IMG/VR virus record: IMGVR_UViG_2925282926_000001
Location: 59,086-123,085 of that record
Direction: 5' to 3' (one strand)
DNA from: a virus
Lineage: Duplodnaviria; Caudoviricetes
Length of the DNA stretch: 64,000 nt
The notes beneath the pieces were generated by a model, which was not told the origin of the DNA, did not search any database, and was given only the letters and a program-made list of their open reading frames with translations. Both the position numbers and the translations under genes were made by a program. Shown piece after piece: positions 1 to 64,000 of this stretch (position 1 is its first letter; each line of letters begins with the position of its first letter).

Positions 1-570
1 CTCTTTCGAATTGCCTGCGCCCCAAAACGCTGTGCCCGGACACGTCTTCGATGACTTTCCGGCCGTATAATCGCCGAGCCACGTTCCGTCCGCTTTATAC
101 CACGCGTGATAAACGATGGTGTTAACGGAAGGCGTAATCGATAACTTTTCGCACAGACAAGCGTACATGTGAGCGATTGTGTCCCGCTGCGCCTCCGTCA
201 TCGTATCCGCGCCCTTATCGAAGTTACCTACATGCTCGATACACAACGCGCCAGTGTTCGCGCCTTTAATGCCGGCTGGCGTTGAGTTGAGATTCCGGTC
301 GAGACTAATCGCAATCTTTCCGTCCTCGAACGTCGTGATATTCTGGCCTGTTCCGGACCACCCTTGTGATAAGTGAAACCTCCGCATGCCTTCAAGACAA
401 TCGAAATGATCTTGTTGCGCGAGGCCGGCGACCATTCTACGCGTGATGTAGTTAGGCGCGGCTGTGTGGTGAACTTGGAGGCGTTCAATTTTACGCGTAA
501 TATTCTGCGCCTTGAGCCAATCGCGGAACTCTCGCTGATCCATTAGTAGGAAGTTACCCTTCGTAATCAC
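1..570 (-). CDS. Endolysin, N-acetylmuramoyl-L-alanine amidase (Amidase_2-like), runs off window
   Basis: Manual translation from GTG at 570 after GGGGAG: MITKGNFLLMDQREFRDWL...LQVHHTAAPNY...CIEHVGNFD...YHAW...KTCPG; not in ORF track because truncated. Confidence 0.88.
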   Translation of the reverse strand, partial: MITKGNFLLMDQREFRDWLKAQNITRKIERLQVHHTAAPNYITRRMVAGLAQQDHFDCLEGMRRFHLSQGWSGTGQNITTFEDGKIAISLDRNLNSTPAGIKGANTGALCIEHVGNFDKGADTMTEAQRDTIAHMYACLCEKLSITPSVNTIVYHAWYKADGTWLGDYTAGKSSKTCPGTAFWGAGNSKE

Positions 571-571
571 G

Positions 572-880
572 TTATCTCTCCCCTTTCATTACGGACTTGA
601 TCTCCGTTACATCTAACGAAAGCCCTTCATACTGAGACGCAAGCGTTTCGAATCGTCCCGTTAAATCTTCCGCCAAACGCATGAGTCGTTCTTCTCTCCG
701 TAGCGCGTCCGAATACATCTGATCCTCGCGTTCTTTAGCGGCGGCCATCATGCGGTCTTCCCGTGCGCGCCCGTCGTCTTGTATCCGCGCCATCTGACGC
801 CACAAAAGGAATCCCGCCACGACGAATAGGACTGCAAATAGGCCCTCTTTAACCGCGCTATTAAATATCGCTTGCTCCAT
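572..880 (-). CDS. BhlA/UviB-like holin
   Basis: GLFAVLFV single TM followed by REDR coiled coil; directly upstream of amidase. Confidence 0.8.
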   Translation of the reverse strand: MEQAIFNSAVKEGLFAVLFVVAGFLLWRQMARIQDDGRAREDRMMAAAKEREDQMYSDALRREERLMRLAEDLTGRFETLASQYEGLSLDVTEIKSVMKGER

Positions 881-1076
881 CGCCGGCCGCCTCGCTTTCC
901 GCCGCCGCTTTTGTTTCTAACGCAGCTAATGCCGTTCCAATTTCGTAATCTAATGCGCGGAGAATTTCCGCCTGACCGTCCGTATGATACGCAAGGACTG
1001 CGGATATGACTGCGGCAAGCTCCGGTGCCGGTTGCGCCAGGTCTACGGTACATTCGAGTAGTGTGCGTGATTTCAT
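861..1076 (-). CDS. Hypothetical phage protein
   Basis: GGAGG SD, overlaps holin start. Confidence 0.6.
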   Translation of the reverse strand: MKSRTLLECTVDLAQPAPELAAVISAVLAYHTDGQAEILRALDYEIGTALAALETKAAAESEAAGDGASDI

Positions 1077-1152
1077 TGCGCGATTCCTCCGTTTCTATGC
1101 AACGCAAATAAGGCCCCGCCAATGTTGGCGAGACCCTGCGTTATTTATTCGT

Positions 1153-1692
1153 TTATTTTAGCGCGGCGAGTGCGGCTTCGGCTTGCGCGATATCCGCTCT
1201 TGTTGACGCGATTCTTTCGTCATAGCCCGCCAGTTGTGTTTCTCGCTCCTTGATTAGCGCTGAATCTGCGTTATCTTTCTTTAACGTAGCCAACTCCTCC
1301 GCGACCTCTTCGCGTTCCTTAAGATTCGGAGCAAGGATGCGGTCTTGTAGTATCGCCAAAGACTCCTGTATGCTCGCGGCTGATCTTCCGGAGTACTTAT
1401 TCTCAGTTGCTTCGACCGGAGATTCCTCCTCGCTTGTCGTCACGTTTATAGTCTTTCCGCTCACTTTTATATCCGCCCCTAACGCCTCAGATATTCCGCG
1501 AACAGGTACGTTGGCCTTCCCGTCGATAACAACACCTTTGTCAGCGAGCTTTTCCCCGTTAACTATAACGGTATACTCTCCGCTAACCTTCTTGCCGACG
1601 AGTGACTTAACGTTGTCCGCAAACGCGCCGGCGGATGTCGAAAGAACGAATCCGATCAATATACCACCGGCGATGTATGCTACTTTTTTCAT
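1153..1692 (-). CDS. Secreted stalk/copper-amine-oxidase-N-like protein with coiled-coil tail (moron)
   Basis: Signal peptide MKKVAYIAGG...AFA; VIVNG...IDGKANVPVRGISEALGADI motif; own promoter-like site upstream. Confidence 0.65.
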   Translation of the reverse strand: MKKVAYIAGGILIGFVLSTSAGAFADNVKSLVGKKVSGEYTVIVNGEKLADKGVVIDGKANVPVRGISEALGADIKVSGKTINVTTSEEESPVEATENKYSGRSAASIQESLAILQDRILAPNLKEREEVAEELATLKKDNADSALIKERETQLAGYDERIASTRADIAQAEAALAALK

Positions 1693-1733
1693 GCTTAACC
1701 CCTCCGCGAATTGGTGTATGGTTCATATTTCCT

Positions 1734-1763
1734 ATACTACCATTACGCGGCGGTTGTTGTGAA
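1734..1763 (-). promoter_or_regulatory. Putative SigA promoter for the moron gene
   Basis: TTCACA-18-TAGTAT with TG extension. Confidence 0.4.
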
Positions 1764-3896
1764 GGTTCCACCGCCAGATGTAGCGTTATCTGGATTACCG
1801 TGGTTGTGGTTCGGTACCGATACAGTATGCGTATGCCCAACGGATGATTTCCCGCTTAGTGCGTTCCAGATCGAATCAAGTTCCGCACGCAATCCGGATA
1901 TGCTTCCGATACCTAGACTCAATCCATTAACCGCACCGCCAAACGTAACCGCGCCCTGCAGACGGATAGGATTCGCAGTATTATTCGACCCGATTACGAT
2001 GCTGTTTCCGTACATCGTTAGCGTTCCGTTACTCGCGTAGGTGTTGATCTCTCCGACGGACGAACCGTTCGTATCCCGGAATATAAGCGCTGCAGCCGTC
2101 GCGTCGTCTGTCGTAGCGATCTGAATACGTACGCGTCCGGAGGCATCGTATGAACGGAATCCTTGTACGTCCAACTCTACACGACGCCCACTCGCAGCCG
2201 TCCGGATGAGCGACCCGGTTATCGTTCCGCCGACCGTCGTACTTCCCTCCGCGTACATATTGCCCGCGCTATCGACCGTAAACTTCCCGTTGCCGACGTT
2301 GATCGACGAGCCGACGATCGCACCATTCGTAAAGTTAGACGAGAATATATTCGCTGAGTTCGCGGTCAAACGGTTAGCTGTGACGTTTCCCTGCATATCA
2401 ACGCGGAAAGGCGCGGAGTTAAATACCGCGTGGCCTGACGCGATCCCGTTCGTGTTAATCTGCGTGACGTTATTCCCCGCGCCGATCAGTAGCGATACGA
2501 AGGAACCGAGTTGACCGACAATGGCCGGCGCTGCTATTCCGTTCGCATTGATCGCTGTCATCGCCGTAGCTCCGCCGTCCTTGCTGAAAATGATTCCGTT
2601 AGACGTCATGATGACTTGATTGCGCGCATCCGTTTTGTCCTGGAGAACGATACCGCGGTTATCGTACTTAACTTCGGTCTTCGAATTGTGTACATCATTA
2701 ACCGCCGCCTTAGCGAACGCCTCGAATACATCCGTCCGGATTGTTCCGTTGCTTATCAGATTGCTAACGATATTCTTCGATTTCTCAAGATCCGCGATAA
2801 TATCCGTCATATCCCGCAGCATCACGTTAGTAATCGTAACTTGCGATTGCTGCTCGTTACTATACGGGTATTCGACGAGCTCCGTAATCCGCGCACTAAT
2901 CCCGTCAATGCCAAGCGCAGGATCAACGCATTTAACCGTATCGCCGAGGCCGGGCGCAGGTTCCGCGCTATCTAACTTGTGAATGTCCGCAGCCGAAACG
3001 GATATTTCTAGCGCCGGTATTTCGCTCTCACGGAGAGCCTTCCGTTGGGCTTCGAGCAATTCCGTATATGACGTAATGTTCTGCTCGATAATCTCTCCGT
3101 CATAAAACGTGTTCACATCGGTCGCCCAATATTGCGCATACGGAGAAATCAGGTAATTGACCGCGAGATTGCCGCCAACAATTGCGCCAGGCACGGAGTT
3201 TAGCAGCGCCCGCTCATCAGCCGTTAACATCGACGTAGGCTGTCCGATAAGAGTCCGCCCATCTTTCATCTGCGCAAACATACGCGTCACAAGCGTGTTC
3301 GCATCGTCATTGAACGTTGATGATACGATATTCTTACGGATGCGGTACTGCAAGCCGACATCTCGGCCGATCTTCTTACGCAAGTGGATCACGTAATTGT
3401 CCGGCTCAATCTCCGCGCCATACATTGATACGACGGAGTTCAGCGCCTCAAGTGCGTTGCCTCGCCCGAAATCCTTAACGTCGAATAGCGGGAATGTATC
3501 GTCAATACTAAACGTGTACTTGCCGCCAGTTGCCGCGCTGATTGCCGTCGTGAGCTGCGAAATGTGAACGCCGTAAGCTTCCGATATATACGATGCGTAC
3601 GGGTATTTGTAATCCGCTAGTTTAAATAATACGTGTGAGCAATCGATGCGCGCGGTTAGTTTGCGACCTTCACGCACACGGCTCCGGTTGTTGATTACGT
3701 AATACTGGCCGCGATCATCCCGAACATGGCCTTTGAGTACGATTTTATCGAGGTAGTCCGCGGATGTCATCGGAACCGTAAACGATAGCGAGTAGTCCGA
3801 GTTGATGCGTCGGGTCCGCTGAATATCGCCCGCGTCTACGAGGATGCCGATACGCTTCCGATTCTTATCGTAGGATTCGAGGTATTTCTTCGCCAA
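1743..3896 (-). CDS. Tail endopeptidase-family / tail-associated minor structural (Tal-like) protein
   Basis: Prophage-tail N-terminus (RRINSDYSLSF...GLQYRIRKNI...TRMF), Gly/Ser/Thr-rich spike-like C-terminus; TTG start after AAGGAGG. Confidence 0.8.
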   Translation of the reverse strand: MAKKYLESYDKNRKRIGILVDAGDIQRTRRINSDYSLSFTVPMTSADYLDKIVLKGHVRDDRGQYYVINNRSRVREGRKLTARIDCSHVLFKLADYKYPYASYISEAYGVHISQLTTAISAATGGKYTFSIDDTFPLFDVKDFGRGNALEALNSVVSMYGAEIEPDNYVIHLRKKIGRDVGLQYRIRKNIVSSTFNDDANTLVTRMFAQMKDGRTLIGQPTSMLTADERALLNSVPGAIVGGNLAVNYLISPYAQYWATDVNTFYDGEIIEQNITSYTELLEAQRKALRESEIPALEISVSAADIHKLDSAEPAPGLGDTVKCVDPALGIDGISARITELVEYPYSNEQQSQVTITNVMLRDMTDIIADLEKSKNIVSNLISNGTIRTDVFEAFAKAAVNDVHNSKTEVKYDNRGIVLQDKTDARNQVIMTSNGIIFSKDGGATAMTAINANGIAAPAIVGQLGSFVSLLIGAGNNVTQINTNGIASGHAVFNSAPFRVDMQGNVTANRLTANSANIFSSNFTNGAIVGSSINVGNGKFTVDSAGNMYAEGSTTVGGTITGSLIRTAASGRRVELDVQGFRSYDASGRVRIQIATTDDATAAALIFRDTNGSSVGEINTYASNGTLTMYGNSIVIGSNNTANPIRLQGAVTFGGAVNGLSLGIGSISGLRAELDSIWNALSGKSSVGHTHTVSVPNHNHGNPDNATSGGGTFTTTAA

Positions 3897-3916
3897 GTGT
3901 GCGCCTCCTTTCCGTA

Positions 3917-4438
3917 TTAATAGAGGAATTTATCGCGATGCGTTACGCGTGTCCGAACGTTGCGCGCCGTTTCCGAATCGCTATACGTCAGTTTATTCGC
4001 GCCATAAACGAGGTCGAAGAAGTCGCCGGTCATTAAGTGCAGCGCGTTCTCCCCGTTAATCGTAATCGTCTGACGTGCGGTATCAATAACGATGACGTCG
4101 CCCGGTCGAAATGTTCCCGTTAATCCGATTTCGTTAATATGCGCGTGAGTTACGGTAACGACGAAATCGGTCGCCGTAGTTATGGACGCGCCAAATAACC
4201 GCTCACGGACTAATTGCGCAAGCATCTCGGTGGCTGTCGTTATTTCCGCCGTCATCGCCATTTCGCGGATAAACTCCGCGGTTAAGTCCGTCGCACTTTC
4301 GAATGTAACCATAACGGGAAAGTCCACGCTGATTCGCGCAGACAAGTCCGTCGCTGATTCGATTGCTACGGTGAATAGCGCCTCGAATGAGAGTGTTCGG
4401 TTAAACGGCGAACGGTTGAACGGCGCGCGATTAAACAT
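3917..4438 (-). CDS. Distal-tail/baseplate component
   Basis: MFNRAPFNRSPFNR start; PGDVIVIDT...INGEN...GDFFDLVYGANKL Dit-C-like motif. Confidence 0.7.
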   Translation of the reverse strand: MFNRAPFNRSPFNRTLSFEALFTVAIESATDLSARISVDFPVMVTFESATDLTAEFIREMAMTAEITTATEMLAQLVRERLFGASITTATDFVVTVTHAHINEIGLTGTFRPGDVIVIDTARQTITINGENALHLMTGDFFDLVYGANKLTYSDSETARNVRTRVTHRDKFLY

Positions 4439-4646
4439 CAGGACCGCCACCGACCGTTTCCGCGTATTCATCCTCCGTGATCCATCCGTTAGCGAGAGCG
4501 CGGTCGAAATCCGTTTTGGTATACGTAGCCGACGCGTACTCTTTAACTGGCGTGACGTAGACGGTCATGATGTCCGGAAATGACTTCGTGCCGTGACGGT
4601 AGATTGCGGTTGAATACGCGACTTTTAGCGAGTTGATGATAGCCAT
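4431..4646 (-). CDS. XkdX-like small tail protein
   Basis: C-terminal ANGWITEDEYAE motif. Confidence 0.6.
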   Translation of the reverse strand: MAIINSLKVAYSTAIYRHGTKSFPDIMTVYVTPVKEYASATYTKTDFDRALANGWITEDEYAETVGGGPDV

Positions 4647-4951
4647 TACGCAGCACCTCCGTTAGCCAGCGTTTCCCAAATGTCGATGATCGCAAGGTTA
4701 AGGCTGGCCGCTTCTACTTCAGTGGCAGAAACACGTTGTTCCAACTCCGTTAACCCCTCAACTGGTGTACCCTGCTCTGATTCAGATTTCAACGATTCGT
4801 CCAACACCGCTTTTCCGTTTTGCCAACGAAAGTATCCAGCGTTTATCCCGATGGGTAGCGGTGTTGGGATATCAACTTCCTGGTAACCTACATATTCGTA
4901 CTCAATAATATCGCGGATGATGTCGCCATCCAATTTGATATAAAACTTCAT
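4646..4951 (-). CDS. Tail fibre chaperone-like protein
   Basis: Follows fibre gene; C-terminal ELEQRV...LAIIDIWE coil. Confidence 0.5.
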   Translation of the reverse strand: MKFYIKLDGDIIRDIIEYEYVGYQEVDIPTPLPIGINAGYFRWQNGKAVLDESLKSESEQGTPVEGLTELEQRVSATEVEAASLNLAIIDIWETLANGGAA

Positions 4952-4961
4952 AAGGCACCTC

Positions 4962-6815
4962 CTATTGAATTAAAGCGATGATCTTACGACTGTCTCCGGA
5001 TGATCCGCCTTCTTTGGCGTAACCAATAACTCCAACGTCTGTCTCTGACATAAGAGCACCCATGCTGCCTACCTTTGCGACCTTCTCATTGGGTACTTTA
5101 AATACGTTGACATATGGAGAAGTATTAGATACGAGAGCTAAGTAACTTCCGTCAGGAGATATCGATAATCGGTTTGCAGATTGACTCTTTGCATCTCTTG
5201 AGTCAGTAGCCCGGCACACCTGATCTCCTCGTTGGCTATATGTCAGAATGTCTGGACTGTTGTTAGACTGGACTAAGAATAGTTTCATTTTGCTCGGATG
5301 ATACACTACATCCGATGATTGAACAGGAGTTTTAGTCTGAGTATCAGGAACTTTACTGAAAACATCTCCTACACGCTTGTATGTTATTAATGTAGCTCCG
5401 CCGAAATGCGCAACTGTTAGATAATTTTCGTCATATGAAAAATCAAGACCTCCACCTAGTCCGGGAGGAACTATGGAAGGGTCTGTGATCTTTGACAATA
5501 TGTCACCAGATCGTTTGTAAATCAAGATATACGGGGCTACTGTGTAAGAAATTGCTATAAATACACCGGAAGGTGAGATTGCAATATTTCTAGGTGTGCT
5601 AGAAAGCGGATTAACACTCGGGTCAGCCAATTTTGTGAAAGTGTCACCTGAACGCTTATACATCGCAAAATAAGGAGATACAGAAAGTGTCATATAAATA
5701 TAAGTTCCGTCGTTAGCAGCACGGATGTATGTTACAGATCCTCCCGGTAACACTGTCGGGTCAGGCAACTTAGTAAAGGTATCACCAGAACGCTTATAGA
5801 TCATAAAGTAAGGAGATCCATTAACACCTACATAAAGGTAATCTCCATTCGGCGAGAATGCCAATCCGTTTGGTATGCCTCCAGGCAGAACACTCGGGTT
5901 GGCTAATTTGGTGAATACATCCCCTGAGCGCTTGTATATCAATAGAAACGGGGTAGCATTCGACCCTACAGCCATATAATCGTTTGTCATGGCTATTCCG
6001 ATGCTTGCCGCAGGAGGAGTTGTTGACAGAGCTGGTAACAGTTCTAATGGCGGAGTATACATCCTTACCATATCCCCTTGCGCGATATCCTCGCTATAGG
6101 TGACTGTCATTTCCGTCTGACCAGGTATTTCCACCTCCCCTCCGCCACTATCTGCTAAAAAATCCGACCCTACTTTGCGGAATGTGTACGGCTTTCCAAC
6201 CAACAGATCACCAGATCCGTAGGCTGTGCCGTCCTGTTTCTTGAGCGAAACCGCACCTAGACCGTTGATATTGACAGTAGGGTTTGTCGCACTTGCTACG
6301 TGTGGTACTAGCGTTATCCCAAACCCGTCAGGTAGTGATCCAGGCGCAGGATTTAACGTAACTACATATGCGGAGGACGTTCCGGCAGTCGTGGCGTACC
6401 CCGGTTGACGGATGTAGTTCGCAGTAACCGCGCCAATCTTCTCGTCAGTATAGGTATTAGCGTCGTCCAACGCCTCATCCGCAAAGCTCTGCGCGGAAAC
6501 GATAACATCCGAAATATTAGCGCGGCCGGCCTCGTAGTCATACGCCGTGTGATTCCGCGCCGCCGGTGATCCAGCCGCCCACCCTTTCGCAGTTCCTTCG
6601 AATCCACGCGTACATCCGGTGAGCGTGTTGCCCGTTTTCCCCGTATATAAGATCGTTTCGGCAGTCTCATCGCCGCCCACCGTTACGAGGTTCGGAGCCG
6701 TCGGCAGTTTAGACGCGTCGAGTACGTCAATGCTCGTAGCTGATGCGGTAATATCTGCGGCGAGCTCCGTTCCCGGACTGTTTACCATCGCCGCGTACAT
6801 CGGTAATTGCGCCAT
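4962..6815 (-). CDS. Tail fibre / receptor-binding protein with beta-propeller repeats
   Basis: Conserved N-terminus, DFLADSGG junction, then ~44-aa repeats YKRSGDxFTKLxDPxVLP; lower GC 3' part. Confidence 0.8.
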   Translation of the reverse strand: MAQLPMYAAMVNSPGTELAADITASATSIDVLDASKLPTAPNLVTVGGDETAETILYTGKTGNTLTGCTRGFEGTAKGWAAGSPAARNHTAYDYEAGRANISDVIVSAQSFADEALDDANTYTDEKIGAVTANYIRQPGYATTAGTSSAYVVTLNPAPGSLPDGFGITLVPHVASATNPTVNINGLGAVSLKKQDGTAYGSGDLLVGKPYTFRKVGSDFLADSGGGEVEIPGQTEMTVTYSEDIAQGDMVRMYTPPLELLPALSTTPPAASIGIAMTNDYMAVGSNATPFLLIYKRSGDVFTKLANPSVLPGGIPNGLAFSPNGDYLYVGVNGSPYFMIYKRSGDTFTKLPDPTVLPGGSVTYIRAANDGTYIYMTLSVSPYFAMYKRSGDTFTKLADPSVNPLSSTPRNIAISPSGVFIAISYTVAPYILIYKRSGDILSKITDPSIVPPGLGGGLDFSYDENYLTVAHFGGATLITYKRVGDVFSKVPDTQTKTPVQSSDVVYHPSKMKLFLVQSNNSPDILTYSQRGDQVCRATDSRDAKSQSANRLSISPDGSYLALVSNTSPYVNVFKVPNEKVAKVGSMGALMSETDVGVIGYAKEGGSSGDSRKIIALIQ

Positions 6816-6837
6816 CTAATCTACTCCTTTCTCCACC

Positions 6838-7236
6838 TTAATTCGTAAATTTAACGGATGTGCCGCCCGTTAGAAACTTCGGCTTGTCGCCCGTTTGAAT
6901 CGTGCGCGGATTGTCGACCGCTTTTGACCACAGGAGATTTCCGCCAGTCAACGCGCTCCGTAACCCGACGTGAGTTACGAGGCCCCAATCCGCCGTAGCC
7001 GTAGGAAATTCGATGTCAGCCGCGTTTTTCACCGTTTGATTGCCGGTTTCTAGCGCAGGAGCCGCGAAGGTAATCGGAATCCTTACATAGCCACCGCCTG
7101 TTACTTCCGAGCCTGTGTCCGCCGGAGTTGGGTCGGACTTGTATAACGCGACGTATATCGTAGTGGGCGCAGTAAACGTAATTCCGCGCAATACGTGGTT
7201 GAGGATTGCGGCCGATAGATAATTCGAAATATTCAA
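6838..7236 (-). CDS. Minor tail/baseplate protein
   Basis: SNYL...YVALYKSDP...EVTGGGYVR...FPTATADWG motif common in siphophage tails. Confidence 0.75.
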   Translation of the reverse strand: MNISNYLSAAILNHVLRGITFTAPTTIYVALYKSDPTPADTGSEVTGGGYVRIPITFAAPALETGNQTVKNAADIEFPTATADWGLVTHVGLRSALTGGNLLWSKAVDNPRTIQTGDKPKFLTGGTSVKFTN

Positions 7237-7247
7237 AGTAACGCCTC

Positions 7248-7790
7248 CTAAATTGTGTATTCGTTCGTAATTCGGAAACTCCGGATCGTTGTCGTGCCGG
7301 TATTCGTCAGCGTAATGATCGGTTGCGCGTTAACGTCTGCCGCAGAATCAACGGTTATTGTTTCGGGCGACTTTGTGATCTCAACTTCCGTAACTTTCTC
7401 CGCGCCAGTCGGCCACGGGTCGTTCATCTTAAGTTCAACGGTAAGCTCTCGCGATCCGGTAGCTCCGAGCGCAAGCGTCCCGTTATAAACCGCTCGATAA
7501 TACTTGCCGGGCATATCCGCAAACTCTAACGTAATTTCGCCGCGTTTTGCGTTGAACATACGCGCTAATTGCGCCAGCGTCGCATGGAACTGAGTGCCGG
7601 GCGACGTAATAAATAGCGTCAGTCCGATCGTCCTCGCTCCGTAGGTGCTGCCGAAATCCAATTCGCCGTCCGTGTCTGCAAGCTTAACGGTATAGTCGTC
7701 AGACTCTGGCAAAACAGGAAGACGCCGCTCAAGAAGAGCAGCGCCTACAGACGATAGCCATACGTTATTCACTTTTACATCCGGTTTCAT
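7248..7790 (-). CDS. Distal tail protein (Dit)
   Basis: Immediately after tape measure; LEFADMPGKYY...MNDP motif. Confidence 0.8.
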   Translation of the reverse strand: MKPDVKVNNVWLSSVGAALLERRLPVLPESDDYTVKLADTDGELDFGSTYGARTIGLTLFITSPGTQFHATLAQLARMFNAKRGEITLEFADMPGKYYRAVYNGTLALGATGSRELTVELKMNDPWPTGAEKVTEVEITKSPETITVDSAADVNAQPIITLTNTGTTTIRSFRITNEYTI

Positions 7791-10700
7791 CGCGTTTTCA
7801 CCCCTTGCGTTTGAAGACGTTGAGCTACGCGGGCGCGCTCGTTATACAGTGTCTCAGTGTCAGCGCGATCCGTAAGTGTGACGTCATTAACGGACATATC
7901 GATATGGTTGACGACTTGCGTAGGAGCCGCAGTTGTATCCGAAGGACCTGCCGCAATCATCCGGAAGAGGTTACCGATTTGCGCGTCATTCAAGATCATT
8001 TCGCCTGCGTGCGCGATTACCGGAACTGCAGAACCTGACGCGCCTTGAACAACGCCGCCTACTTTAAATTGCTGCAGCTTCCCGGTATCCTTGTCGATGC
8101 CGTAGAGCTTACGCAGCTCCTCATTACGGGCCGTCAACCGCGCCATCTCTGCGCTATCACCTTTCGACTTAGCCGCCGCCCACGCGTCTTTATTCGCGTT
8201 GTACTCCGTAAGGTCGGACGACGCTCCTACGCCAGAAGGACCGGCACTGAGCGTAGCCATCTTCGCGTTATACTCGGTGACGAACGAATCTAGCGACGTG
8301 AGTATAGTTGCGTTGGCCTCTGCGTTAGCGTTCTTGCGGAACTCGGAGATTGCCGATTCGATAAACTTAACGTCATCCGCATGATTCTCGAACGCGTCCT
8401 TCAAGTTATCGTATTGGCGCTGCGCCTCCGTTTTCTCATCGTCAAAGGCGGAGCTGCGTTCGTCCTTCGCGTCCTGTAGCGCCTGCTTCTGCGATTCGAG
8501 TTCGCGCTTGCGGAGTTCGCGGTCGTGTTCGAGTTCCATGCGTTCAACCTCTTTGATGAGGTCTTCGCGCTCCTGGATTCCTTCCGGACCAACTGCGGAC
8601 GACAACAAGTCTATGCGCGCAAGCTTTTCCGCACGTTGCGTTTCCCAATCCGCGTCAGAGTTGTATTCCGCTTCTTTCGCAAGCAGACGATCGATCGCCG
8701 CAATCTTCTCGTCTACTTCCGCGATGTACGCCTTCTTACGCTCATCAATCGCAGCGAGGTCGGCCTTTAACGCGGCGTCAATATTCGTCTTCTCCGTTTT
8801 CAAGAGCTGATCCGCAATCTTCTCCGTTTCGCTGACGAGTTTCTTACGCAGATTATAAAGCTGATCCTCCGCCTTCTCGTAGTACTCCGAATCCTTTTTA
8901 TGGCGATCTCTTACGCGCGTCCAGGCGTCAATCTTCATCTGCGTAATCTCGAGTTCCGATTTGCCGGCGGTTTCCATACGGCGTTCTTCCTTACCGATCC
9001 ATTTCTCGGATGCGGAGTATGCGTCGGCTACCGCTTGCTCGTTTGCCTTAACGAGATCCTTGCGCGCTTTGTACAGCGCTTCGTCAACGTCTTTGTACTC
9101 GTCGGAGTCTTTCTTGTAGCGGTCACGTACGCGAGTGAGGGCGGAGATCTTCATTTCCGCGATTGCTACTTCGGACTTGCCGGAATCCTCCATGCGGCGC
9201 TCCTCTTTGTCGATCCACGTCATCGAGAAGTCATAGCGCGATTTAACACTATCCTCCTGCAGCCGCTTGAGCTGCAAATTGAGTGTACGCGCATCCTCAA
9301 CCGTTTCCTTGAGGTGCTGCGCGTGAGCCTTCCGCAACTTCTCGTACGCCTTAATCTGCTGTTCCGCCGACCAATCGTACATCTCCGCTTGATAACGAAT
9401 AGATGCGAGGTCTGCATTATAGGCTTTATCGCGTAGGTCTTGAGCGACTTCCGCAGCGGATTTTTCCTTCTTAGCCTTGCTCGATGCTGCCTTCTTGGAT
9501 TTCGGGGTCTTCTCCTTGACCGCGGAGAATTTACCGGTCGGATTCGCTTTCGCGTAGGCTGATCCCGATTTAAGCGACTCTTTTGCACGTGCCACTTCCA
9601 GCGCGGCTTGTTGAGCCTTGACCTGCTGATCGTACAATCCGGATAGCTGCTCTTCCGCCCCTCCGCTCGCAAACGTCTCAAACGACTTGTTCACACTAAA
9701 TCCACCGACAGCAGTTACGCTCTTTTTGAAAGGAGCGGACTGTACGCCTGCAACAGCGCTCATCGCTTTCGCAAGACTTTCGAGGTTACTTATCTGCGCC
9801 TCAATAGACGCTTTGTTCGCGTTAGCCATCGCCTGCAGGTTGTCGATATACGCGTTAGCCGCTGCCGCAGACTGATCGATAAACGACCGTTCCGCCGCGA
9901 TATGATCCTCGATAACGTCGATGTTCTGGCCGCGGATTCGTCCGGATTCGTCCATCTTGGCGTTTAGGTCCGGATACTGTTTGCGGAGTGCTTCCGTTGT
10001 GTTGATTAGCTCTTGTTTCTGCGCATCATCCAACGTCTGAGCCGATGACAACGTTTTGAAACGCTCCAGTAACGCTTCCATCGATTCCACTTGACGGTAC
10101 TTCGCGGCAATGTCCGCAATCTCCGCCTCTTTCATCGCAAGGAGTGCCGGCGTTGATTCGTTAATTGCGTCATTCATTTCGCCAAGCTTGCTAGTCGCGT
10201 CCTCGATTCCGTCATATCCCATCGTGCGAAGCTTATTGTCCATTTCCGACAGTTGATCGTTGATTTCCAGCATCTCCGTTAACAACGCAGGTGTTCCGAG
10301 CCCTTGTTCTTGTAGCGATTCGATTTCAGATAGCCGTTGTTGGAGGTTAGCGCGCTCATCGAGTGCTGTGTTCAAGTCTTCGGTCTTCTCCTGTAGCAGC
10401 TCAACGTCCTTAATCGTACGCTCCATCGGAGACTGGTTAAGCGTCTGGTTCAACGACTTTTGAGCCTCGTCATGTTTACGTGCCGCTTCTGCCGCGGAGT
10501 TATTACTGGATACTAGTGCCGAAATCCCCGCCGCAACAATTCCGAGTGTTACAGATATCGCGAGTAAGATAGGATTCGTGACAACCAAGGCTTTAAGAGC
10601 AACCGATAATGCTCGGATAGCCACAATCGCGCCCAAGATAAGCGGAGTTACCGTTGCAAATGTTACGATTGACGCCTGCATAGCGGGATTAAGGTTGTTG

Positions 10701-12052
10701 AATCCGAGGAGAAGCCCCGTCAACTCTTCCGCAACCTTACGCACGGCCGGCGCAAACATTTCACCTACCGTAATTCCGACGCCTTCAAGCGCGGACTGCA
10801 TTTCGTCAATGGCGCCTTTTAGCGTATCCATTTGGATCTCCGCGATCTCTTGCGCCGTACCTCCCGCGTTTAGTAGCGAGTTCGTGAACGAATCAAACGA
10901 AGCCTGCCCGTTATTGATCAGCGTTAATAGGCCCGAAGTTGACTCGACGCCCGCGATCATACCGGCCGCCTGTACTTGTTGCGCTTCGGTCAAATTCGCA
11001 AATGAGCGTTCCAACTGTCCGATTATGTTGCCGAGTGGGAGGAGGTTACCGGCCGCATCTGCTACGGTTATTCCGAGCTGTTCCATTGCGTATTGCGCCT
11101 GTTTCGGCGGCTTAACTAAACGAAGCAAGATCATACGTAGCTGCGTACCGGCCATTTCGCCCTGAATACCGGCGTTTGACAGAATGCCGACCGCTGCCGC
11201 TGTCTCTTCGATAGATGTGCTCAAGGATGCCGCGACAGGTGCGACGTATTTCATCGCGTATCCAAGTTGCTCAATATTCGTATTAGAGCTCGTCATCGCT
11301 TTTGCCATAACGTCAACTACGCGGCCCGTTTCGCCAGCTTCGAGTTGAAACCCCGTTAATATGTTCGATGCGATATCCGCAGTCCTTGCGATTTCCATCT
11401 GGCCCGCCGCTGCGAGGTTCAATACGCCAGGCATCGCGCTCATAATTTGTTCCGTCTTAAATCCGGCCATAGCGAGAAATCCCTGAGCATCCGCCGCTTG
11501 TGACGCGGTAAATACCGTTGTCTCACCGAGTTCTAGCGCCTGGTTACGTAAGTTTGCGAACTCATCCGCAGTTGCTCCGGAAATCGCCTTTACCTTCGCC
11601 ATCGACTGTTCGAACGTAGCCGCCGTCTGTACCGCTTTTGTTATTACTCCAGCCATCGCAACGGATAGCGCGGCATACGCAACGCCGAGCGCTTTGACTT
11701 CGCCACTTACGCGGTTAGTTGAGTTTGCGTTCTTCTCTAATTCCTGCGTAACCTTGTCGATCTCCGCGCTACTTGCTCCGAGCCGCTTCATTTCCTCACG
11801 TACGGCTTCGAGTTGCTTGCGTAGTAATTCCGGATTGGCTTTCCGCAGGCTTGCGTTAATCTTCTCGATCTGTTTTGACGACGCGCCGACTTCGGACAAG
11901 CGAGAGTTTAGCGCCCCAAACGATGCGGACGCGGCCTTTCCGGAGTCACCGAGCTCGCGCGCCTTCGACTTCGCCTTATCAATCGCTTGGTTATATCCGT
12001 TGACATCTGCGGTAATAACCGCGCGTATTCCTCCGACATCTACTGTAGTAAT
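7787..12052 (-). CDS. Tape measure protein (TP901 family); probable ATT start at 12052
   Basis: FEQSMAKVKAISGAT...TVFTASQAA...LAMAGF TP901 core, ~1420 aa; the track's GTG at 12061 lies inside the SD GAGGTG. Confidence 0.93.
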   Translation of the reverse strand: MTTVDVGGIRAVITADVNGYNQAIDKAKSKARELGDSGKAASASFGALNSRLSEVGASSKQIEKINASLRKANPELLRKQLEAVREEMKRLGASSAEIDKVTQELEKNANSTNRVSGEVKALGVAYAALSVAMAGVITKAVQTAATFEQSMAKVKAISGATADEFANLRNQALELGETTVFTASQAADAQGFLAMAGFKTEQIMSAMPGVLNLAAAGQMEIARTADIASNILTGFQLEAGETGRVVDVMAKAMTSSNTNIEQLGYAMKYVAPVAASLSTSIEETAAAVGILSNAGIQGEMAGTQLRMILLRLVKPPKQAQYAMEQLGITVADAAGNLLPLGNIIGQLERSFANLTEAQQVQAAGMIAGVESTSGLLTLINNGQASFDSFTNSLLNAGGTAQEIAEIQMDTLKGAIDEMQSALEGVGITVGEMFAPAVRKVAEELTGLLLGFNNLNPAMQASIVTFATVTPLILGAIVAIRALSVALKALVVTNPILLAISVTLGIVAAGISALVSSNNSAAEAARKHDEAQKSLNQTLNQSPMERTIKDVELLQEKTEDLNTALDERANLQQRLSEIESLQEQGLGTPALLTEMLEINDQLSEMDNKLRTMGYDGIEDATSKLGEMNDAINESTPALLAMKEAEIADIAAKYRQVESMEALLERFKTLSSAQTLDDAQKQELINTTEALRKQYPDLNAKMDESGRIRGQNIDVIEDHIAAERSFIDQSAAAANAYIDNLQAMANANKASIEAQISNLESLAKAMSAVAGVQSAPFKKSVTAVGGFSVNKSFETFASGGAEEQLSGLYDQQVKAQQAALEVARAKESLKSGSAYAKANPTGKFSAVKEKTPKSKKAASSKAKKEKSAAEVAQDLRDKAYNADLASIRYQAEMYDWSAEQQIKAYEKLRKAHAQHLKETVEDARTLNLQLKRLQEDSVKSRYDFSMTWIDKEERRMEDSGKSEVAIAEMKISALTRVRDRYKKDSDEYKDVDEALYKARKDLVKANEQAVADAYSASEKWIGKEERRMETAGKSELEITQMKIDAWTRVRDRHKKDSEYYEKAEDQLYNLRKKLVSETEKIADQLLKTEKTNIDAALKADLAAIDERKKAYIAEVDEKIAAIDRLLAKEAEYNSDADWETQRAEKLARIDLLSSAVGPEGIQEREDLIKEVERMELEHDRELRKRELESQKQALQDAKDERSSAFDDEKTEAQRQYDNLKDAFENHADDVKFIESAISEFRKNANAEANATILTSLDSFVTEYNAKMATLSAGPSGVGASSDLTEYNANKDAWAAAKSKGDSAEMARLTARNEELRKLYGIDKDTGKLQQFKVGGVVQGASGSAVPVIAHAGEMILNDAQIGNLFRMIAAGPSDTTAAPTQVVNHIDMSVNDVTLTDRADTETLYNERARVAQRLQTQGVKTR

Positions 12053-12067
12053 CGTTATCACCTCTCG

Positions 12068-12427
12068 TTAATGGCCGCGCAATTGTCTCCGCATCGCCTC
12101 GAATCCTGATTCGTCAAATTCCGCCTTACTTGCGCCATTCATGCCGGCGCGCTCCCGCAAACCTCCGACCAGCTTCTTCATGTCATCGCCTGTCGCATGC
12201 TGAACGGATAAGGATGTAAGCCAATCCTCCGCTTCGACTTTGCGTTTAGCTTCCAGCGCGGTAAATAAGTCCATGACGAAATAGCCCGATTCGAACTCGA
12301 CCTGCGTTTTGCCGAGACGAACCGCGCACTCTATGAAAAACTCGTCTATCGTTACTCGGCGTTCACTGCGTCCGGAGTCGGTATGCCGCTCAAGCCCGCC
12401 AGACTCAGGACGCCCCGTCCGTTTTTT
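12068..12427 (-). CDS. Tail assembly chaperone -1 frameshift extension (gpGT-like)
   Basis: -1 frame from the slippery site is open into the 12068..12274 ORF. Confidence 0.8.
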   Translation of the reverse strand, partial: KKRTGRPESGGLERHTDSGRSERRVTIDEFFIECAVRLGKTQVEFESGYFVMDLFTALEAKRKVEAEDWLTSLSVQHATGDDMKKLVGGLRERAGMNGASKAEFDESGFEAMRRQLRGH

Positions 12428-12747
12428 AACAGATCACCGAAATTGTTAGCCTTTGCTACCGCGCCATAGAACGCAACTAGTTCGTCAATTGACGCGTTTT
12501 GTTCGATGTACTCCTCGTCAATGCCCGTCAGGACGGCCGTCACGCGCACGATATCGTCAAAGGATTCGCGGATAGCTGCAACGAAATAAGCCGCCTTGTC
12601 TCCGGGAGCAGCGGTCATTACACTCACGATGAGTTGCGGTACTGCGTGGATGCTATCGAAAAGGTCGCGCCACTGTGCAATCGTGATCTTGCGCGGCGTT
12701 ACCGTCTTACCGCCGATCTTGTATTTGTTCGCGCCAATTAGTCGCAA
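12352..12747 (-). CDS. Tail assembly chaperone (gpG-like)
   Basis: Between major tail and tape measure genes; contains A AAA AAC. Confidence 0.8.
   Translation of the reverse strand: MRLIGANKYKIGGKTVTPRKITIAQWRDLFDSIHAVPQLIVSVMTAAPGDKAAYFVAAIRESFDDIVRVTAVLTGIDEEYIEQNASIDELVAFYGAVAKANNFGDLLKNGRGVLSLAGLSGIPTPDAVNAE
12421..12427 (-). other. Programmed -1 frameshift slippery heptamer AAAAAAC
   Basis: TTA AAA AAC GGA; -1 frame reads KRTGRPESG...YFVMDLF without stop. Confidence 0.8.
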
Positions 12748-12769
12748 TATTATCGCCTCCGTTAATTTT

Positions 12770-12795
12770 AAAAAGACGACTCCGAAGAGCCGTCC
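12770..12795 (-). terminator. Intrinsic terminator after major tail gene
   Basis: GACGGCTC-TTCG-GAGTCGTC-TTTTT. Confidence 0.75.
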
Positions 12796-12813
12796 CGTAT
12801 ATTTGTCGCGGTA

Positions 12814-13344
12814 TTAAGGTGTGGCTGTAATAGAGCTGTCTCCCAGAATCGCGACTACTCCGTCTTCGTCTGGAGTTGAGCGGAGCGTAACGTTTGTGAT
12901 CCGCTCATTATCGTTATCGTACGCGTAAGACAGGTCCGTCTCAGAGTACGCAAGCGGCATCGTCACCCAGTAATTCGGGTCATTACGCTTAGCCAGCGGC
13001 TTGATTACGGCTTTCTTCGCGGTATCGATCAAGTTCATGCCGACGCCGGTCATGATTTCGATCTTGGAATCCGTACCATCCGTTACTACTGCCGCGCCCG
13101 TCATGATCTTCGGAATAACGGACAACTCGTACTCCGCGAACGGAATCGTTACGCTGACATTACGTCCAGTAATCCGCTTGCCGACTACGGTCTCGCCCGT
13201 TTGGTCCGTCAGTTGATCACGGTACGTTGTCTCAGTCGTGAAAGATACGCCGCCGATCGTAGTTTCAAACGTAATCATGTCTACGCCGGTACCGTACTCA
13301 ACGATTGCAGGACCGAGTTCAATCTTCGAAAAATCTTGTGCCAT
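12814..13344 (-). CDS. Major tail (tube) protein
   Basis: IELGPAIVEYG...TIGGVSF...DQTGET motif; position. Confidence 0.8.
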   Translation of the reverse strand: MAQDFSKIELGPAIVEYGTGVDMITFETTIGGVSFTTETTYRDQLTDQTGETVVGKRITGRNVSVTIPFAEYELSVIPKIMTGAAVVTDGTDSKIEIMTGVGMNLIDTAKKAVIKPLAKRNDPNYWVTMPLAYSETDLSYAYDNDNERITNVTLRSTPDEDGVVAILGDSSITATP

Positions 13345-13374
13345 TTATACGTCCTCCTCGATTTTGGACAACGC

Positions 13375-13399
13375 AAAAAGGCCGCCCACTAGGACCGCC
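13375..13399 (-). terminator. U-tailed hairpin upstream of major tail gene
   Basis: GGCGGTCC-TAGT-GGGCGGCC-TTTTT. Confidence 0.55.
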
Positions 13400-13774
13400 T
13401 TAGATTGTTGTCAATGTGAAATTAAGTGAAAACATCGTGCGCTCATTCGTGTCTTTGCCTAGATAGATAGGAGATGACTGATTGGCGCGGCATTTAACTA
13501 TGCGAATAGCTCCGAAGTTAAATTCGCTCTTACTCGCCAGATCATCGAATATCGCGTCTGCTATTTGCGTAGCCTTAGCCGGTGACTTGGCGCGCACTAA
13601 TACCTGAAACGCCGGCCTTCGTTTACTCGTCCATTCGCTTGGTTCATATCCGCCGCTCATACGCACGTAGGCGCAGTCGTCCGGATTGCCTGCTGCAAAC
13701 TCGTTAGCTACGTAGGTAAATGGCACCGATACGCGCAAATATGAGGTAATGTCCGGTATCCCAAGGGTCGCCAT
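13400..13774 (-). CDS. Tail terminator / minor capsid family protein
   Basis: PAFQVLVRA...SPIYLGKDTNERTMFSLNF motif. Confidence 0.75.
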   Translation of the reverse strand: MATLGIPDITSYLRVSVPFTYVANEFAAGNPDDCAYVRMSGGYEPSEWTSKRRPAFQVLVRAKSPAKATQIADAIFDDLASKSEFNFGAIRIVKCRANQSSPIYLGKDTNERTMFSLNFTLTTI

Positions 13775-14178
13775 TACTTCGCCAGCCCCTTCCGTATCGC
13801 GTCCGCAATCAGGCGCTGATATAGCGACGCGTTTTGCGTTAACGGATCTTCGAGGTACTTCGGCTTCGTTCCGGGCGTAGTCGGATTCTGATAACCGCTC
13901 ATTTCGTGAACAATCAACGCATAGTTAACGCGTCCTCCTCCAGTGCCTTTCTCGACTGCGGAAAAGTAAACCTCCCCGCGTACACCGGTCGCATTCGCAG
14001 TAACCCGTTTACCTGACGTTTCCCTCAGCGTACCTTTATCTAGCGGTGCCTCATCGCGCGACTCCGCAAGCAGCGCGTCTGTTGCATCGTGCATCCCAAG
14101 GACAGCCGCCGCCTGTACGTTTGCTTTCGAAAAGTCCATCGCCTTAAAAAATCCGTCCATATCGAACTCGATCGACAT
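13774..14178 (-). CDS. HK97 gp10-like neck protein
   Basis: APLDKGTLRET...NYALIVHE...KYLEDP. Confidence 0.8.
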   Translation of the reverse strand: MSIEFDMDGFFKAMDFSKANVQAAAVLGMHDATDALLAESRDEAPLDKGTLRETSGKRVTANATGVRGEVYFSAVEKGTGGGRVNYALIVHEMSGYQNPTTPGTKPKYLEDPLTQNASLYQRLIADAIRKGLAK

Positions 14179-14498
14179 TACACGTTCACCTCCGTCAATA
14201 TCGGCTTACCGTTGATCCACCGCTTTACGCTTATCGATATGGGTGTGTACGTTATCGTCCGCATATTTTCGTCTGTGTACGTGAGTCTGTCCGAGATACT
14301 AATGCGTGGCAGCCTATCGAAGAGGAACGAGCCTATGCTAGCAACTTCCTCTCCGCGCAGGTTACGAACAAGATTGACGCCTTCGGAAAAGCGGCATTTC
14401 ATTGCGTAATCGTCTCCGTAGATAGGCTCGTTGTAATCCGGATCATTACCGAGAAAGGGCGACACAATAACGGTTTGTTTGAGTTGAATAAACCCCAT
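14178..14498 (-). CDS. Head closure protein
   Basis: Position; DYNEPIY...KCRF...VRNLRGEEV. Confidence 0.65.
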   Translation of the reverse strand: MGFIQLKQTVIVSPFLGNDPDYNEPIYGDDYAMKCRFSEGVNLVRNLRGEEVASIGSFLFDRLPRISISDRLTYTDENMRTITYTPISISVKRWINGKPILTEVNV

Positions 14499-14884
14499 TA
14501 CAACGTCACCCACTTCGCGGTTTTACGGCCGATCTTAACGCCGTTCTCCGCGCCAATAATATCGAGAGCTGCGTCAGGTATCCACGCTTCCTCTCCGTTC
14601 TTTGACCAGTCCTTAAACGTAAAGTTAGCGACACCGGTTACTCCGAATGACGCTACACCTTGTTGCTGCAGGCGGTTCGTATCGTTAAATGCCGTTGCGA
14701 GTGCGTTAGCAAATTCGTATACGGCTGCGTCAGGTATCGTATACTTCGGATATTTGTTCGTTAGCACGAAGGAAGCGCGCGTAACAATTCGTTGTTTTTT
14801 CGCGTCTTCTGCTTCCGCCCAATCTTCAATATCGATGCAATTCGCGTTGATATACTCATTTGCGTCGTCTACCGTAATTGCCAT
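14498..14884 (-). CDS. Head-tail adaptor
   Basis: TVDDANEYI...W...KKQRIV..A; position after capsid. Confidence 0.65.
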   Translation of the reverse strand: MAITVDDANEYINANCIDIEDWAEAEDAKKQRIVTRASFVLTNKYPKYTIPDAAVYEFANALATAFNDTNRLQQQGVASFGVTGVANFTFKDWSKNGEEAWIPDAALDIIGAENGVKIGRKTAKWVTL

Positions 14885-14899
14885 CCGTTACACCTCCGT

Positions 14900-15139
14900 T
14901 TATTTTGCGGAGGACGCAGCGTTAGCTTTGCGCTTAGCCGGAGCTTTAGCGGGTTTGTCTTCCGCATCCACTTCGTCTACTTGCGCAGGTTCCTCCGTAT
15001 CTGGTTCAGCGTCAGATAAGCGGTTAAGTACCGTCACTTCTTCCGCAGTCTTTGCTTCGTATGCGCCACCGGAAAACTTGCGCTCTACGCCGTTAACGTA
15101 AAACGCGAGTTCCAGATAGCGCGATTTATACTTTGCCAT
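14900..15139 (-). CDS. Small capsid-associated protein
   Basis: Follows capsid gene; Ala/Lys/Pro-rich tail. Confidence 0.55.
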   Translation of the reverse strand: MAKYKSRYLELAFYVNGVERKFSGGAYEAKTAEEVTVLNRLSDAEPDTEEPAQVDEVDAEDKPAKAPAKRKANAASSAK

Positions 15140-15199
15140 CGTAAAACCTCCGTATTTAACGGGAGCTCCCGAAAGAACTCCCGGTTATTTGCGGTCGGC

Positions 15200-16291
15200 T
15201 TACGCCAAACCTTTGATGCGTGCGTGTGCTTGTTCTTGGTGCAATTCGAACGTGTACTCTCCGACGATCATACCTTGGTAGTAGTCGCCTTTTTTGCCGA
15301 GGTACTCGTGTTGGAAGTCACGGCCGTTCAGGTTACGGATGCTCGCGCGGTTTTTATCGACGATGAATACTTCGTTGGCCGCGAGGTTGTCGTTAATGGA
15401 CACCGGGAACTCACCGAAGTCGGTAGTCAGTTGTGATACAACGGTACCGCGACGTTTGTCCGCTTGGTCGATGCGGATCTTATCGTCTCCGAACGAGGAA
15501 ACTACGCGTTTTTGTTTCGCAGGAACGACGATTTCGTACATGCCGCCTGTTGCGAATCCACCTTTCGTATAAATCGCTTGCAGGCTATCGTTGACCATGT
15601 CCAGACTCAGCGCCGCACCTGCCGCGTCCTTAACGTTGGTATTGATCAAGCTACGTAGACCGGCCATTTGGCGAACGTTTCCGTTCTCATACTTGATACC
15701 GTTGATCAGCGCTTTTTCCAGTTGCAACGCGAGTTCCAACTGTTTCTTCGATTGCTCGTACGTGTACATGTCGGAAATACCGTAGTTAGCGACTGCTGCG
15801 GCTGTACCTGTGATCTCCACAGTATCCGTAAAGATTTGCGTCAGGTTCGACTTGCGCTCTCTACGCTTGAATCGCGCGTCGATTGCGTCGCGACCTTCTA
15901 CGGATTCCGTGAACTGGAACTCGATTACGTCGCCAGTTACTCCGGCTGCTGCGGTAGTACCTGCGTATCCGCGCGTTACAGTCAACGTTTTAGTACCCGT
16001 GTTGATCGCGGTAACTTTCAGCAGCTCATCGCCGAGTTTTACTACGTCGTTAACGCGGAAAGGCTCTACGGACGCGACAACGACTGCTGTTGCGCTGTTT
16101 GCAATGTCCGCTGTGATTGTGGACTCCGTCGAGAACATTGCGTCCTCATACCAGTTGTGTTCAACCTGGCTAACGGCACCGGCGAATCCGAGCATTGCCA
16201 ACATTGGCGTTTGGTGTGGGTTGAGTAGCAAAATCTCTTCTGTTACGGATTCCGGTTTACCGATCAGGTCTACGTTAAAAATCTTAGTCAT
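15200..16291 (-). CDS. Major capsid protein (SU10/DUF5309-like) with inserted beta domain
   Basis: TPMLAM...HNWYED...NLTQIF...LEKALING...GEYTFEL; follows scaffold. Confidence 0.88.
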   Translation of the reverse strand: MTKIFNVDLIGKPESVTEEILLLNPHQTPMLAMLGFAGAVSQVEHNWYEDAMFSTESTITADIANSATAVVVASVEPFRVNDVVKLGDELLKVTAINTGTKTLTVTRGYAGTTAAAGVTGDVIEFQFTESVEGRDAIDARFKRRERKSNLTQIFTDTVEITGTAAAVANYGISDMYTYEQSKKQLELALQLEKALINGIKYENGNVRQMAGLRSLINTNVKDAAGAALSLDMVNDSLQAIYTKGGFATGGMYEIVVPAKQKRVVSSFGDDKIRIDQADKRRGTVVSQLTTDFGEFPVSINDNLAANEVFIVDKNRASIRNLNGRDFQHEYLGKKGDYYQGMIVGEYTFELHQEQAHARIKGLA

Positions 16292-16329
16292 TGTTTAGTT
16301 CCTCCGTTTATGTGGGTTTTTGAGTAAAC

Positions 16330-16357
16330 AAAAAGGCTGCCCAGTTTTGGACAGCCC
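16330..16357 (-). terminator. U-tailed hairpin between scaffold and capsid genes
   Basis: GGCTGTCCA-AAAC-TGGGCAGCC-TTTTT. Confidence 0.6.
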
Positions 16358-17047
16358 TTAGCTCAGTTCTCTTTTTAATTGTGTAAACTTAGCGATTACT
16401 TCTGGTGTTGGATTCTCGCTGGCCTTTGCTTTGGCTTCCGCCAGGATCTGCTCTTTTGTCTTCAAAGGTTTTGCTTCGCCTCCGGACGGCGCTCCGATTG
16501 TTAACGGTTCGACCGGTGCCTGTTCGACCATGTACGGATTATCTTCGATCAGCGCCTTAACCGCGTCCTGTAGCCCTTTTACGTTGCCGTCACCGTCTAC
16601 TTCTACCGCGGATAGATCGACGAGTTTCAGCGCAGATTTAACGGCTTCCGGACGAAGTTTAAGCTCGCGGGCAACATCCCGGAACTCCGCTTTGATAAGG
16701 CGCTGGTTAGCGGCTGACATCGCGTCTTCCTTCGCTTTCTCGGCTTCTGCTGCGCGTTCTAACGCTTGAGTCCGTTCAGCTTCGGCTCTCTCTGTTGCGG
16801 ACATCTCCGCTTTTTGCCGTTCTTCCTCCGCGCTCTTTAACTTGGCGAGCTCGGCCTTCAAATCGTCGTAGTCTCCGTACTTCTTGCGTTCTCTCGCAAG
16901 GCGCTCCGTCACTGTCCGGTCCATATCCTCCTGCGTAAATGTCTTCGGTGGCTGCGGATCAGCCTGCGGGTCTTGCGGAGTTGGTTCCGGATTCGGGTCT
17001 TCATCTGCGAAAAGTTGCAAGTTCATCGGATACTTAACGTTTGTCAT
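16358..17047 (-). CDS. Head scaffolding protein
   Basis: MNLQLFA and KTFTQEDMD...ERLARE motifs, coiled coil. Confidence 0.88.
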   Translation of the reverse strand: MTNVKYPMNLQLFADEDPNPEPTPQDPQADPQPPKTFTQEDMDRTVTERLARERKKYGDYDDLKAELAKLKSAEEERQKAEMSATERAEAERTQALERAAEAEKAKEDAMSAANQRLIKAEFRDVARELKLRPEAVKSALKLVDLSAVEVDGDGNVKGLQDAVKALIEDNPYMVEQAPVEPLTIGAPSGGEAKPLKTKEQILAEAKAKASENPTPEVIAKFTQLKRELS

Positions 17048-17125
17048 ATTGTTTCCTCCCGCGTTTTAGCGCCGCGTAGCGCATAGTATCCGTCAGTTTA
17101 GCGACTTATCGTAGGTCGTGTTGCG

Positions 17126-17806
17126 TTAATTGCTCCATAAATCGATCTTGACTTGCGATGCGACCAACGTCTTAGCTGCGGCAGCGCTTGTAGTGAGCCG
17201 CGCAATACACTGTAAGTCCCCGTCGGTAAACGAGTCGGTTACGTCCGCAAGGGCTCCGACCTGGTCGTCATTTTGTACGTAGACATAAACGCGCCTACCG
17301 GTTGACGTTGCGTACTGCTGTCCGGTAAAGAGGCGGACCGTCAAATTCTTGCGGTTCTGTCCTTCGTCTCCCGCCGTGTTAACCGTGAAAAATACCATCT
17401 TCGTAGGGTAATCAGTATAGGTCCCGTCCGCTTTGTATGCGCGGATAATGCCACTCGGCTGATTGACGTTGTGGAAAAACGTTATCCCCGCCTTGCTGTC
17501 CGCGCTCTTAATACCTATCTGCGCCGATATCTGGATGTTCCCGTTAAACTGCAGACCTTCGATTGTGTACGCAATTTCAGTAAACTGCGTACTATTGAAC
17601 ACTGCCGTCGATTTTAACTCTACGGAACTGCCTGCGGTTGCGGCCGTCGTCAGGCGAAGTAGCCCACGACCTGGTGGCGGCTCAAATGCCGGAGTTCCTA
17701 CGGTTGTCAGCCACGCCGGCAGCGTGCCGTCTAAAAAGTCAGCGCAGAGTTGTTTGTGTATCTTACCGCTCGGTATCTCTTTACCGTCTAGTCCGCGATG
17801 TAACAT
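17126..17806 (-). CDS. Beta-sandwich (lectin/ConA-like) protein in head module
   Basis: ATG at 17806 after GGAGG; beta-rich, ADFLDG...W...GLLRLTT. Confidence 0.5.
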   Translation of the reverse strand: MLHRGLDGKEIPSGKIHKQLCADFLDGTLPAWLTTVGTPAFEPPPGRGLLRLTTAATAGSSVELKSTAVFNSTQFTEIAYTIEGLQFNGNIQISAQIGIKSADSKAGITFFHNVNQPSGIIRAYKADGTYTDYPTKMVFFTVNTAGDEGQNRKNLTVRLFTGQQYATSTGRRVYVYVQNDDQVGALADVTDSFTDGDLQCIARLTTSAAAAKTLVASQVKIDLWSN

Positions 17807-18813
17807 TACGCCACCTCCGTATGAACAAGTCCGACATTGTTGTCCGTGTTGTAGTAGACGTAGATGTTTCCGTCCAATACGGATACCATCATCGATTGCA
17901 TATTCGTCGTCTCCCACGGTAAAGTCGGAAATGGAACGAGATCTATCGGACGGTGAAGGAGCTGCCGCAAATCAGGACTTATGCGTGCAATGGCCGGACG
18001 GGCTACGGTTGTGACTCCGCCAGAAGCATACGCGGACATCATTCCGATCCACCACATTTGTCCGCGATACATGAAGAGTCCGGCGTTAGAGCGTGAGAAA
18101 TTCTCACCGTAGGATAGCGTTGCGTCATTACCGCCGAGCATAGCGCGAGGATCAGAGTACCAAAACTTTCCGTCGTTTGAGTACGATATCGCTTTACGGC
18201 CATAATCTCCGCCGCCCATAACGCTGTATCCGACCCACTTTTCCGCGAACTTGAATACGGCAAAGTAACCGGTGTGTCCGTCTCCTGGGTAGCCATCCGG
18301 TTTGTCGAGTACGATTCCTATCCGCGTCCACGTCAACATATCGGGAGAGGTCGCAAGTAGCGTAGACTGGTTGATTCCTGCTCCTGATTGCTGATAGTAC
18401 ATATAAAACAGCCGTTCTTTTTCGTTGTAAATTACGAACGGTGTCTCGGTCGAATCTCCCACAACGGTATCAACGTAAATCTCACCGTAGTTCTTGAACG
18501 GACCTTTCGGATCGTCTGCGTAAGCAAGTCCGATACCGCCCCGCGCATTATGGTTAGTAGAGAACGTCGCGTAGTACTTGCCGAGTGCATTCGGGATCAG
18601 TCCGTCGACTTTAATTACGCGGAACCAATATATACTTGGCTTCCCGGACATCGCCGCAGTAAATATCGGTTGTCCGTTCAGCTTCGTAAACTTCGGCGCG
18701 TACGACTCAACTTGCGCACCAAATCCGTATGGCGCTACGCCATCATTCGCTCTCTTAGCGGTGAGGGCCGCCTTTCTTGCGCTATTCCTTGCGATCGTGT
18801 CACGTCCGGCCAT
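17806..18813 (-). CDS. Five-bladed beta-propeller glycoside-hydrolase-like protein
   Basis: GIGLAYADDPKGPF, TETPFVIY, LATSPDMLTW, SYSNDGKFW blade motifs (GH43/32/130-like fold). Confidence 0.7.
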   Translation of the reverse strand: MAGRDTIARNSARKAALTAKRANDGVAPYGFGAQVESYAPKFTKLNGQPIFTAAMSGKPSIYWFRVIKVDGLIPNALGKYYATFSTNHNARGGIGLAYADDPKGPFKNYGEIYVDTVVGDSTETPFVIYNEKERLFYMYYQQSGAGINQSTLLATSPDMLTWTRIGIVLDKPDGYPGDGHTGYFAVFKFAEKWVGYSVMGGGDYGRKAISYSNDGKFWYSDPRAMLGGNDATLSYGENFSRSNAGLFMYRGQMWWIGMMSAYASGGVTTVARPAIARISPDLRQLLHRPIDLVPFPTLPWETTNMQSMMVSVLDGNIYVYYNTDNNVGLVHTEVA

Positions 18814-19067
18814 TAGCCGACACCTCCCGGAATAACGCGAACATAACCTCGGTAGGCTGAATTTCCGCTAATAGAAAGCGTTGTGAACGGATCAACGCGC
18901 TCATCCAATGCGTCCCCGCCTTTTACTACTGTTACAAACTTTCCGGCTGTCACGGTAATGTCCGCTGTCCCATCGTTAAAGACAACGATGTAATTTGCGG
19001 TGTTCTTGATTGGTACGTTCGCCGTCCCCGTTCCTGAAAACGGGTCTCTTGCGATTGGGTCCGCCAT
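18813..19067 (-). CDS. Small beta-rich protein, putative head decoration/adaptor
   Basis: NDGTADITVT...VKGGDALDE..DPFTTLSI; coupled to flanking genes. Confidence 0.5.
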   Translation of the reverse strand: MADPIARDPFSGTGTANVPIKNTANYIVVFNDGTADITVTAGKFVTVVKGGDALDERVDPFTTLSISGNSAYRGYVRVIPGGVG

Positions 19068-19910
19068 CTAAATTCCTCCTCCGATATTTTCCGGATTGCG
19101 GACCGGAGTCAGTACGTGACGGCAACGTGGGTGAAATATTTCGCGACGAGGTAGGAAGCCTACGTAAGGATACTCTCCGGGAGCATCCGGTATTAACTTA
19201 ACGATGCGTCCTTCCCATTGAGCACACGCATCGTTCGCGCCATGGCTTGATATCCTGGCGTAATATGCTTCGCGTCCGATCGCTTCGTTTATCGTTGCGT
19301 CTCGGTGCGCGGAATTCAGTTTAGTTCGCGTCACGGTATCGACGTATACTTCCGGCTTCCAGCGCCGTCCAGCCGCGTCAATAATGCCGGTGTCTGTCGC
19401 ACTGCCTAGAGTCTTACGGATGCCTGCGAGCGTGTCCGCATTAATCGTACGGCGCCCGTTAATGCCTGACGCCATATTAGCGCGAAAAGATTCCGCAGTT
19501 GCTTGGCGGACGGCTTGACGAACTCGGCGGTCGATGTTTTGGGTTACCGCAAGTAAATCCGCCTGAGTATCCGCAATCGCCGACGCAACAAGTTCACGAT
19601 TGATTCGATTAAACTTAACGATTTTCTCCGCCTCGACTACCGTCTTAGCAACGCCGAGTTCAACGATTGCCCGCGTTACTCCGTCTATTGCTGCCTTCGG
19701 AATGTGCTCCGCAACCCAGGCGGCCGACTCCGCGTTTAGTTCACGCAAAATAACCGCAACCTCAGCGAGGGCGGCCTTTGCGTTTGCGCGTGATATATCG
19801 GATATGTCTAAGCGTGATAGCTCCGTTGCGATGGCGAGGATTCCGCGTTTGTATGCGTCGACGAGGCGGGCGATGTCGCGGTCGTAATTCGGATCTGGTA
19901 GGATCGCCAT
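19068..19910 (-). CDS. Minor capsid / head morphogenesis protein
   Basis: DAAGRRW...TRT...SSHGANDAC..WEG...FHPRCRH. Confidence 0.85.
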   Translation of the reverse strand: MAILPDPNYDRDIARLVDAYKRGILAIATELSRLDISDISRANAKAALAEVAVILRELNAESAAWVAEHIPKAAIDGVTRAIVELGVAKTVVEAEKIVKFNRINRELVASAIADTQADLLAVTQNIDRRVRQAVRQATAESFRANMASGINGRRTINADTLAGIRKTLGSATDTGIIDAAGRRWKPEVYVDTVTRTKLNSAHRDATINEAIGREAYYARISSHGANDACAQWEGRIVKLIPDAPGEYPYVGFLPRREIFHPRCRHVLTPVRNPENIGGGI

Positions 19911-21496
19911 TATACGGTGACCTCGTTAAATATTTCGCTATCGACCGTTCCGTTTACGCGTTTCTCATCGTCGTCAATACGGCGTATCGTTTCCTCCGCC
20001 TCTGCGTCGGTTACTCCGTCGAGGTCTTTGATTGCGTCTGTTACGGACCATGTCGGTTTGTTACCTGTACGGATGCCTGCGACCTCAGCCGCTTCTTTCT
20101 CGTTGCGCGGTATTCCATCGCGCCACCCTATCGTCGGGTAAACTTCATCGTACTTTTCGAACGTTGGAACGCCTTTATTCGCGATATTTTCAAGTAGCAT
20201 CGCTTTCCAAAGTGCGTTTCTAACCGCGCGATCTACATGAGTGCGGATACGTTCGACTTTCTTGAGTATCGGCATGAAACGAGCTTTAATCGCCGCACCG
20301 TCAGTGTGAGACGTGCCTGTTCCGCCGCTATCGGAAGTGATTGTCGTCCCGAATAACCATTGCGGAGTCTCTGCCATTTGGTAGATAAGTCCGAGAAGGA
20401 GCTCAAGCTCTTTAAACGCGCCGTCTAGTTGCGAGTTCCATGTCATGTAGCCCGGCGTGACGTCGTCTTTCTCAAGCGGAATGTACTTGCCACCAAACCG
20501 TACAGATCGGTCGTCCTCTTCGTCGATGTCCGGACCAAAAGCGGTCGGATCGGAATGCTTCCAGAGAATATAATCGATCTGCACGAGGCGGTCGTTAATC
20601 GCGGCCAGCTTACTTTCCATTTTCTCAACTGTCGAGATACCGGCCCAGTGGTCATCCGTTGTCTTATGCGGAATATGATCGATGTTCAAGTGTGGCGTTC
20701 CGGTCTTCATGATGTTTACTTCGCGTCCTGTCTCGACCTTCTCTCCGACGATATATAGCGGAATTGGGACTCCTTCTGACGTATCGACTCCGTTCGGAAT
20801 GAGCTTGTAACGTTCGAATACGATGTAACCGGGAATGTGTCTTTCAACGTTCAGAAAAGGCGCTTCGTTCAGCGTAACTTTACCGCGAATATACGACATA
20901 ATGCTCCGGGTCTGCTCAATCTCCCACTCTACCCACGCAACGTTAACCGCCTTAAACCGTTTCTTTGATCCGCGCGCTAATTCCGGAAATACAATCGACG
21001 GGTCAACCGTTTCGATGATCGGTTCCTTCTTCGTAGGCGGACGTTCGAGTTCGAGCTGATCCGTTTCCGTAAAGTCGTCGCGGTAGTCATACCGGACTTT
21101 CACGAACGAGTCTCCGCGATAACCGCCACCAACCGTAGTCTCGTGAATCATTTGATTTAAGTCGTTTTCCTCTACGATCGAGTTTAACCGTGATTGCTCG
21201 GTCGAATCCGGCCCCTTTCCGCTGTTGTACGTAGGTTTTTCGCCGACTAATAGGTCCGCGGGCTTCGTTACGAGTACGTCCACGATATTCACCGCGATAA
21301 ACAACGTCTTAAGTTGCGGTGCGTGTGGCGTATCTTTCAATAAAGCGGATGCTCTATCGTATATTTCAGCGTGTCTGCCTTCGAATATCTTACGTCCGCG
21401 TTCGTACTTAGCTAAGCGTCGTATCTCCGTTTGTGGCGGATATTGAGCGCCTGGGTAAAACAGCTTCGTTTCCTTCACCGTATAAAATTCGGTCAA
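19910..21496 (-). CDS. Portal protein (SPP1 gp6-like)
   Basis: 528 aa after terminase; YMTWN..L, ETPQWLFG, W.DGIP motifs. Confidence 0.88.
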   Translation of the reverse strand: MTEFYTVKETKLFYPGAQYPPQTEIRRLAKYERGRKIFEGRHAEIYDRASALLKDTPHAPQLKTLFIAVNIVDVLVTKPADLLVGEKPTYNSGKGPDSTEQSRLNSIVEENDLNQMIHETTVGGGYRGDSFVKVRYDYRDDFTETDQLELERPPTKKEPIIETVDPSIVFPELARGSKKRFKAVNVAWVEWEIEQTRSIMSYIRGKVTLNEAPFLNVERHIPGYIVFERYKLIPNGVDTSEGVPIPLYIVGEKVETGREVNIMKTGTPHLNIDHIPHKTTDDHWAGISTVEKMESKLAAINDRLVQIDYILWKHSDPTAFGPDIDEEDDRSVRFGGKYIPLEKDDVTPGYMTWNSQLDGAFKELELLLGLIYQMAETPQWLFGTTITSDSGGTGTSHTDGAAIKARFMPILKKVERIRTHVDRAVRNALWKAMLLENIANKGVPTFEKYDEVYPTIGWRDGIPRNEKEAAEVAGIRTGNKPTWSVTDAIKDLDGVTDAEAEETIRRIDDDEKRVNGTVDSEIFNEVTV

Positions 21497-21514
21497 TTTG
21501 CGTCCTCCTCTCCG

Positions 21515-23281
21515 TTACATTCCGCGTGGTTTATTGCGGACTTTCTTGCGTCCTGATTTCGATATGCTGATCGCCATTTCCGCCGCATCCGGTAAATCGT
21601 CATGGCTACCGGTTCCGTAATACTCGAATTGTTCTAGTAACAGCGCGTGCCTCTTCGAAAACTGTATCGCGCCGCCTTCGATATCCGGCAGCATCGCCTC
21701 AATCCGAAGCTCTTTACGCGACCGCTGATGTATCTCCTTAACGCGAGTTCCCGCCGGATATCCCGCAGCTCTCAGCGCCTCTTTTAGCTTCTGTACGAAA
21801 AATTCCTGCGCTGCTTGTGCCTCAGCCGCGATTCCAACCGGCTGAAACCGCACGACCTTTTCGACGATTACGCGAATAAACTCGTCAGGCTTAACGCGTT
21901 CCCCGTAAGCATCGATAACGTACTTCGTGCCGGTCTTCTTGTGCCGCGCGATCGTAACAATAGCGGAATAGTCTCCACGCTGTTTACCCATCGCAAAGTC
22001 AACGCCGGTGTAGACGTCTGATTCTCGCAGGATCGCGTCAAGCTCCGTCTTTCCGTCCCAATACGTAAATGACTCCGGGTTAAACACCATCGATTCCTCG
22101 TCAACCGGATTGTTTTGATACTCCGTGTTAAACGCCTTCGATCCGTTGTCCCATTTGAATTTCATCAAGCGCCATATCGGTTGTGCTTCCGGCCACAGTA
22201 CGCTGACTCCGCGCTCCATTTCCTCGCGATTCGCTTCGTAAAGTTCGACCGCATCCTTTGCGCGTTCTTCCTTCGGCCTGTCCGGATCTTTATAGACGAG
22301 CCGACACGCTTCCCACAAGTCCATCCGTTCAGGCCAATCGATAACTGCGCGATATATACGGCTTTTAAAGTCTGCGCGATTATAAAGCACGTCGACGAGG
22401 AGAGCTTCGTGGTGGACCGTTGTTCCCATGTAAACGAATGCCGTCCGTTTACCTTTCGGATCTCCGAGCGGTACGACCGTTTGAGCGAACCAGTCCCGCA
22501 GCTTCTTACGCAAGTCCGGCGTTGATGCGTTACCGCCTGGCCGCGCATCCTCTAAGTCGTCACATACGATCAAGTCCGGACGCACGCCGTTCCAGTTACG
22601 TCCACGGAGCGCCTGGCCCGTTGATGCCGCTTCAACCTTCGTAAGTAGCTTCTTAGTACCGTCTTCGCGCGGCTCCCATGCGATAAACTCCGAGCTGTTG
22701 TCCTTCGGATTCTCCTGCTGCTTCGGACTCAACAACGGACCGAAGTCTGCGCGCAGTTTAACGTTGCTTTTAAGCTGCATCGCGATCCAATCGAGGTTGC
22801 CGGAGCTGACCGTTGGCGTATCCGAAATAATGATCTCGTACTTACGCTTCCTGTACGCAATCTCCCGCAAAGGGAAGCCCTTGGATAAATACGTTGATTT
22901 CGCGTGAGAACGGGGCGCCGCCACCGCGACCTTATCGTTTGTCGTAACGTTGGAGACATCGTCCATTATCACGGCAATTTCACGGTGAAATACAGGCGCT
23001 AAGTCCGCGTCCGTAATATCGAAGCCGTCCCAGTTTCCGTCGTTGCCGGGATTCCGCGCTTCCGAGAAGTACTCTAGCGCAAATTCGATCAGATCCGTTT
23101 CGCATCGGTGAATCCGTTCCAACCGCTCATACTCCGCAAGCTGAGCGTCAATGTCCGCCGCGTCATCCGCTGAAAGTTCGGCGATATCTACGCCTTCGAG
23201 AACGTCTAATAGCGCGGACAGCTCGTTAAGCTTCGTCGCGCGCTCGTCTCGTCCGATCCATTTTCCGTTAGTCCATGCGAT
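21515..23281 (-). CDS. terL: Terminase large subunit; probable ATC start at 23281
   Basis: APRSHAKST Walker A, LRG...RPDLIVCDDLE, DFAMG...DYSA, HDDLPDA; frame open 53 codons beyond the track start up to AAAGGAGG-N8-ATC GCA TGG. Confidence 0.93.
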   Translation of the reverse strand: MAWTNGKWIGRDERATKLNELSALLDVLEGVDIAELSADDAADIDAQLAEYERLERIHRCETDLIEFALEYFSEARNPGNDGNWDGFDITDADLAPVFHREIAVIMDDVSNVTTNDKVAVAAPRSHAKSTYLSKGFPLREIAYRKRKYEIIISDTPTVSSGNLDWIAMQLKSNVKLRADFGPLLSPKQQENPKDNSSEFIAWEPREDGTKKLLTKVEAASTGQALRGRNWNGVRPDLIVCDDLEDARPGGNASTPDLRKKLRDWFAQTVVPLGDPKGKRTAFVYMGTTVHHEALLVDVLYNRADFKSRIYRAVIDWPERMDLWEACRLVYKDPDRPKEERAKDAVELYEANREEMERGVSVLWPEAQPIWRLMKFKWDNGSKAFNTEYQNNPVDEESMVFNPESFTYWDGKTELDAILRESDVYTGVDFAMGKQRGDYSAIVTIARHKKTGTKYVIDAYGERVKPDEFIRVIVEKVVRFQPVGIAAEAQAAQEFFVQKLKEALRAAGYPAGTRVKEIHQRSRKELRIEAMLPDIEGGAIQFSKRHALLLEQFEYYGTGSHDDLPDAAEMAISISKSGRKKVRNKPRGM

Positions 23282-23394
23282 AGATACCGCCTCCTTTCAT
23301 AATTACGTTGATTTAGCGTGAAATTAGCGTGTTTAGGCGCTGACCCCAACGGATACACTCCGTACGGGTGAAACGCGCTATTTGTACGGTGATT

Positions 23395-23514
23395 CTACGT
23401 GAATACTACGTACAGTAACCACGCAATCAGTCCGATAGGCACCGTGACGACTACGATAGCTCCCGTAATCAGCATAAACGCGATAAATCTCCAGACGTCT
23501 TTATCCGTTCCCAT
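23395..23514 (-). CDS. 39-aa membrane peptide
   Basis: GGAGG SD; MGTDKDVWRFIAFMLITGAIVVVTVPIGLIAWLLYVVFT. Confidence 0.55.
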   Translation of the reverse strand: MGTDKDVWRFIAFMLITGAIVVVTVPIGLIAWLLYVVFT

Positions 23515-24092
23515 CCACGAGCACCTCCGTAAAGTCCAAAGTTCAAATTTGATACGCGGATTTTAAATGTACCTGACCGGCCGTCCAGCGCAGGCCCCCT
23601 TGGGGGTCACGCAAGCACCGCCGCCCCTCTCCGAAATCCATCCGCCTCGCCCCGTTTATTCATCCGTACTGCATAATCGTAACGATCCCGTTTAATCACG
23701 GATATGCACGGACATGTGCACAAAATCCCGTATACGGTGCAATAGTCCGCTCCGCAAACCCGCGCCCCGCCTACGTTTATTTCCGCTGCATAAACGCACC
23801 TTATACATCGCATATACATTTCCAGTTATTAACGCGTGCAACCCGCATTCCTACGCGGATTATGCCCGTTAGTAGCTGGAAGGTTATGCGCCTATTTCCC
23901 GGAGCCTATCGCGCCTATTATACGGGCAATATACAGCGAAAAATAAGCGCTATGTATAAACCTTTGTGCTTTACCGTGATGAAGCGAAAAGTTTCGGGGA
24001 GGCTGCGTGGAATGAGCGGCTTGTAGGTTATTCGGACCTATCCGAAAGCATCCGAAGTCCCTCCGCGCATCTTCCTTCATATAGTGCCCCAC

Positions 24093-24482
24093 CTACTCCG
24101 CCATTTCGGATCTCACCTTCGCGGCCTCTATCCGTGCCTTCAACGCAGCCAGATCCGTTCCTTCGCCATCCTTCGTTTCCACTTCGATCTTGTCCGTCAA
24201 CATACCGCTGATCTGTAGCGCTAGCTTCGCCATTGCCGCATTGCCATCCCGTATAGCTATCGTGGATAACGAGTCGACTAACTCCGGTAACTTAGCGCTG
24301 TTCTCACGCACAATAGCACGCTTAAACTCCGCTTCGAACGTCGCATCCTTACGCCAGTTCTCCAGTGTGCGCGCTGTTACTCCGCATATAGAAGCGATCT
24401 CCTCATACGTCTTACCGCCCTTACGCGGCTTAGCGAGCCATTCAATCGCGATGAACTGTTCAGACGTTAATTGCTTTGCCAT
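24093..24482 (-). CDS. Terminase small subunit-like HTH protein (phBC6A51 family)
   Basis: LTSEQ..AIEWLA...TYEEIA...GVTARTLENWRK...F; upstream of terL. Confidence 0.75.
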   Translation of the reverse strand: MAKQLTSEQFIAIEWLAKPRKGGKTYEEIASICGVTARTLENWRKDATFEAEFKRAIVRENSAKLPELVDSLSTIAIRDGNAAMAKLALQISGMLTDKIEVETKDGEGTDLAALKARIEAAKVRSEMAE

Positions 24483-24576
24483 AATTACGTCAGGCTCCTT
24501 CCGTGTATTTAACGCTAATAACGCGCCATCCCACGCTCAGGCAAGGCGTAAGATAGACGCGCTATTTGTACGTTGT

Positions 24577-24777
24577 TTAATCGATATTTACCGTGATAAA
24601 CGCAGGACCTACGATTGTAAATTCACGCGGCTTATCGCTTTGCATTTCGATATGACCTCCGAATTGGCCCGCAACAGTAACGCGAATATCCGGACCTACA
24701 TAGAGCGGATCAACGCTTACTCTACGTAACAGTTCCGCTTGTAAATCACGCTTACTTACCGTTGATAAATCGACCAT
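24577..24777 (-). CDS. Small conserved phage protein
   Basis: LSTV...DLQAEL..R...GPAFITVNID; SD present. Confidence 0.55.
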   Translation of the reverse strand: MVDLSTVSKRDLQAELLRRVSVDPLYVGPDIRVTVAGQFGGHIEMQSDKPREFTIVGPAFITVNID

Positions 24778-25138
24778 ATACGCTCACTCTCCGTTCGCTT
24801 AACGTAATTTAATCCGCGTAGTTAGATGTTTGACTACATGAGGGACTTCGAAGAGTACGCTTCATGCTTCTTACAGACAAAGGTTTGAGATTAAAGAATG
24901 CTGCGGCTTCGCCTTGCCCATCGCCTAGCGGCTCTGGAACATATATTTGATTACGCGTTATTCCTTATTCACAAGGACATGTTTTAAGTCCGAAGTGTCG
25001 GGCCGCTCTTGCCCGAATGTCTGTATTGTCTCGCATATCTAACTGCGCGTTAAATCCGTTATCTAAAGACTAAGAATAAATTTGACCCCATAAAACGCGC
25101 AAACCCTTGCGGCAGTAAGGCGGAGGCCACTTTTTTCG

Positions 25139-25193
25139 TGTTCGCGTTTTTACCGATAGATGCCCGTTTTTGTTCGCGTTTTTACCGATAGAT
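25139..25193. repeat. Two 23-bp direct repeats TGTTCGCGTTTTTACCGATAGAT (32-bp period)
   Basis: 25139-25161 and 25171-25193 identical. Confidence 0.9.
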
Positions 25194-26012
25194 TCACGCT
25201 GAGCGCTTCGCAAAGTTGTTTCGGATAGAGAACATCTCACGGAGTGTAGCGTCTGGTTGTCCGGATTTACGGTAGAATACGAACGGGTTAATCTTGTAAT
25301 AACGCGCATTCCCGTAACTCACTTCGGCAAATACGTATTGATCGCCGAATCGCAAGTTACGCAACTTCGTATATACCGATTTCTCTGTAACACGCGTCAA
25401 CTGTGCGATATCTTCTTTCGTAAGCGGCAGCGTATTCTCAACGTCACGCTCGTAAGGATTTGCGCAGATCGTATTCGTTTCGAGGTGCACGTGCGGAAGC
25501 AACTTATACACGAAGCCGAGATCCTTCGCGTTAACTTCCGTATACAACTCCTTCACCTTCGCAACGAACGTCTTGATTACCGCAGTGTTATCCGTTTTAC
25601 CCTGGAAGTGATAGCGCGGATTAAGGCGGTATTTATCGCCGTCCTCCTCAATCACGCCAGCCTCCGTTGTCTCCCGCAGGAAGTGGTGCAGCGTAGTTCG
25701 GCCGATCTTGAGTGTACGCATCATGTCCTCGCGGCTCATAGCGGATTTGTCCGGATTCTCAAGGATCGCGTCGTAATTAACGAAGCATTGCAAATAAAGA
25801 AGGTACCCGCAGTGTTTATCGGATACCCTCTCGATTACTTCGTCAATATTGCGCATCTGAGTCACGGTAAACTCCGCTGTGCGCCCGCTCTGTTTCTTTG
25901 CGTAAGACTCTCGTTGTGCGGCGCTGGTAACACGGTCACCGTCCGCAAGTACCGCTGTTCGATCGTATATTTCGCCCGTTTCCGGGTCCATTAAGCGTTT
26001 ATATTCGGCCAA
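25194..26012 (-). CDS. RepL-like tandem winged-helix protein
   Basis: DPETGEI N-terminus; two wHTH halves ending YRLNPRYHF and YKINPFVFY. Confidence 0.6.
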   Translation of the reverse strand: MAEYKRLMDPETGEIYDRTAVLADGDRVTSAAQRESYAKKQSGRTAEFTVTQMRNIDEVIERVSDKHCGYLLYLQCFVNYDAILENPDKSAMSREDMMRTLKIGRTTLHHFLRETTEAGVIEEDGDKYRLNPRYHFQGKTDNTAVIKTFVAKVKELYTEVNAKDLGFVYKLLPHVHLETNTICANPYERDVENTLPLTKEDIAQLTRVTEKSVYTKLRNLRFGDQYVFAEVSYGNARYYKINPFVFYRKSGQPDATLREMFSIRNNFAKRSA

Positions 26013-26202
26013 TCTTATCGTCTCCTTAACGTTGGATTAACGTAAGGGCGTGCGGAATATACCCGCATCGTTCGTTCCCCAAACGGGATGAGCCGCTCAG
26101 TGGCGGCCCCTATCTTCTAAGTCCGCAGAATGCGTAAAAAACAACCTCCCAAGAAGGATTTTCCGCCAATTTGACGAATTTATTTTCGTATGAAAACGCT
26201 AA

Positions 26203-26427
26203 TTACAGACCGCCGCCCTCGCACAAGTCCGCGTTACTATTTACGAACCCGGCGCACATACGATCGCAGATTACGGAGGTACAGTCGAAAAGTATACGCC
26301 AGATTACGTTAAGATCGCCGGCACGTATTTCAGGCGCGATATCTTCGTATTTAAGGCGCAGCAGGCACGAAAAAGACCGGATTAGCTCCGGTCCCACCTT
26401 CGTATCAATCGCAATATCCTCCGCCAT
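26203..26427 (-). CDS. Hypothetical protein (alternative ATT start at 26409)
   Basis: ORF track; GGAGG-N8-ATT inside. Confidence 0.4.
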   Translation of the reverse strand: MAEDIAIDTKVGPELIRSFSCLLRLKYEDIAPEIRAGDLNVIWRILFDCTSVICDRMCAGFVNSNADLCEGGGL

Positions 26428-26575
26428 TTCCGCGCCAATCCCGTCTGCCTAGCGATCTTCCGCACATCAACGCGCTTTTTCATCCGACACCGCCGCTTTA
26501 ACCTCACGCCACTCGCCGCCTGCTACCCGTATATAGCTCCGCCCACCTATACGTTTGCCTGCCGCAAACATCCGC

Positions 26576-26782
26576 TTATTCATACGCAAGTACCTCCTTG
26601 CGCGCATCGTTTAAGTTACGTAATTTCGCTATCTTTTGGTCGGTTGTATAGTCCGCTTGATTCACGATAGAGTCAACGATACCGATGAATGTCGCGGAGA
26701 TTAGCGAAATGCGCTCTCTTTCGCTGGGATCGAACGCATAAACGTGTTGTAATAAGATTGACGCGTACATTTCTTTGCTCAT
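26576..26782 (-). CDS. Hypothetical protein
   Basis: GGAGG SD, coupled overlap. Confidence 0.6.
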   Translation of the reverse strand: MSKEMYASILLQHVYAFDPSERERISLISATFIGIVDSIVNQADYTTDQKIAKLRNLNDARKEVLAYE

Positions 26783-27162
26783 CTTCCGCCCACCTCCCGA
26801 AAGTATTCGTTAACCTGGCGATCAAGTAACGTATGGCCGCGGATGATCCAGCGAGTCTCACCGGTGTAAGCGGCCGGCGTTGTCATGCGGGCGATTGCGA
26901 AGGTGCGCGGCGGGAATCCGAATTTAGCGAAAGGCTTAACGCAGATAACGCGCTTAGTCGGCGTATTAGCGTTGCCTGTGCCGGCGCATCCGTAGCATAC
27001 GTAGGTTTCGTTGTAGCGGCCGGTTCCGTTGCATCGTTCGCAGCGTACGTAGGCTACTTCCGCCGACTGTTCCGAATTGATAGCGTCAGAGCTACGATGG
27101 ATATCACCAATCCGACTACTCCGATGATCGTTATTACCGTTGTCATATCGATTACCTCCCAT
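26779..27162 (-). CDS. CxxCxGxG zinc-finger protein (start uncertain)
   Basis: CERCNGTG...CYGCAGTG; 5' part overlaps the peptide ORF in another frame. Confidence 0.5.
   Translation of the reverse strand: MGGNRYDNGNNDHRSSRIGDIHRSSDAINSEQSAEVAYVRCERCNGTGRYNETYVCYGCAGTGNANTPTKRVICVKPFAKFGFPPRTFAIARMTTPAAYTGETRWIIRGHTLLDRQVNEYFREVGGR
27054..27146 (-). CDS. 30-aa hydrophobic peptide with basic tail (type I toxin-like)
   Basis: GGGAGG-N8-ATG; MTTVITIIGVVGLVISIVALTLSIRNSRRK. Confidence 0.65.
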   Translation of the reverse strand: MTTVITIIGVVGLVISIVALTLSIRNSRRK

Positions 27163-27168
27163 ATATGT

Positions 27169-27197
27169 TTAACATGCGCGGTTCATTGTGGTATATT
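27169..27197 (+). promoter_or_regulatory. Antisense SigA promoter
   Basis: TTAACA-17-TATATT with TG extension, no ORF downstream. Confidence 0.55.
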
Positions 27198-27240
27198 GGA
27201 GTGAGAAGGCGCTGTGTTAGCCGCCCTCTTTTGGAATCCC

Positions 27241-27372
27241 TTAACGCTTGCGCCGTTTACGCTTGTTTCGGGTTCCATTCTTCTTGCTCTTAGCAGTACT
27301 TCGTAAGTTGACGATAGCCGTCGTCATGTTTACGGTTGCCGTTAGGAGCAAGACCCACTCTAAAACCTGCAT
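27241..27372 (-). CDS. 43-aa hydrophobic peptide with basic tail (type I toxin-like)
   Basis: AAGGAGGTG SD; MQVLEWVLLLTATVNMTTAIVNLRSTAKSKKNGTRNKRKRRKR. Confidence 0.65.
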   Translation of the reverse strand: MQVLEWVLLLTATVNMTTAIVNLRSTAKSKKNGTRNKRKRRKR

Positions 27373-27395
27373 GTTGTTCACCTCCTTATATACTA

Positions 27396-27457
27396 ATTAT
27401 ACACTAGTGTATATTCAATAGTCAATAGTTTGACTAAAATTAAATAATAGTTATAAT
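27396..27457. promoter_or_regulatory. Divergent SigA promoters with palindromic operator TATACACTAGTGTATA (27398-27413)
   Basis: Minus TTGACT-18-TATAAT; plus TTGACT-16-TATAAT. Confidence 0.7.
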
Positions 27458-27480
27458 TGAGGAGAACGGAGGTGTCACGT

Positions 27481-27702
27481 ATGTTAAAAGTAACGCCACG
27501 CCTCGACGAACTACGCAAAGCCGCCGGCATGACACAGGTAGAACTCGCAGAAAAGGCCGGGATACCGCAGGCCGCAATATCACGTTTTGACCGCGCGTCA
27601 CAAGGTTCATACGCTAATATTATCGCAATAGCCCGCGCGTTGAACGTTCCGGTCGAGGCGCTATTCCATATCGAAGAAACCGACGAAAGCGCCCCGGAAT
27701 GA
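27481..27702 (+). CDS. XRE-family HTH regulator
   Basis: LRKAAGMTQVELAEKAGIPQAAISRFD; ATG after GGAGG. Confidence 0.88.
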   Translation: MLKVTPRLDELRKAAGMTQVELAEKAGIPQAAISRFDRASQGSYANIIAIARALNVPVEALFHIEETDESAPE

Positions 27703-27715
27703 GGCGCTTCTTTTC
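27686..27715. terminator. Terminator between convergent genes
   Basis: AAGCGCC-CCGGAATGA-GGCGCTT-CTTTT. Confidence 0.6.
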
Positions 27716-27716
27716 G

Positions 27717-28523
27717 TTATGCGGCCGTTAATAGCTCGGCAACTTCTTCCGCTTCCTCACGCACTATCTCCGTTTCATTCATCGCGCCCATCTCGGTAGC
27801 CCAACGCTTGCCAATGCCGACGCAATTAACGAAGGGCTCCGTAAGTTCGCCGCCATTTTCGTAGAGATTATACGTAACTACTTTACCAGGCGCGATGTCG
27901 CGTAAGTATTGGATCGCACGTTTCCTATTCCGTATCTTAGCGGACGAGTCCACGTGTAACAGCTCGCTCATTGAACGAGTCCTGCGAATGGGTCTTCGGT
28001 AATCCTTTCCGTCAGTAGCCAGGTGTACGCCTGTTTTAGAGTGCATCTCCGCCGTCCCACCATCTCCTTCAACATTAAGACCGGTCTCCCCGCCCATATT
28101 GGTATCCTCGGTTCCTCTCCTCCCTTCTCTTCTGCGCGCCATCATTGTATCAGAGAATATCGGGTACTCATTATGCTCACATTTATAAGGGTCTTCGTCT
28201 ACAAGCTCTTCGTGGAGGACGATGTTAGTTAGCCGATCCATTAGCTTCATATCAGTTGGTACTGCAGCAGGACGCTCTCCTTTAGCGCCCGCAGCGAACC
28301 ACTCATCGACAATCCGTTGATTAAACTCACCATGACTGCCGTAGTATTCTTTTTGAATAGCAGCAACCAGTAGCATCCGCGTCTCCCGATCCCGCAAGTC
28401 ATGCGTAATCCCTCCGTACTCGAACGGAATTTGCGGACAACCCGCAGCTTTGAACCTTGCGCGTAGTATAAACTCCATAGCCTCCGTTGCCTGTACCGTA
28501 TCCTCGCGATATGTTGTTGTCAT
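27717..28523 (-). CDS. Hypothetical phage protein
   Basis: Coupled to sigma-like gene; LxxxxLHEEL.D..PYK...EYPIFS. Confidence 0.7.
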   Translation of the reverse strand: MTTTYREDTVQATEAMEFILRARFKAAGCPQIPFEYGGITHDLRDRETRMLLVAAIQKEYYGSHGEFNQRIVDEWFAAGAKGERPAAVPTDMKLMDRLTNIVLHEELVDEDPYKCEHNEYPIFSDTMMARRREGRRGTEDTNMGGETGLNVEGDGGTAEMHSKTGVHLATDGKDYRRPIRRTRSMSELLHVDSSAKIRNRKRAIQYLRDIAPGKVVTYNLYENGGELTEPFVNCVGIGKRWATEMGAMNETEIVREEAEEVAELLTAA

Positions 28524-28930
28524 TAAACCGCCTCCTCTTCGTTATCTTCGATTTCTCCGTCAAACTCAACGCTAACCTCTCCGTACTCCCAACGCTTATA
28601 AACCGCCGCCATCTTCTCCGCCGCGTCATCGATCAACTTGGCGACTCCCTGCTGCGTAATTCCCATCTGACGCGCTGCTTCCGCTTGTGTAACGTCAATT
28701 CCGTATACAAACGCAATCGCTTCCGTCTGGCGATCTGTCAAGGCAGCGCTGTTAATTGCGCTATGCAAATCAACGAGGATACAGACCGCGTCATAATCGC
28801 CGCGAAAGCGAGCCGAGCTAATCCGGTGGCGATCGCGTAATAACGCCTTAACTCCGGCCGCGTCGTTTAGCGAGTATCTAACGTTGTAGCTGCGCGAACC
28901 CTTTTCTATGTCAATCTTCACATGACCGAT
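28523..28930 (-). CDS. Sigma-70 region-4-like HTH protein, probable late-gene activator; probable ATC start
   Basis: LTDRQTEAIAFVY...TQAEAARQMGITQQGV; AAGGGAG-N9-ATC GGT CAT GTG. Confidence 0.75.
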   Translation of the reverse strand: MGHVKIDIEKGSRSYNVRYSLNDAAGVKALLRDRHRISSARFRGDYDAVCILVDLHSAINSAALTDRQTEAIAFVYGIDVTQAEAARQMGITQQGVAKLIDDAAEKMAAVYKRWEYGEVSVEFDGEIEDNEEEAV

Positions 28931-29048
28931 GGTAATCCGCTCCCTTTTAACGATGAGAAGGCGCAGGCCGAGCGGATGATCTCACGTTAACAAGACACCG
29001 CCCGAGCCTGCCGCTCCTCTATCGTGAATTTTTTGAACACTTACGTTT

Positions 29049-29249
29049 TCATACGTATGACCGCGTAATCCCCAACTCGTTCTCTACGTACTGTACCTCG
29101 CAAAATCCGTCGTGTGTCTTCGCACCGCTTGCGTAAGATGTAACCGGATGACTGCGCTCAATCGGCTCGCCGCAATATACGCAGTAACCGACGATATCCA
29201 CACGTTCATCTGGCGGCTGGAAACGGTCAAGGCTCACGTTCATCATCAC
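29049..29249 (-). CDS. Small zinc-binding protein
   Basis: CVYCGEPI...H...C. Confidence 0.6.
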   Translation of the reverse strand: MMMNVSLDRFQPPDERVDIVGYCVYCGEPIERSHPVTSYASGAKTHDGFCEVQYVENELGITRSYV

Positions 29250-30250
29250 GCAGCCTCCGGCAAGGATCGCGCCAAGGCTGCGTTAAGTTGCTCCGCAAGC
29301 GCGACTCCGATCAGGTAAGAGACGCGCGATGCGACTCCGTTGCCAACGATGCGGTATTGCGCGGATAGCGAGATTGTTTCCGGAAGCACGTACGAGTCAG
29401 GTACGGACTGGATGCGGAGGCATTCGCGGACGGTGAAACGGCGCGGCTGTAATTGCGTAGTAATCTCCGATTCAAATAACGCATCCAAAGGATTTGAAAA
29501 TCGAGTTGTAACTGCTGAGCATGGTTTGTTCATTTTCTTGACCGGATGTTTTTTGATAAAAGAAGCATATCCGCCATTGTTGTAACGGCTTTGCACATGA
29601 GTAGTTAAGGGAAGACCTGGGTCCGGCAAATCTCCGATCACGTCACGCAATACCTGCGTACGATAATCCTCCGGTCTCGGCTCCGGAAACTTGAACGTAA
29701 TTCCGATATCTCTACGCACACCTACGATAAACACGCGCTCTCTTTTCTGTGCAACTCCGTAATCCCATGCGTTGATTAAGCGCCAGGACACGTTATATCC
29801 GATCTCCGCGAACTTTTCGATAAGCGCGTCAAATGTCGGGCGGTGCTTCTTCGTAATCAAACCCTTCACGTTTTCGAATACGAAGGCTTTCGGCTGCTTC
29901 CGTTCGATAATATCGAGGTACGTCCATACGAGTTTACCTCGTTCGCCCTCTTCGCCGGCTCCTGATCCTGCAACGCTATAGTCCTGGCATGGCGGTCCTC
30001 CTGCGAATATGTCCGCGTCAGGTATCTTCGCCTGAATCTCGTCGCTCGTAATGTCGCCGCAGACTACGTAATCTCCGAGGTTGTGTGCGTAAGCTTCTGC
30101 CGCGCGTTTATCGAAGTCATTTGCGAATGTGATATCGTAGCCGGCCGCCTTGAGTCCAACGGCCATCAGACCGCCGCCACAAAAGAACTCGGCGACCGTA
30201 AGGCCATTCGGCGGTAATTGCGGAGTAACGTTATAATTTCGGATGGTCAT
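29246..30250 (-). CDS. Orphan DNA (cytosine-5) methyltransferase
   Basis: FCGGG, GGPPCQ, FENVKG, QKRER, YRIVGNGV motifs; no adjacent restriction enzyme. Confidence 0.95.
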   Translation of the reverse strand: MTIRNYNVTPQLPPNGLTVAEFFCGGGLMAVGLKAAGYDITFANDFDKRAAEAYAHNLGDYVVCGDITSDEIQAKIPDADIFAGGPPCQDYSVAGSGAGEEGERGKLVWTYLDIIERKQPKAFVFENVKGLITKKHRPTFDALIEKFAEIGYNVSWRLINAWDYGVAQKRERVFIVGVRRDIGITFKFPEPRPEDYRTQVLRDVIGDLPDPGLPLTTHVQSRYNNGGYASFIKKHPVKKMNKPCSAVTTRFSNPLDALFESEITTQLQPRRFTVRECLRIQSVPDSYVLPETISLSAQYRIVGNGVASRVSYLIGVALAEQLNAALARSLPEAA

Positions 30251-30403
30251 CGTCTCCTCTCGTTTCTTCCGTATCCTTCCGCTTCTGCAGCGGAGTCCGA
30301 TCGTCGTATTCGCGTCCTTCTAACGCGTCGATCCGCCCATTTACGTAGCCGGCCTCGTAGCCTTTTCGCCACTCTTCCGCGATGTTAAGCGTCGTTTTCG
30401 TAC

Positions 30404-30961
30404 TCATGCGGCATCACTTCCGGATAACTGGCGTACTATCTCGTCAATCTGCGCATAAAGCTCCGGCAGGCCCGCATCGTTAACGACCGTAAAGTCCGCC
30501 GCGTAATCGTCGAGCGCCGTCTCCGTGCCGTGCGTAAGGTCGCGCAGGTTAAATCGGTCGCCTGACGTGATGGCGCGTTGGATGCGGAGGGCTTCCGGTG
30601 CTTCGACGCGGATGAGAACGTAGCCTTCCGATTTCAACCGTTCAGCCTCGTTTAACTGACGCGTGTCTGTAATAACTGCGCGGATGTCCGCATTATGACG
30701 CGCTAACTCAATCCCTTCGAGACATTCGTTGATCCAAACGTCTTCTCCGTAGTATTCGCGCATGAGCTGTCCGTGCATTTGGTAGCCGACGCGTGGTTTA
30801 GGTTCGCGTGGAATCTCGCGGTAACGGCGGTGGAAGTCGCGCTTAAGCTCGTCGCCGAATGCGAACGCGGTGTAGCCGTATTTTGACGCGAGGTAATCTC
30901 CCGCGGCCGACTTCCCTGAACGAAGCTTTCCGATCAATCCGATGTTAGGCAGCGCGCCCAT
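30404..30961 (-). CDS. Deoxynucleoside monophosphate kinase-like P-loop protein
   Basis: GKLRSGKS, AFGDELK, ITDTR..NE, H.TE.AL. Confidence 0.8.
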   Translation of the reverse strand: MGALPNIGLIGKLRSGKSAAGDYLASKYGYTAFAFGDELKRDFHRRYREIPREPKPRVGYQMHGQLMREYYGEDVWINECLEGIELARHNADIRAVITDTRQLNEAERLKSEGYVLIRVEAPEALRIQRAITSGDRFNLRDLTHGTETALDDYAADFTVVNDAGLPELYAQIDEIVRQLSGSDAA

Positions 30962-30962
30962 A

Positions 30963-32183
30963 TTACGCCACCTCCTTCCGTGGCTCTGCGCTGTCTGACT
31001 CGCGGCTGTCGTCGATAATAGATGCGTCGCATGAAATAGCCGTTGAGAGATACGTAAATTTACGCGTATCTAGATTAGTGAACGGAAAATCAGCGACTAC
31101 GGCAGCGACACGCGCTGTATTACTTGCGCCATATTTAACGATATCCCCAACGCGTACTTCCGTAGGTTGCGGCGCGCTAACGTACTCTTCCGGAATCTCC
31201 AAGCCGAGCGCACGTCTTAACGCTACCACTTTACCGATCCACACGTTGAATACGTCGCCTGGCGCACATTTTGCGAAGCCTAACGCGCGTTTCTTTCGAT
31301 TGCCGTACGCTTCAAATCCGAGAACAACGACCGTACGTTTACCCCGGTTAACTACGAACTCTTCGATAACAACGGTGTTAAACGGACCTCCACGTCTATG
31401 AGCGAATCCGTCTTCGTCGATAAGGCGTGACACGTCATCCTTCGCACGCTTAACGATGTCATCACGGATTTCTTGCGGAGACTTAATCGTGCATTTTGTA
31501 AACGAAGGATGTGACGCTGGCTTATCGGCTCTCCGCGGAGTAGGCTTAGCGTTGGCAACTTCGAGCAGGGACACACGTCTTTCGAGCGAAGCCACTCGCG
31601 TCGTTAAAGCCGCGATAATCTCGGCCGCTTGTTCAGGCGCGGGCTTGGCGGAGAGAGGTTCGGGTTGTTGTGCGGATTCTGCGCTTTCTACCGGTTCAAG
31701 TACGCGGTATTCACTTCGATAAACGAACACCCACGTTTCGTCCGTATATACGCCGTCTTTATAGTTCCCAAGCCGATTGACCGTCATAATATTACCGTTC
31801 CGATACGCGTCTGTAGCGGTCTTTGCGTCAATGATAATAACGCGCTCGCCCACCGTGGCTTTCCGATCGACCATGCGGAAGCGGGCGCCGTTGATGCGAA
31901 TGATGTCCGATGGTTCGAGCGTTACGTACGAAGTGTGGTCCGTGTTAAGGAACCCGTCACTGTCGTGTGTTAGCGTCGTGTCGATAGAACCGTCATCGAA
32001 CTGGTCATTGCGCGTACACTTTCCGATCGAATCTACGACAGCCGGACCATAATCCTCAGCAACCGTGGTCACCTTAACGTACTCACCAACGTCTGCCCAC
32101 CGCTTAACCTCGCGATACTCACGCTCAACGACGCGTCCTGCACCGCTGAGGTTTTCGTCTTTCAATACGGTAATATTCGTCAT
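30963..32183 (-). CDS. Modular SH3-like repeat protein (paralog 1)
   Basis: YREVKR/EYRVLEP modules plus AKCAPGDVFN..IGK..ALRRALG domain. Confidence 0.7.
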   Translation of the reverse strand: MTNITVLKDENLSGAGRVVEREYREVKRWADVGEYVKVTTVAEDYGPAVVDSIGKCTRNDQFDDGSIDTTLTHDSDGFLNTDHTSYVTLEPSDIIRINGARFRMVDRKATVGERVIIIDAKTATDAYRNGNIMTVNRLGNYKDGVYTDETWVFVYRSEYRVLEPVESAESAQQPEPLSAKPAPEQAAEIIAALTTRVASLERRVSLLEVANAKPTPRRADKPASHPSFTKCTIKSPQEIRDDIVKRAKDDVSRLIDEDGFAHRRGGPFNTVVIEEFVVNRGKRTVVVLGFEAYGNRKKRALGFAKCAPGDVFNVWIGKVVALRRALGLEIPEEYVSAPQPTEVRVGDIVKYGASNTARVAAVVADFPFTNLDTRKFTYLSTAISCDASIIDDSRESDSAEPRKEVA

Positions 32184-32206
32184 ATACAAATCCGCTCCCT
32201 TATCGT

Positions 32207-32656
32207 TTAGTTATCGATTTTAACGCGTACTTTCTGGCGACCGAACTGGCGCGCTTCCTTCTCCGACGCGACTAATACGTCAAGCTTGCGGCCTTTAATC
32301 AAACTTCCGGTATCCTCCGCAATCGCTGCGATCTCCGTACCGTCTGCCAAACGGATCGTTAGCGGAGTATGAAGCGGGATCACGCGCTTATCAACGGCCA
32401 CAACGCGCCGCCCTTCGTGTGTGATCGTGTTCCTTACGTCGAGCTCCGTATAAGTCCAACCGCTGCATCCTTCGGAACATAGCGCAATATAAGCGGTCGC
32501 TTCGTACGTTGTCCACACGTCTTCCTTCGCAGATTTGCCTGTTACCTGCGAAGATTTTTCGGCCGGTTGCGTAGGTTCGTTCGGAGGGATTCCGTTAACT
32601 GCGTTCAATCCGATTGACATTGCGAGTATGATTTGCGCGATTATACTTAGCGAGAT
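32207..32656 (-). CDS. Secreted 3D-domain (MltA/Stp-like) cell-wall protein; probable ATC start
   Basis: EATAY...VAVDKRVIPL...AEDTG..IKGRKLDV; ATC start supplies the signal peptide. Confidence 0.88.
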   Translation of the reverse strand: MSLSIIAQIILAMSIGLNAVNGIPPNEPTQPAEKSSQVTGKSAKEDVWTTYEATAYIALCSEGCSGWTYTELDVRNTITHEGRRVVAVDKRVIPLHTPLTIRLADGTEIAAIAEDTGSLIKGRKLDVLVASEKEARQFGRQKVRVKIDN

Positions 32657-32675
32657 TAGTTCGCCTCCTTGGTTG

Positions 32676-32966
32676 TTAAACGTCGTAATCGTAAAAGTTA
32701 GCTATGCGCAGCTCCTCGATCAATAACGTTGCCTCACGTGGATTGACGCCGGAGCTTTCCGCCATGATTTCGCCGTTCAATACGTCGTCAGGCGTCTTGG
32801 CTGCGATAACTACTCCGGTGACTTCGCCAGCCCGCGCTAACTCTGCGTAACGTTCGAGCAGCGAAATGACGGCGGCCTGCGCCTCTTGTTCCGGAGTTGG
32901 ACGTGGTACGAACGGGAGGACTTCGGCTAGGCGGCGCGGTTCATCCGTTTTGATTTCGTTTGTCAT
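32676..32966 (-). CDS. Hypothetical protein
   Basis: GGAGG SD, operon context. Confidence 0.6.
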   Translation of the reverse strand: MTNEIKTDEPRRLAEVLPFVPRPTPEQEAQAAVISLLERYAELARAGEVTGVVIAAKTPDDVLNGEIMAESSGVNPREATLLIEELRIANFYDYDV

Positions 32967-33107
32967 CCGCAGGCACCTCCGCCCATATTTGTTTCGCGAG
33001 GATAATTCCGACTAGGTAAGCGATAAAACTTTCCGCAGGGCTTGCGTCAAATACGATGAATGCGAACTGTTGCGTAATTGTGCCGAGCAATAACGTGGCG
33101 ATCAGTT

Positions 33108-33830
33108 TCATTCCGCGTCCTCCTTTTTCGTAAGCAACTCGCCAATTGATACGGGGAACCGCGCCTCAATCAACGTGAGAACCGCCTTGGCGTACGCTTG
33201 AATTTCAGCCTGCGCATCATGTTCGAGACGTTGCGCCAGGAAATGCGCGATACTCTGCAGGCTCGCGGTCCAGTACCAGCGGACGTACATTCCGTAAGCG
33301 GGAAGGAATAAGCGCGCTTGCTCTGCGCAGATACCATTCGCAAGAGCCCATTCGTAAAACTCCATACCCATCGCGACTGAATCGTCAAGCTTCTTCATCG
33401 CCTCACTTCCGATCCGCGTGGCGACAGGTTCTCCGCTTCCTTGCTTCGAGTTTTCCGGAGCGCCGCGCCACTGACCAGAGGTAGGTACGTAGAACACCGG
33501 CTCCTCCGTAATGTAACGGCGGCTACTCTCGTTCCAGGCGTCAAGACTATCGCCGGCACCTTCTTGATGCGCGGAGCCTATAATGTATTTGAACCACTGA
33601 CGAGCAACCATTAGGGGCGCATAAACCTCGAATTGAGCGATCGCGTGGCGGAATGGACTCGTGTGTCCTTCGCGTGCCAGGAACTTAATAAGGCGTACGT
33701 CGCGTTCCGTGAGTACCTGCGATTCCTTTGCGTATGAGACGCGGGCGGCATTAACCGGAGTCAAGTCCGTTCCCATTGCGTCGACTAAGCGAACATATCC
33801 GTTATCCAAAACGTTGATTTTAGCGGTCAA
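33108..33830 (-). CDS. thyX: Flavin-dependent thymidylate synthase
   Basis: NAARVSY, GHTSPF, VARQW, WNESSRRY, EQARLFLP, AQAEI. Confidence 0.93.
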   Translation of the reverse strand: MTAKINVLDNGYVRLVDAMGTDLTPVNAARVSYAKESQVLTERDVRLIKFLAREGHTSPFRHAIAQFEVYAPLMVARQWFKYIIGSAHQEGAGDSLDAWNESSRRYITEEPVFYVPTSGQWRGAPENSKQGSGEPVATRIGSEAMKKLDDSVAMGMEFYEWALANGICAEQARLFLPAYGMYVRWYWTASLQSIAHFLAQRLEHDAQAEIQAYAKAVLTLIEARFPVSIGELLTKKEDAE

Positions 33831-34054
33831 TTAGCGTCATCTCCCTTGCGTGTGATTTTAAACTTCGCTTTAATCCCACCAAACAGGACGAGCGGTAACC
33901 AAAGTAGCGCGACAATTACCAGGAACATGCGTTGAATTAGCGGCGATCTTTCTAGTTCCCCCGCGCCTTCCATATCCGGATCAATTACGCCGAACTTTGC
34001 GAAGGCAATCGCGATAATCATTCCTATCGCTAGGTAAACGCTGATTACGATCAT
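33827..34054 (-). CDS. Small membrane protein
   Basis: Two hydrophobic segments. Confidence 0.6.
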   Translation of the reverse strand: MIVISVYLAIGMIIAIAFAKFGVIDPDMEGAGELERSPLIQRMFLVIVALLWLPLVLFGGIKAKFKITRKGDDAN

Positions 34055-34147
34055 GAGCTACCTCCTATCGTATAATCGTCCGGACTATGAGTCCGATCCA
34101 AACCGTCGTACAGTATGCGGTGATGATTGCGTAGGTGTAGCGTTTAG

Positions 34148-34504
34148 TCAAATTGCGTAACCTTCCTTCGCGCTTGTTCCGTCCTGCCGCGCATGATTCT
34201 CCGCGTTCTTTTCGAGGTAGATAGCGTAGACATCCTCCGCCGTGAGTCCGACTTTATCCGAGAGGCTGACGAGGAAATGCCACATATCGATTACTTCGCC
34301 TTTTAGCGCGTCACCATCGATCGGCTTCGGATTCTTCCACCACTTCCAGTTAACTTCGCGCCGGATCTCGTCGATTTCCGATTCCATTGCGAGCGTGATT
34401 CCGATTACCCATTCGTCAACCGTCTTTTCGATTCCGCGCTCCTGGGTAATACGTCGATCAAGCGCGTTCTGCATTGCGAAAATGTGCGTTAGTTTGTCGT
34501 TCAA
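34148..34504 (-). CDS. Dimeric (all-alpha) dUTPase
   Basis: Q..LD, EIDE...WKWWK, EVIDMWHF, KNAENHARQ. Confidence 0.9.
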   Translation of the reverse strand: MNDKLTHIFAMQNALDRRITQERGIEKTVDEWVIGITLAMESEIDEIRREVNWKWWKNPKPIDGDALKGEVIDMWHFLVSLSDKVGLTAEDVYAIYLEKNAENHARQDGTSAKEGYAI

Positions 34505-34686
34505 ATACGATCACTCCTTCGTTATAGTAACGTCCATACCACGATTAATCCCGCAACCACTACCGCAATCGCCGCCCAATCACGCGCATCCTGTTCGCGT
34601 TCAATGCGTTCGGCTGACGTTGTTCTGACGCTGTAACCGGTCGGCGTGCGTTCGAATTTATACGCCATGGGACGCGCCTCCTTTCG

Positions 34687-35208
34687 TTATCCGGTATCCT
34701 CCGCTAATGTAACTTCTTCGTTGAGGCGGTCTTCTGGGATTTCGTTCAGAATCGCAAACTCTCCGAAATACATCCTAGCCGCGTTGTTATAAGCGATAGC
34801 TGCCTCTACTGGGTCGTCAAAGCACCCTAAATGAATCTTCCTGTAGTTGACAGTGATCTGAGCGGTATATCCTGGGTTTTTGCGAGCTTTGTAGACTGCT
34901 ACTCCCTTAAAACCAGTTTTGTTAGTTGATGATATTTGCGTGTTAAAGGAGTTCTGTTGGTCTGTGACTACGCGAAGGTTATCCCGCCTGTTGTCCCATG
35001 GAACGCCGTTGATATGGTCTACGATTTGCCCAGGATTTGCTCCAACAATTAGTCGATGCATCTTCTCGGTTGTATTCCTACCATCCCTCACTCTCCGGAT
35101 AGCGTAACCTCGTGAATCATCAGACCACTTTGTCTCGCTAAGCCAGCCGTAGTCCTCATCGTCGACTAGTGCCTTCTTACCGTTAGAGAGTTCTATTTCC
35201 CTTACCAT
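34687..35208 (-). CDS. HNH-AP2 homing endonuclease (free-standing)
   Basis: MHRLI...VDHING...DNRRDNLR, then GFKGV...HLGCF....EAAIAYN...FGEFA. Confidence 0.92.
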   Translation of the reverse strand: MVREIELSNGKKALVDDEDYGWLSETKWSDDSRGYAIRRVRDGRNTTEKMHRLIVGANPGQIVDHINGVPWDNRRDNLRVVTDQQNSFNTQISSTNKTGFKGVAVYKARKNPGYTAQITVNYRKIHLGCFDDPVEAAIAYNNAARMYFGEFAILNEIPEDRLNEEVTLAEDTG

Positions 35209-35855
35209 GCTAATTCATCCGCCTTTTGGGCAAGTTGACCTCGGAAGTTTACGGTAAGTTCGCAAACATTCGCGTAAGGCTCGTTACGGAAATGGTCAAT
35301 ATATGGAGAGAAACCGGACTTACTCTCGTCTGGCAAATCGCACTGGATCGTTGATCCTTCGACCACAACTGTGCACGAATCATGGCAACGGGTTAATAAC
35401 TTTTTGAGTTCCCCTCGAGTAAAGTTCTGCGCTTCGCTGATTACAACCGTCTTATCCTTGATATTTATTCCACGCGCAAATATATGGCTCATCGGATACA
35501 CCCAGTGGTCTCCGCGCTTCATAGCCGCAAAGTCTTCCGGATTAAATATCGCTTTCTCCGGAGTCTCGCCGATCTCTGCCAGCGCATCGGTCAGCGGAGT
35601 GATATACGCGGCTTCCTTTTCGCGCTGTGTGCCGGGACGGAATCCCATGCGGCCTTCTTCGACCGGAGAGAACACGTATACTAGCGGCTTGCCGATCAAC
35701 TTCGCGGCAGCTACGGCGAGCGTCGTTTTACCCGTGCCGGACTTCGCGTTAACGAACGTGATACGGTTATCGAAAATGCTATCGACGTATATGCGTTGCT
35801 CAGGCGTTAACTTATCGCGGAATCCGAAGAACATCGTATCTTTTGGTAGCGGCAT
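35202..35855 (-). CDS. phoH: PhoH-family ATPase
   Basis: AKSGTGKT, GFRPG, RG..., EAQN, G...QCD. Confidence 0.9.
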   Translation of the reverse strand: MPLPKDTMFFGFRDKLTPEQRIYVDSIFDNRITFVNAKSGTGKTTLAVAAAKLIGKPLVYVFSPVEEGRMGFRPGTQREKEAAYITPLTDALAEIGETPEKAIFNPEDFAAMKRGDHWVYPMSHIFARGINIKDKTVVISEAQNFTRGELKKLLTRCHDSCTVVVEGSTIQCDLPDESKSGFSPYIDHFRNEPYANVCELTVNFRGQLAQKADELAW

Positions 35856-36170
35856 GGATTGTGGCCTCCTTAGCGTTATTTGGCTTCGAGTACAACGTCT
35901 CCGTCGTATTTAACGTCAATATTAGTCGTCATCGTTCCAGCGTCATAACCTTCCCACACGTAGACTTTCGCGTCTGGCGGAAAGTCCGCTAATTCTTCGA
36001 TCAATTCTGCGATAGTCACGCGCCCACCTCCTCGATTACGATTTGACCTTCGCCAACCTCACGCAATTGAATATCCGTTGTTAGACGTTGTCCTTCCGGC
36101 CGCCATACGAGGATTTGCGCACCGCCCGGGAGATGTGAGCGTGTGAGTGCGATGATGAGATCGTCTTTGG

Positions 36171-37052
36171 TCACGCGGCTTCACCGTCCTTAGCGCCTTC
36201 TTGCGTGTAGTCAGCGTCAGTGTCGTCGATGATTGCGCAGTTCTTTACCTCCGAGTTATATCCGTTAGTGAACACGTATGCCTTACCGTCCATTAAGGTA
36301 CGTTCAACAACGCGAGTCGTACCGATGTGCGCGCCGCTAACCTTACGGATAATAACGCCGGCTACCGCTTTCTCCGGCTTCGGCGCATTCACAAACGCCT
36401 CCGTCAGCGTCAGTCCGAGCGCACGTTCTGCCGCGATTGCCTTGCCGATGTCTGCGTTGAATACGTCGTCAGGCGCACACTTTGCGATGCCTACTGCGTC
36501 GGGCTTGCGGCGGTTACCAGAAACGTGTACGAGCGCTGTTACGGTGCGCTTGTCGCGATTAACGTGAAACTCTACGTTGAAGTAGCGGTAATGAAACGGA
36601 GTACCCTTCGGAAGGTCTTCGTGGAGCGAGTTACCGATGCGTTTTAACTCCGCCACCCTTTCGCGAGCCATTTCGATAACCTTGGCGCGAGTTAAGGACT
36701 CCGTTACCTCTACGGCCGGCTCCGCTTCCTCCGCACTATCAACCGGATCGATCTCCGCCAAGTATTTACGTACGGCGCCGGCATTGTCACGGATGAATTG
36801 CGCGAAGAGGTCCGGGAGATTTGCGGTTGTCGGCGCGATCGGTTCGAGTACTACGTATTCGCGGTGGAAGATACCGGCACGCTCACTTTTCGATGTGACT
36901 GCGCGTACTCCCGACGGTTCCACGGAATCTACTACGAGTTCATCACCATTTTTGTAGCGGCCTCCACTAAGCACCGCGGCTACGATCTTAATGCGTTCAC
37001 CTGCGTTGGCTTTGCGTTGAACTTCGCGGAATGTTTGAGTTGCGTTGGACAT
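36171..37052 (-). CDS. Modular SH3-like repeat protein (paralog 2)
   Basis: FREVQRKANAGERI...EYVVLEP plus AKCAPDDVFN..IGK.IA..RALG. Confidence 0.7.
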   Translation of the reverse strand: MSNATQTFREVQRKANAGERIKIVAAVLSGGRYKNGDELVVDSVEPSGVRAVTSKSERAGIFHREYVVLEPIAPTTANLPDLFAQFIRDNAGAVRKYLAEIDPVDSAEEAEPAVEVTESLTRAKVIEMARERVAELKRIGNSLHEDLPKGTPFHYRYFNVEFHVNRDKRTVTALVHVSGNRRKPDAVGIAKCAPDDVFNADIGKAIAAERALGLTLTEAFVNAPKPEKAVAGVIIRKVSGAHIGTTRVVERTLMDGKAYVFTNGYNSEVKNCAIIDDTDADYTQEGAKDGEAA

Positions 37053-37100
37053 CGTATCATCTCCGTTTCGTTTGAGTGAGACGCGAGTGCTTTGCGCCTT

Positions 37101-37140
37101 ATACTACCTTGTTGCCGGTCAAACGTATTTCGCACACTTT
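37101..37140 (-). promoter_or_regulatory. Phage-specific promoter motif, copy 1
   Basis: GTGTGCGAAA-N7-GACCGGCAACAAGGTAGTAT just after the nrdF terminator. Confidence 0.75.
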
Positions 37141-37154
37141 TACGTAAAATAAAA

Positions 37155-37192
37155 CAAAAAAAATAACGGAGCAGCCTGAAGGCCCTCCGTTA
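37155..37192 (-). terminator. Terminator after nrdF
   Basis: TAACGGAG...CTCCGTTA followed by T-tract. Confidence 0.75.
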
Positions 37193-37200
37193 GTGTCCAT

Positions 37201-38163
37201 TTATACCGCGAAATCCGCGTCAGTAAGCGGTACGATATTGACCGCCTTCTGATATCCGTTACCCTTTTTCGAAAAGAAATCGTGTATCTTCGTTGCGGTA
37301 TTAATCCCGTTGAGTACGATCGGATTGATATCTTCGTCAGGGAAATGCGTAGGCCGTCCGAGGTTCATCAACGCACGATTAAAGTTATAACGTAAGAATC
37401 GCAGCACGTCCTCCTCTAATCCGATTGGCGCGTACAAATCAACGGTATAGCCCGCTTCATTATCGTAGAGCCTACGCAATAATGCCGCTACCTCACGGTC
37501 AAGCTCCGCCTGAGTTTCCGCAGGCAGTTCCGCATATACCTCGCGCGCCAACGTTCCGATGTATTGTCCGTGCACCGCCTCATCGCGCATAATCAAATCG
37601 ATAATTTCACCGCTAGCCGTCATCTTGCCGCGTCCTGCGAGTAGCAGCGGATAGTAGAATCCGGAATAGAACAGCGCTGATTCCAAGAACACTGACGCAA
37701 CCATCGCCATGTATAAGCGCTCCGGTGACGTGATGGAGCGGTAGTAACCGCCGATAATTTCGCCTTTACGTTGGAGGAACGGATTGGCTACGGTCCATTC
37801 GAATACGCGGTCGGATTCTTCCGTTGACGTCAGTGTTGCGAAGATAGCGCTATATGACTTCGCGTGGATATGCTCCATCATTCCCATGAACGATAGGACC
37901 GCCTTCTTCTGCGCGGATTCAACGTGCTGCATGATTAGCGGCATCCCCTCCGAACCTTGCTCCGTATCCAGGAACGTCAGGCCGCCGAGTACCTTCTTAT
38001 ATACGTCGCGTTCCGTATCGCTAAGCGCCATCCACGCCATCTTATCGTCATCTAGCGGGATTTCATGTTCTCGCCATATCTGCATGAAGTTCTGATCGAG
38101 GAAATCCTCGGAGTAATCGTCGTCAGGTCGGTTCCAGTTAACAGCGCGGATAATGTTCGTCAT
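37201..38163 (-). CDS. nrdF: Class Ib ribonucleotide reductase beta subunit
   Basis: AVNWN, GLTFLDT.Q, EHIHAKSY, FYSGFY, RDEAVHG, HDFFSKKGNGY. Confidence 0.97.
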   Translation of the reverse strand: MTNIIRAVNWNRPDDDYSEDFLDQNFMQIWREHEIPLDDDKMAWMALSDTERDVYKKVLGGLTFLDTEQGSEGMPLIMQHVESAQKKAVLSFMGMMEHIHAKSYSAIFATLTSTEESDRVFEWTVANPFLQRKGEIIGGYYRSITSPERLYMAMVASVFLESALFYSGFYYPLLLAGRGKMTASGEIIDLIMRDEAVHGQYIGTLAREVYAELPAETQAELDREVAALLRRLYDNEAGYTVDLYAPIGLEEDVLRFLRYNFNRALMNLGRPTHFPDEDINPIVLNGINTATKIHDFFSKKGNGYQKAVNIVPLTDADFAV

Positions 38164-38188
38164 GTAAAATATCAGTCCCCTTTCGAAT

Positions 38189-40285
38189 TTAGACAGCGCA
38201 AGATGTGCACTCGGCTACGGATAGCAGTTTATTACGCGTATAATACAACGACTTAAGGCCGAGTTTGTGAGCGGTCAGATAATACCGGACGAGCTCGTTA
38301 GTTGGCGTTTTTGAGTCTACGTAAAGGATCGTCGATATCCCCTGGTCAACGTGGCGCTGGATTGTCGCAACCATTTCGAGAATCTTACGCTGATCCATAT
38401 TGAACGCGCTAGTATACGAAATCATGTTATCGCGCGCCAGGAACGGAGCCGGATAATACGTCGTTGAGTTACCGTATGTCCGCGTCTCCATTACGTCAGA
38501 AATCGGCAATACGGAGCTCGTTGCGTTTTGCACATACGAGATACTTTGCGTTGGTGCGATCGCAAGTCTATACGCGTGCCACAAACCGTGTTGTTCAACT
38601 TCCGCCGCCAAGCGTTCCCACAAGTCCGGACCCGGCAATTCAATGCCTGCAGCCGCGAACATATCCGCTACTTTTTCGAATTTCGGACGGAAGTCATTTT
38701 CGATATACTGCGTGAAGTACTTACCACTCGCGTAATCAGAACGATCGAATCCGTAGAACGTACCGCCGCGCTCCTTAGCGATCTGCATCGAGCGCTCAAT
38801 CGAGTAGTAGTTAATTGCGGCGAAGAATGCGTCGGCAAAGTCACGGCCGATTTCGGATTGATACGATATGCGGTTCTTCATCAGGAAGCCGTGAAGGTTC
38901 ATTGCGCCGAGCCCTACGCTGTGCATCAAGTCGTTAGCCTTACGTACGCCTGGCGCATTGGCAATTGCAGTCATATCGGAGACGGCGGTTAACGAGTCCA
39001 TCGCGGAATGAACAGCGCGGCGAAGGTTTCCGGAGGCCATTGCGGTAACGATATTTAATGACGCGAGATTGCACGAGATATCAAGGCCGATTTCGTCAGG
39101 CTGTCCATAGTCGTTGATAGTATTAGTTTCCATTAGCTGGAAAATTTCCGTGCAGAGGTTTGACATCTTCACCTGACCGATGCCTTTCAGCGCATGACCT
39201 TCGTTCGCATTGTCTTTGAACATGAGGTACGGGTATCCGGATTCTAGCTGCGTCGTCGCAATCTTCGTCAACATATCACGCGCATTTAGCTCACGTTTCT
39301 TAACGGAAGGATTCGCAACCAGCTCGTCATACATCGCGCTGATATCCATATCGTCCAGATGCGATCCATACGCTTTGAATACGGTGTACGGTGCGAATAC
39401 GTAATACGGCTCGTTTGTCTCCGCCAGTTCAATAAACTTGGACGGTACGATTAGTCCGATCGACAACGTTTTAAGGCGGGACCGTTCATCCGCGTTAATC
39501 TTCTTCGCATCAAGCAGCTCCATTACGTCCCATCCGAAGATGTTGTAATAGACGGCGCCGCTACCTTTCCGTTGTCCCATTTGATCCGCGTATGAGAACG
39601 CCATTTCGAGCTGTTTAGCGACCGGGAGAATCCCTTTCGCTACGCCTTCCTCTTCTTTAATCGCCTCGCCACGTCCGCGCAGCTTCGATAGGTTAAGCGC
39701 AACGCCGCCGCCAATCTTCGAAAGTTGCATCGCAGTAGTATGCGCGTGTCCGATCGCGTTAAGGCTGTCGTCTACTTCCGTAAGGAAACACGATACCATT
39801 TCGCCGCGTCTCGCTTTACCTGCGTTAAGGAACGTAGGCGTGGCCGGCTGAACTCCGTTTAAGTAGCCCCACAGTAACTCCCGCGCCATCTCGTAATTGC
39901 CTTGCGCCAGGTATAACGCGGTGATTGCGTAACGTTCCTCCGGCGATTCCAGGTACGTTTTCTTATCGCGAGTCTTGAGCGCATAATCCGTATAGTATTT
40001 GAACGCGGCCATGTACGAAGCGAAGCGCAGGTTAGCATCGTCGGCCATGCGGTGAATCTCCGTGATCTGCGCCGGAGTGTATTGCGTCAACACTTCCGGA
40101 TAGTAATATCCGTTGTCAATCATGTATTGAACGCGATCCATTGCGGAGTCAAACCGCATCTTATTATCGCGGATAAAGCGCATGAACTCCTCGACGGCCT
40201 CCGTATCCTTTTCGAGCTGGTAGAATCCGTCCTTCATTACGGTAACTTCGTTATTGAGTTCGATATATTTATACGTTTGTGACAA
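38189..40285 (-). CDS. nrdE: Class Ib ribonucleotide reductase alpha subunit
   Basis: PATPTFLN, VSCF, MSNLCTEI, CNL, APTQSIS, C-terminal CTSC. Confidence 0.97.
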   Translation of the reverse strand: MSQTYKYIELNNEVTVMKDGFYQLEKDTEAVEEFMRFIRDNKMRFDSAMDRVQYMIDNGYYYPEVLTQYTPAQITEIHRMADDANLRFASYMAAFKYYTDYALKTRDKKTYLESPEERYAITALYLAQGNYEMARELLWGYLNGVQPATPTFLNAGKARRGEMVSCFLTEVDDSLNAIGHAHTTAMQLSKIGGGVALNLSKLRGRGEAIKEEEGVAKGILPVAKQLEMAFSYADQMGQRKGSGAVYYNIFGWDVMELLDAKKINADERSRLKTLSIGLIVPSKFIELAETNEPYYVFAPYTVFKAYGSHLDDMDISAMYDELVANPSVKKRELNARDMLTKIATTQLESGYPYLMFKDNANEGHALKGIGQVKMSNLCTEIFQLMETNTINDYGQPDEIGLDISCNLASLNIVTAMASGNLRRAVHSAMDSLTAVSDMTAIANAPGVRKANDLMHSVGLGAMNLHGFLMKNRISYQSEIGRDFADAFFAAINYYSIERSMQIAKERGGTFYGFDRSDYASGKYFTQYIENDFRPKFEKVADMFAAAGIELPGPDLWERLAAEVEQHGLWHAYRLAIAPTQSISYVQNATSSVLPISDVMETRTYGNSTTYYPAPFLARDNMISYTSAFNMDQRKILEMVATIQRHVDQGISTILYVDSKTPTNELVRYYLTAHKLGLKSLYYTRNKLLSVAECTSCAV

Positions 40286-40631
40286 GCGCGCTCACTCCTT
40301 CGGTGAATTTTTGTATGTCGGTAGGCGTGCCCGCCAGTTCGAATTTGCAAACGATCGGCACTCCGTATTGATTCGATATTTGATCCGCGGCGAGTGCGTA
40401 AGCCGGTCCGAAATTACGGTTGCCGGACGCAGCCACACCGCGTAAGTATTCGTTGTTATGTGTGAGGAAAGCGCGAGTCTTGGCCGGTACTTCACCGATC
40501 TTATCCGTATATGTTACGAGGATATACGGTTCGTCTACGCGCAACTCTGTCGTAAGCTTTAGCGTAGGATACGGGAGACGCCGCGCAAATAGGCCGACAT
40601 TTCCCGTACGTGATGCGTAAACGATTAGCAT
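40269..40631 (-). CDS. nrdI: NrdI flavodoxin
   Basis: YASRTGNV, ASGNRNFG, KFELAG. Confidence 0.95.
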   Translation of the reverse strand: MLIVYASRTGNVGLFARRLPYPTLKLTTELRVDEPYILVTYTDKIGEVPAKTRAFLTHNNEYLRGVAASGNRNFGPAYALAADQISNQYGVPIVCKFELAGTPTDIQKFTEGVSALVTNV

Positions 40632-40779
40632 TATCAGCGCTCGCTCCCTTCGTATATCGCACGTGCTTCGGCAAGTTTCCGTTCGTACTCCTCCGCAAGC
40701 CCTCGGTAGATCGCGACGGACCGTTCGAGAGCTGCGATTTCCAGGCGTTGGTGGGTGGTGAGGCGTGCGGCTAACTCGT

Positions 40780-40989
40780 TCATTTTCGGTCAGTCGCGAG
40801 GGCGATTAACGTTATGATCGCGATAATCACGAGAAGGAGCGCAATTCCGCCCCAGAAGGGCAACGTTACCCACCACCAGGACCACGTGATAACTCCCGTC
40901 AGTTTCAACGCTACGAATAATACGCCGAGCAGTCCGAATATTCCGATCCCACCGTTGTTATTAGCGCGTACATTGTCCTGTTTACTCAT
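40780..40989 (-). CDS. Small membrane protein
   Basis: GGIG..GLL...FVALKLTGVITWSWWWV..P.W motif common in phages. Confidence 0.75.
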   Translation of the reverse strand: MSKQDNVRANNNGGIGIFGLLGVLFVALKLTGVITWSWWWVTLPFWGGIALLLVIIAIITLIALATDRK

Positions 40990-41528
40990 GCCGCATCAGC
41001 CTCCGTATCAATTAGACTTTCGCGTATCAAGTACGCCAGAATTACCGCACATGCGTCGCTGTCATCGTAGCCGGCCGCGAACTTGTAGTCGGAGGGAAGG
41101 CGCAGATACTTCCGCACGCCCTCCGCGACATCCTTCTTCTCCGCCTTACCGTTGCCTGCTACGAGCTTCTTAACGGTGGTCGGCGCAAGGACCGGCTTGA
41201 CTTCGTTCACCACGTAGCCAAACGAATGGAGTGCGCGATCAGCCGCCGCCCATGCGTTAAATATCGTTTGAGTAGCGCGCTTATTTCGACCCGCCGTAAA
41301 GTCCTCGCGTAGTATAACGTCGAACGGTAGGTGGGCGTATACTTGGTGCGCGATGAACGATTCGACGACGACTGAGCGCGTTGCGTCGTTGATTTCCGTA
41401 TCAGTTGCGACTGAGCCTGCGTATACGAGCGTTGGGACGCGCTCCTTAACGTCGATTACCGCGAGGCCGGGTGACAGCGATAGGTCGAGTCCGAGGTAGC
41501 GTTTAGTCTGCGGTTTTGGCTTCGCTAT
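40986..41528 (-). CDS. RuvC-like Holliday junction resolvase; probable ATA start
   Basis: LGLDLS, ILRE, PTTVKK...GNGKAEK, DDSDA; the track's GTG lies inside the SD GGAGGTG. Confidence 0.85.
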   Translation of the reverse strand: MAKPKPQTKRYLGLDLSLSPGLAVIDVKERVPTLVYAGSVATDTEINDATRSVVVESFIAHQVYAHLPFDVILREDFTAGRNKRATQTIFNAWAAADRALHSFGYVVNEVKPVLAPTTVKKLVAGNGKAEKKDVAEGVRKYLRLPSDYKFAAGYDDSDACAVILAYLIRESLIDTEADAA

Positions 41529-41715
41529 CTCCGTCACCTCCTGACGTGTACCCTTGAATAAAGAGCGCCGCGAGTATGACTACGAGACCTATCCGAAACA
41601 ATGGCGAGTTACCTACGTTCATAATCGATCCGATAGCTATTGTAAGACCGAAACAAGCGGCCGCAACGAGTCCTACATAGATTGTCGCGTTAATAATTCG
41701 CTTAAATGTCTTCAT
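41503..41715 (-). CDS. Small membrane protein
   Basis: AAGGAGG-ATG at 41715; two TM segments. Confidence 0.6.
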   Translation of the reverse strand: MKTFKRIINATIYVGLVAAACFGLTIAIGSIMNVGNSPLFRIGLVVILAALFIQGYTSGGDGDSEAKTAD

Positions 41716-41716
41716 T

Positions 41717-42763
41717 CTACGCAGCCTCCTTCGTTTGGCTCTCCGCTTCTTCTGCCCTAATCCGCTCAATATCCGCAAGCGCCTCCGCTGGTCCGCGCTT
41801 CTTCCAATCCGGTAGATTCGATTTCATAATCGCGGCTACTTTCCGGCGCAACACTTCGACCTCATCTTCCGAAAGTGATAACGATACCGCCCGCTTGAAG
41901 TCGAGGAATAACCATTTATCGAGATCCAACGCAGGCGGCTCGCCTTTATTCGCAGCGTCAACGATTCCGGCGAAGTGGTCCAGCATTTCACCGCGCATCT
42001 CATCCGTAATGTGCAAGCCAAACGCCGCAATGTCCGGATACTTTTCGATATCTGCGTCAGGCATTGCCCACGCCTTCTTACTCGCGTTAACGTAGAGGAT
42101 TACGTAATAATCAACGTCATACATGATCGAGTAGCAGACGCACTGTTTAACGTGATCCTCTTTCGCCCCGTTCCGCGTTGAGTATCCGGATGTCGCGGAG
42201 TACGTGCCTTGCTTCGATTTGATTTCGAGGCCAACGCGGAGGACTTCGCCGTCTTCGGAGACGTAGCGCATGACTCCGTCACCGGTACCGTAAAGCGCGA
42301 ATGTCTTTCCGTTATGTGTGACGACGTGTCCGCGCTTGGCGAAGTCCTCGAATACCGGCTCGCCTCGTTCGTTACGGTCGAATACGAAGCGAGGCGGTCT
42401 TCCGTATGCCTTCTCGAAGTGTTTCTCCGCGAACAGAATATCACGCTGGATTACGTCCCCAATGGCCGTTCCTATCCGTACCCAACGTCCTTGATGCGCG
42501 GGCCGATCGGATGACTCACGTTTGGCGCCGCGCATCTTTTCGTAAAGACCGCGTGCGTCGGAGTTGGCGGAGCTTGGTGAGAAGTACGGGATGCCTCGTG
42601 GCGGCCATACTTTGCGCGACTTGTCCGTGAGGATATCGGAATACCAGCGATGAATCTGCGCGTCGAGAGCGTCGTCGTACACTTCTGGCGCGGAATGCCA
42701 CTCGTTCAGGAATACCGTAAATTGCTCCGCGATTCTATTTGCGATCAGTTGGTTATCCGTAAT
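41717..42763 (-). CDS. PD-(D/E)XK (Cas4/RecB-like) exonuclease; probable ATT start
   Basis: FSPSS, GTAIGD, GTGDG, LEIKS, HVKQ..CY; frame open to ATT at 42763 after GAGGAGG. Confidence 0.8.
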   Translation of the reverse strand: MTDNQLIANRIAEQFTVFLNEWHSAPEVYDDALDAQIHRWYSDILTDKSRKVWPPRGIPYFSPSSANSDARGLYEKMRGAKRESSDRPAHQGRWVRIGTAIGDVIQRDILFAEKHFEKAYGRPPRFVFDRNERGEPVFEDFAKRGHVVTHNGKTFALYGTGDGVMRYVSEDGEVLRVGLEIKSKQGTYSATSGYSTRNGAKEDHVKQCVCYSIMYDVDYYVILYVNASKKAWAMPDADIEKYPDIAAFGLHITDEMRGEMLDHFAGIVDAANKGEPPALDLDKWLFLDFKRAVSLSLSEDEVEVLRRKVAAIMKSNLPDWKKRGPAEALADIERIRAEEAESQTKEAA

Positions 42764-43027
42764 TTAAACCGCCTCCTCTTCGTTTTTGACAAGTTCGTAT
42801 TCTAGCGTTTCGCCGCGCTTACCAGCTTCATAAGCTAGACGAATTGCGTGTGAGATGCTGTAGGCTCCGTTAAGATCGCGGTAGAACACAGCGTCCTCCG
42901 GCTCACCTGCGCGGATTTCCAAGCTGACGGAGCCGCCGCGGTCATCTTCTGCTTTAATCGTAATCGCGCCTTTACCGTGATACTCGTACCCGTTCTCGTC
43001 AACTTCGCGCCATTCCGTAAGCTTCAT
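42764..43027 (-). CDS. Hypothetical protein
   Basis: GEPEDA...RDL; SD. Confidence 0.65.
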   Translation of the reverse strand: MKLTEWREVDENGYEYHGKGAITIKAEDDRGGSVSLEIRAGEPEDAVFYRDLNGAYSISHAIRLAYEAGKRGETLEYELVKNEEEAV

Positions 43028-43651
43028 CTACGCAACCTCCTTCGTTTGTTTCCGCGCAATCGTCCGCACAATCGCGCCAGGCGGCGAGTACGTTAACGGC
43101 CGCTCCGGACTGTCTACGACGACATTGCGGTAGGTGATTCCGTTAACTTCCGCCTTTTCACGGAGAACGGCATATAGCTGCAACGTAGCCTCCACGTCGT
43201 TCATAGCGCGGTGATGTCCGTTTAGCACGATTCCGTACCGCTCACATGTCGGCGCTAGGCTGGCGTTCTCGTCCGGATCAATTAGGCGAGACATGGCGCG
43301 AGTGCAACGGAAGTCGCCGCTTTTGAATATCCGCGCAATAAAGCTCAGGTCGAACGGAGCGTTCTGCGCAACCCAAGCGGTACCTCTAGCGAAGTACCAA
43401 AACGCAGTCAGCGCTCGTTCAAGCGTGGGAGCACCGCGCAAATCCTCCGTCTTAATTCCGGTCAACTCGGTAATCTCAGGCGGAACCTCAACACCGTCCG
43501 GCAGCGCAACGTACGTCTGGAACCGCCCAATCTCGCGGATATAACCGCCCGGCCCAACTTCCGCACGGATGGCGGCGATTTCCGAGATGTGATTGGTGAG
43601 CGGATTGAGTCCGGTTGTTTCGATGTCGAGTACGGTTATGATTTCGTTCAT
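43028..43651 (-). CDS. DnaQ-like DEDDh 3'-5' exonuclease
   Basis: DIETTG, ITELTGI, AQNAPFD, HHRAMND. Confidence 0.92.
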   Translation of the reverse strand: MNEIITVLDIETTGLNPLTNHISEIAAIRAEVGPGGYIREIGRFQTYVALPDGVEVPPEITELTGIKTEDLRGAPTLERALTAFWYFARGTAWVAQNAPFDLSFIARIFKSGDFRCTRAMSRLIDPDENASLAPTCERYGIVLNGHHRAMNDVEATLQLYAVLREKAEVNGITYRNVVVDSPERPLTYSPPGAIVRTIARKQTKEVA

Positions 43652-43999
43652 TTACGCGCTCCTTCCGTAGACATATTCGGTTCTAACGACTTCCTGTGGT
43701 ACAACTTCGCGAATGATGGTGCTGAGGTCCATACCGTCCTGCATCTCAGTTGCGGGAACATCTCGCCCGATTTGGAAATACGCAACCTTCCCGTCCTCCT
43801 GTGTAACTTGATATACGTCCGTCTGATAATTCGACCAACGTCCGCCATCCTCAAACGTTGATTCTACGTTTTCAACTGCGTAACCATCAGGTTGTGGCGT
43901 GTCAAGAAGGGAGTCTACTTCCTCGTGCGTCTCATCCCACACTTCACCTTCGTAACCGTCTCCGATCAATTCGCGCAGCTTCTCAATAACGTTCTCCAT
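43652..43999 (-). CDS. Acidic hypothetical protein
   Basis: GRWS...PATEMQ; SD. Confidence 0.65.
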   Translation of the reverse strand: MENVIEKLRELIGDGYEGEVWDETHEEVDSLLDTPQPDGYAVENVESTFEDGGRWSNYQTDVYQVTQEDGKVAYFQIGRDVPATEMQDGMDLSTIIREVVPQEVVRTEYVYGRSA

Positions 44000-46840
44000 T
44001 TACGCAGCCTCCTTCAATTTTGGACGTCCATTTTCGAAATCCCAGTCGCTCGGGCGGACCTCGTTCATCCATCGGGTTTCGATTACCGTGTCACAGTCAA
44101 GCGGACAGGCAAACGTAGCTGTGTTCGTCATGATGTCGGTATATAACGTGACTGTCTCTTCCGTAATCTGATCGGTCGGAGCCGCGTGTTTCTGCTCATC
44201 GTGGAGAGTTAGCGTAAACTCCCAGCCACGCGCCACGGTCAATTCGTAATAGCTGCGAATCATACATAGCTTGAGTACATTCGCGCCGCTACCTTGGATA
44301 CGGTGATTAAACGCAGCCCTTTCGTCACGTCCCGTTAGGCGGATGAGTTGCCAAAACTCCGCGCTTCCCTCTTTACCTAGCTTGCGCGATTTAACTCCGA
44401 GTTGAGGATCGTTCTTGTCTACGATACCTACGCGCTTCATCAACACGCAGAGACGCTGCCAGTTCTTCCGGTATTCCGGAAACCTCCGTTTTTGCCCCCA
44501 CAATGTCGCCGTCCATCCGTACTTACGTAGATGTTCGAATGACGCGTTAACCATCGTACTGAATCCCGGAAGAATCTCGTCGAACTTCGCGTATGCACGT
44601 TTACCTTGTTCCGTTGTGATACCACGTTTAATCGCCGTCTTAACGAACTGATCCTCAGCTTGACCGTATCCTTTCGCAAGGAACATATCTTTCGTCAGTT
44701 TACGATAAGGAACCGTAGTCAATCCGTTCTTATACGCCTTCTCGAAGCAAAGATCGCGGTCTACTTCGAACATGATTGACGCGAACTCTACGTAAGGATC
44801 GAGTCCTTTTCTGTACATATCCGCGAATATATCGTCACTGTGTTCAACAGCCATGATATGCGCTTGAAGGCGTGGCTCGATCGAAGATAAGTCGCTACCG
44901 AGAAACGTATGTCCTGGCGGCGGTTTAAACGTCATCCGGACACGTTCGCCTTCCTTCGTACGTGCTGGTATATTTTGTAAGTTGGTTCCCTTTGCTACGG
45001 ATTTCTCCGCGCATTCAACGAGCTTCCGCATTGTACCGAGATAGTTCTCGTCGGTTACCGGACCTGATCGGATGTCGTTTGGCTTACCGCTGTATCCCTT
45101 CGAGGAGTATCGTCCGGTCGAAACCATATCGAGCTGCGTATGCAAGCGTCCGTCTACGTCGAGAGCTTTCGGTATTTTGTCTACGTATGTGTTCAGTAGC
45201 TTTTCGTACGCGGACACGTTTGCCAGCGGCTTGAGCGCTTCCTCCTCTTCGTAGTACCGTTCGAGAACGTCCTTTGATACCGCGCGTTCTTTCTTCTTGT
45301 CCTTGACGATCTGCTTCGTACGGTCCTCAATTCCGAGGTGATCGTAGATCAGATATCGCAAGTGGTTATCGTTGGTGAACGAGAACTCCGTTATGTTTAA
45401 TGGCGCGTTCTCCTCGTCAGATGGCGCTAGGTCCTCCGCTTGTAGTTGCGCAAGCCTTTCGATCGCACTCGTATACTTCTTGAGCGACGTTTTGCCTGCC
45501 GCTTCACACTCCGCAATAATAGCGCGTTGTTTCGCCTGCGCCTCTTCGTTACGCGCAATCCTGCGACGCTGCTTATCAATCCAATCCGTTACCTTCGCGG
45601 AGTATAGTGCGCGGTCCATCTTTCGTAAGAACTCCGGATCGGTTACGCCATATGCTTCGATAACATCCGCCTGGGCTTGCGCTAGCTTCGGACGGAGTTC
45701 GTCTCCGAGCGCCTGCAGATCATCGAGGTCAATTACGAAGCCGGTACGCTCGATATTAACGTTGACTTCCGATAGATACTGCGTTATCTCGAAGAAGGAC
45801 ATCGCCAGGTTATCCGTTGCGACAATGTTATCGATCTGCCAGCGCGTCAACCACCAGCCTTTGAGTACGTCCCATATCGCGTATATTCCTACGACCTCGA
45901 CCGGATGAAGCATCGGGGACTCCTTCGCAAACAGATCTTCAAAGGTTGTATCCGGAGCCTCTACGCCAATAATCGATTTGTACTTCGTTATCAGCGGCTT
46001 CAATGCGTAAGTGTCTTCGTTATCATTTAGCGTTCTTTGTGCGGCCACTGAGTCATAACGGATACCTTGCGGCGTCAGCCCGTCGTTAAGCATCATCGCT
46101 AAGTCAAACTCCGCGTTATGGAACGATTTAATCTGCGAGGGCAGCGCCATAAACTTCGCGATTGCTCCTAGCGCTTTCGACCGCGTACATTGCTTCTCGC
46201 CGGTCAAGTGTCCGTAAGCTACGTAATATCCTTCGTTGAGTAGCGGAAGCCAAACGGAGTAACCGCCGGTCAGGTCGAGCATCTTGTCGAGTCCGGATGT
46301 CTCCGTATCCCAAACGGTTAGTGATTCCGCGTCAGGAATATCGATTCCGCGTTCAGCGAGCTTCCGTTTAATCAACGTATTGTTAAAGAGCACGAAGACT
46401 TTGCGGAACCACTCATCATCCTTCTGTAGCCGGACTTCTTCCCGTAATCTCGCGATCATCTTCGGCAACTCCGCGTCCTCCGTCACGATATGGAAATTCG
46501 CCGGCTTCGACCGCAGCGTCTCCGCAACTTTATCCGCACGCGCATCCGTTTGCCGTTGCCGTAACAATACGTCTGCTGCGCGAATAACGTCATCCTTCGA
46601 AATGGTGCCGCCCGCAGTACGCAGGGCCGGACGATTGCCTGTTTCGCCCGATCCGTACGCCTGCCGCAGCTCTTCAACCATTGCGCGCTGTTTATCCGTT
46701 AGTGACATTCGTAGTACGCGATCAATCGCTTCTGCATCCGTCTCCTGCGCAGCCTTCTTCCGTTTGGCGGCGTCGGCCACGCGTTCCACCGCTCCGTCAT
46801 CCGCAGGCGGCCGTAAGTTTAACGTTAATTTCGGTGGTAT
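44000..46840 (-). CDS. Family A DNA polymerase with 3'-5' exonuclease; probable ATA start
   Basis: WDTETSG, FHNAEFD, TGRYSS...NLQNIP, DLSSIEPR, IQGSGA, LHDE. Confidence 0.95.
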   Translation of the reverse strand: MPPKLTLNLRPPADDGAVERVADAAKRKKAAQETDAEAIDRVLRMSLTDKQRAMVEELRQAYGSGETGNRPALRTAGGTISKDDVIRAADVLLRQRQTDARADKVAETLRSKPANFHIVTEDAELPKMIARLREEVRLQKDDEWFRKVFVLFNNTLIKRKLAERGIDIPDAESLTVWDTETSGLDKMLDLTGGYSVWLPLLNEGYYVAYGHLTGEKQCTRSKALGAIAKFMALPSQIKSFHNAEFDLAMMLNDGLTPQGIRYDSVAAQRTLNDNEDTYALKPLITKYKSIIGVEAPDTTFEDLFAKESPMLHPVEVVGIYAIWDVLKGWWLTRWQIDNIVATDNLAMSFFEITQYLSEVNVNIERTGFVIDLDDLQALGDELRPKLAQAQADVIEAYGVTDPEFLRKMDRALYSAKVTDWIDKQRRRIARNEEAQAKQRAIIAECEAAGKTSLKKYTSAIERLAQLQAEDLAPSDEENAPLNITEFSFTNDNHLRYLIYDHLGIEDRTKQIVKDKKKERAVSKDVLERYYEEEEALKPLANVSAYEKLLNTYVDKIPKALDVDGRLHTQLDMVSTGRYSSKGYSGKPNDIRSGPVTDENYLGTMRKLVECAEKSVAKGTNLQNIPARTKEGERVRMTFKPPPGHTFLGSDLSSIEPRLQAHIMAVEHSDDIFADMYRKGLDPYVEFASIMFEVDRDLCFEKAYKNGLTTVPYRKLTKDMFLAKGYGQAEDQFVKTAIKRGITTEQGKRAYAKFDEILPGFSTMVNASFEHLRKYGWTATLWGQKRRFPEYRKNWQRLCVLMKRVGIVDKNDPQLGVKSRKLGKEGSAEFWQLIRLTGRDERAAFNHRIQGSGANVLKLCMIRSYYELTVARGWEFTLTLHDEQKHAAPTDQITEETVTLYTDIMTNTATFACPLDCDTVIETRWMNEVRPSDWDFENGRPKLKEAA

Positions 46841-46881
46841 AGCGCTCACTCCTTTCGCTCAATTTGCGTAAAGACTTGCGG

Positions 46882-48063
46882 TTATGCAGCGTCCACCTCC
46901 TCCGTAACATCGTCGACAGGTCGATCGAAGCGTTGCTCAACCGGGGATACTAGCGCGATTATCCCGAATGTCTCGGAGCATGTTCCGAAGCTACTGTAGT
47001 ACTTAACGCTCACTCTACCTCCGTTAGCATCCGCTTGAACTTCGCCAAGACCCGCTTTAGCCTTGCCTACGCACAGTACGATATCACCGCGCTTATACTC
47101 GTTCACCTTACGGCCGATCGCCGCCCATCTCGACTCTTCCGCTTGCTTGCGTTCGATCTCCGCGACTTCCTCTGCGGAGAGTTTAACGAGTTTGGCTGCG
47201 TCGATGCATCCGAGGCGACTAGTTGCCACGTTGGTTACGTAGAAATCATGCTGAGCTGCGGTAGCGCTTATTTTCAGTACGTCACCTACGTTATGTTCGC
47301 AGTACTCGACCGCAACCTTTACGTAATCGCCGACCGCGAATTGACTGCGCGGATCTTTAGCGGCTACTGCCTTCGCTACTTCCTCGTCAGTTGCGCGGAC
47401 AATTTTATTAGCGGGTGCCCACGCTACGTAATTGTCAGACAAGCGTCTAACACGATATGGAACGGCGCTTTGGTCAATTTCCGTAATCTCTACGATATCT
47501 CCGGTAACCATACGGTTATTCCCGTCTCTTACGTAACGCGCATAATCTCCGACTTTCAGGCGCTCAGGTTCCGCCGGTTTCGCTGATACCGGTTTGAGTA
47601 CGACGTATTCGCGGCGCAATACAAGCGCCCGATCGCTCCCTGCGGCATTTACGCGTACATCTCCGTCACTGTCTACGGAATTCACAGCAAATTCGTCCCC
47701 ATCTACGTAGCGATCTTCTCCTATCACGCGGTTAGTTATTCGAATACGTTCGCCGACCACCGCTTTCCGTTTAACCTCGCGATATTCAACCGCCGCGCTA
47801 TCCGTTACCTTCTCGTAGACTTCTAAGTTTTCCGGGCGATTCCGGAGTATCGAATAACGGAAGTCGTTCACGTTGTCTTTAAATCCAAGGGTACCTCCGC
47901 TACTTTTGTACAGCGGACCGTAAAACGCATCTTGCGCAATATCCGTGTCTCTCTTTAGCGCCTTAACGATATCGCCCGCCTGCGCCTTCCGATCAACCTT
48001 GCGATAAGTCACGCCACCCACCGTTACTTCTACTGCCGGAATTACCACGTTAAGTTTCGCCAT
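46882..48063 (-). CDS. Modular SH3-like repeat protein (paralog 3)
   Basis: Five xxGD/E modules including YREVKRKAVVGERI...EYVVLKP. Confidence 0.7.
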   Translation of the reverse strand: MAKLNVVIPAVEVTVGGVTYRKVDRKAQAGDIVKALKRDTDIAQDAFYGPLYKSSGGTLGFKDNVNDFRYSILRNRPENLEVYEKVTDSAAVEYREVKRKAVVGERIRITNRVIGEDRYVDGDEFAVNSVDSDGDVRVNAAGSDRALVLRREYVVLKPVSAKPAEPERLKVGDYARYVRDGNNRMVTGDIVEITEIDQSAVPYRVRRLSDNYVAWAPANKIVRATDEEVAKAVAAKDPRSQFAVGDYVKVAVEYCEHNVGDVLKISATAAQHDFYVTNVATSRLGCIDAAKLVKLSAEEVAEIERKQAEESRWAAIGRKVNEYKRGDIVLCVGKAKAGLGEVQADANGGRVSVKYYSSFGTCSETFGIIALVSPVEQRFDRPVDDVTEEVDAA

Positions 48064-48129
48064 TAATGAGTTTCCCCTTTTCGTGGGCTGCCGTTTGGCC
48101 TCCGCCCGGTCTTGCGTTGAGCTAGCGTA

Positions 48130-48540
48130 CTAGGCCGCCGCTAGTAACTCCCGATTAATCGCGATGGATAACTCGACCCACCGTTCACTAGCGCGTGCCT
48201 CTGCGCACCAATACTCTCCGCAAAGTCGATTCTCGAACATGAATACGCGCGGCACTTCGCCATCGACCGCCCAGACTCCAACGATATAGTCAGCGTCGGC
48301 CAGGTCGTAGTTTGTTCCGTTACCTTTCTTCGCGTAGACAACGAGGTCGCCGCCGCGGTCCGTACGCTGCCTCACCGTCTTAACCTGGATCTTCGCGTAA
48401 TCACCCGTTATAGGATCACGCGCCAGGATATCGTAAGCTTCGTCCGTCTCCGCCTTGTGTACGGTCCATCCGTTAGCTAACAGCGCAAGACGCGCCGCCA
48501 GCTCCGAGTACTTTCCGGTTGTTTCAGTTAAATGTGCCAA
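48130..48540 (-). CDS. PD-(D/E)XK endonuclease-like protein
   Basis: G..SE.AA...L...GW...YD...IQVKT. Confidence 0.75.
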   Translation of the reverse strand: MAHLTETTGKYSELAARLALLANGWTVHKAETDEAYDILARDPITGDYAKIQVKTVRQRTDRGGDLVVYAKKGNGTNYDLADADYIVGVWAVDGEVPRVFMFENRLCGEYWCAEARASERWVELSIAINRELLAAA

Positions 48541-48543
48541 ATA

Positions 48544-49197
48544 TTAACCCTCCCTTAGTTTGTCAGTTACGTCGCTCCATGTTTCTCCACGCTTGATCCT
48601 CCAAATCGATGAAGTTCCTACTCCATATCTGTTAGCCAAGAAGGTAAGTGTGGCCCCTTGTTGAAGTGCTTGATAGATTTCAATTACCGAACTTTCGTTA
48701 AGGGTGGTGTTAGTCTTCCTATCTAACGAAGGGCGGCTTAGATGTGCGTCTGATATTTTCTTCCTAGTCTCTGGAGAGAAAACCCTGCCGTAGTTAGCCC
48801 GACGAATACCAGCGGTTGCGTAGTCGCTCTTACTTCTGCCCTTATGTGCAATGGACAGTTTACGTCTCGTCTCATCCGAAGTTGGTCTTCCTCTTGTCTT
48901 ACCTGCAAAAGGCTGCATGTTGTAGAGAGGAGTAGGAGCCGTTTCCTCAACCATTTTGTCCATCCATTCCTGTTCTTTTTTGAATCGAATATCCTCAGGA
49001 ATTGATTCCTCTGCTAGGATGAATTCGAAACATTCCTCACCGAACAGGTTGAAATCGTTCTGAATGTGGAGATTTCGGTGCTTACCTAAACGCATCATAC
49101 TCCGGTGCTGTGATTTACGCGCTGTAGGTTTTTTACTAGAGCCGACGTATACGCGCCCCGTGAATTTGTTCCGCAGCAGGTAGATTGTTACAGTCAC
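48544..49197 (-). CDS. GIY-YIG homing endonuclease with NUMOD3 repeats (free-standing)
   Basis: IYLL...VYVGSS...R...H, E, YN; SDETRRKLSIAHKG and SPETRKKISDAH. Confidence 0.9.
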   Translation of the reverse strand: MTVTIYLLRNKFTGRVYVGSSKKPTARKSQHRSMMRLGKHRNLHIQNDFNLFGEECFEFILAEESIPEDIRFKKEQEWMDKMVEETAPTPLYNMQPFAGKTRGRPTSDETRRKLSIAHKGRSKSDYATAGIRRANYGRVFSPETRKKISDAHLSRPSLDRKTNTTLNESSVIEIYQALQQGATLTFLANRYGVGTSSIWRIKRGETWSDVTDKLREG

Positions 49198-49457
49198 CCG
49201 TCCTCATCCCTTTCCGGTACGAAGACGATCTCAATGTCGCCCTCGTCCGCTGGCATTTCCGCTGGACCTAACGAAGTGTAAACGGTAGGCTCAACGCTCA
49301 TTACGATGTCCGTCGTGAATAGTCCGTGATCTTGCGATAGCTCCGTTATAAACTTCGCGAGGTTCTTGCCGGCTTGCGGAAGCTTCTTTACGTCGTGAAC
49401 GTTGAGCAATACGGTGAGCTTGCGTGATTCCGGACCCGCTACGTTGTTTGCGTTCAT
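49194..49457 (-). CDS. Hypothetical protein
   Basis: AAGGAGG SD. Confidence 0.6.
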   Translation of the reverse strand: MNANNVAGPESRKLTVLLNVHDVKKLPQAGKNLAKFITELSQDHGLFTTDIVMSVEPTVYTSLGPAEMPADEGDIEIVFVPERDEDG

Positions 49458-49490
49458 GCTACCGCCTCCTTAACGTTGTAGTTGCGCTTA

Positions 49491-50294
49491 TTAGAACGGG
49501 AGATCATCGTCAGAGATATCGAGAGGCGCGCCGGCATCGGATGGAGTTTGCGCGTTGTTACTGCTACTTGCGTTGGCACCGATCGAGAGACCGAGTCGTC
49601 CGATATCAAATCCCGCGATTACGAGGTTCTTCGTTTGCTCCTCTTCGTCGGCTACGTATAAGCACGTTTCGAAATCCGCGAAGTCAAACGGTTCGTCTCC
49701 GATCTTAGCGAAGTTGGCGCGTTCCTCGTCCGTCAAGTCGCGCTCTACCTTAACGATAGCGTTAAGCGATACGACGGCCGCTGTGCCCGCGCCTTTCTTA
49801 GCGAGTTTGAACGTGATTACATCCAAGTCGTCTACGTTGTCTTCGATGACGGATTTAAGCGTCTGTTCCTGTTTAGGCGACAGGTCAACTACGATATCCT
49901 TACCGGTAGTCAGATCGTAGAATGCCCGGAGATAACGCTTCTTGCCTTTATACAGGTACGCTTCGTCCGTGATTACTTTTACCGCGTCCTCACTTGCGCC
50001 GGCCTCTTTAGCAGCGTTGGCCTCTGCGTAGAGTAATTCCGAAGCTTTATCCCATACGGTCTGCCCGCTGGAAATGAACCCTTTGGCGTTGCGAGTTGCG
50101 GGATTCTTCGGCACAAACGTATTCACCTTGTTGAAGATGCTATAACCGTAGTACTCCGCGACGTTGTTGATCGACTTGACTCCGACTTTGAAGAGGCTTC
50201 CGGACTTAAACGATGTCATCGGACTTTCCTTCGCGCCTCCATTGTCATTACCTGCTGCTGCGGCCTCTGCTCCAACCTTAGTAAACATCGACAT
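49491..50294 (-). CDS. Putative single-stranded DNA-binding protein
   Basis: Acidic C-terminal DISDDDLPF; replication context. Confidence 0.7.
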   Translation of the reverse strand: MSMFTKVGAEAAAAGNDNGGAKESPMTSFKSGSLFKVGVKSINNVAEYYGYSIFNKVNTFVPKNPATRNAKGFISSGQTVWDKASELLYAEANAAKEAGASEDAVKVITDEAYLYKGKKRYLRAFYDLTTGKDIVVDLSPKQEQTLKSVIEDNVDDLDVITFKLAKKGAGTAAVVSLNAIVKVERDLTDEERANFAKIGDEPFDFADFETCLYVADEEEQTKNLVIAGFDIGRLGLSIGANASSSNNAQTPSDAGAPLDISDDDLPF

Positions 50295-50439
50295 TCAATC
50301 ACGTTCCTTTTCGGTTTATTTTCGGGTCGCGATTTCCCACGCCCGCTGCACGGCACTAACCGGATTGTGCGTTAGTTAATACCGCGCAGCCGACGTAGGT
50401 GTTCGTTAGCCGGCTCATTTAAATAGGAAATGACACGGT

Positions 50440-51012
50440 TCAAACGTAAGCAACTACGCTCTTCATAACGTTTGTTTTTTCGCGTTGTACCAGTAAAATC
50501 TCGCGTTCCAGCGCCTTCAATTCGGAGTCAATTTCGGCTATCCGCGCAGTCATTTCGGCAACGATGCGGGCCGATTCGGATTTAACGCGGCGCAATTCAG
50601 CCTGGGCGCGTTCAACGGTAATCTCCGCCATCCGCACGTTAATACGTTTTATCTCGCGCTTCTCCTTACGTTCAGCCGCCTTCATTGCGCGGAGAATAAT
50701 GCGCTCGATAGGATTGCGGACGGATTCATGCGCCTTGTGTTGTGGATATAGCGTGAATACGGTATCTTCCGTTGGATGTACGATGAATACGGTGCGTTTG
50801 TACGAGAACATTCGTCCAGGATTACCGTCCTCATCGACGACATGTTCGGATACAAGCGATGACTTACGCAACAAATCCATGACGTACATTGGCGCTTTGC
50901 TGCGTTCAACGCCGAAGTGCTCAACCGCTCGGTCACAAGCGTGTGGTCTAACGAATATCTTACCGACGAAATGCGTACCGGCCTTCGGATCAATTGCGTA
51001 CATTACGGTCAT
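50440..51012 (-). CDS. Hypothetical protein (HA.DR motif plus coiled coil)
   Basis: ORF track, coupled start. Confidence 0.6.
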   Translation of the reverse strand: MTVMYAIDPKAGTHFVGKIFVRPHACDRAVEHFGVERSKAPMYVMDLLRKSSLVSEHVVDEDGNPGRMFSYKRTVFIVHPTEDTVFTLYPQHKAHESVRNPIERIILRAMKAAERKEKREIKRINVRMAEITVERAQAELRRVKSESARIVAEMTARIAEIDSELKALEREILLVQREKTNVMKSVVAYV

Positions 51013-51209
51013 TACGCGATCACCCGGCCCTTCATAATTGCGCGGACATCAACGAAATCGGCGGCGTCTTCGTATTCACGCACGCCTCCGTTGTAGCAAA
51101 CGTCAGGATAGCGTGCGGACTGGCGGTGATGTTGCGGATACAAATCGTTAAGAAAACGTGAAACTTCGTTGTTAGATGAACGTATATTTATATTGTGAGC
51201 GCGTTTCAA
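51012..51209 (-). CDS. Hypothetical protein
   Basis: GGAGGTG-TTG start. Confidence 0.5.
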   Translation of the reverse strand: MKRAHNINIRSSNNEVSRFLNDLYPQHHRQSARYPDVCYNGGVREYEDAADFVDVRAIMKGRVIA

Positions 51210-51419
51210 AGCGGCCACCTCCGGTTATAATATAGTTAGATAGCGTTGACAAGCGTTATCAACCGTGGTAACATGCTAATTGTGAGTTAAGCGCGTTACC
51301 AAAGATTTACAACATACATATCGTATCAGTATTGGTTAATTGTTAAAAAAGTGTGATATACTCTTTTTGAGAAAAGGTCGGGCTTCTTGCCTGAAACTCC
51401 GACCGTTCTCATTTAACAG

Positions 51420-52076
51420 TTAAACCGCCAAGTATTCGTTAACATCTCCGAAACGATTAGCGTCGTATCCGCGAGATAACTTGCGAAGCTTACGTTTAAC
51501 AAATTCCGGATGCATTCCTAGCGCTTTAGCGAGCGCATTGATGGACTTGTGTTCCGGAGCTCCTCCGCTTTTGCGTTGGAGACCATTCGATACAATTAGC
51601 GTTGTATCGTTATCGACCTTAGCCGGGTCACAGAGACTGCTCAGAAGTTGCCGCTTCTGGGCGTCTTTTTTTTGCGTTAAATTATCGATAGCTATTTCTT
51701 CAGCGGAAACCCCGTCAGTCAGAACGCACATTGCCGTGTGTGATCCGTCTTCTTGTTCCTCCGTTTGATCTGCCGTGATTTGATACCGTTTCTCTCGTCG
51801 AACGTTGCCGCGTTCTAAGAAAACTCGTTTAATTCTCAATGCTGCCGAAAGGGCTTCTCCAAAGTTTTCGACGTCATCCCTAGAGGCCAAGCTCATCATA
51901 GCCTCATCAAAAGACTCCTCAGCGTCGTGCTCATCCCCTCGTCGGCCTCTTACTGTCATAGCGATATGTATCTTGAGGAAGAGCTGTCTTGCCTCTTTGT
52001 ACAGATCGTTGAAGGCTTCCTGTGTGCGGTTCTCTTTGTAAAGTACCGCTAGGCTATTCAGTTGTGTTAAGTTCAA
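51420..52076 (-). CDS. Sigma-factor-like transcription regulator
   Basis: Region-2-like QEAFNDLY...HDAEE.FD; C-terminal HTH SINALAKALGMHPEFVKRKL. Confidence 0.65.
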   Translation of the reverse strand: MNLTQLNSLAVLYKENRTQEAFNDLYKEARQLFLKIHIAMTVRGRRGDEHDAEESFDEAMMSLASRDDVENFGEALSAALRIKRVFLERGNVRREKRYQITADQTEEQEDGSHTAMCVLTDGVSAEEIAIDNLTQKKDAQKRQLLSSLCDPAKVDNDTTLIVSNGLQRKSGGAPEHKSINALAKALGMHPEFVKRKLRKLSRGYDANRFGDVNEYLAV

Positions 52077-52099
52077 TCTTCATCGCTCCTTTTCGGCTT

Positions 52100-52139
52100 A
52101 TACTACTATGTTGCCGGTCAAATCAGTTTCACACACTTC
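52100..52139 (-). promoter_or_regulatory. Phage-specific promoter motif, copy 2
   Basis: GTGTGTGAAA-N7-GACCGGCAACATAGTAGTAT upstream of the sigma-like gene. Confidence 0.75.
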
Positions 52140-52201
52140 TAGAAGAAAATTATGTTAAAATGTTTTGTGTACCATTTGTAGCAAGTTGGAGGCATTGTTT
52201 T

Positions 52202-52435
52202 ATGGGACTCTACCCCGGAGATTGCCGCCTCCAATACTTACTCGATCGTGCAGGTATGTCTCAGGCTGAGCTGTCGCGGCGTACAGGATTGAGTCCTCAG
52301 TATATCAATGGACTAATTAATGAACGCTGGAAAAGAGGAGTAATGAAGTTAGACAAGGCTAGACTTATCTGTGCTGCCTTGAAAATTGAAAACCCTTTTG
52401 ATTTGTATGAGTGGAGATCTGAGAAGCCTGACTGA
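52202..52435 (+). CDS. Cro/CI-type HTH regulator
   Basis: LLDRAGMSQAELSRRTGLSPQYI...DLYEW; GGAGG SD. Confidence 0.85.
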   Translation: MGLYPGDCRLQYLLDRAGMSQAELSRRTGLSPQYINGLINERWKRGVMKLDKARLICAALKIENPFDLYEWRSEKPD

Positions 52436-52518
52436 TTGAGATTGTATTTCGTAGCGGCGTACGTCGGACTAGCCTCCGCGTACCCGCATTTCTACGCACC
52501 AGTGCGTACTTTCAAATA

Positions 52519-53505
52519 TTACATGATATGACGATATGTGTCGATACTATGTTGCTGTTTCTTGAAAATATTTCTTCTAACAGCGTCTGCAACCGTATTC
52601 CTCACCGTTTCTTCATCGCCAACCTCGTTCGCATCCTTCGCGCCATTCGGCCACCTCGCGTCATATAACTCGCAATATACGCGCATCTTAGCCGCAACCT
52701 CTTCGCGTAACTTCTCTCCTGCGCTGTCGTTATCCGTCCCGATCACAAGCGCTGTCACCGGAGACATCCGAAGCATCTCCGCCTGTATGTCCGTAAACGT
52801 AGATCCGCCGACCGCAATCGCCGGTATTCCGCAGCTCCACAGATATAGAGCATCCGTCTCGCTCTCTACGATAACTACGCGGTCAATCTTACGTGCATAG
52901 ACGAGGTGGATTCCGTATATCATGTTACGGACAGGCGCGCCTCCCTTAGCGTACCAAAACGCCTTGGACCACGTTGCTCGCCACTTTGCGTTAATGATCG
53001 TTCCTTCCGGCGCGTGCCACGGCATAACTACCGCATTCTTATCCGTATCATATCCGCAAGAGAACATACGCTGTACTTCCGGATCAATGCCGCGTCCTGT
53101 TAGATACGGAACGGCTACGGATTTATAAGCGCTAACATCGATCGGCTGCGGTTTAGGCGGAGGCCCTGGCGGCACTAACTTAACGCGCAGTTTAGGCGGA
53201 CCATTCTCCGTTATCTCTCCGCCCATTAACTCATCGCGCGCCTCTTCGTACGTGATATTACGAAGGAACGCGTAAAGTTTGATGGGGCCGCCGCGCGCCC
53301 ATTCCGGATCGTTTGCGCCTGAGTCACGCCAGCACCCGAAATCATCCGCAGCCGGATCGATAATTACGCTGAATGAAGGCGTCTTATCTACGCGGAGACC
53401 GAACGGAGATGATGCGTTAAGTCGTCCGCGTGAGTTCGGTTGTACATTGCGCCAGTCGTACGTGTCGAGCGCGGCCAGGAACATGTCAACGTTTATCTCC
53501 GTCAA
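52519..53505 (-). CDS. Toprim-domain DNA primase
   Basis: YLTGRGI, IVESETDA, TDNDSAG, KDANE. Confidence 0.88.
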   Translation of the reverse strand: MTEINVDMFLAALDTYDWRNVQPNSRGRLNASSPFGLRVDKTPSFSVIIDPAADDFGCWRDSGANDPEWARGGPIKLYAFLRNITYEEARDELMGGEITENGPPKLRVKLVPPGPPPKPQPIDVSAYKSVAVPYLTGRGIDPEVQRMFSCGYDTDKNAVVMPWHAPEGTIINAKWRATWSKAFWYAKGGAPVRNMIYGIHLVYARKIDRVVIVESETDALYLWSCGIPAIAVGGSTFTDIQAEMLRMSPVTALVIGTDNDSAGEKLREEVAAKMRVYCELYDARWPNGAKDANEVGDEETVRNTVADAVRRNIFKKQQHSIDTYRHIM

Positions 53506-53714
53506 GCCACCGCCTCCAATCGAATGATATCGCGAATATCGCGAATGTCTAGCGCGAGAGCGATCTTTTCTAAATGTTCAATACAAATGCGATCGACATA
53601 GCCGCGACAGAGATTGGAGATGGCCGCCGCGCGGATGCCGGTCATTTGCGAAAGCTGTTTCTGGTTCAGCCCTTTTTGCGCAAGAAGCTCTTTGAGAGTA
53701 ATTGTAATTGTCAT
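53502..53714 (-). CDS. Cro-like HTH regulator
   Basis: LKELLAQKGLNQKQLSQMTGIRAAAISNL; AAGGAGG. Confidence 0.85.
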   Translation of the reverse strand: MTITITLKELLAQKGLNQKQLSQMTGIRAAAISNLCRGYVDRICIEHLEKIALALDIRDIRDIIRLEAVA

Positions 53715-53866
53715 TGACGTACCTCCTTGTAAAGAATGATAATACGTATGGATCATGGTATAATGTGTGTAGTTTAGGATTACGCATTACCGTAATTCGC
53801 GTAACGCGTATTTCCGCCTAACATCATAGTAATCCGCGCCATGCGTATTGTCAAGGAGTGTAAGGG

Positions 53867-54082
53867 ATGTCTCAGGAAAATATTATTAATCGTGTAAATG
53901 AATTACTTGCCTCATCTGATCTACAACAGAAACAACTAGCAGAAAGCTTACATATCAAGCCTCAAACGTTTAATGGTTATATGACAGGACACCGGCCATT
54001 CAAACTAGAAGTTATTATCGCGATCGCAGATTTCTTTAAAGTGTCCGTAGATTACGTATTAGGTCGGAGTGATGAGCGGTAA
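53867..54082 (+). CDS. Putative immunity repressor, XRE HTH without S24 peptidase domain
   Basis: QKQLAESL...IADFFKVSVDYVLGRSD; divergent from cro-like gene. Confidence 0.8.
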   Translation: MSQENIINRVNELLASSDLQQKQLAESLHIKPQTFNGYMTGHRPFKLEVIIAIADFFKVSVDYVLGRSDER

Positions 54083-55441
54083 TCAAAAACCGCTCACGCT
54101 CGCAAACTGCTGCGCCTGCCCTTGCGTATCTAACTCGCGCACCACACCGTAATTCGGCAGGTAGACGATCTCCACACGCGTATCCTCGCCGCCGTTCCGT
54201 CCTTTTCCGAGCTCAATAACTCCGCGTCCTTCTTGCGCAAGCGTATCGATACCGAACACGTTAGCCGCGTCCTCCAATATCGCTTTCGACTTCTTAATTC
54301 CTGCGCGTGGTGGTGGACTTAACTCACGCGTCCCGTCTTCGTTCTTTTCTTTCGCGTCTTCCTCGGCCTGCGTAACAACGTGTATTACCGTTTTCGTCTG
54401 ACCCGCAAGTCGTTTGAGCTTAACGGAAGTCGCCGCAACATCTCCGCCAGCCACATTCGAAGTGTTACGCTCGAAGTCCATTAAATAAATCGGATCGACT
54501 ACGACCACGTCCGCATCAATCTCCGCGATATCAACTTCAAGCTGCGCGATAGAACGTTGCGTAAAGTTCTCGCTGTCTGCAGCGCGTATGACGATTCTTC
54601 CCGGAACGACTTCCGCAAGCATATCGACGAATGCCGCAAGTCCACGCTCGTAGTCCGCATCCATCGTTCCCATTAACATAGCGCGGTTATCGAACCCTAC
54701 CGTATAATCTACGCCGTCAATCCGTCTGATTGTTTCGCTGATCCGCGCACTTATCGACGAGTATGCACGCGCCATCCACTCGTACTCCGACATCTCTAGC
54801 GCCCATATGAGAACGTTTGCGCCTTGGAACGCGGCCTCAATCGCGTCCTCCATAACCATAACGGATTTACCGCGGCCGGATCTCGCATACCAGGCGTAAG
54901 TGTTGCCGGAAAAGTAGCCGCCGATCTTCTCGTTTATCGTCCCGAACTTGCTGAGCCAGATACGGAATGATGTGCCGGCTTTACGTGCGCGAAACTCCGT
55001 TAGAAATCGTTCGCCTGCGGTGGAAATATCCGTCATGTTCGGAACACCTGTTCGTGTTTCCATTTTAATCCGCGAAAGTCTATCGGTCAAGCTATTAATG
55101 AACGCTTCCGTCGGCAACGTCTCGTAAGACTGCGTAAACTCTGGACTGTTAATATATTCCGCTAATTCCCGCTTGCCGGTCGCGTCCTTTAGTTCGCCGG
55201 CCAGGTATTCGAAAGAGTCCGTTACCTCCGGAATATACGTTACTGTTCGTACATTCGCGGAGTAAGTTGCGTATGACGGCGCATCTCCGCCGTTTTCAGC
55301 CCCGAATTTAACGATAAAATCGTATGCCTCGCGTTCGGCCGGCGTCGAAAAGTCCGATCGCTTAACGTTGTATTTTGCGAGGGCTTGCGTACTACCCGTA
55401 TCGATAATCTTAGAAAGCAATTGCTGACCTGTAACTGCCAT
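54083..55441 (-). CDS. DnaB-like (SF4) replicative helicase
   Basis: ARSGRGKS, ALEM, VVVDPIYLM, VTQA, KGRNGG. Confidence 0.92.
   Translation of the reverse strand: MAVTGQQLLSKIIDTGSTQALAKYNVKRSDFSTPAEREAYDFIVKFGAENGGDAPSYATYSANVRTVTYIPEVTDSFEYLAGELKDATGKRELAEYINSPEFTQSYETLPTEAFINSLTDRLSRIKMETRTGVPNMTDISTAGERFLTEFRARKAGTSFRIWLSKFGTINEKIGGYFSGNTYAWYARSGRGKSVMVMEDAIEAAFQGANVLIWALEMSEYEWMARAYSSISARISETIRRIDGVDYTVGFDNRAMLMGTMDADYERGLAAFVDMLAEVVPGRIVIRAADSENFTQRSIAQLEVDIAEIDADVVVVDPIYLMDFERNTSNVAGGDVAATSVKLKRLAGQTKTVIHVVTQAEEDAKEKNEDGTRELSPPPRAGIKKSKAILEDAANVFGIDTLAQEGRGVIELGKGRNGGEDTRVEIVYLPNYGVVRELDTQGQAQQFASVSGF
55041..55090 (-). promoter_or_regulatory. Intragenic SigA promoter with LexA (Cheo) box
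   Basis: TTGACC-17-TAAAAT then CGAACAGGTGTTCC. Confidence 0.7.
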
Positions 55442-55531
55442 AATTCCTTACACCTCCTGTTGTACACTGTATGGACACATACCGTCAAACCTCATATTAG
55501 GACAAATTTCCCCCTTGACAAAGGAATCGCG

Positions 55532-55645
55532 TTCGACATATATACCAATTTACGTAATTAATTGGACACATTTAGGAAATAAATTTCGTAAAGTGTGATT
55601 TATAACACTAATGTCAAGTCGCATTTTGTCGAACTTAATGTCGAA
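55532..55645. promoter_or_regulatory. Three Spo0A-box matches (TGTCGAA)
   Basis: 55532-55538 (minus), 55627-55633 and 55639-55645 (plus) in AT-rich intergenic region. Confidence 0.55.
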
Positions 55646-55703
55646 CGTTTAGTCCGAGTTTTGCACAACTTCCGAATACTCTCGTTTACTGCCATTTACG
55701 TTT

Positions 55704-56480
55704 TTATGCTCGCTTTAATCCGCGATGACTAATTCCGACAAACTCACGCTCAATACAGCGGTCACGAATCCGGTCGATCAAACGCGGAGTTGTCTCGCGT
55801 AACACCGTGCCGAGGTCTTTTAGCGCAACGTTAGACGTATACACCGTCACCAATTCGTTAGTCACACGGTAGTTAATCACGCTATGCAAGTCGCTACGAA
55901 ATCCCTCGGTATCTTCGCGCACACCGATATCGTCTAGCACCGCAAATGGCGTATTTTTAGCGTGCTGCATTTGCGCGTAATATTGGCGTGCTGCGGGCTC
56001 CGCAACATCGTCGGGCACTCTCGGTCGGTTGAACTCCGTATAGAGCGTTTGCCACGCGTTTACATCGAGAAAATACGCCGGTCGATCAAGCGCTTGCCTG
56101 TTGCGCTGGATTGATCCGATATAATGGCGCACGATGTACTCACCGATGATTGCGGCCGCCGTCGTAGTCTTACCGGTGCCCGGTCCGTCGCTGTGCAAGT
56201 ATAGCGATTTGATAGGCTCATCCGGTGACTCTTCGAACTGTCGCGCAAATGTCTTAACGTACGCTTCCAATGCGCGGTAAATTGACGCCTGGCCTTCGCG
56301 TGCTGGCGAATTAGCTAGCGTTAAACCGCGATATCCTGACGGTAAGTTTGCCGCGCCTACACGTCCGCCTGCGCCGTTTAAACCGTGCGTTGCGATATAA
56401 CTCGGGCACATCTTCGTACATTGTGCGCCGTCTGCTAACGAACAGTGCTGCGCGAGTATGCAGTTTTTAGCGTTGGACAA
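55704..56480 (-). CDS. DnaC/IstB-like helicase loader ATPase
   Basis: GPGTGKT, VLDDIG, INYR...VYTSN, DRI. Confidence 0.88.
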   Translation of the reverse strand: MSNAKNCILAQHCSLADGAQCTKMCPSYIATHGLNGAGGRVGAANLPSGYRGLTLANSPAREGQASIYRALEAYVKTFARQFEESPDEPIKSLYLHSDGPGTGKTTTAAAIIGEYIVRHYIGSIQRNRQALDRPAYFLDVNAWQTLYTEFNRPRVPDDVAEPAARQYYAQMQHAKNTPFAVLDDIGVREDTEGFRSDLHSVINYRVTNELVTVYTSNVALKDLGTVLRETTPRLIDRIRDRCIEREFVGISHRGLKRA

Positions 56481-56645
56481 TTTCCCACGCTCCTCTCCGT
56501 TCGGCCTCCGTCATTCCCGCATTATTCAGTGACGCATAGTGAGCGCCGACCCACGTTACGGCGAGCTGATCCGGAGTACAGCGGCGGCCTGCGTTTGATA
56601 TTACGATGATGCCTTGCGCGCTGGCTTGCGCTGCTTCGAGGATAG

Positions 56646-57014
56646 TCATAAGCGTTGGCCTGCCAATTCTGGATTTTCCCAACGGTTACCAATGACTTCG
56701 TACGTTCGATATTCCGGCCATTTGTCGTATACCTGTCCGTTTACAAATCCGTACCCACCTGTCTTATCCTCGATTACATATGATAGATCGTGATTATTGA
56801 ACTTTACTACTCCCGTGTATTTTCCTTCGTCAACCGTGAGGATATCACCCTCGTATATATCTTTTCCATTCTTATCCTTCAGTCCAATGTACTGCGTGAT
56901 GTCTTCGTGGCTCAGATGGTATGTTATCGGTGCATACTCTTCAAAAGCTAGCGAATCACCGTCAATCATCTGTTTGTTTTCCGCGTCCCACATTCTAAAT
57001 TTAATCTCACGCAT
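56646..57014 (-). CDS. YopX-family protein
   Basis: MREIKFRMWD, QYIGLKDKNGKDIYEGDIL, EVIGN.WENPEL. Confidence 0.92.
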   Translation of the reverse strand: MREIKFRMWDAENKQMIDGDSLAFEEYAPITYHLSHEDITQYIGLKDKNGKDIYEGDILTVDEGKYTGVVKFNNHDLSYVIEDKTGGYGFVNGQVYDKWPEYRTYEVIGNRWENPELAGQRL

Positions 57015-57098
57015 ACCCTCACATCCTCCTCTAATGTAGCGTATTTGAATCGTATTAACGGCTAATCTTCGTCTGATTTACGGATGATTTTCGTACGA

Positions 57099-57533
57099 TT
57101 AAAATAGATCGATAATCTCATCGTCAGTCAATACGTTGTTATCCGCATTATTACCGCAATACTCCGCCTGTTTCGAAGCCCGCGCCTGTTCCGCTAATAC
57201 CACCGGCATTATCCGTGGCAAGAGATACGCGATCAGAAATCCCGCCGTCAATTGCGGATACTGCGGCGTCACTCGATGCTCCCGGAATGCTCGCGTTATT
57301 GTCTCGCGTAAGGCTTCCGCACCGTATTGCGTCAGTGCGCGTTTGATTACACCTTGCTCGAATGCCCAGCCGCGCAGAGGAATGTACGTCTCCACTCCGT
57401 ATAGCTCACGGTTGAGATCGGAAATCATGGCGTGGACGGTCGGCGTCTTCCATTCGGTGAGCGGGAGGTAGCGCCAGTCCTTGCGTTGGTCTGCGGTGAT
57501 CTTTGGTTTCGGCGGCTTCTTTGCTCTTGGCAT
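57099..57533 (-). CDS. Putative replication initiator/loader partner
   Basis: Upstream of DnaC-like gene; helical. Confidence 0.45.
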   Translation of the reverse strand: MPRAKKPPKPKITADQRKDWRYLPLTEWKTPTVHAMISDLNRELYGVETYIPLRGWAFEQGVIKRALTQYGAEALRETITRAFREHRVTPQYPQLTAGFLIAYLLPRIMPVVLAEQARASKQAEYCGNNADNNVLTDDEIIDLF

Positions 57534-57681
57534 AACAATACCATCCTTTCCTTATTTGGCATAATCGCATATAGGTGCTTAAACCGGCGTGTGCGTGATC
57601 TAGTCCTATAAACGGTCTAGACCGATCGTAGGGTAAACGACTTATTACGGGCATTTACGGAATTTTCCACTCGTGCTAAAA

Positions 57682-58113
57682 TTATCGGTTAGCATCCAAC
57701 GCCTCCTTCGCGATACGTGCCATTTGAGAGCGTGGCATCATCGCATGTCTACGGTCGTCAAACCGTTCGAGTACAGCGCGTAACCGTTCTGCTTCCGCTT
57801 TCCACTCGTCCTGATACGCAACCGTCAGTGTGAGCGTGTGGTTTTCGTCACGCAACCGCTCAACCTCCGCCTCAGCTTCTTTCAGGCGCGCTTCTGCCGC
57901 GATCGCCCTCCGCAAAGATTCCGGCCATCCTTCGCGTGACTCGCAATAGAACTCAGCGTCGGTCAGCCTGTAGAACTCCGCGATCTCCATACCGTCGTTA
58001 CCGACAATCACGACTTCATCTTCGCGATCCTCTACGTAATAATCCTCGGTTGTTACCGCCGCCTCACATAACGCAAGGTCCGCGTGTATATCTCGTTTAG
58101 TTTCCGTTGTCAT
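57682..58113 (-). CDS. Hypothetical protein (Ead/Ea22-like)
   Basis: DAEF..ESREGWP...EVERL. Confidence 0.55.
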   Translation of the reverse strand: MTTETKRDIHADLALCEAAVTTEDYYVEDREDEVVIVGNDGMEIAEFYRLTDAEFYCESREGWPESLRRAIAAEARLKEAEAEVERLRDENHTLTLTVAYQDEWKAEAERLRAVLERFDDRRHAMMPRSQMARIAKEALDANR

Positions 58114-58551
58114 CTCGTTGACACCTCCGTAGTATAAGTGGACTAGCGTATTTCTTTCAAAGCGCAAATTAGGCGATTATGGAAAATAAGCTGCGACCGT
58201 TCTGCGCGTTTTGGATCGTATTCCGCCTAACTCTCGAGTGGGCTGAGGTCGATCCGCGTTATGTTGCAGTTTTTACTGAAACGCTCCGTATTTCTTCGAA
58301 TTACTCGGGCTTACGTACATTTTCGTTTTCTCTGTGAATTTCGTAAACTTAACGTACCATTGATTGGAAATAGACGCGAACGAGCTAGGAAGCGAGCCAG
58401 TGAGCATTCGAGAGATATTTCTAGGATCGGAGTTGTTTCTTTATAAATATTCGGACTATTTTCGGGTTTTGTTTAAAGTTCCTTTTACTGTATAGTTATA
58501 AATTTTCACCCAGGAACTATTAGGTATTTCCCGGTATTTCCCGCGCCATCA

Positions 58552-58923
58552 TCACGCGTTCACTCCTTCGATTAGCATGCTGACTTCGCCGAGCACAAAC
58601 TCGATTCCATCCGCAAATCCGTCGCAATATGTGTTACGATGGCGGCGGCTGTCTCGATTAATCCATTCACGTTTGATCGCGGCGTGTGTTCGCTCCTCCT
58701 CTGTCATCTCCCGTTCATACCCGTTAATCAATGCGGACAGCAACGTGTCGAATGGAATGGAACGCAGTGGTGCGAGGCCCGTCGCTGTATGGTCCGGGTT
58801 AAGAACGTAATACGCGATACGTTCATTGTCCCAATGACTAAAGCGCGCCTTTTCAATCGCGTCCGCAACCTCTGCGGGAATAGTCGGCCTTTTGGGCGCA
58901 AGCCCTTTATCTACGTTACTCAT
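58552..58923 (-). CDS. Hypothetical protein (DUF1642-like)
   Basis: IPAEVADAIE...ALINGYE. Confidence 0.55.
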   Translation of the reverse strand: MSNVDKGLAPKRPTIPAEVADAIEKARFSHWDNERIAYYVLNPDHTATGLAPLRSIPFDTLLSALINGYEREMTEEERTHAAIKREWINRDSRRHRNTYCDGFADGIEFVLGEVSMLIEGVNA

Positions 58924-59007
58924 TCGCGTCACCCTCTCCGTTTTGTTTGCGATAATATTCGATGATATCGTCGATTGTTTCGAATGTTGGTGCGTTGTTC
59001 ATTTGCG

Positions 59008-59370
59008 TTAATCCTCCGTTGATAGTTTTGCGATGATGGCCGCGAGTCCGATCGCTTCTGGCGCGCTGTATTCTCCGGCAACCGTTACAATGTAGGTTCC
59101 GTATTGATCGAATAGAGAACATTCGTGACCGTAGTCGTTATTAAAACGGTCTATCCGCGATGAGGGAAATAGGCCGATAACTTTCCACGCGGCATTCATA
59201 TCCGATGTGTACGCTGAATACTGTCTCACGCCGGTCACACCGTACTCATACGCATCATTTGCGCGTTCGATAGCGATTAGATTCCATCCGAAGAATAGCT
59301 CCGCAATCCACGCGTCCCTCTCACGCGCTGACATTACGCCCCACTTTGCGATGATTTCTTCTCGTTTCAT
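59008..59370 (-). CDS. Conserved phage hypothetical protein
   Basis: RERD..IAE..FGW, YTSDMNAAW.V, APEAI.LAA. Confidence 0.65.
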   Translation of the reverse strand: MKREEIIAKWGVMSARERDAWIAELFFGWNLIAIERANDAYEYGVTGVRQYSAYTSDMNAAWKVIGLFPSSRIDRFNNDYGHECSLFDQYGTYIVTVAGEYSAPEAIGLAAIIAKLSTED

Positions 59371-59438
59371 TTTACCGTCCCCTTTACGTGATTTTAGCGT
59401 CTTTCATCCGTACCCTACCGAATACCCTCCGCTTACTT

Positions 59439-59789
59439 CTACGCGCCCAATCTAACGCTAAACTCAGGTGATAAGGCCGCGTTAACAGCCGCGATAATCT
59501 CCGCCGTCGTTTCCCGAAATGCTGCGCCTAGTTCCGCCAGGTTCGCGACATCCCTTTCCGTTGCCTCACGCATCCTTACGTGTTCAATGAACGCGGTCAG
59601 GCCGGCGGTCGTCAGCGGATAATATGCGATCTCATCCCACCGTTCTTTTAGCGCAGGTGGTTCAGCGCCTTCAACCGCTTTGTAGCCGGGCGCCTTCGTA
59701 GGGTCGACGATCTTGCGCTGCAGCACGATGAAGTTGCGGTCGTCCGTTTTAAGTGCGTAATTTTGCGTGATTTTAACGTTGTTTAACAT
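59439..59789 (-). CDS. Hypothetical protein
   Basis: GGAGG SD; VDPTKAPG. Confidence 0.6.
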   Translation of the reverse strand: MLNNVKITQNYALKTDDRNFIVLQRKIVDPTKAPGYKAVEGAEPPALKERWDEIAYYPLTTAGLTAFIEHVRMREATERDVANLAELGAAFRETTAEIIAAVNAALSPEFSVRLGA

Positions 59790-59923
59790 GCGGAAACACC
59801 TCCGGTATATTTGTGACTAGCGACGCGTAATCGACGTAAATCCACGTGATTATTGCGACAATAGCAAGGGCGTAGACGATGAGGATTGCGACGAGTAATC
59901 GGTTAGGGCGTATCATAGGCGGC

Positions 59924-60217
59924 TCACAACCTCCCGTCCCACGCTTGGAATGCGTCGATGGCGGCGGACTCCTCTTCCGCAACTTTGCGTCTCCTATCGC
60001 GCTCTTTGAATACCGCGCGCACGATATCTTCGTAGCTTCTGTACATATAGCGTGTTACTTTCACGGCGAATATCGACCAGGGCCACGTAATACCTCGCCA
60101 AGTAGCGTATATGAGTACCGCCGCATCTCCGCGCTCCTCTACGATCATAACGCGATACTCCGTGCCGTCTTCGGCAATGACGGGAAATTTCGTGAGCTTG
60201 CGGTTTGGGTTAGACAT
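59924..60217 (-). CDS. Hypothetical protein
   Basis: GGAGG SD; ends AWDG. Confidence 0.6.
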   Translation of the reverse strand: MSNPNRKLTKFPVIAEDGTEYRVMIVEERGDAAVLIYATWRGITWPWSIFAVKVTRYMYRSYEDIVRAVFKERDRRRKVAEEESAAIDAFQAWDGRL

Positions 60218-60237
60218 GCGTGATTCCTCCGTTTCTT

Positions 60238-60813
60238 TTAATTCGCTGGATTAAGAACTAACCGTGGTAGCTTACGTGGAGTACTTAGGGCGCGAACTTC
60301 CTGATTGATCACGCGCAACATCTCCGGACCCATTCCGTCTTTAAGTACCGTGTTGATTTTCGTAGCACGGTGAGGATTGTAATACGCGAGTATTGTTTTA
60401 CGGGAGGCCACGTATCCTGTTTTAGCACGTAACTTAGCGTAGAATATCGTATAGTAGCCTCCGAGGGTATCCTCATTAACAACTCGTTTAGTTAATTGTG
60501 CAAACTCGATGATAGCCGCATTTATTGAGTAGCGGAGATCCTCCAACATGCGCTGCTCCGCGGTTAGATTCTCGTAAACGTAATCAACTACAGAACTCTT
60601 TTTAGAGACCTTAGGTAATTTCGCGGATTTCGCGGCCATGAATTTCTCCGCGTCTGAGAGTGTTGGCTTTGCGTCAGGTAGCGCCGTAGGCTCCGGAACT
60701 TGCGGTAACATTAACGCACCGCTCAACAACGTGAGAATCACACGTTTGCTTTCGTCTGTGTTCGGGAGGATTACTGCCAGGCTACCGTTTTTCGTCATTT
60801 TTACATTAAACAT
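60238..60813 (-). CDS. Hypothetical protein
   Basis: GAGGAG SD, overlap with upstream gene. Confidence 0.55.
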   Translation of the reverse strand: MFNVKMTKNGSLAVILPNTDESKRVILTLLSGALMLPQVPEPTALPDAKPTLSDAEKFMAAKSAKLPKVSKKSSVVDYVYENLTAEQRMLEDLRYSINAAIIEFAQLTKRVVNEDTLGGYYTIFYAKLRAKTGYVASRKTILAYYNPHRATKINTVLKDGMGPEMLRVINQEVRALSTPRKLPRLVLNPAN

Positions 60814-61615
60814 ATTTAACACGCTCCTCTGGATTAGTTATATCGATTATGATTGCGTCATCCGACGTTAAGGTATTGAGATTGCAGCGGAAACCTACTA
60901 CGAAATCCTCAAGCGCATCGATCGCGCTCCGGTATTCCGCTCTTGACGCGTCGCTTGACGTTGAAAACTCCGTGGAATAATTCGTTAGGTACGCGTATTC
61001 TTTTAGAAAGTCGCGTACTCTATCGGAGAAGGCGAGTGCGGCTCCGTTGACCTCTGTTTGGTTATCTATGCGATAAAGCCCATCGTCGGCATATGTCGTG
61101 CTGGCGGCGTCTAGCGCATCGCGTACAACGTCATAGTCCTCTTCCGCTTTACGTGCGCGGGACTCCGCTTGTTCGCGAGCGGCTTTCTCCGCTTTGAGTG
61201 CAGCTTTAACCTCGCGCAGCTCGCGGACTGTCATTTCGTCGACCGTTTTAGTTGCGCCAGAGCTGAGCGTGTGTAGCTGGCTTCGTTCCTCCGGCGGGAG
61301 TGTCGCAAGAGTATATAACTTATCGAGGCTATTCCCCAAATCGTTCGACGTCGAACGAAATGACGAATCGCGCTCACACTCCTCGTAAACCTCGATATAC
61401 TTACGCGCCATAGGTGGTGATATCCTTGCCTTTTCGCGGCACCACTGCTCCCACTGACCGTGTGCTAAATCAAGGTCCTTTACGTGCTTTAGCCGGCGGC
61501 CTATTTCGAATATTGCCTCGCCAGCTACGCGTTTATATGCGTTGATTTCGGTGGTTAGCATGGGGAGATCGGATGAGAGTGTGGCCGCTTCGTTTACGGA
61601 TTCATTCGTTGTCAT
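60806..61615 (-). CDS. DUF3102-domain protein
   Basis: EINAYK..AGEAIFEIGRRLKHVK..DLAHGQW; KTVDEMTVRELREVK. Confidence 0.8.
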   Translation of the reverse strand: MTTNESVNEAATLSSDLPMLTTEINAYKRVAGEAIFEIGRRLKHVKDLDLAHGQWEQWCREKARISPPMARKYIEVYEECERDSSFRSTSNDLGNSLDKLYTLATLPPEERSQLHTLSSGATKTVDEMTVRELREVKAALKAEKAAREQAESRARKAEEDYDVVRDALDAASTTYADDGLYRIDNQTEVNGAALAFSDRVRDFLKEYAYLTNYSTEFSTSSDASRAEYRSAIDALEDFVVGFRCNLNTLTSDDAIIIDITNPEERVKYV

Positions 61616-61921
61616 TTCGGTGCTCCTTTCTGATCGGCGCGGATTCGTGCGATGACTGAACGAATCGTGCACCCATCCTTATTTCTCGAACCACGATGGG
61701 GAGGCGGATCACCCACCCATATCTTCTTTTTCTCTCACTCTTACCGCGCGGTTAATATGTTCTTACCTAATTCGTCCCGCGCAGTTTAGTTTGCGTTAGC
61801 AAAATCAACTAAGCGGTAATGTTTTATCTAGTTCTTAGTGGTTCTTGTTAAAGGTGGTTATAGTTAGTGTGCGCGCTCTCCATGTTGGGTACGTCCATGT
61901 TGGATTTAGCAGACATGGATA

Positions 61922-62341
61922 CTAACCGCTCCCCAACGCCACCGGCTCCGCATCGAATATCGCGAGCTGACTTATCGGTAGCACCGTATAGCGCGTATTC
62001 TGCCACGTCCCTTTTTCCGTTCTATCCCGTACTGCGCGGATGACCGGTCGCCCGTTCCAGCGATAGTTGACGAGGTTCCTTACGTGGCGATTCGCTGTCG
62101 TCCGGTTAACTCCGAGATGCCTTGCGATTTGCTCCTGCGTTGGGTAACAGTTGCCCGCCGCGTCCATAAACGAGGCGATTACGCATATCGTCGTCCAATT
62201 TTGCGCACCCATGCTCGCAATGAGTCCGGCCTTAGCGGCGTCGACGTACATTTTAACGAAGATGCGCGTTTCGGTTGCGCCGGATGTGACGGAGTATTCC
62301 GTTTGTGATTCTACGCTGATAAGGCGTTGCTGATCGTTCAT
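61922..62341 (-). CDS. Winged-helix replication-initiator-like protein (short)
   Basis: CYPTQEQIARHLGVNRTTANR; NTRY; ATG after AAGGAGG. Confidence 0.7.
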   Translation of the reverse strand: MNDQQRLISVESQTEYSVTSGATETRIFVKMYVDAAKAGLIASMGAQNWTTICVIASFMDAAGNCYPTQEQIARHLGVNRTTANRHVRNLVNYRWNGRPVIRAVRDRTEKGTWQNTRYTVLPISQLAIFDAEPVALGSG

Positions 62342-62369
62342 GCTGCGTCCTCCTTCCGTGATTTTCGAT

Positions 62370-62409
62370 ATACTACCTTGTTGCCGGTCGATTCTGTTTC
62401 GCACACTTT
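62370..62409 (-). promoter_or_regulatory. Phage-specific promoter motif, copy 3
   Basis: GTGTGCGAAA-N7-GACCGGCAACAAGGTAGTAT. Confidence 0.75.
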
Positions 62410-62532
62410 TTAGTAAAACTTTTCCGTATACTTAATATAGGCACACTATTTTGCCGATCTGGGACATCTTACTAATATTTTTCTCTACGTAATATATAAG
62501 GACACCAAATTGTGAAGTTGGGACATTTGGAG

Positions 62533-62571
62533 CAAAAAAAAATAACGCACATCTCCGAAGAGACATGCGTC
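62533..62571 (-). terminator. Terminator after integrase
   Basis: ACGCATGTCTC-TTCG-GAGATGTGCGT followed by T-tract. Confidence 0.8.
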
Positions 62572-62576
62572 AGTGT

Positions 62577-63620
62577 TTATCGTTTTATTTTGCGCGGCTT
62601 TTCTAACTTACCAATAACAGCGTTTAACGGAGAGAACTCGTCGTGATTCTTCTTTACGTTCTTGTCAGATAGGTGCGTATAGTGAGCCGTCATTCGGCCG
62701 TCAGCATGTCCGAGGATTACCTGCAGGTGGCGTTGTGATCCGCCTTCCTCAAGAAACAACGTCGCCCCGGAGTGTCGAAGTAAATGCGGATATACACGCT
62801 TCTCAATCCCGGCTCGGTCCGCATATTTCTTCAATTGATGGCGGAAGTGATTTGGAAGCAAGCGCTCACCGTAGTTGTTTAAAAAGATATACTCGCTGTC
62901 AAACTCCGTAGTCTCGCGTATCAACTCCTGCATCAACTTAGCGGTTCTTTTGGTGATCGGCACAACACGCGGCTTACGAGACTTCGTTATCTCTCTCCGT
63001 AAGGTAGCGTAACAAGCGCTCAGGTCAACGTCTTCCTTACGTAATGTCAACGCCTCATCTACGCGGAGCATTCCGTCAATTAACAGGTTCATAACAACGA
63101 AATCACGGAAGTCGCTATAGTTACGTTGATTAGGCGCTTTAATGAGGCGATTCATTTCCTCCGCGGTCAGTACGTCAATGTCGCGTCCAATATCCTGTAC
63201 GTTCTTGAGATACACGAATGGGTCCGCATCGATTACGTCCTCTTCTTTTAGGAACTTGAACATCGTTTTCATATTCTTAATCCGCGTGTTAATTGACTTC
63301 GGTAGTAAGCCGACCGTTCGGACCGATTCAGGAACGTTACAATTATCGCTGAACTTTACTTTTTCATCACGGAGCCATATTACGTACTCCCGTCCGACCT
63401 CTACATCAATATTCCGTATGTCGCGGATAATGCCCCGTTCGTCCAGGAACTCGCAGAAGTATGTAAAATTCTGAACGTATGTTTTCAGCGTATTTTCTGC
63501 GCGGCCTTCCGACTTCTTCGCCTGATAGTAGTAATCAAACAAGTATTCTAACGAGTATTGAAGACGCTCCGACGTCCTCCCTTTTTTGACCGCGCGGCCC
63601 TTCCGTTTATCTTCGCTCAA
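62577..63620 (-). CDS. Tyrosine integrase
   Basis: GMLRVDE (R), TKSRK (K), HLLRH, LGH...AHY catalytic residues. Confidence 0.95.
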   Translation of the reverse strand: MSEDKRKGRAVKKGRTSERLQYSLEYLFDYYYQAKKSEGRAENTLKTYVQNFTYFCEFLDERGIIRDIRNIDVEVGREYVIWLRDEKVKFSDNCNVPESVRTVGLLPKSINTRIKNMKTMFKFLKEEDVIDADPFVYLKNVQDIGRDIDVLTAEEMNRLIKAPNQRNYSDFRDFVVMNLLIDGMLRVDEALTLRKEDVDLSACYATLRREITKSRKPRVVPITKRTAKLMQELIRETTEFDSEYIFLNNYGERLLPNHFRHQLKKYADRAGIEKRVYPHLLRHSGATLFLEEGGSQRHLQVILGHADGRMTAHYTHLSDKNVKKNHDEFSPLNAVIGKLEKPRKIKR

Positions 63621-63775
63621 ACTAAAAAACCCCTTCCGATATTCTACGGAAAGGAACGATTTTATGTACGCATATCTACGCTAATTCTAAGCGGATATCC
63701 GCTGATGTCACCGTAACAGTCAACGCTACAGTCACCGCACATTCTACGGAGGAAAAGCGGGTTTTTAGCGAGTAA

Positions 63776-63814
63776 GCTGCCAGCGATGCGCTCTCCCAGC
63801 TGAGCTAAGGCCCC
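63776..63814 (-). pseudogene. 5' half (positions 1-39) of tRNA-Ala(GGC), interrupted at the prophage junction
   Basis: GGGGCCT TA GCTC AGCTGGGA GAGC G CATCG CT GGC AG C, then TTACTC instead of GATG; no T-arm follows. Confidence 0.88.
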
Positions 63815-63871
63815 GGGATATGAAATAGATAACTTGTCCAGCGCTGCTAACGTTCCACAGGCGACTCCTAT

Positions 63872-63900
63872 ATCATATAAAATCCAGCTTTCGCTGTCAA
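63872..63900 (-). promoter_or_regulatory. Host SigA promoter of the tRNA gene
   Basis: TTGACA-17-TATGAT. Confidence 0.8.
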
Positions 63901-64000
63901 TCAAATTTTTAAGATCCAGAGTGATTGGAGAAGAACAACCGATTTCACTGGCACACATGGACTGGAACTCCAGACTGCTCTTCTCCCTTTCCCACTTCAC

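Follow-up and report, generated by a model that had tools for sequence, protein, structure and literature searches.

In E. coli, near-cognate start codons give an output of 1–2% and are rejected by IF3 (PMC5499595), and annotated non-canonical starts are found in bacterial genomes at 0.004–0.024% per codon (PMC5499595). In S. aureus, AUU and AUA starts located behind extended SD sequences reach about 10%, and up to 30%, of the output of AUG; the sites described are cvfC1 (AUU), ccpN (AUA, kept in B. subtilis), citZ (AUA), and infC (PMC13009471). Among canonical codons, tuning of the cyaA start follows a ratio of 1:2:6 for UUG:GUG:AUG (cited in PMC5499595).

The starts described here in a Bacillales prophage and its family resemble the S. 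aureus sites, as near-cognate codons follow a strong SD close to the start, the host belongs to the Bacillota, the position is conserved, and attenuation is the proposed role. They differ in frequency (four sites per genome in S. aureus versus about 6% of the genes in 31 phage genomes) and in codon usage, since the phage starts are dominated by ATC, include CTG and ACG, and are exchanged for other weak codons among orthologs. Output was measured in S. aureus; for the phage sites, a low output is predicted. The codon class is also that of infC (AUU/AUC) and of E. coli pcnB (AUU) (PMC5499595). The product of infC controls its own start in a feedback loop, whereas the phage products (packaging, tail, replication, nuclease, wall, and sigma-like functions) include no translation factor; pcnB, encoding an enzyme kept at a low level, is the closer analogy. 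In the lysogen genomes, GGAGGTG at a similar spacing precedes the ATT or ATC start of the host infC gene itself. As for cyaA, the start codon would set the protein level, and the phage genes concerned favour TTG where their start is canonical, but the phage range extends below TTG, to codons outside the scope of gene callers. Thus, the parts are known from infC, pcnB, and the extended-SD sites of S. aureus. Of their systematic, conserved use across the core genes of a phage family, no report was found in a literature search conducted mostly outside subscription journals.

The window, i.e. the whole stretch of 64,000 nucleotides that was analysed, is the final part of a 123-kb virus record carrying two adjacent prophages. 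The window prophage has a GC content of about 52%, and nearly every gene lies on the minus strand. By its terminase large subunit (terL; 53–64% identity), it groups with the Bacillus phages phi18-2 and 268TH007, Sporosarcina phage Lietuvens, and the Paenibacillus Halcyonevirus; gene order is common to the window prophage and 268TH007/268TH002, phi18-2, Lietuvens, and Halcyonevirus (Halcyone, Tripp). The family comprises temperate Bacillales phages of ~55–70 kb. The host is probably a strain of the Paenibacillus amylolyticus group, because the closest terminases are found in genomes of P. amylolyticus (95% identity) and P. tundrae (92%).

Near-cognate start sites of seven genes

A preliminary description of the window proposed that seven genes start at ATC, ATT, or ATA (ATH) codons. 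The SD, spacer, and codon claimed for each gene were all found:

7787..12052, minus strand: tape measure protein (TMP), 1421 aa; ATT at 12052–12050, SD GAGGTGAT at 12064–12057; PF10145, phrog_1533
21515..23281, minus strand: terminase large subunit, 588 aa; ATC at 23281–23279; phrog_38 (E 6e-86)
28523..28930, minus strand: sigma-region-4 protein, 135 aa; ATC at 28930–28928 after AAAAGGGAG; phrog_3512 match from residue 2
32207..32656, minus strand: 3D-domain cell-wall protein, 149 aa; ATC at 32656–32654, SD AAGGAGG at 32670–32664; PF06725
40986..41528, minus strand: RuvC-like resolvase, 180 aa; ATA at 41528–41526, SD AGGAGGTGA at 41542–41534; PF02075
41717..42763, minus strand: Cas4-like PD-(D/E)XK exonuclease, 348 aa; ATT at 42763–42761, SD AGGAGG at 42777–42772; phrog_1706
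44000..46840, minus strand: DNA polymerase family A (polA), 946 aa; ATA at 46840–46838, SD GAAAGGAG at 46856–46849; PF00476, PF01612

The labels initially given to the seven products agree with their PF and phrog matches, the sigma-region-4 protein being a putative late activator and the hydrophobic N-terminus of the 3D cell-wall protein a putative signal peptide. No properly spaced in-frame ATG, GTG, or TTG was present at any of the seven sites, and the GTG of the TMP, RuvC, and polA genes is located 3 codons upstream, within the SD itself. The next canonical codon lies 51 (TMP), 53 (terL), 3 (sigma-like), 12 (3D), 105 (RuvC), 27 (exonuclease), and 17 (polA) codons downstream, and the best SD preceding these codons is GGAG, with none stronger. 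At the near-cognate sites, the aligned SD spacing is 6–7 and the SD duplex amounts to −13 to −18 kcal/mol. For the 3D protein, the first ATG has no SD and its use would delete most of the hydrophobic N-terminus.

Alignment of homologs at the position of Met1 established that the seven ATH starts are real, as all of them align with ATG, GTG, or TTG starts of orthologs behind a conserved SD. For the six genes other than terL, the aligned first position was occupied by ATG, GTG, TTG, CTG, ATT, ATC, ATA, or ACG. Since this codon interchanges only with start-capable codons, it is the true start rather than an internal isoleucine codon. For terL, tblastn alignments of 78 full-length homologs (56–92% identity) began at residue 1, always after a GGAGG-like SD at an aligned spacing of 6–9, almost always 7. 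GenBank annotates the same terL codon as the start in Halcyone and phBC6A51 (ATG), KLEB27-1 (TTG), and Lietuvens (GTG). Likewise, the orthologs of the sigma-like protein begin with MGHVK.. at the same position. The N-terminal extensions are under purifying selection, pN being well below pS for terL (n=20; 0.21 versus 0.56 in the first 25 codons) and for exonuclease, polA, TMP, and 3D (n=2–3 each); the RuvC extension comprises 8 codons and is uninformative for pN/pS.

Sequencing errors or recent mutations of ATG were ruled out, as dozens of independent assemblies, and isolated phages as well, carry the same codons. In the exonuclease gene, the ATT abuts the in-frame TAA of the upstream gene. 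Stop-codon readthrough was rejected in this case because many orthologs that have no adjacent in-frame stop keep the SD and a weak codon.

A possible eighth start, at 26409, did not withstand the comparison with relatives, which do not keep the ATT. The frame lies antisense to a plus-strand gene:

26203..26409, minus strand: proposed eighth gene, rejected; antisense of a frameshifted plus-strand gene

The plus-strand gene opposite this frame has its ATG at about 26190 and is frameshifted in this genome. A terminator-like 9-bp hairpin with a terminal U-run (−14.1 kcal/mol), absent from the listing of a consensus terminator scan, starts about 9 nt past the ATT.

Frequency and gene distribution in the phage family

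The window prophage and 30 fetched genomes were analyzed with a single gene caller that allowed near-cognate starts at a penalty. In these 31 family genomes, which share kinship so that start counts are not independent events, 145 of 2458 genes (5.9%) had a near-cognate start, versus 28 (1.1%) for decoy codons. The corresponding values were 5/605 (0.8%) and 3 (0.5%) in unrelated Bacillales phages and prophages (SPP1, phi105, WBeta, Harrison, Lily, BalMu-1, the neighbouring prophage of the record, and others), about sevenfold below the family rate. The single call in SPP1, internal to the large terminase gene, is presumably a false positive. Samples of host chromosomes gave 5 near-cognate starts among 260, one of which was infC, at a decoy rate of 0.8%. 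Among distant relatives, five near-cognate starts were found in Halcyone, one each in Lietuvens, phBC6A51, KLEB27-1, and Mgbh1, and none in FA70.

The weak codons occupy a narrow position relative to the SD. Near gene 5' ends of the 31 genomes, at SD spacing 7–8 with no canonical codon nearby, ATC, ATT, ATA, CTG, and ACG accounted for 74% of the codons versus 10% expected, ATC being enriched 16-fold. This spacing was observed for 96 of 116 near-cognate starts versus 31 of 96 ATG starts. Near-cognate members had a stronger SD duplex than ATG members of the same ortholog group in 13 of 15 groups (Wilcoxon p=0.0015), a contrast inflated by the gene caller, which demands an SD for non-canonical calls. 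The extended-SD motif was present at 30% of all near-cognate starts versus 7% of ATG starts; outside terL it is less general (7–44%, depending on the codon). Translational coupling was rejected as a general cause, since an upstream stop abuts 33% of near-cognate and 35% of ATG starts.

Near-cognate starts concentrate on about 19 ortholog groups, and a bias by gene function, as initially suggested, was confirmed by a concentration statistic of 64 versus 21 ± 1.2 in within-genome shuffles. In functional classes assigned after the data had been seen, near-cognate starts were found in 79% of the 3D/lytic transglycosylase genes, 43% of the nuclease genes (37/86), 20% of the genes for low-copy virion and packaging proteins (50/256), 19% of the methyltransferase genes, and 10%, 8%, and 6% of those for replication enzymes, nucleotide metabolism, and regulators, respectively. 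None was found among the genes for high-copy virion and assembly proteins (0/167, 92% ATG), SSB (0/23), the endolysin and holin-like groups (0/24), or the other conserved genes of the family genomes (0/460). Capsid, scaffold, and tail tube genes were all free of them. Dit, connectors, and DnaB are mostly canonical despite low copy. The set had first been described as enriched for potent or toxic lytic functions. Nucleases are strongly enriched in it, but lytic potency or toxicity is not supported as the rule: the endolysin and holin-like genes are missing from the set, whereas nrdE, methyltransferases, portal, tail proteins, and an HTH regulator belong to it. Several window genes with canonical starts illustrate the two groups:

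15200..17047, minus strand: scaffold and major capsid protein (MCP) genes, ATG contrast set; in family genomes, scaffold ATG 31/31 and MCP ATG 24/24
19910..21496, minus strand: portal, a weak-start gene with TTG here; orthologs TTG 23/41, ATH in several
38189..40285, minus strand: ribonucleotide reductase alpha (nrdE), a weak-start gene with TTG here; TTG 19, ATH 5, and ATG 6 of 31
48130..48540, minus strand: PD-(D/E)XK endonuclease of a weak-start group, TTG here; PF11645 match below cut-off

These distributions make it probable that the start codon acts as a gene-by-gene dosage dial in the long operons of the window prophage and its family, a static setting that combines a strong SD with a weak codon. 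The strong, often extended SD would hold the 30S subunit with a near-cognate codon (ATC, ATT, ATA, CTG, or ACG) located 7–8 nt from the T position of the SD. The initiator tRNA would decode this codon poorly, the host IF3 would reject most attempts, and little protein would be made. Sensitivity of the phage sites to IF3 would follow from the established behaviour of near-cognate starts. Weak starts may thereby hold down proteins of which a few copies suffice or an excess does harm (nucleases, polymerase, terminase, portal, tape measure, and wall enzyme), while proteins required in bulk (capsid, scaffold, sheath, tube, and SSB) would be left on canonical starts, nearly all of them ATG. The proportion of weak starts among family genes, including those of the essential core, and the retention of the terL ATC across genera suggest that start weakness systematically sets protein stoichiometry.

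Codon exchange among orthologs and the terminase start region

At most of these genes, no particular codon is kept. The 38 distinct exonuclease orthologs use six weak codons, with 14 changes on the tree, and no ATG (ATT 12, TTG 11, ATC 5, CTG 4, ATA 3, and ACG 3). The polA start changed 20 times among 36 orthologs (TTG 11, ATC 8, ATA 6, ATG 6, ACG 3, CTG 1, and GTG 1). RuvC starts comprise CTG (11), ATG (7), ATT (6), ATC (5), ATA (4), ACG (3), TTG (3), and AGG (1) in 40 orthologs, and TMP starts ATT (5), ATG (3), ATA (2), GTG (2), and ATC (1) in 13 distinct orthologs. The PD-(D/E)XK endonuclease is found with ATG (21), TTG (8), ATC (7), ACG (7), GTG (3), and ATA (1). The sigma-like gene starts mainly at ATG (43 of 59 orthologs; ATC 10, GTG 3, and TTG 3), and its ATC is labile, with 9 changes; at 80–89% identity, one genome (G001) has GTG and another (G018) ATG. 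For the 3D protein, 11 distinct orthologs have ATC at equal spacing, and the start is non-canonical in 11 of 14 genome calls. Individual phages combine several weak codons: in 268TH007, the terL, portal, and wall enzyme genes start at ATC, a methyltransferase gene at ATA, and an HTH gene at ACG, and in Halcyone, the portal and RuvC genes start at CTG and the polymerase gene at ACG. TTG was more frequent among canonical members of groups with near-cognate starts than elsewhere (35% versus 9%, Spearman 0.49). Thus, the trait under selection appears to be mostly weakness rather than one codon, as orthologs swap ATH, CTG, ACG, and TTG. The resulting natural allelic series, with ATG, GTG, TTG, CTG, ATH, and ACG at one gene position, bears on the question of why degenerate starts exist.

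The terL start is the exception in that the exact codon is kept. Among 96 distinct homologs, ATC was found in 86, ATA in 2, ATT in 1, TTG in 3, ATG in 3, and GTG in 1, and ATC is retained across Paenibacillus, Cohnella, Brevibacillus, Bacillus, Virgibacillus, and Terribacillus hosts. At the third codon position, 3 changes among ATH codons were mapped on the tree versus 9–30 at ten conserved isoleucine columns. A weak terL start is not essential, since the gene returned to ATG, GTG, or TTG in at least five lineages and canonical starts are found in outgroup phages.

Exchange of this kind might also result from near-neutral drift, if strong extended SDs tolerate near-cognates and starts wander where the demand for protein is low, weakness then being tolerated rather than favoured. 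The frequency of start changes in the exonuclease, polA, RuvC, and sigma-like genes (14–20 codon changes in 36–59 orthologs), the prevalence of ATG in the sigma-like gene, and the several terL lineages with ATG and no visible consequence are in agreement with drift. We nevertheless regard it as unlikely: ATG is one mutation away from each weak codon and yet occurs in none of the 38 exonuclease orthologs, the terL ATC changed far less often than synonymous isoleucine codons, and unrelated phages of the same hosts remain near the decoy rate.

The retention of ATC at terL may relate to the RNA structure of the initiation region:

23277..23298, minus strand: terL initiation region; SD GAAAGGAGG (23298–23290) with tail GCGGT

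The GCGGT tail of the SD can pair either with the anti-SD, forming an extended SD, or with ATCGC, forming a 5-bp hairpin that would bury the start codon. The arms of the predicted hairpin (−4.8 kcal/mol) are provided by GCG(A/G)T-N4-ATCGC. The start codon was paired in 78 of 90 ATH homologs (mean −4.8 kcal/mol), the extended-SD motif was present in 75, and both features in 72. The mean pairing probability at the start codon was 0.83 with ATC versus 0.24 following an in silico change to ATA. The exact ATC is thus probably kept for its additional pairing with the SD tail, which forms a small hairpin. However, the hairpin and the extended SD are inseparable at this site because both predict the same 5' arm, and the hairpin may be a by-product, since the SD tail also lengthens pairing with the anti-SD. 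The region may alternatively act as a palindromic DNA operator, but GCGGT is commoner than GCGAT, which fits wobble pairing in RNA.

Possible control of the weak starts by host or phage factors

The dosage dial proposed above is static. Alternatively, the near-cognate starts could sense free IF3 or the growth state of the host, with no need for a phage factor. Replication and packaging genes would then be kept low in the lysogen and rise as initiation fidelity drops after induction or stress. Such conditional control is conceivable, as IF3 discriminates against near-cognate codons (PMC5499595), the ccpN AUA start, usually about 10% efficient, reaches 30% in rich medium (PMC13009471), and terL retains its exact codon and context over several host genera. 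We nonetheless find it rather unlikely. TTG, which is accepted by IF3 (PMC5499595), freely replaces ATH, CTG, and ACG (exonuclease 11/38, polA 11/36, and portal 23/41), in keeping with selection of a low level rather than of sensitivity to IF3. The set of weak starts also mixes early and late genes.

The preliminary description had further suggested that the whole set might be released jointly by a phage-encoded factor. This proposal predicts coordinated gain and loss of the weak starts and a translation-related gene; neither genome-level coordination nor an IF3-like gene or an initiator tRNA was found. The number of near-cognate starts per genome was not overdispersed (16.2 versus 16.8 ± 4.2 in shuffles, p=0.53), a result that speaks only against switching from genome to genome, not against a factor in every member. 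Phages with a canonical terL start (G038, G016, and G013) keep non-canonical starts at other genes, and high-copy genes never use near-cognates, which a relaxed ribosome would permit. In 37 family and related genomes, no IF3 homolog was detected by tblastn (E 0.1) and initiator-type tRNAs were absent, the tRNAs found being scattered Leu, Arg, Trp, and Ala species, mostly located at the ends. ARAGORN detected no phage tRNA matching an odd start in the 64-kb window. A private start codon read by a phage initiator tRNA was rejected, as no such tRNA was found and five different codons are used. On the other side, the occurrence of the trait throughout the family could be explained by a universal core factor, and several core genes lack an assigned function. 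Together, these observations make it highly improbable that the whole set is released during lytic growth by a phage factor that weakens IF3 proofreading or provides an alternative initiator.

A related scheme, in which IF3 proofreading is lowered by the infection state itself or by a universal core protein from among the early genes of unknown function, is also quite improbable. Under this scheme, the starts of the nuclease, polymerase, terminase, and tape measure genes would make up a translational regulon, silent in the lysogen and active during the lytic cycle, and the hairpin at the terL ATC would provide a further switch. Two core families of unknown function were folded as candidate factors, with generic matches. 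The SH3-repeat core family (36171–37052 and two paralogs) had weak matches to Rv2632c-like proteins (below cut-off) and uL14 (E 0.012), and its structural model (pLDDT 89), compared chiefly outside the C-terminal domain, matched generic SH3/KOW folds only (best Z 7.7 over 54 residues). The predicted fold of the core gene product following the sigma-like gene (27717–28523) matched helical bundles only (best Z 7.1), and ESM Atlas matches for the candidate trans-factors were limited to hypothetical proteins. The static dosage dial is retained as the preferred reading.

The near-cognate starts are unreported in the GenBank records of 268TH007/268TH002, phi18-2, Lietuvens, and Halcyonevirus, and the papers describing 268TH007 and P. 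larvae phages, in which annotation relied on Glimmer and GeneMark, do not mention them (PMC9476937, PMC6070908). Public annotations of the family consequently truncate proteins including the terminase and the portal, with an effect on cloning and structural studies: in the GenBank record of 268TH007, terL lacks 105 aa and the portal 64 aa, and an internal GTG is given as the start of the Halcyone portal.

Weak starts in isolated relatives and in a regulator gene

In the isolated relative Halcyone (L298, MH460827), the start of the portal gene is a CTG codon behind AAGGAGGTGA, 5' of the annotated GTG. In 268TH007 (L081/L082, ON210834), ATC starts were found 105 codons upstream of the annotated start of terL and 64 codons upstream of that of the portal gene. 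All three genes are probably mis-annotated in the GenBank records.

A small HTH regulator has an ACG start in five Bacillus-side members of the family (268TH007, gene 30, and genomes G013, G016, G017 and G021), preceded by the SD GGAGGTG or GAGGTGA at a spacing of 7. Thus, weak starts extend beyond lytic enzymes. Non-canonical starts were nearly absent from the neighbouring, unrelated prophage of the same virus record (G000). The latter prophage harbors an Agr-like peptide signalling cluster (G000:C1:21604-23586, outside the window), whose AgrB-like and LytTR-like ORFs were assigned by eye.

Sites with alternative readings

At four window sites, an ATH codon adjoins an in-frame ATG:
55444/55441, DnaB (SD spacing of 7 for ATH versus 10 for ATG)
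24485/24482, terS (7 versus 10)
19913/19910, minor head protein (6 versus 9)
34054/34051, fourth site

The ATH codon is the better spaced at the first three of the four. The choice of start codon within the four pairs is ambiguous, and all were scored as canonical in the start counts.

In five 3D-protein orthologs (L088, L089, G009, L075 and G015), the codon behind the SD at the aligned start is GTC, GTA or ACC, which are two steps away from ATG. These may be even weaker starts or else belong to decayed genes.

26190-26385, plus strand, small conserved gene (MKTLITD..)

In the window prophage, a short deletion has shifted the reading frame of this gene. For the orthologs in genome G001 and in P. 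amylolyticus, the start codon appears to be ATA, preceded by AAAGGAGG.

Core families and host IF3 genes

30963-32183, 36171-37052 and 46882-48063, minus strand, three paralogs with SH3-like repeats and a common C-terminal domain
27717-28523, minus strand, core gene that overlaps the sigma-like gene's stop codon

The paralogs, present in multiple copies per genome in 29 of the 31 family genomes, almost invariably start with ATG. The core gene, also found in 29/31 genomes, encodes a candidate partner for the sigma-like protein, with arginine invariant at many positions.

Three Paenibacillus genomes contain a second, divergent IF3_C match in addition to infC (G039:C1:991964-992209, G040:C3:468854-469102 and G043:C7:9925-10170); that of G039 is remote from the prophage. 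The infC start codon is ATC in P. auburnensis and ATT in the remaining infC genes read.

Follow-up and report, generated by a model that had tools for sequence, protein, structure and literature searches.

A candidate LexA-controlled promoter written into the replicative helicase gene of temperate Bacillota phages

How might a temperate phage whose XRE repressors are small and lack a cleavage domain be coupled to the SOS response of its host? The question is raised by a Paenibacillus prophage in which a promoter-like sequence and a LexA-type box lie inside the gene for a DnaB-like replicative helicase. The stretch analysed (hereafter the window) is the final 64 kb of an IMG/VR 'provirus' record of 123 kb; nearly every gene in it is on the minus strand, and the structural genes lie further left than the primase gene. 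The nearest relatives of the helicase come from Paenibacillus prophages (P. tundrae, 89% identity) and from IMG/VR contigs of 60-68 kb. The reading that we favour, with a probability of roughly 60% as judged from sequence comparison, is that the helicase linker carries a LexA-covered promoter of the sigma-A type, whose release during the SOS response would allow read-through into a regulatory module located after the primase gene. The features of the locus are collected in Table 1.

Table 1. Features of the helicase locus and its surroundings, in order of their position in the window.
Feature	Position	Strand	Remarks
Terminator-like hairpin with U-run, just past the sigma-like gene	51368..51411	-	-25.8 kcal/mol, z -5.2
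218-aa sigma-factor-like protein, last gene of the putative SOS transcription unit	51420..52076	-	
77-aa XRE protein (XRE-B), convergent with primase, divergent from the sigma-like gene	52202..52435	+	
Toprim-type DNA primase	52519..53505	-	Pfam Toprim_2, E = 4.6e-12
Cro-like 70-aa HTH protein	53502..53714	-	start is the ATG behind AAGGAGGT; a longer ORF reaches 53756
Divergent control region between the 71-aa and 70-aa HTH genes	53715..53866		repeats and facing promoter-like sites
71-aa XRE/HTH_3 protein (XRE-A), convergent with helicase, without cleavage domain	53867..54082	+	Pfam HTH_3, E = 4.3e-9; PHROG transcriptional regulator or repressor
G+C-rich hairpin, 8-9 bp, spanning both abutting stops	54067..54101 (about)		-25.3 / -26.9 kcal/mol, z -2.8 / -3.4
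DnaB-like replicative helicase, 452 aa	54083..55441	-	Pfam DnaB_C, E = 1.7e-10, residues 165-430
LexA (Cheo) box CGAACAGGTGTTCC, palindromic core GAAC-N4-GTTC	55041..55054	-	at the expected transcription start
-10 hexamer TAAAAT	55062..55067	-	within the codons for R-I-K-M
-35 hexamer TTGACC	55085..55090	-	its TTG is a Leu codon of the helicase
DnaC-like loader	55704-56480		
Tyrosine integrase	62577-63620		

An earlier, sequence-only reading had placed TTGACC-17-TAAAAT at 55090-55062 and the box CGAACAGGTGTTCC at 55054-55041 on the minus strand, and all of these coordinates were verified. The two hexamers are separated by 17 nt and the box begins 8 nt past the -10 hexamer, at the expected +1. 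The box corresponds to residues 129-134 of the helicase (T-R-T-G-V-P), and promoter and operator together occupy the interdomain linker between the N-terminal part of the protein and its DnaB_C domain. Taken by themselves these motifs do not exceed chance. One GAAC-N4-GTTC core is found in the window where 1.57 are expected, and at least one core was present in 81 of 100 shuffles of the window sequence. A scan of 14 kb gave 25 promoter-like sites (17.2 +/- 4.3 expected), several of which equal the score of 10/12 obtained for the helicase-internal promoter. Hence the case for the element rests on comparison.

The comparison covered 96 distinct helicase genes (31-89% identity) drawn from genome and viral contig collections, which represent Bacillota prophages and phages of Paenibacillus, Neobacillus, Bacillus, Brevibacillus, Oceanobacillus, Sporosarcina, Exiguobacterium and other genera. 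GAAC-N4-GTTC is present at the equivalent position in the gene (residues 128-132) in 63 of the 96, and, when the genes are clustered, the box is represented in 29 of 55 groups at 70% identity and in 7 of 17 at 50%. Counted from the listing, the rest of the same loci (~630 kb) contains about 16 more boxes, a number close to chance. A perfect box is missing in about a third of the helicase family, and several of these nominally box-less genes are single-mismatch variants in which the promoter is retained. In three genes (L013, L105 and L110) a box precedes the helicase start by 31-77 nt, together with a promoter-like site in L105 and L110, and three loci without the internal box (L049, L131 and L127) show perfect boxes in the regulatory region after primase.

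Twelve named phages were added to this collection, five of them with the box, so that the promoter could be examined in 68 box-bearing genes (63 homologues and 5 named phages). In 58 of the 68, the N4 spacer of the box conforms to RNRY, as in the Bacillus consensus. The pattern TTGnnn-17-TAnnnT ends 2, 6 or 8 nt before the box in 61/68, and it occurs elsewhere in these genes at 3.6e-4 per nt, which corresponds to 0.004 expected per gene. The promoter spacer is invariant at 17 nt and the -35 hexamer always includes a TTG Leu codon. The -10 pattern TAnnnT is retained despite changes in the residues that it encodes (IKM, ITM, IRM, AIM, IKL and IKI). The box itself is found in two reading frames which give different peptides, R/G-T-x-V-R/P and N-T-S-S, and on a helicase tree built with FastTree the N-T-S-S frame arises at least five times beside sisters that use the first frame.

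Synonymous identity was calculated for 71 representatives with less than 80% identity, chosen irrespective of the box. It peaks at 0.657 at residues 112-133 (mean 0.405, sd 0.064), and these residues contain all twelve of the best windows in the 452-codon gene. The peptide is also seen without the box, as BC-6 retains R-T-S and L110 retains G-T-T-V-R. The use of two frames by the box, the persistence of the -10 pattern as residues vary and the synonymous peak collectively argue for selection on the DNA rather than on the peptide. We consider it very probable that the helicase-internal promoter and operator form a selected DNA element, and the proposal of the sequence-only reading that a LexA-type operator and a sigma-A-type promoter are double-coded in the helicase linker is borne out across a large phage family by this selection at the DNA level.

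As for the named phages, the element occurs in the Bacillus phages phi18-2, 268TH007, KLEB27-1 and Mgbh1, all of them temperate (268TH007 is described as such in PMC9476937), and in Sporosarcina phage Lietuvens. Promoter and box are absent from the virulent phages SAP6 and EH93P1 of Enterococcus, P70 of Listeria, cd4 of Carnobacterium and BC-6 of B. cereus, which form a clade of their own on the helicase tree and gave no integrase match; the element is also absent from the P. larvae phages Tripp and Halcyone. A tyrosine-recombinase (integrase-family) gene was found in all five named phages with the box versus one of the seven without it (p = 0.015), the match in Lietuvens being a short one of 189 aa. 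In 268TH007 and in KLEB27-1 the helicase box is the sole perfect Cheo core in the entire genome.

We examined LexA and its motif in related Paenibacillus and Neobacillus genomes, rather than in the host of the window prophage itself. A lexA gene was found in 5/5 host genomes with related prophages and a perfect GAAC-N4-GTTC lies upstream of each, with two boxes in four of the five and distances of 47-213 nt where measured. For recA of the host genus there is a conserved box with one mismatch, CGAATGTATGTTCG, at -89 to -94, and no perfect box was found upstream of recA in the related host genomes. LexA is thus the likely binder of the box within the helicase gene, as far as motif identity can indicate.

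About 1 kb separates the helicase-internal promoter from the start of the next gene, and the constant gene downstream of the promoter is primase, often after a gap of less than 110 nt. Among the relatives compared we found neither a conserved in-frame start with a Shine-Dalgarno sequence nor a nested ORF in an alternative frame that the internal promoter could serve, and no conserved small ORF in the gap between helicase and primase, which is either filled with variable cargo or absent. Small minus-strand ORFs of 28, 31 and 44 aa opposite the XRE genes were rejected, as their frames are broken in relatives. From 55040 to the hairpin at 51368-51411, no minus-strand terminator-like site with a U-tract was detected except for one weak 5-bp site.

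After primase most members of the family have a regulatory module with one or two reversed XRE genes, and beyond these AimR in the Bacillaceae members and a protein of ~200-220 aa in the Paenibacillus members. The named Bacillus phages have the reversed regulator overlapping primase at its 3' end, and in phi18-2 the first convincing plus-strand terminator past the internal promoter is found just after aimR. The 218-aa protein of the window had no match in Pfam, PHROGs or a PDB sequence search. Its AlphaFold model has a pLDDT of about 90 for residues 1-100, and the matches listed by Foldseek against the PDB (~50) are all sigma factors, with weak scores (E = 0.009-0.3, TM about 0.3); the model therefore gives a weak indication that this protein may be a sigma factor. 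The gene behind two LexA boxes in L049 was considered as a relative of the 218-aa protein and rejected, hhalign showing no relation to the sigma-like family and Pfam giving nothing.

The window contains four genes of the HTH_3 type, with sizes of 70, 71 and 77 aa and an 81-codon open frame. The sequence-only reading had stated that the XRE/Cro-type proteins have no S24 autocleavage domain and that no ImmA-like protease was recognised in the window, and this agrees with our profile searches, in which Peptidase_S24, Peptidase_M78 (ImmA) and LexA found no match in the whole 123-kb record. It had also described the junction of the helicase and the 71-aa HTH_3 gene as stop to stop with no terminator, which holds in part: the helicase stop (54083-54085) directly adjoins that of the 71-aa gene and the hairpin at 54067-54101 has no U-tract on either strand and is not in the terminator scan list, but this stable hairpin does span both stops. 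On the other side of the 71-aa gene, the control region contains two direct repeats of 28 nt (53785-53812 and 53822-53849) and facing promoter-like sites on the minus strand (53854-53826) and the plus strand (53736-53764), and is a real local switch region. Three allelic types occupy the XRE-A position among relatives.

We propose a model in which LexA would hold the helicase-internal promoter shut in the lysogen and would be removed from it upon DNA damage. The resulting transcript would cover the rest of the helicase gene, run antisense over the 71-aa XRE gene and continue through the cro-like gene and primase; it would then pass antisense over the 77-aa XRE gene into the sigma-like gene and stop at the hairpin near 51.4 kb. 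The outcome would be a direct SOS input to the lytic regulators of a phage with small, non-cleavable XRE repressors. That the box-less lineages have boxes upstream of helicase or after primase suggests that read-through into the regulatory module is the common theme. We see about even odds that the helicase-internal promoter acts as the SOS input of this phage. A broader version of the model is speculative and, in our view, rather doubtful: here the internal promoter would be the main and often the only SOS sensor of a widespread group of temperate Bacillota siphophages of ~60-68 kb, a family that includes arbitrium phages without an explanatory LexA site at aimX. Induction would then proceed without an antirepressor, the read-through transcription bypassing and colliding with the XRE repressors and delivering a downstream activator (the sigma-like protein or AimR).

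Several other explanations have to be weighed against read-through from a LexA-controlled promoter. One would be that there is no regulatory function at all, and that a conserved linker peptide together with codon bias produces a coincidental resemblance; both motifs are indeed at chance level in the window alone, and many members share a peptide of the I-K-M-R-T-S-V-R type. It is very hard to reconcile with this that the box appears in two frames with different peptides, that TAnnnT is kept as residues change behind a spacer that is always 17 nt, and that the synonymous sites at the box are the most conserved in the gene. The R-T-S of BC-6 and the G-T-T-V-R of L110 persist without a box and the virulent relatives are without all three elements, so that we rate mere coincidence as highly improbable. 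The palindrome could instead be Cheo-like only in appearance and be bound by a phage protein or by another host factor. Its flanks (A..G, C..C) and spacer (AAGC, AAGT) are more uniform in the phages than in host SOS boxes, as might suit such a binder, but what never varies among them is precisely GAAC-N4-GTTC, which the host genus also has in front of lexA and recA. This motif is kept in phages of many genera, all of which encode a LexA-type SOS system, whereas the adjacent phage regulators vary in allelic type, and a binder other than LexA appears improbable.

Explanations that accept a LexA-controlled promoter differ in what its transcript would be for. The sequence-only reading had the promoter aimed antisense through the 71-aa repressor, so that convergent transcription would silence this gene and thereby cause induction. 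The abutting stops without a U-tract terminator, the lack of a cleavage domain in the repressor, the presence of some reversed HTH gene downstream in 38/49 box-bearing loci and the overlap of a reversed regulator with the primase 3' end in named Bacillus phages are all in line with this proposal. However, among the loci with enough downstream sequence for the count (49 box-bearing and 26 box-less), a reversed XRE gene abuts helicase in only 12/49 with the box and in 3/26 without it (Fisher p = 0.23), and a reversed HTH gene of any kind is about equally common downstream in the box-less loci (17/26, p = 0.28). For eleven of the 49 with the box, the 2.3 kb or more examined downstream contained no reversed HTH gene of any kind. 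The stable hairpin exactly at the helicase/XRE junction could in addition stop part of the transcripts, and an analogous antisense idea for aimX/aimC of phi106-type phages was not borne out, having been set aside experimentally for a small antirepressor ORF (bioRxiv 10.1101/2025.11.23.689978). Given that the abutting XRE gene is not conserved together with the box, collision or antisense transcription is probably not the conserved function of the element; it is a possible lineage-specific consequence and at most a side effect. We consider it unlikely that the promoter exists for this purpose, and just as unlikely that induction hinges on antisense silencing of the 71-aa gene. A further possibility is that the promoter makes the replication module damage-inducible, from primase onward or by activating a nearby origin for replication in place, and is not a switch for regulators. 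Primase always follows the promoter, often within 110 nt of the helicase, a LexA promoter precedes the entire helicase gene in L013, L105 and L110, and the promoter has no regulator ORF of its own. Against this, the internal promoter cannot yield full-length helicase, for which an upstream promoter would still be needed, and box-less lineages place LexA boxes after primase, beside the regulators. Neither iterons nor an A+T-rich tract were noticed next to the box when the sequence was read by eye, and the strict 17-nt spacer favours a promoter; a replication origin at the box was for these reasons rejected. A role in replication is in our estimate a poor prospect, and read-through into the regulatory module remains the reading that we prefer.

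Phage promoters under LexA control are well known, but they have been sought upstream of genes, and here such a promoter would be written into the coding sequence of a helicase. Our literature searches yielded no report of a LexA box within the helicase gene of a phage. The element is kept across many genera by varied solutions, namely two frames for the box, varying residues at the -10 pattern and relocation upstream of the gene. If the proposal is true, it reveals a route by which temperate phages are coupled to SOS when their repressors are small and non-cleavable and no antirepressor is recognisable. Many extended arbitrium phages have no LexA site upstream of aimX (bioRxiv 10.1101/2025.11.23.689978), and the helicase site may be a candidate answer to these missing sites, at least for the group of phi18-2 and 268TH007. 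Both of these are cultured temperate B. subtilis phages that carry the element. More generally, scans for regulator sites that are limited to intergenic DNA miss conserved intragenic sites of this kind.

The closest functional parallels are with LexA-controlled antirepressors. The p95-tum region of coliphage 186 is reportedly a LexA-repressed antirepressor module. Sar of phi3T/SPbeta (bioRxiv 10.1101/2025.11.27.690993) and AimX of the phi106-type arbitrium phages (bioRxiv 10.1101/2025.11.23.689978) are likewise LexA-controlled antirepressors. The helicase element shares with the Tum, Sar and AimX modules the host LexA as proposed damage sensor, a repressor without a cleavage domain and a GAAC-N4-GTTC operator. 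It differs from them in that their operators are intergenic and directly upstream of a small antirepressor gene, whereas here the site is inside the helicase ORF, the next gene being ~1 kb away, and our search for a conserved small ORF gave none.

Direct repression of a phage promoter by LexA is said to occur at PrstA of CTXphi, and in GIL01 LexA together with a small phage protein is reportedly the main repressor at an intergenic promoter. As in this tectivirus of Bacillus thuringiensis (PMC9700832), LexA would directly shut a promoter that leads into lytic or replication genes. Unlike GIL01, the present phage also has XRE repressors of its own, and the site is intragenic and double-coded. 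A face-to-face arrangement comparable to that of helicase and XRE-A is said to exist for the oop antisense RNA of lambda. It is likewise seen in pR versus pL of coliphage 186 (PMC5001618, PMC7708051), where lytic and repressor transcription oppose each other with scope for interference. In contrast to the switch of coliphage 186, the convergent partner is not co-conserved here and over 1 kb lies between the promoters. Finally, the element resembles the SOS promoters of Bacillota lexA and recA, where an identical core palindrome lies across or next to a sigma-A promoter; those promoters are intergenic, whereas the one described here lies in a protein-coding linker, where it is kept through synonymous and frame-shifted coding.

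By comparison of three relatives (prophage or phage loci L009, L005 and L006) with the window gene (54083-55441, minus strand), the two halves of the DnaB-like helicase gene have separate histories, and their junction coincides with the predicted promoter and LexA (Cheo) box. The L009 helicase is 75% identical to that of the window 5' of the box and 35% identical 3' of it, and the corresponding values for L005 are 74% and 95%. The conserved patch of DNA that holds the promoter and box may itself be a recombination joint at which modules are joined.

Variation on a finer scale is seen directly 3' of the -10 hexamer, where the segment occurs as two alternative 19-nt versions, recurrent at least five times among close sisters (L036/L042, L114/L117, L037/L093, L096/L120 and L039). 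The box lies 2 nt past the -10 in one version and 6 nt past it in the other, so that the reading frame across the box differs between them. This pattern suggests that short alleles fixing the position of the operator have been swapped between relatives.

Coordinates of the features discussed
Feature	Record	Position	Detail
Tyrosine integrase 1	123-kb record	G000:C1:56727-57266	just left of window
Tyrosine integrase 2	window	62577-63620	
Two 28-nt direct repeats	window	53785-53849	37 nt apart, 75% alike
Intergenic region, 77-aa XRE to sigma-like gene	window	52077-52201	flanks 52202-52435 (+), 51420-52076 (-)
Pair of near-consensus Cheo boxes (AGAACGTATGTTCT, AGAACATATGTTCT)	L049/L050, Thermoactinomyces prophage	5757-5842	74 nt apart
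Tandem perfect Cheo cores	Bacillus phage Mgbh1 (KU665491.1)	714-741	16 nt apart, near left genome end

The genes for the 77-aa XRE protein and the sigma-like protein adjoin in divergent orientation. Among relatives, the ORF translations suggest apparent co-variation as two allelic pairs, namely the 77-aa XRE type with a 205-218-aa type and a 'MYEVGKCRL' type with a 196-aa HTH_16 type. On these sequences the two genes look like a cognate repressor-activator pair. The 28-nt direct repeats overlap a minus-strand promoter-like site ahead of the cro-like gene; they may serve as operators for the 71-aa/70-aa pair. At the level of the whole record, two tyrosine integrases lie about 65 kb apart, and the record probably includes two prophages side by side, the window being the second.

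Cheo boxes are also found at other sites in relatives. The pair of boxes in L049/L050 sits within the 570 nt that separate the primase from the forward gene after it (243 aa), for which a family match was sought and none found. In Mgbh1, the tandem cores are additional to the helicase box of the same phage.
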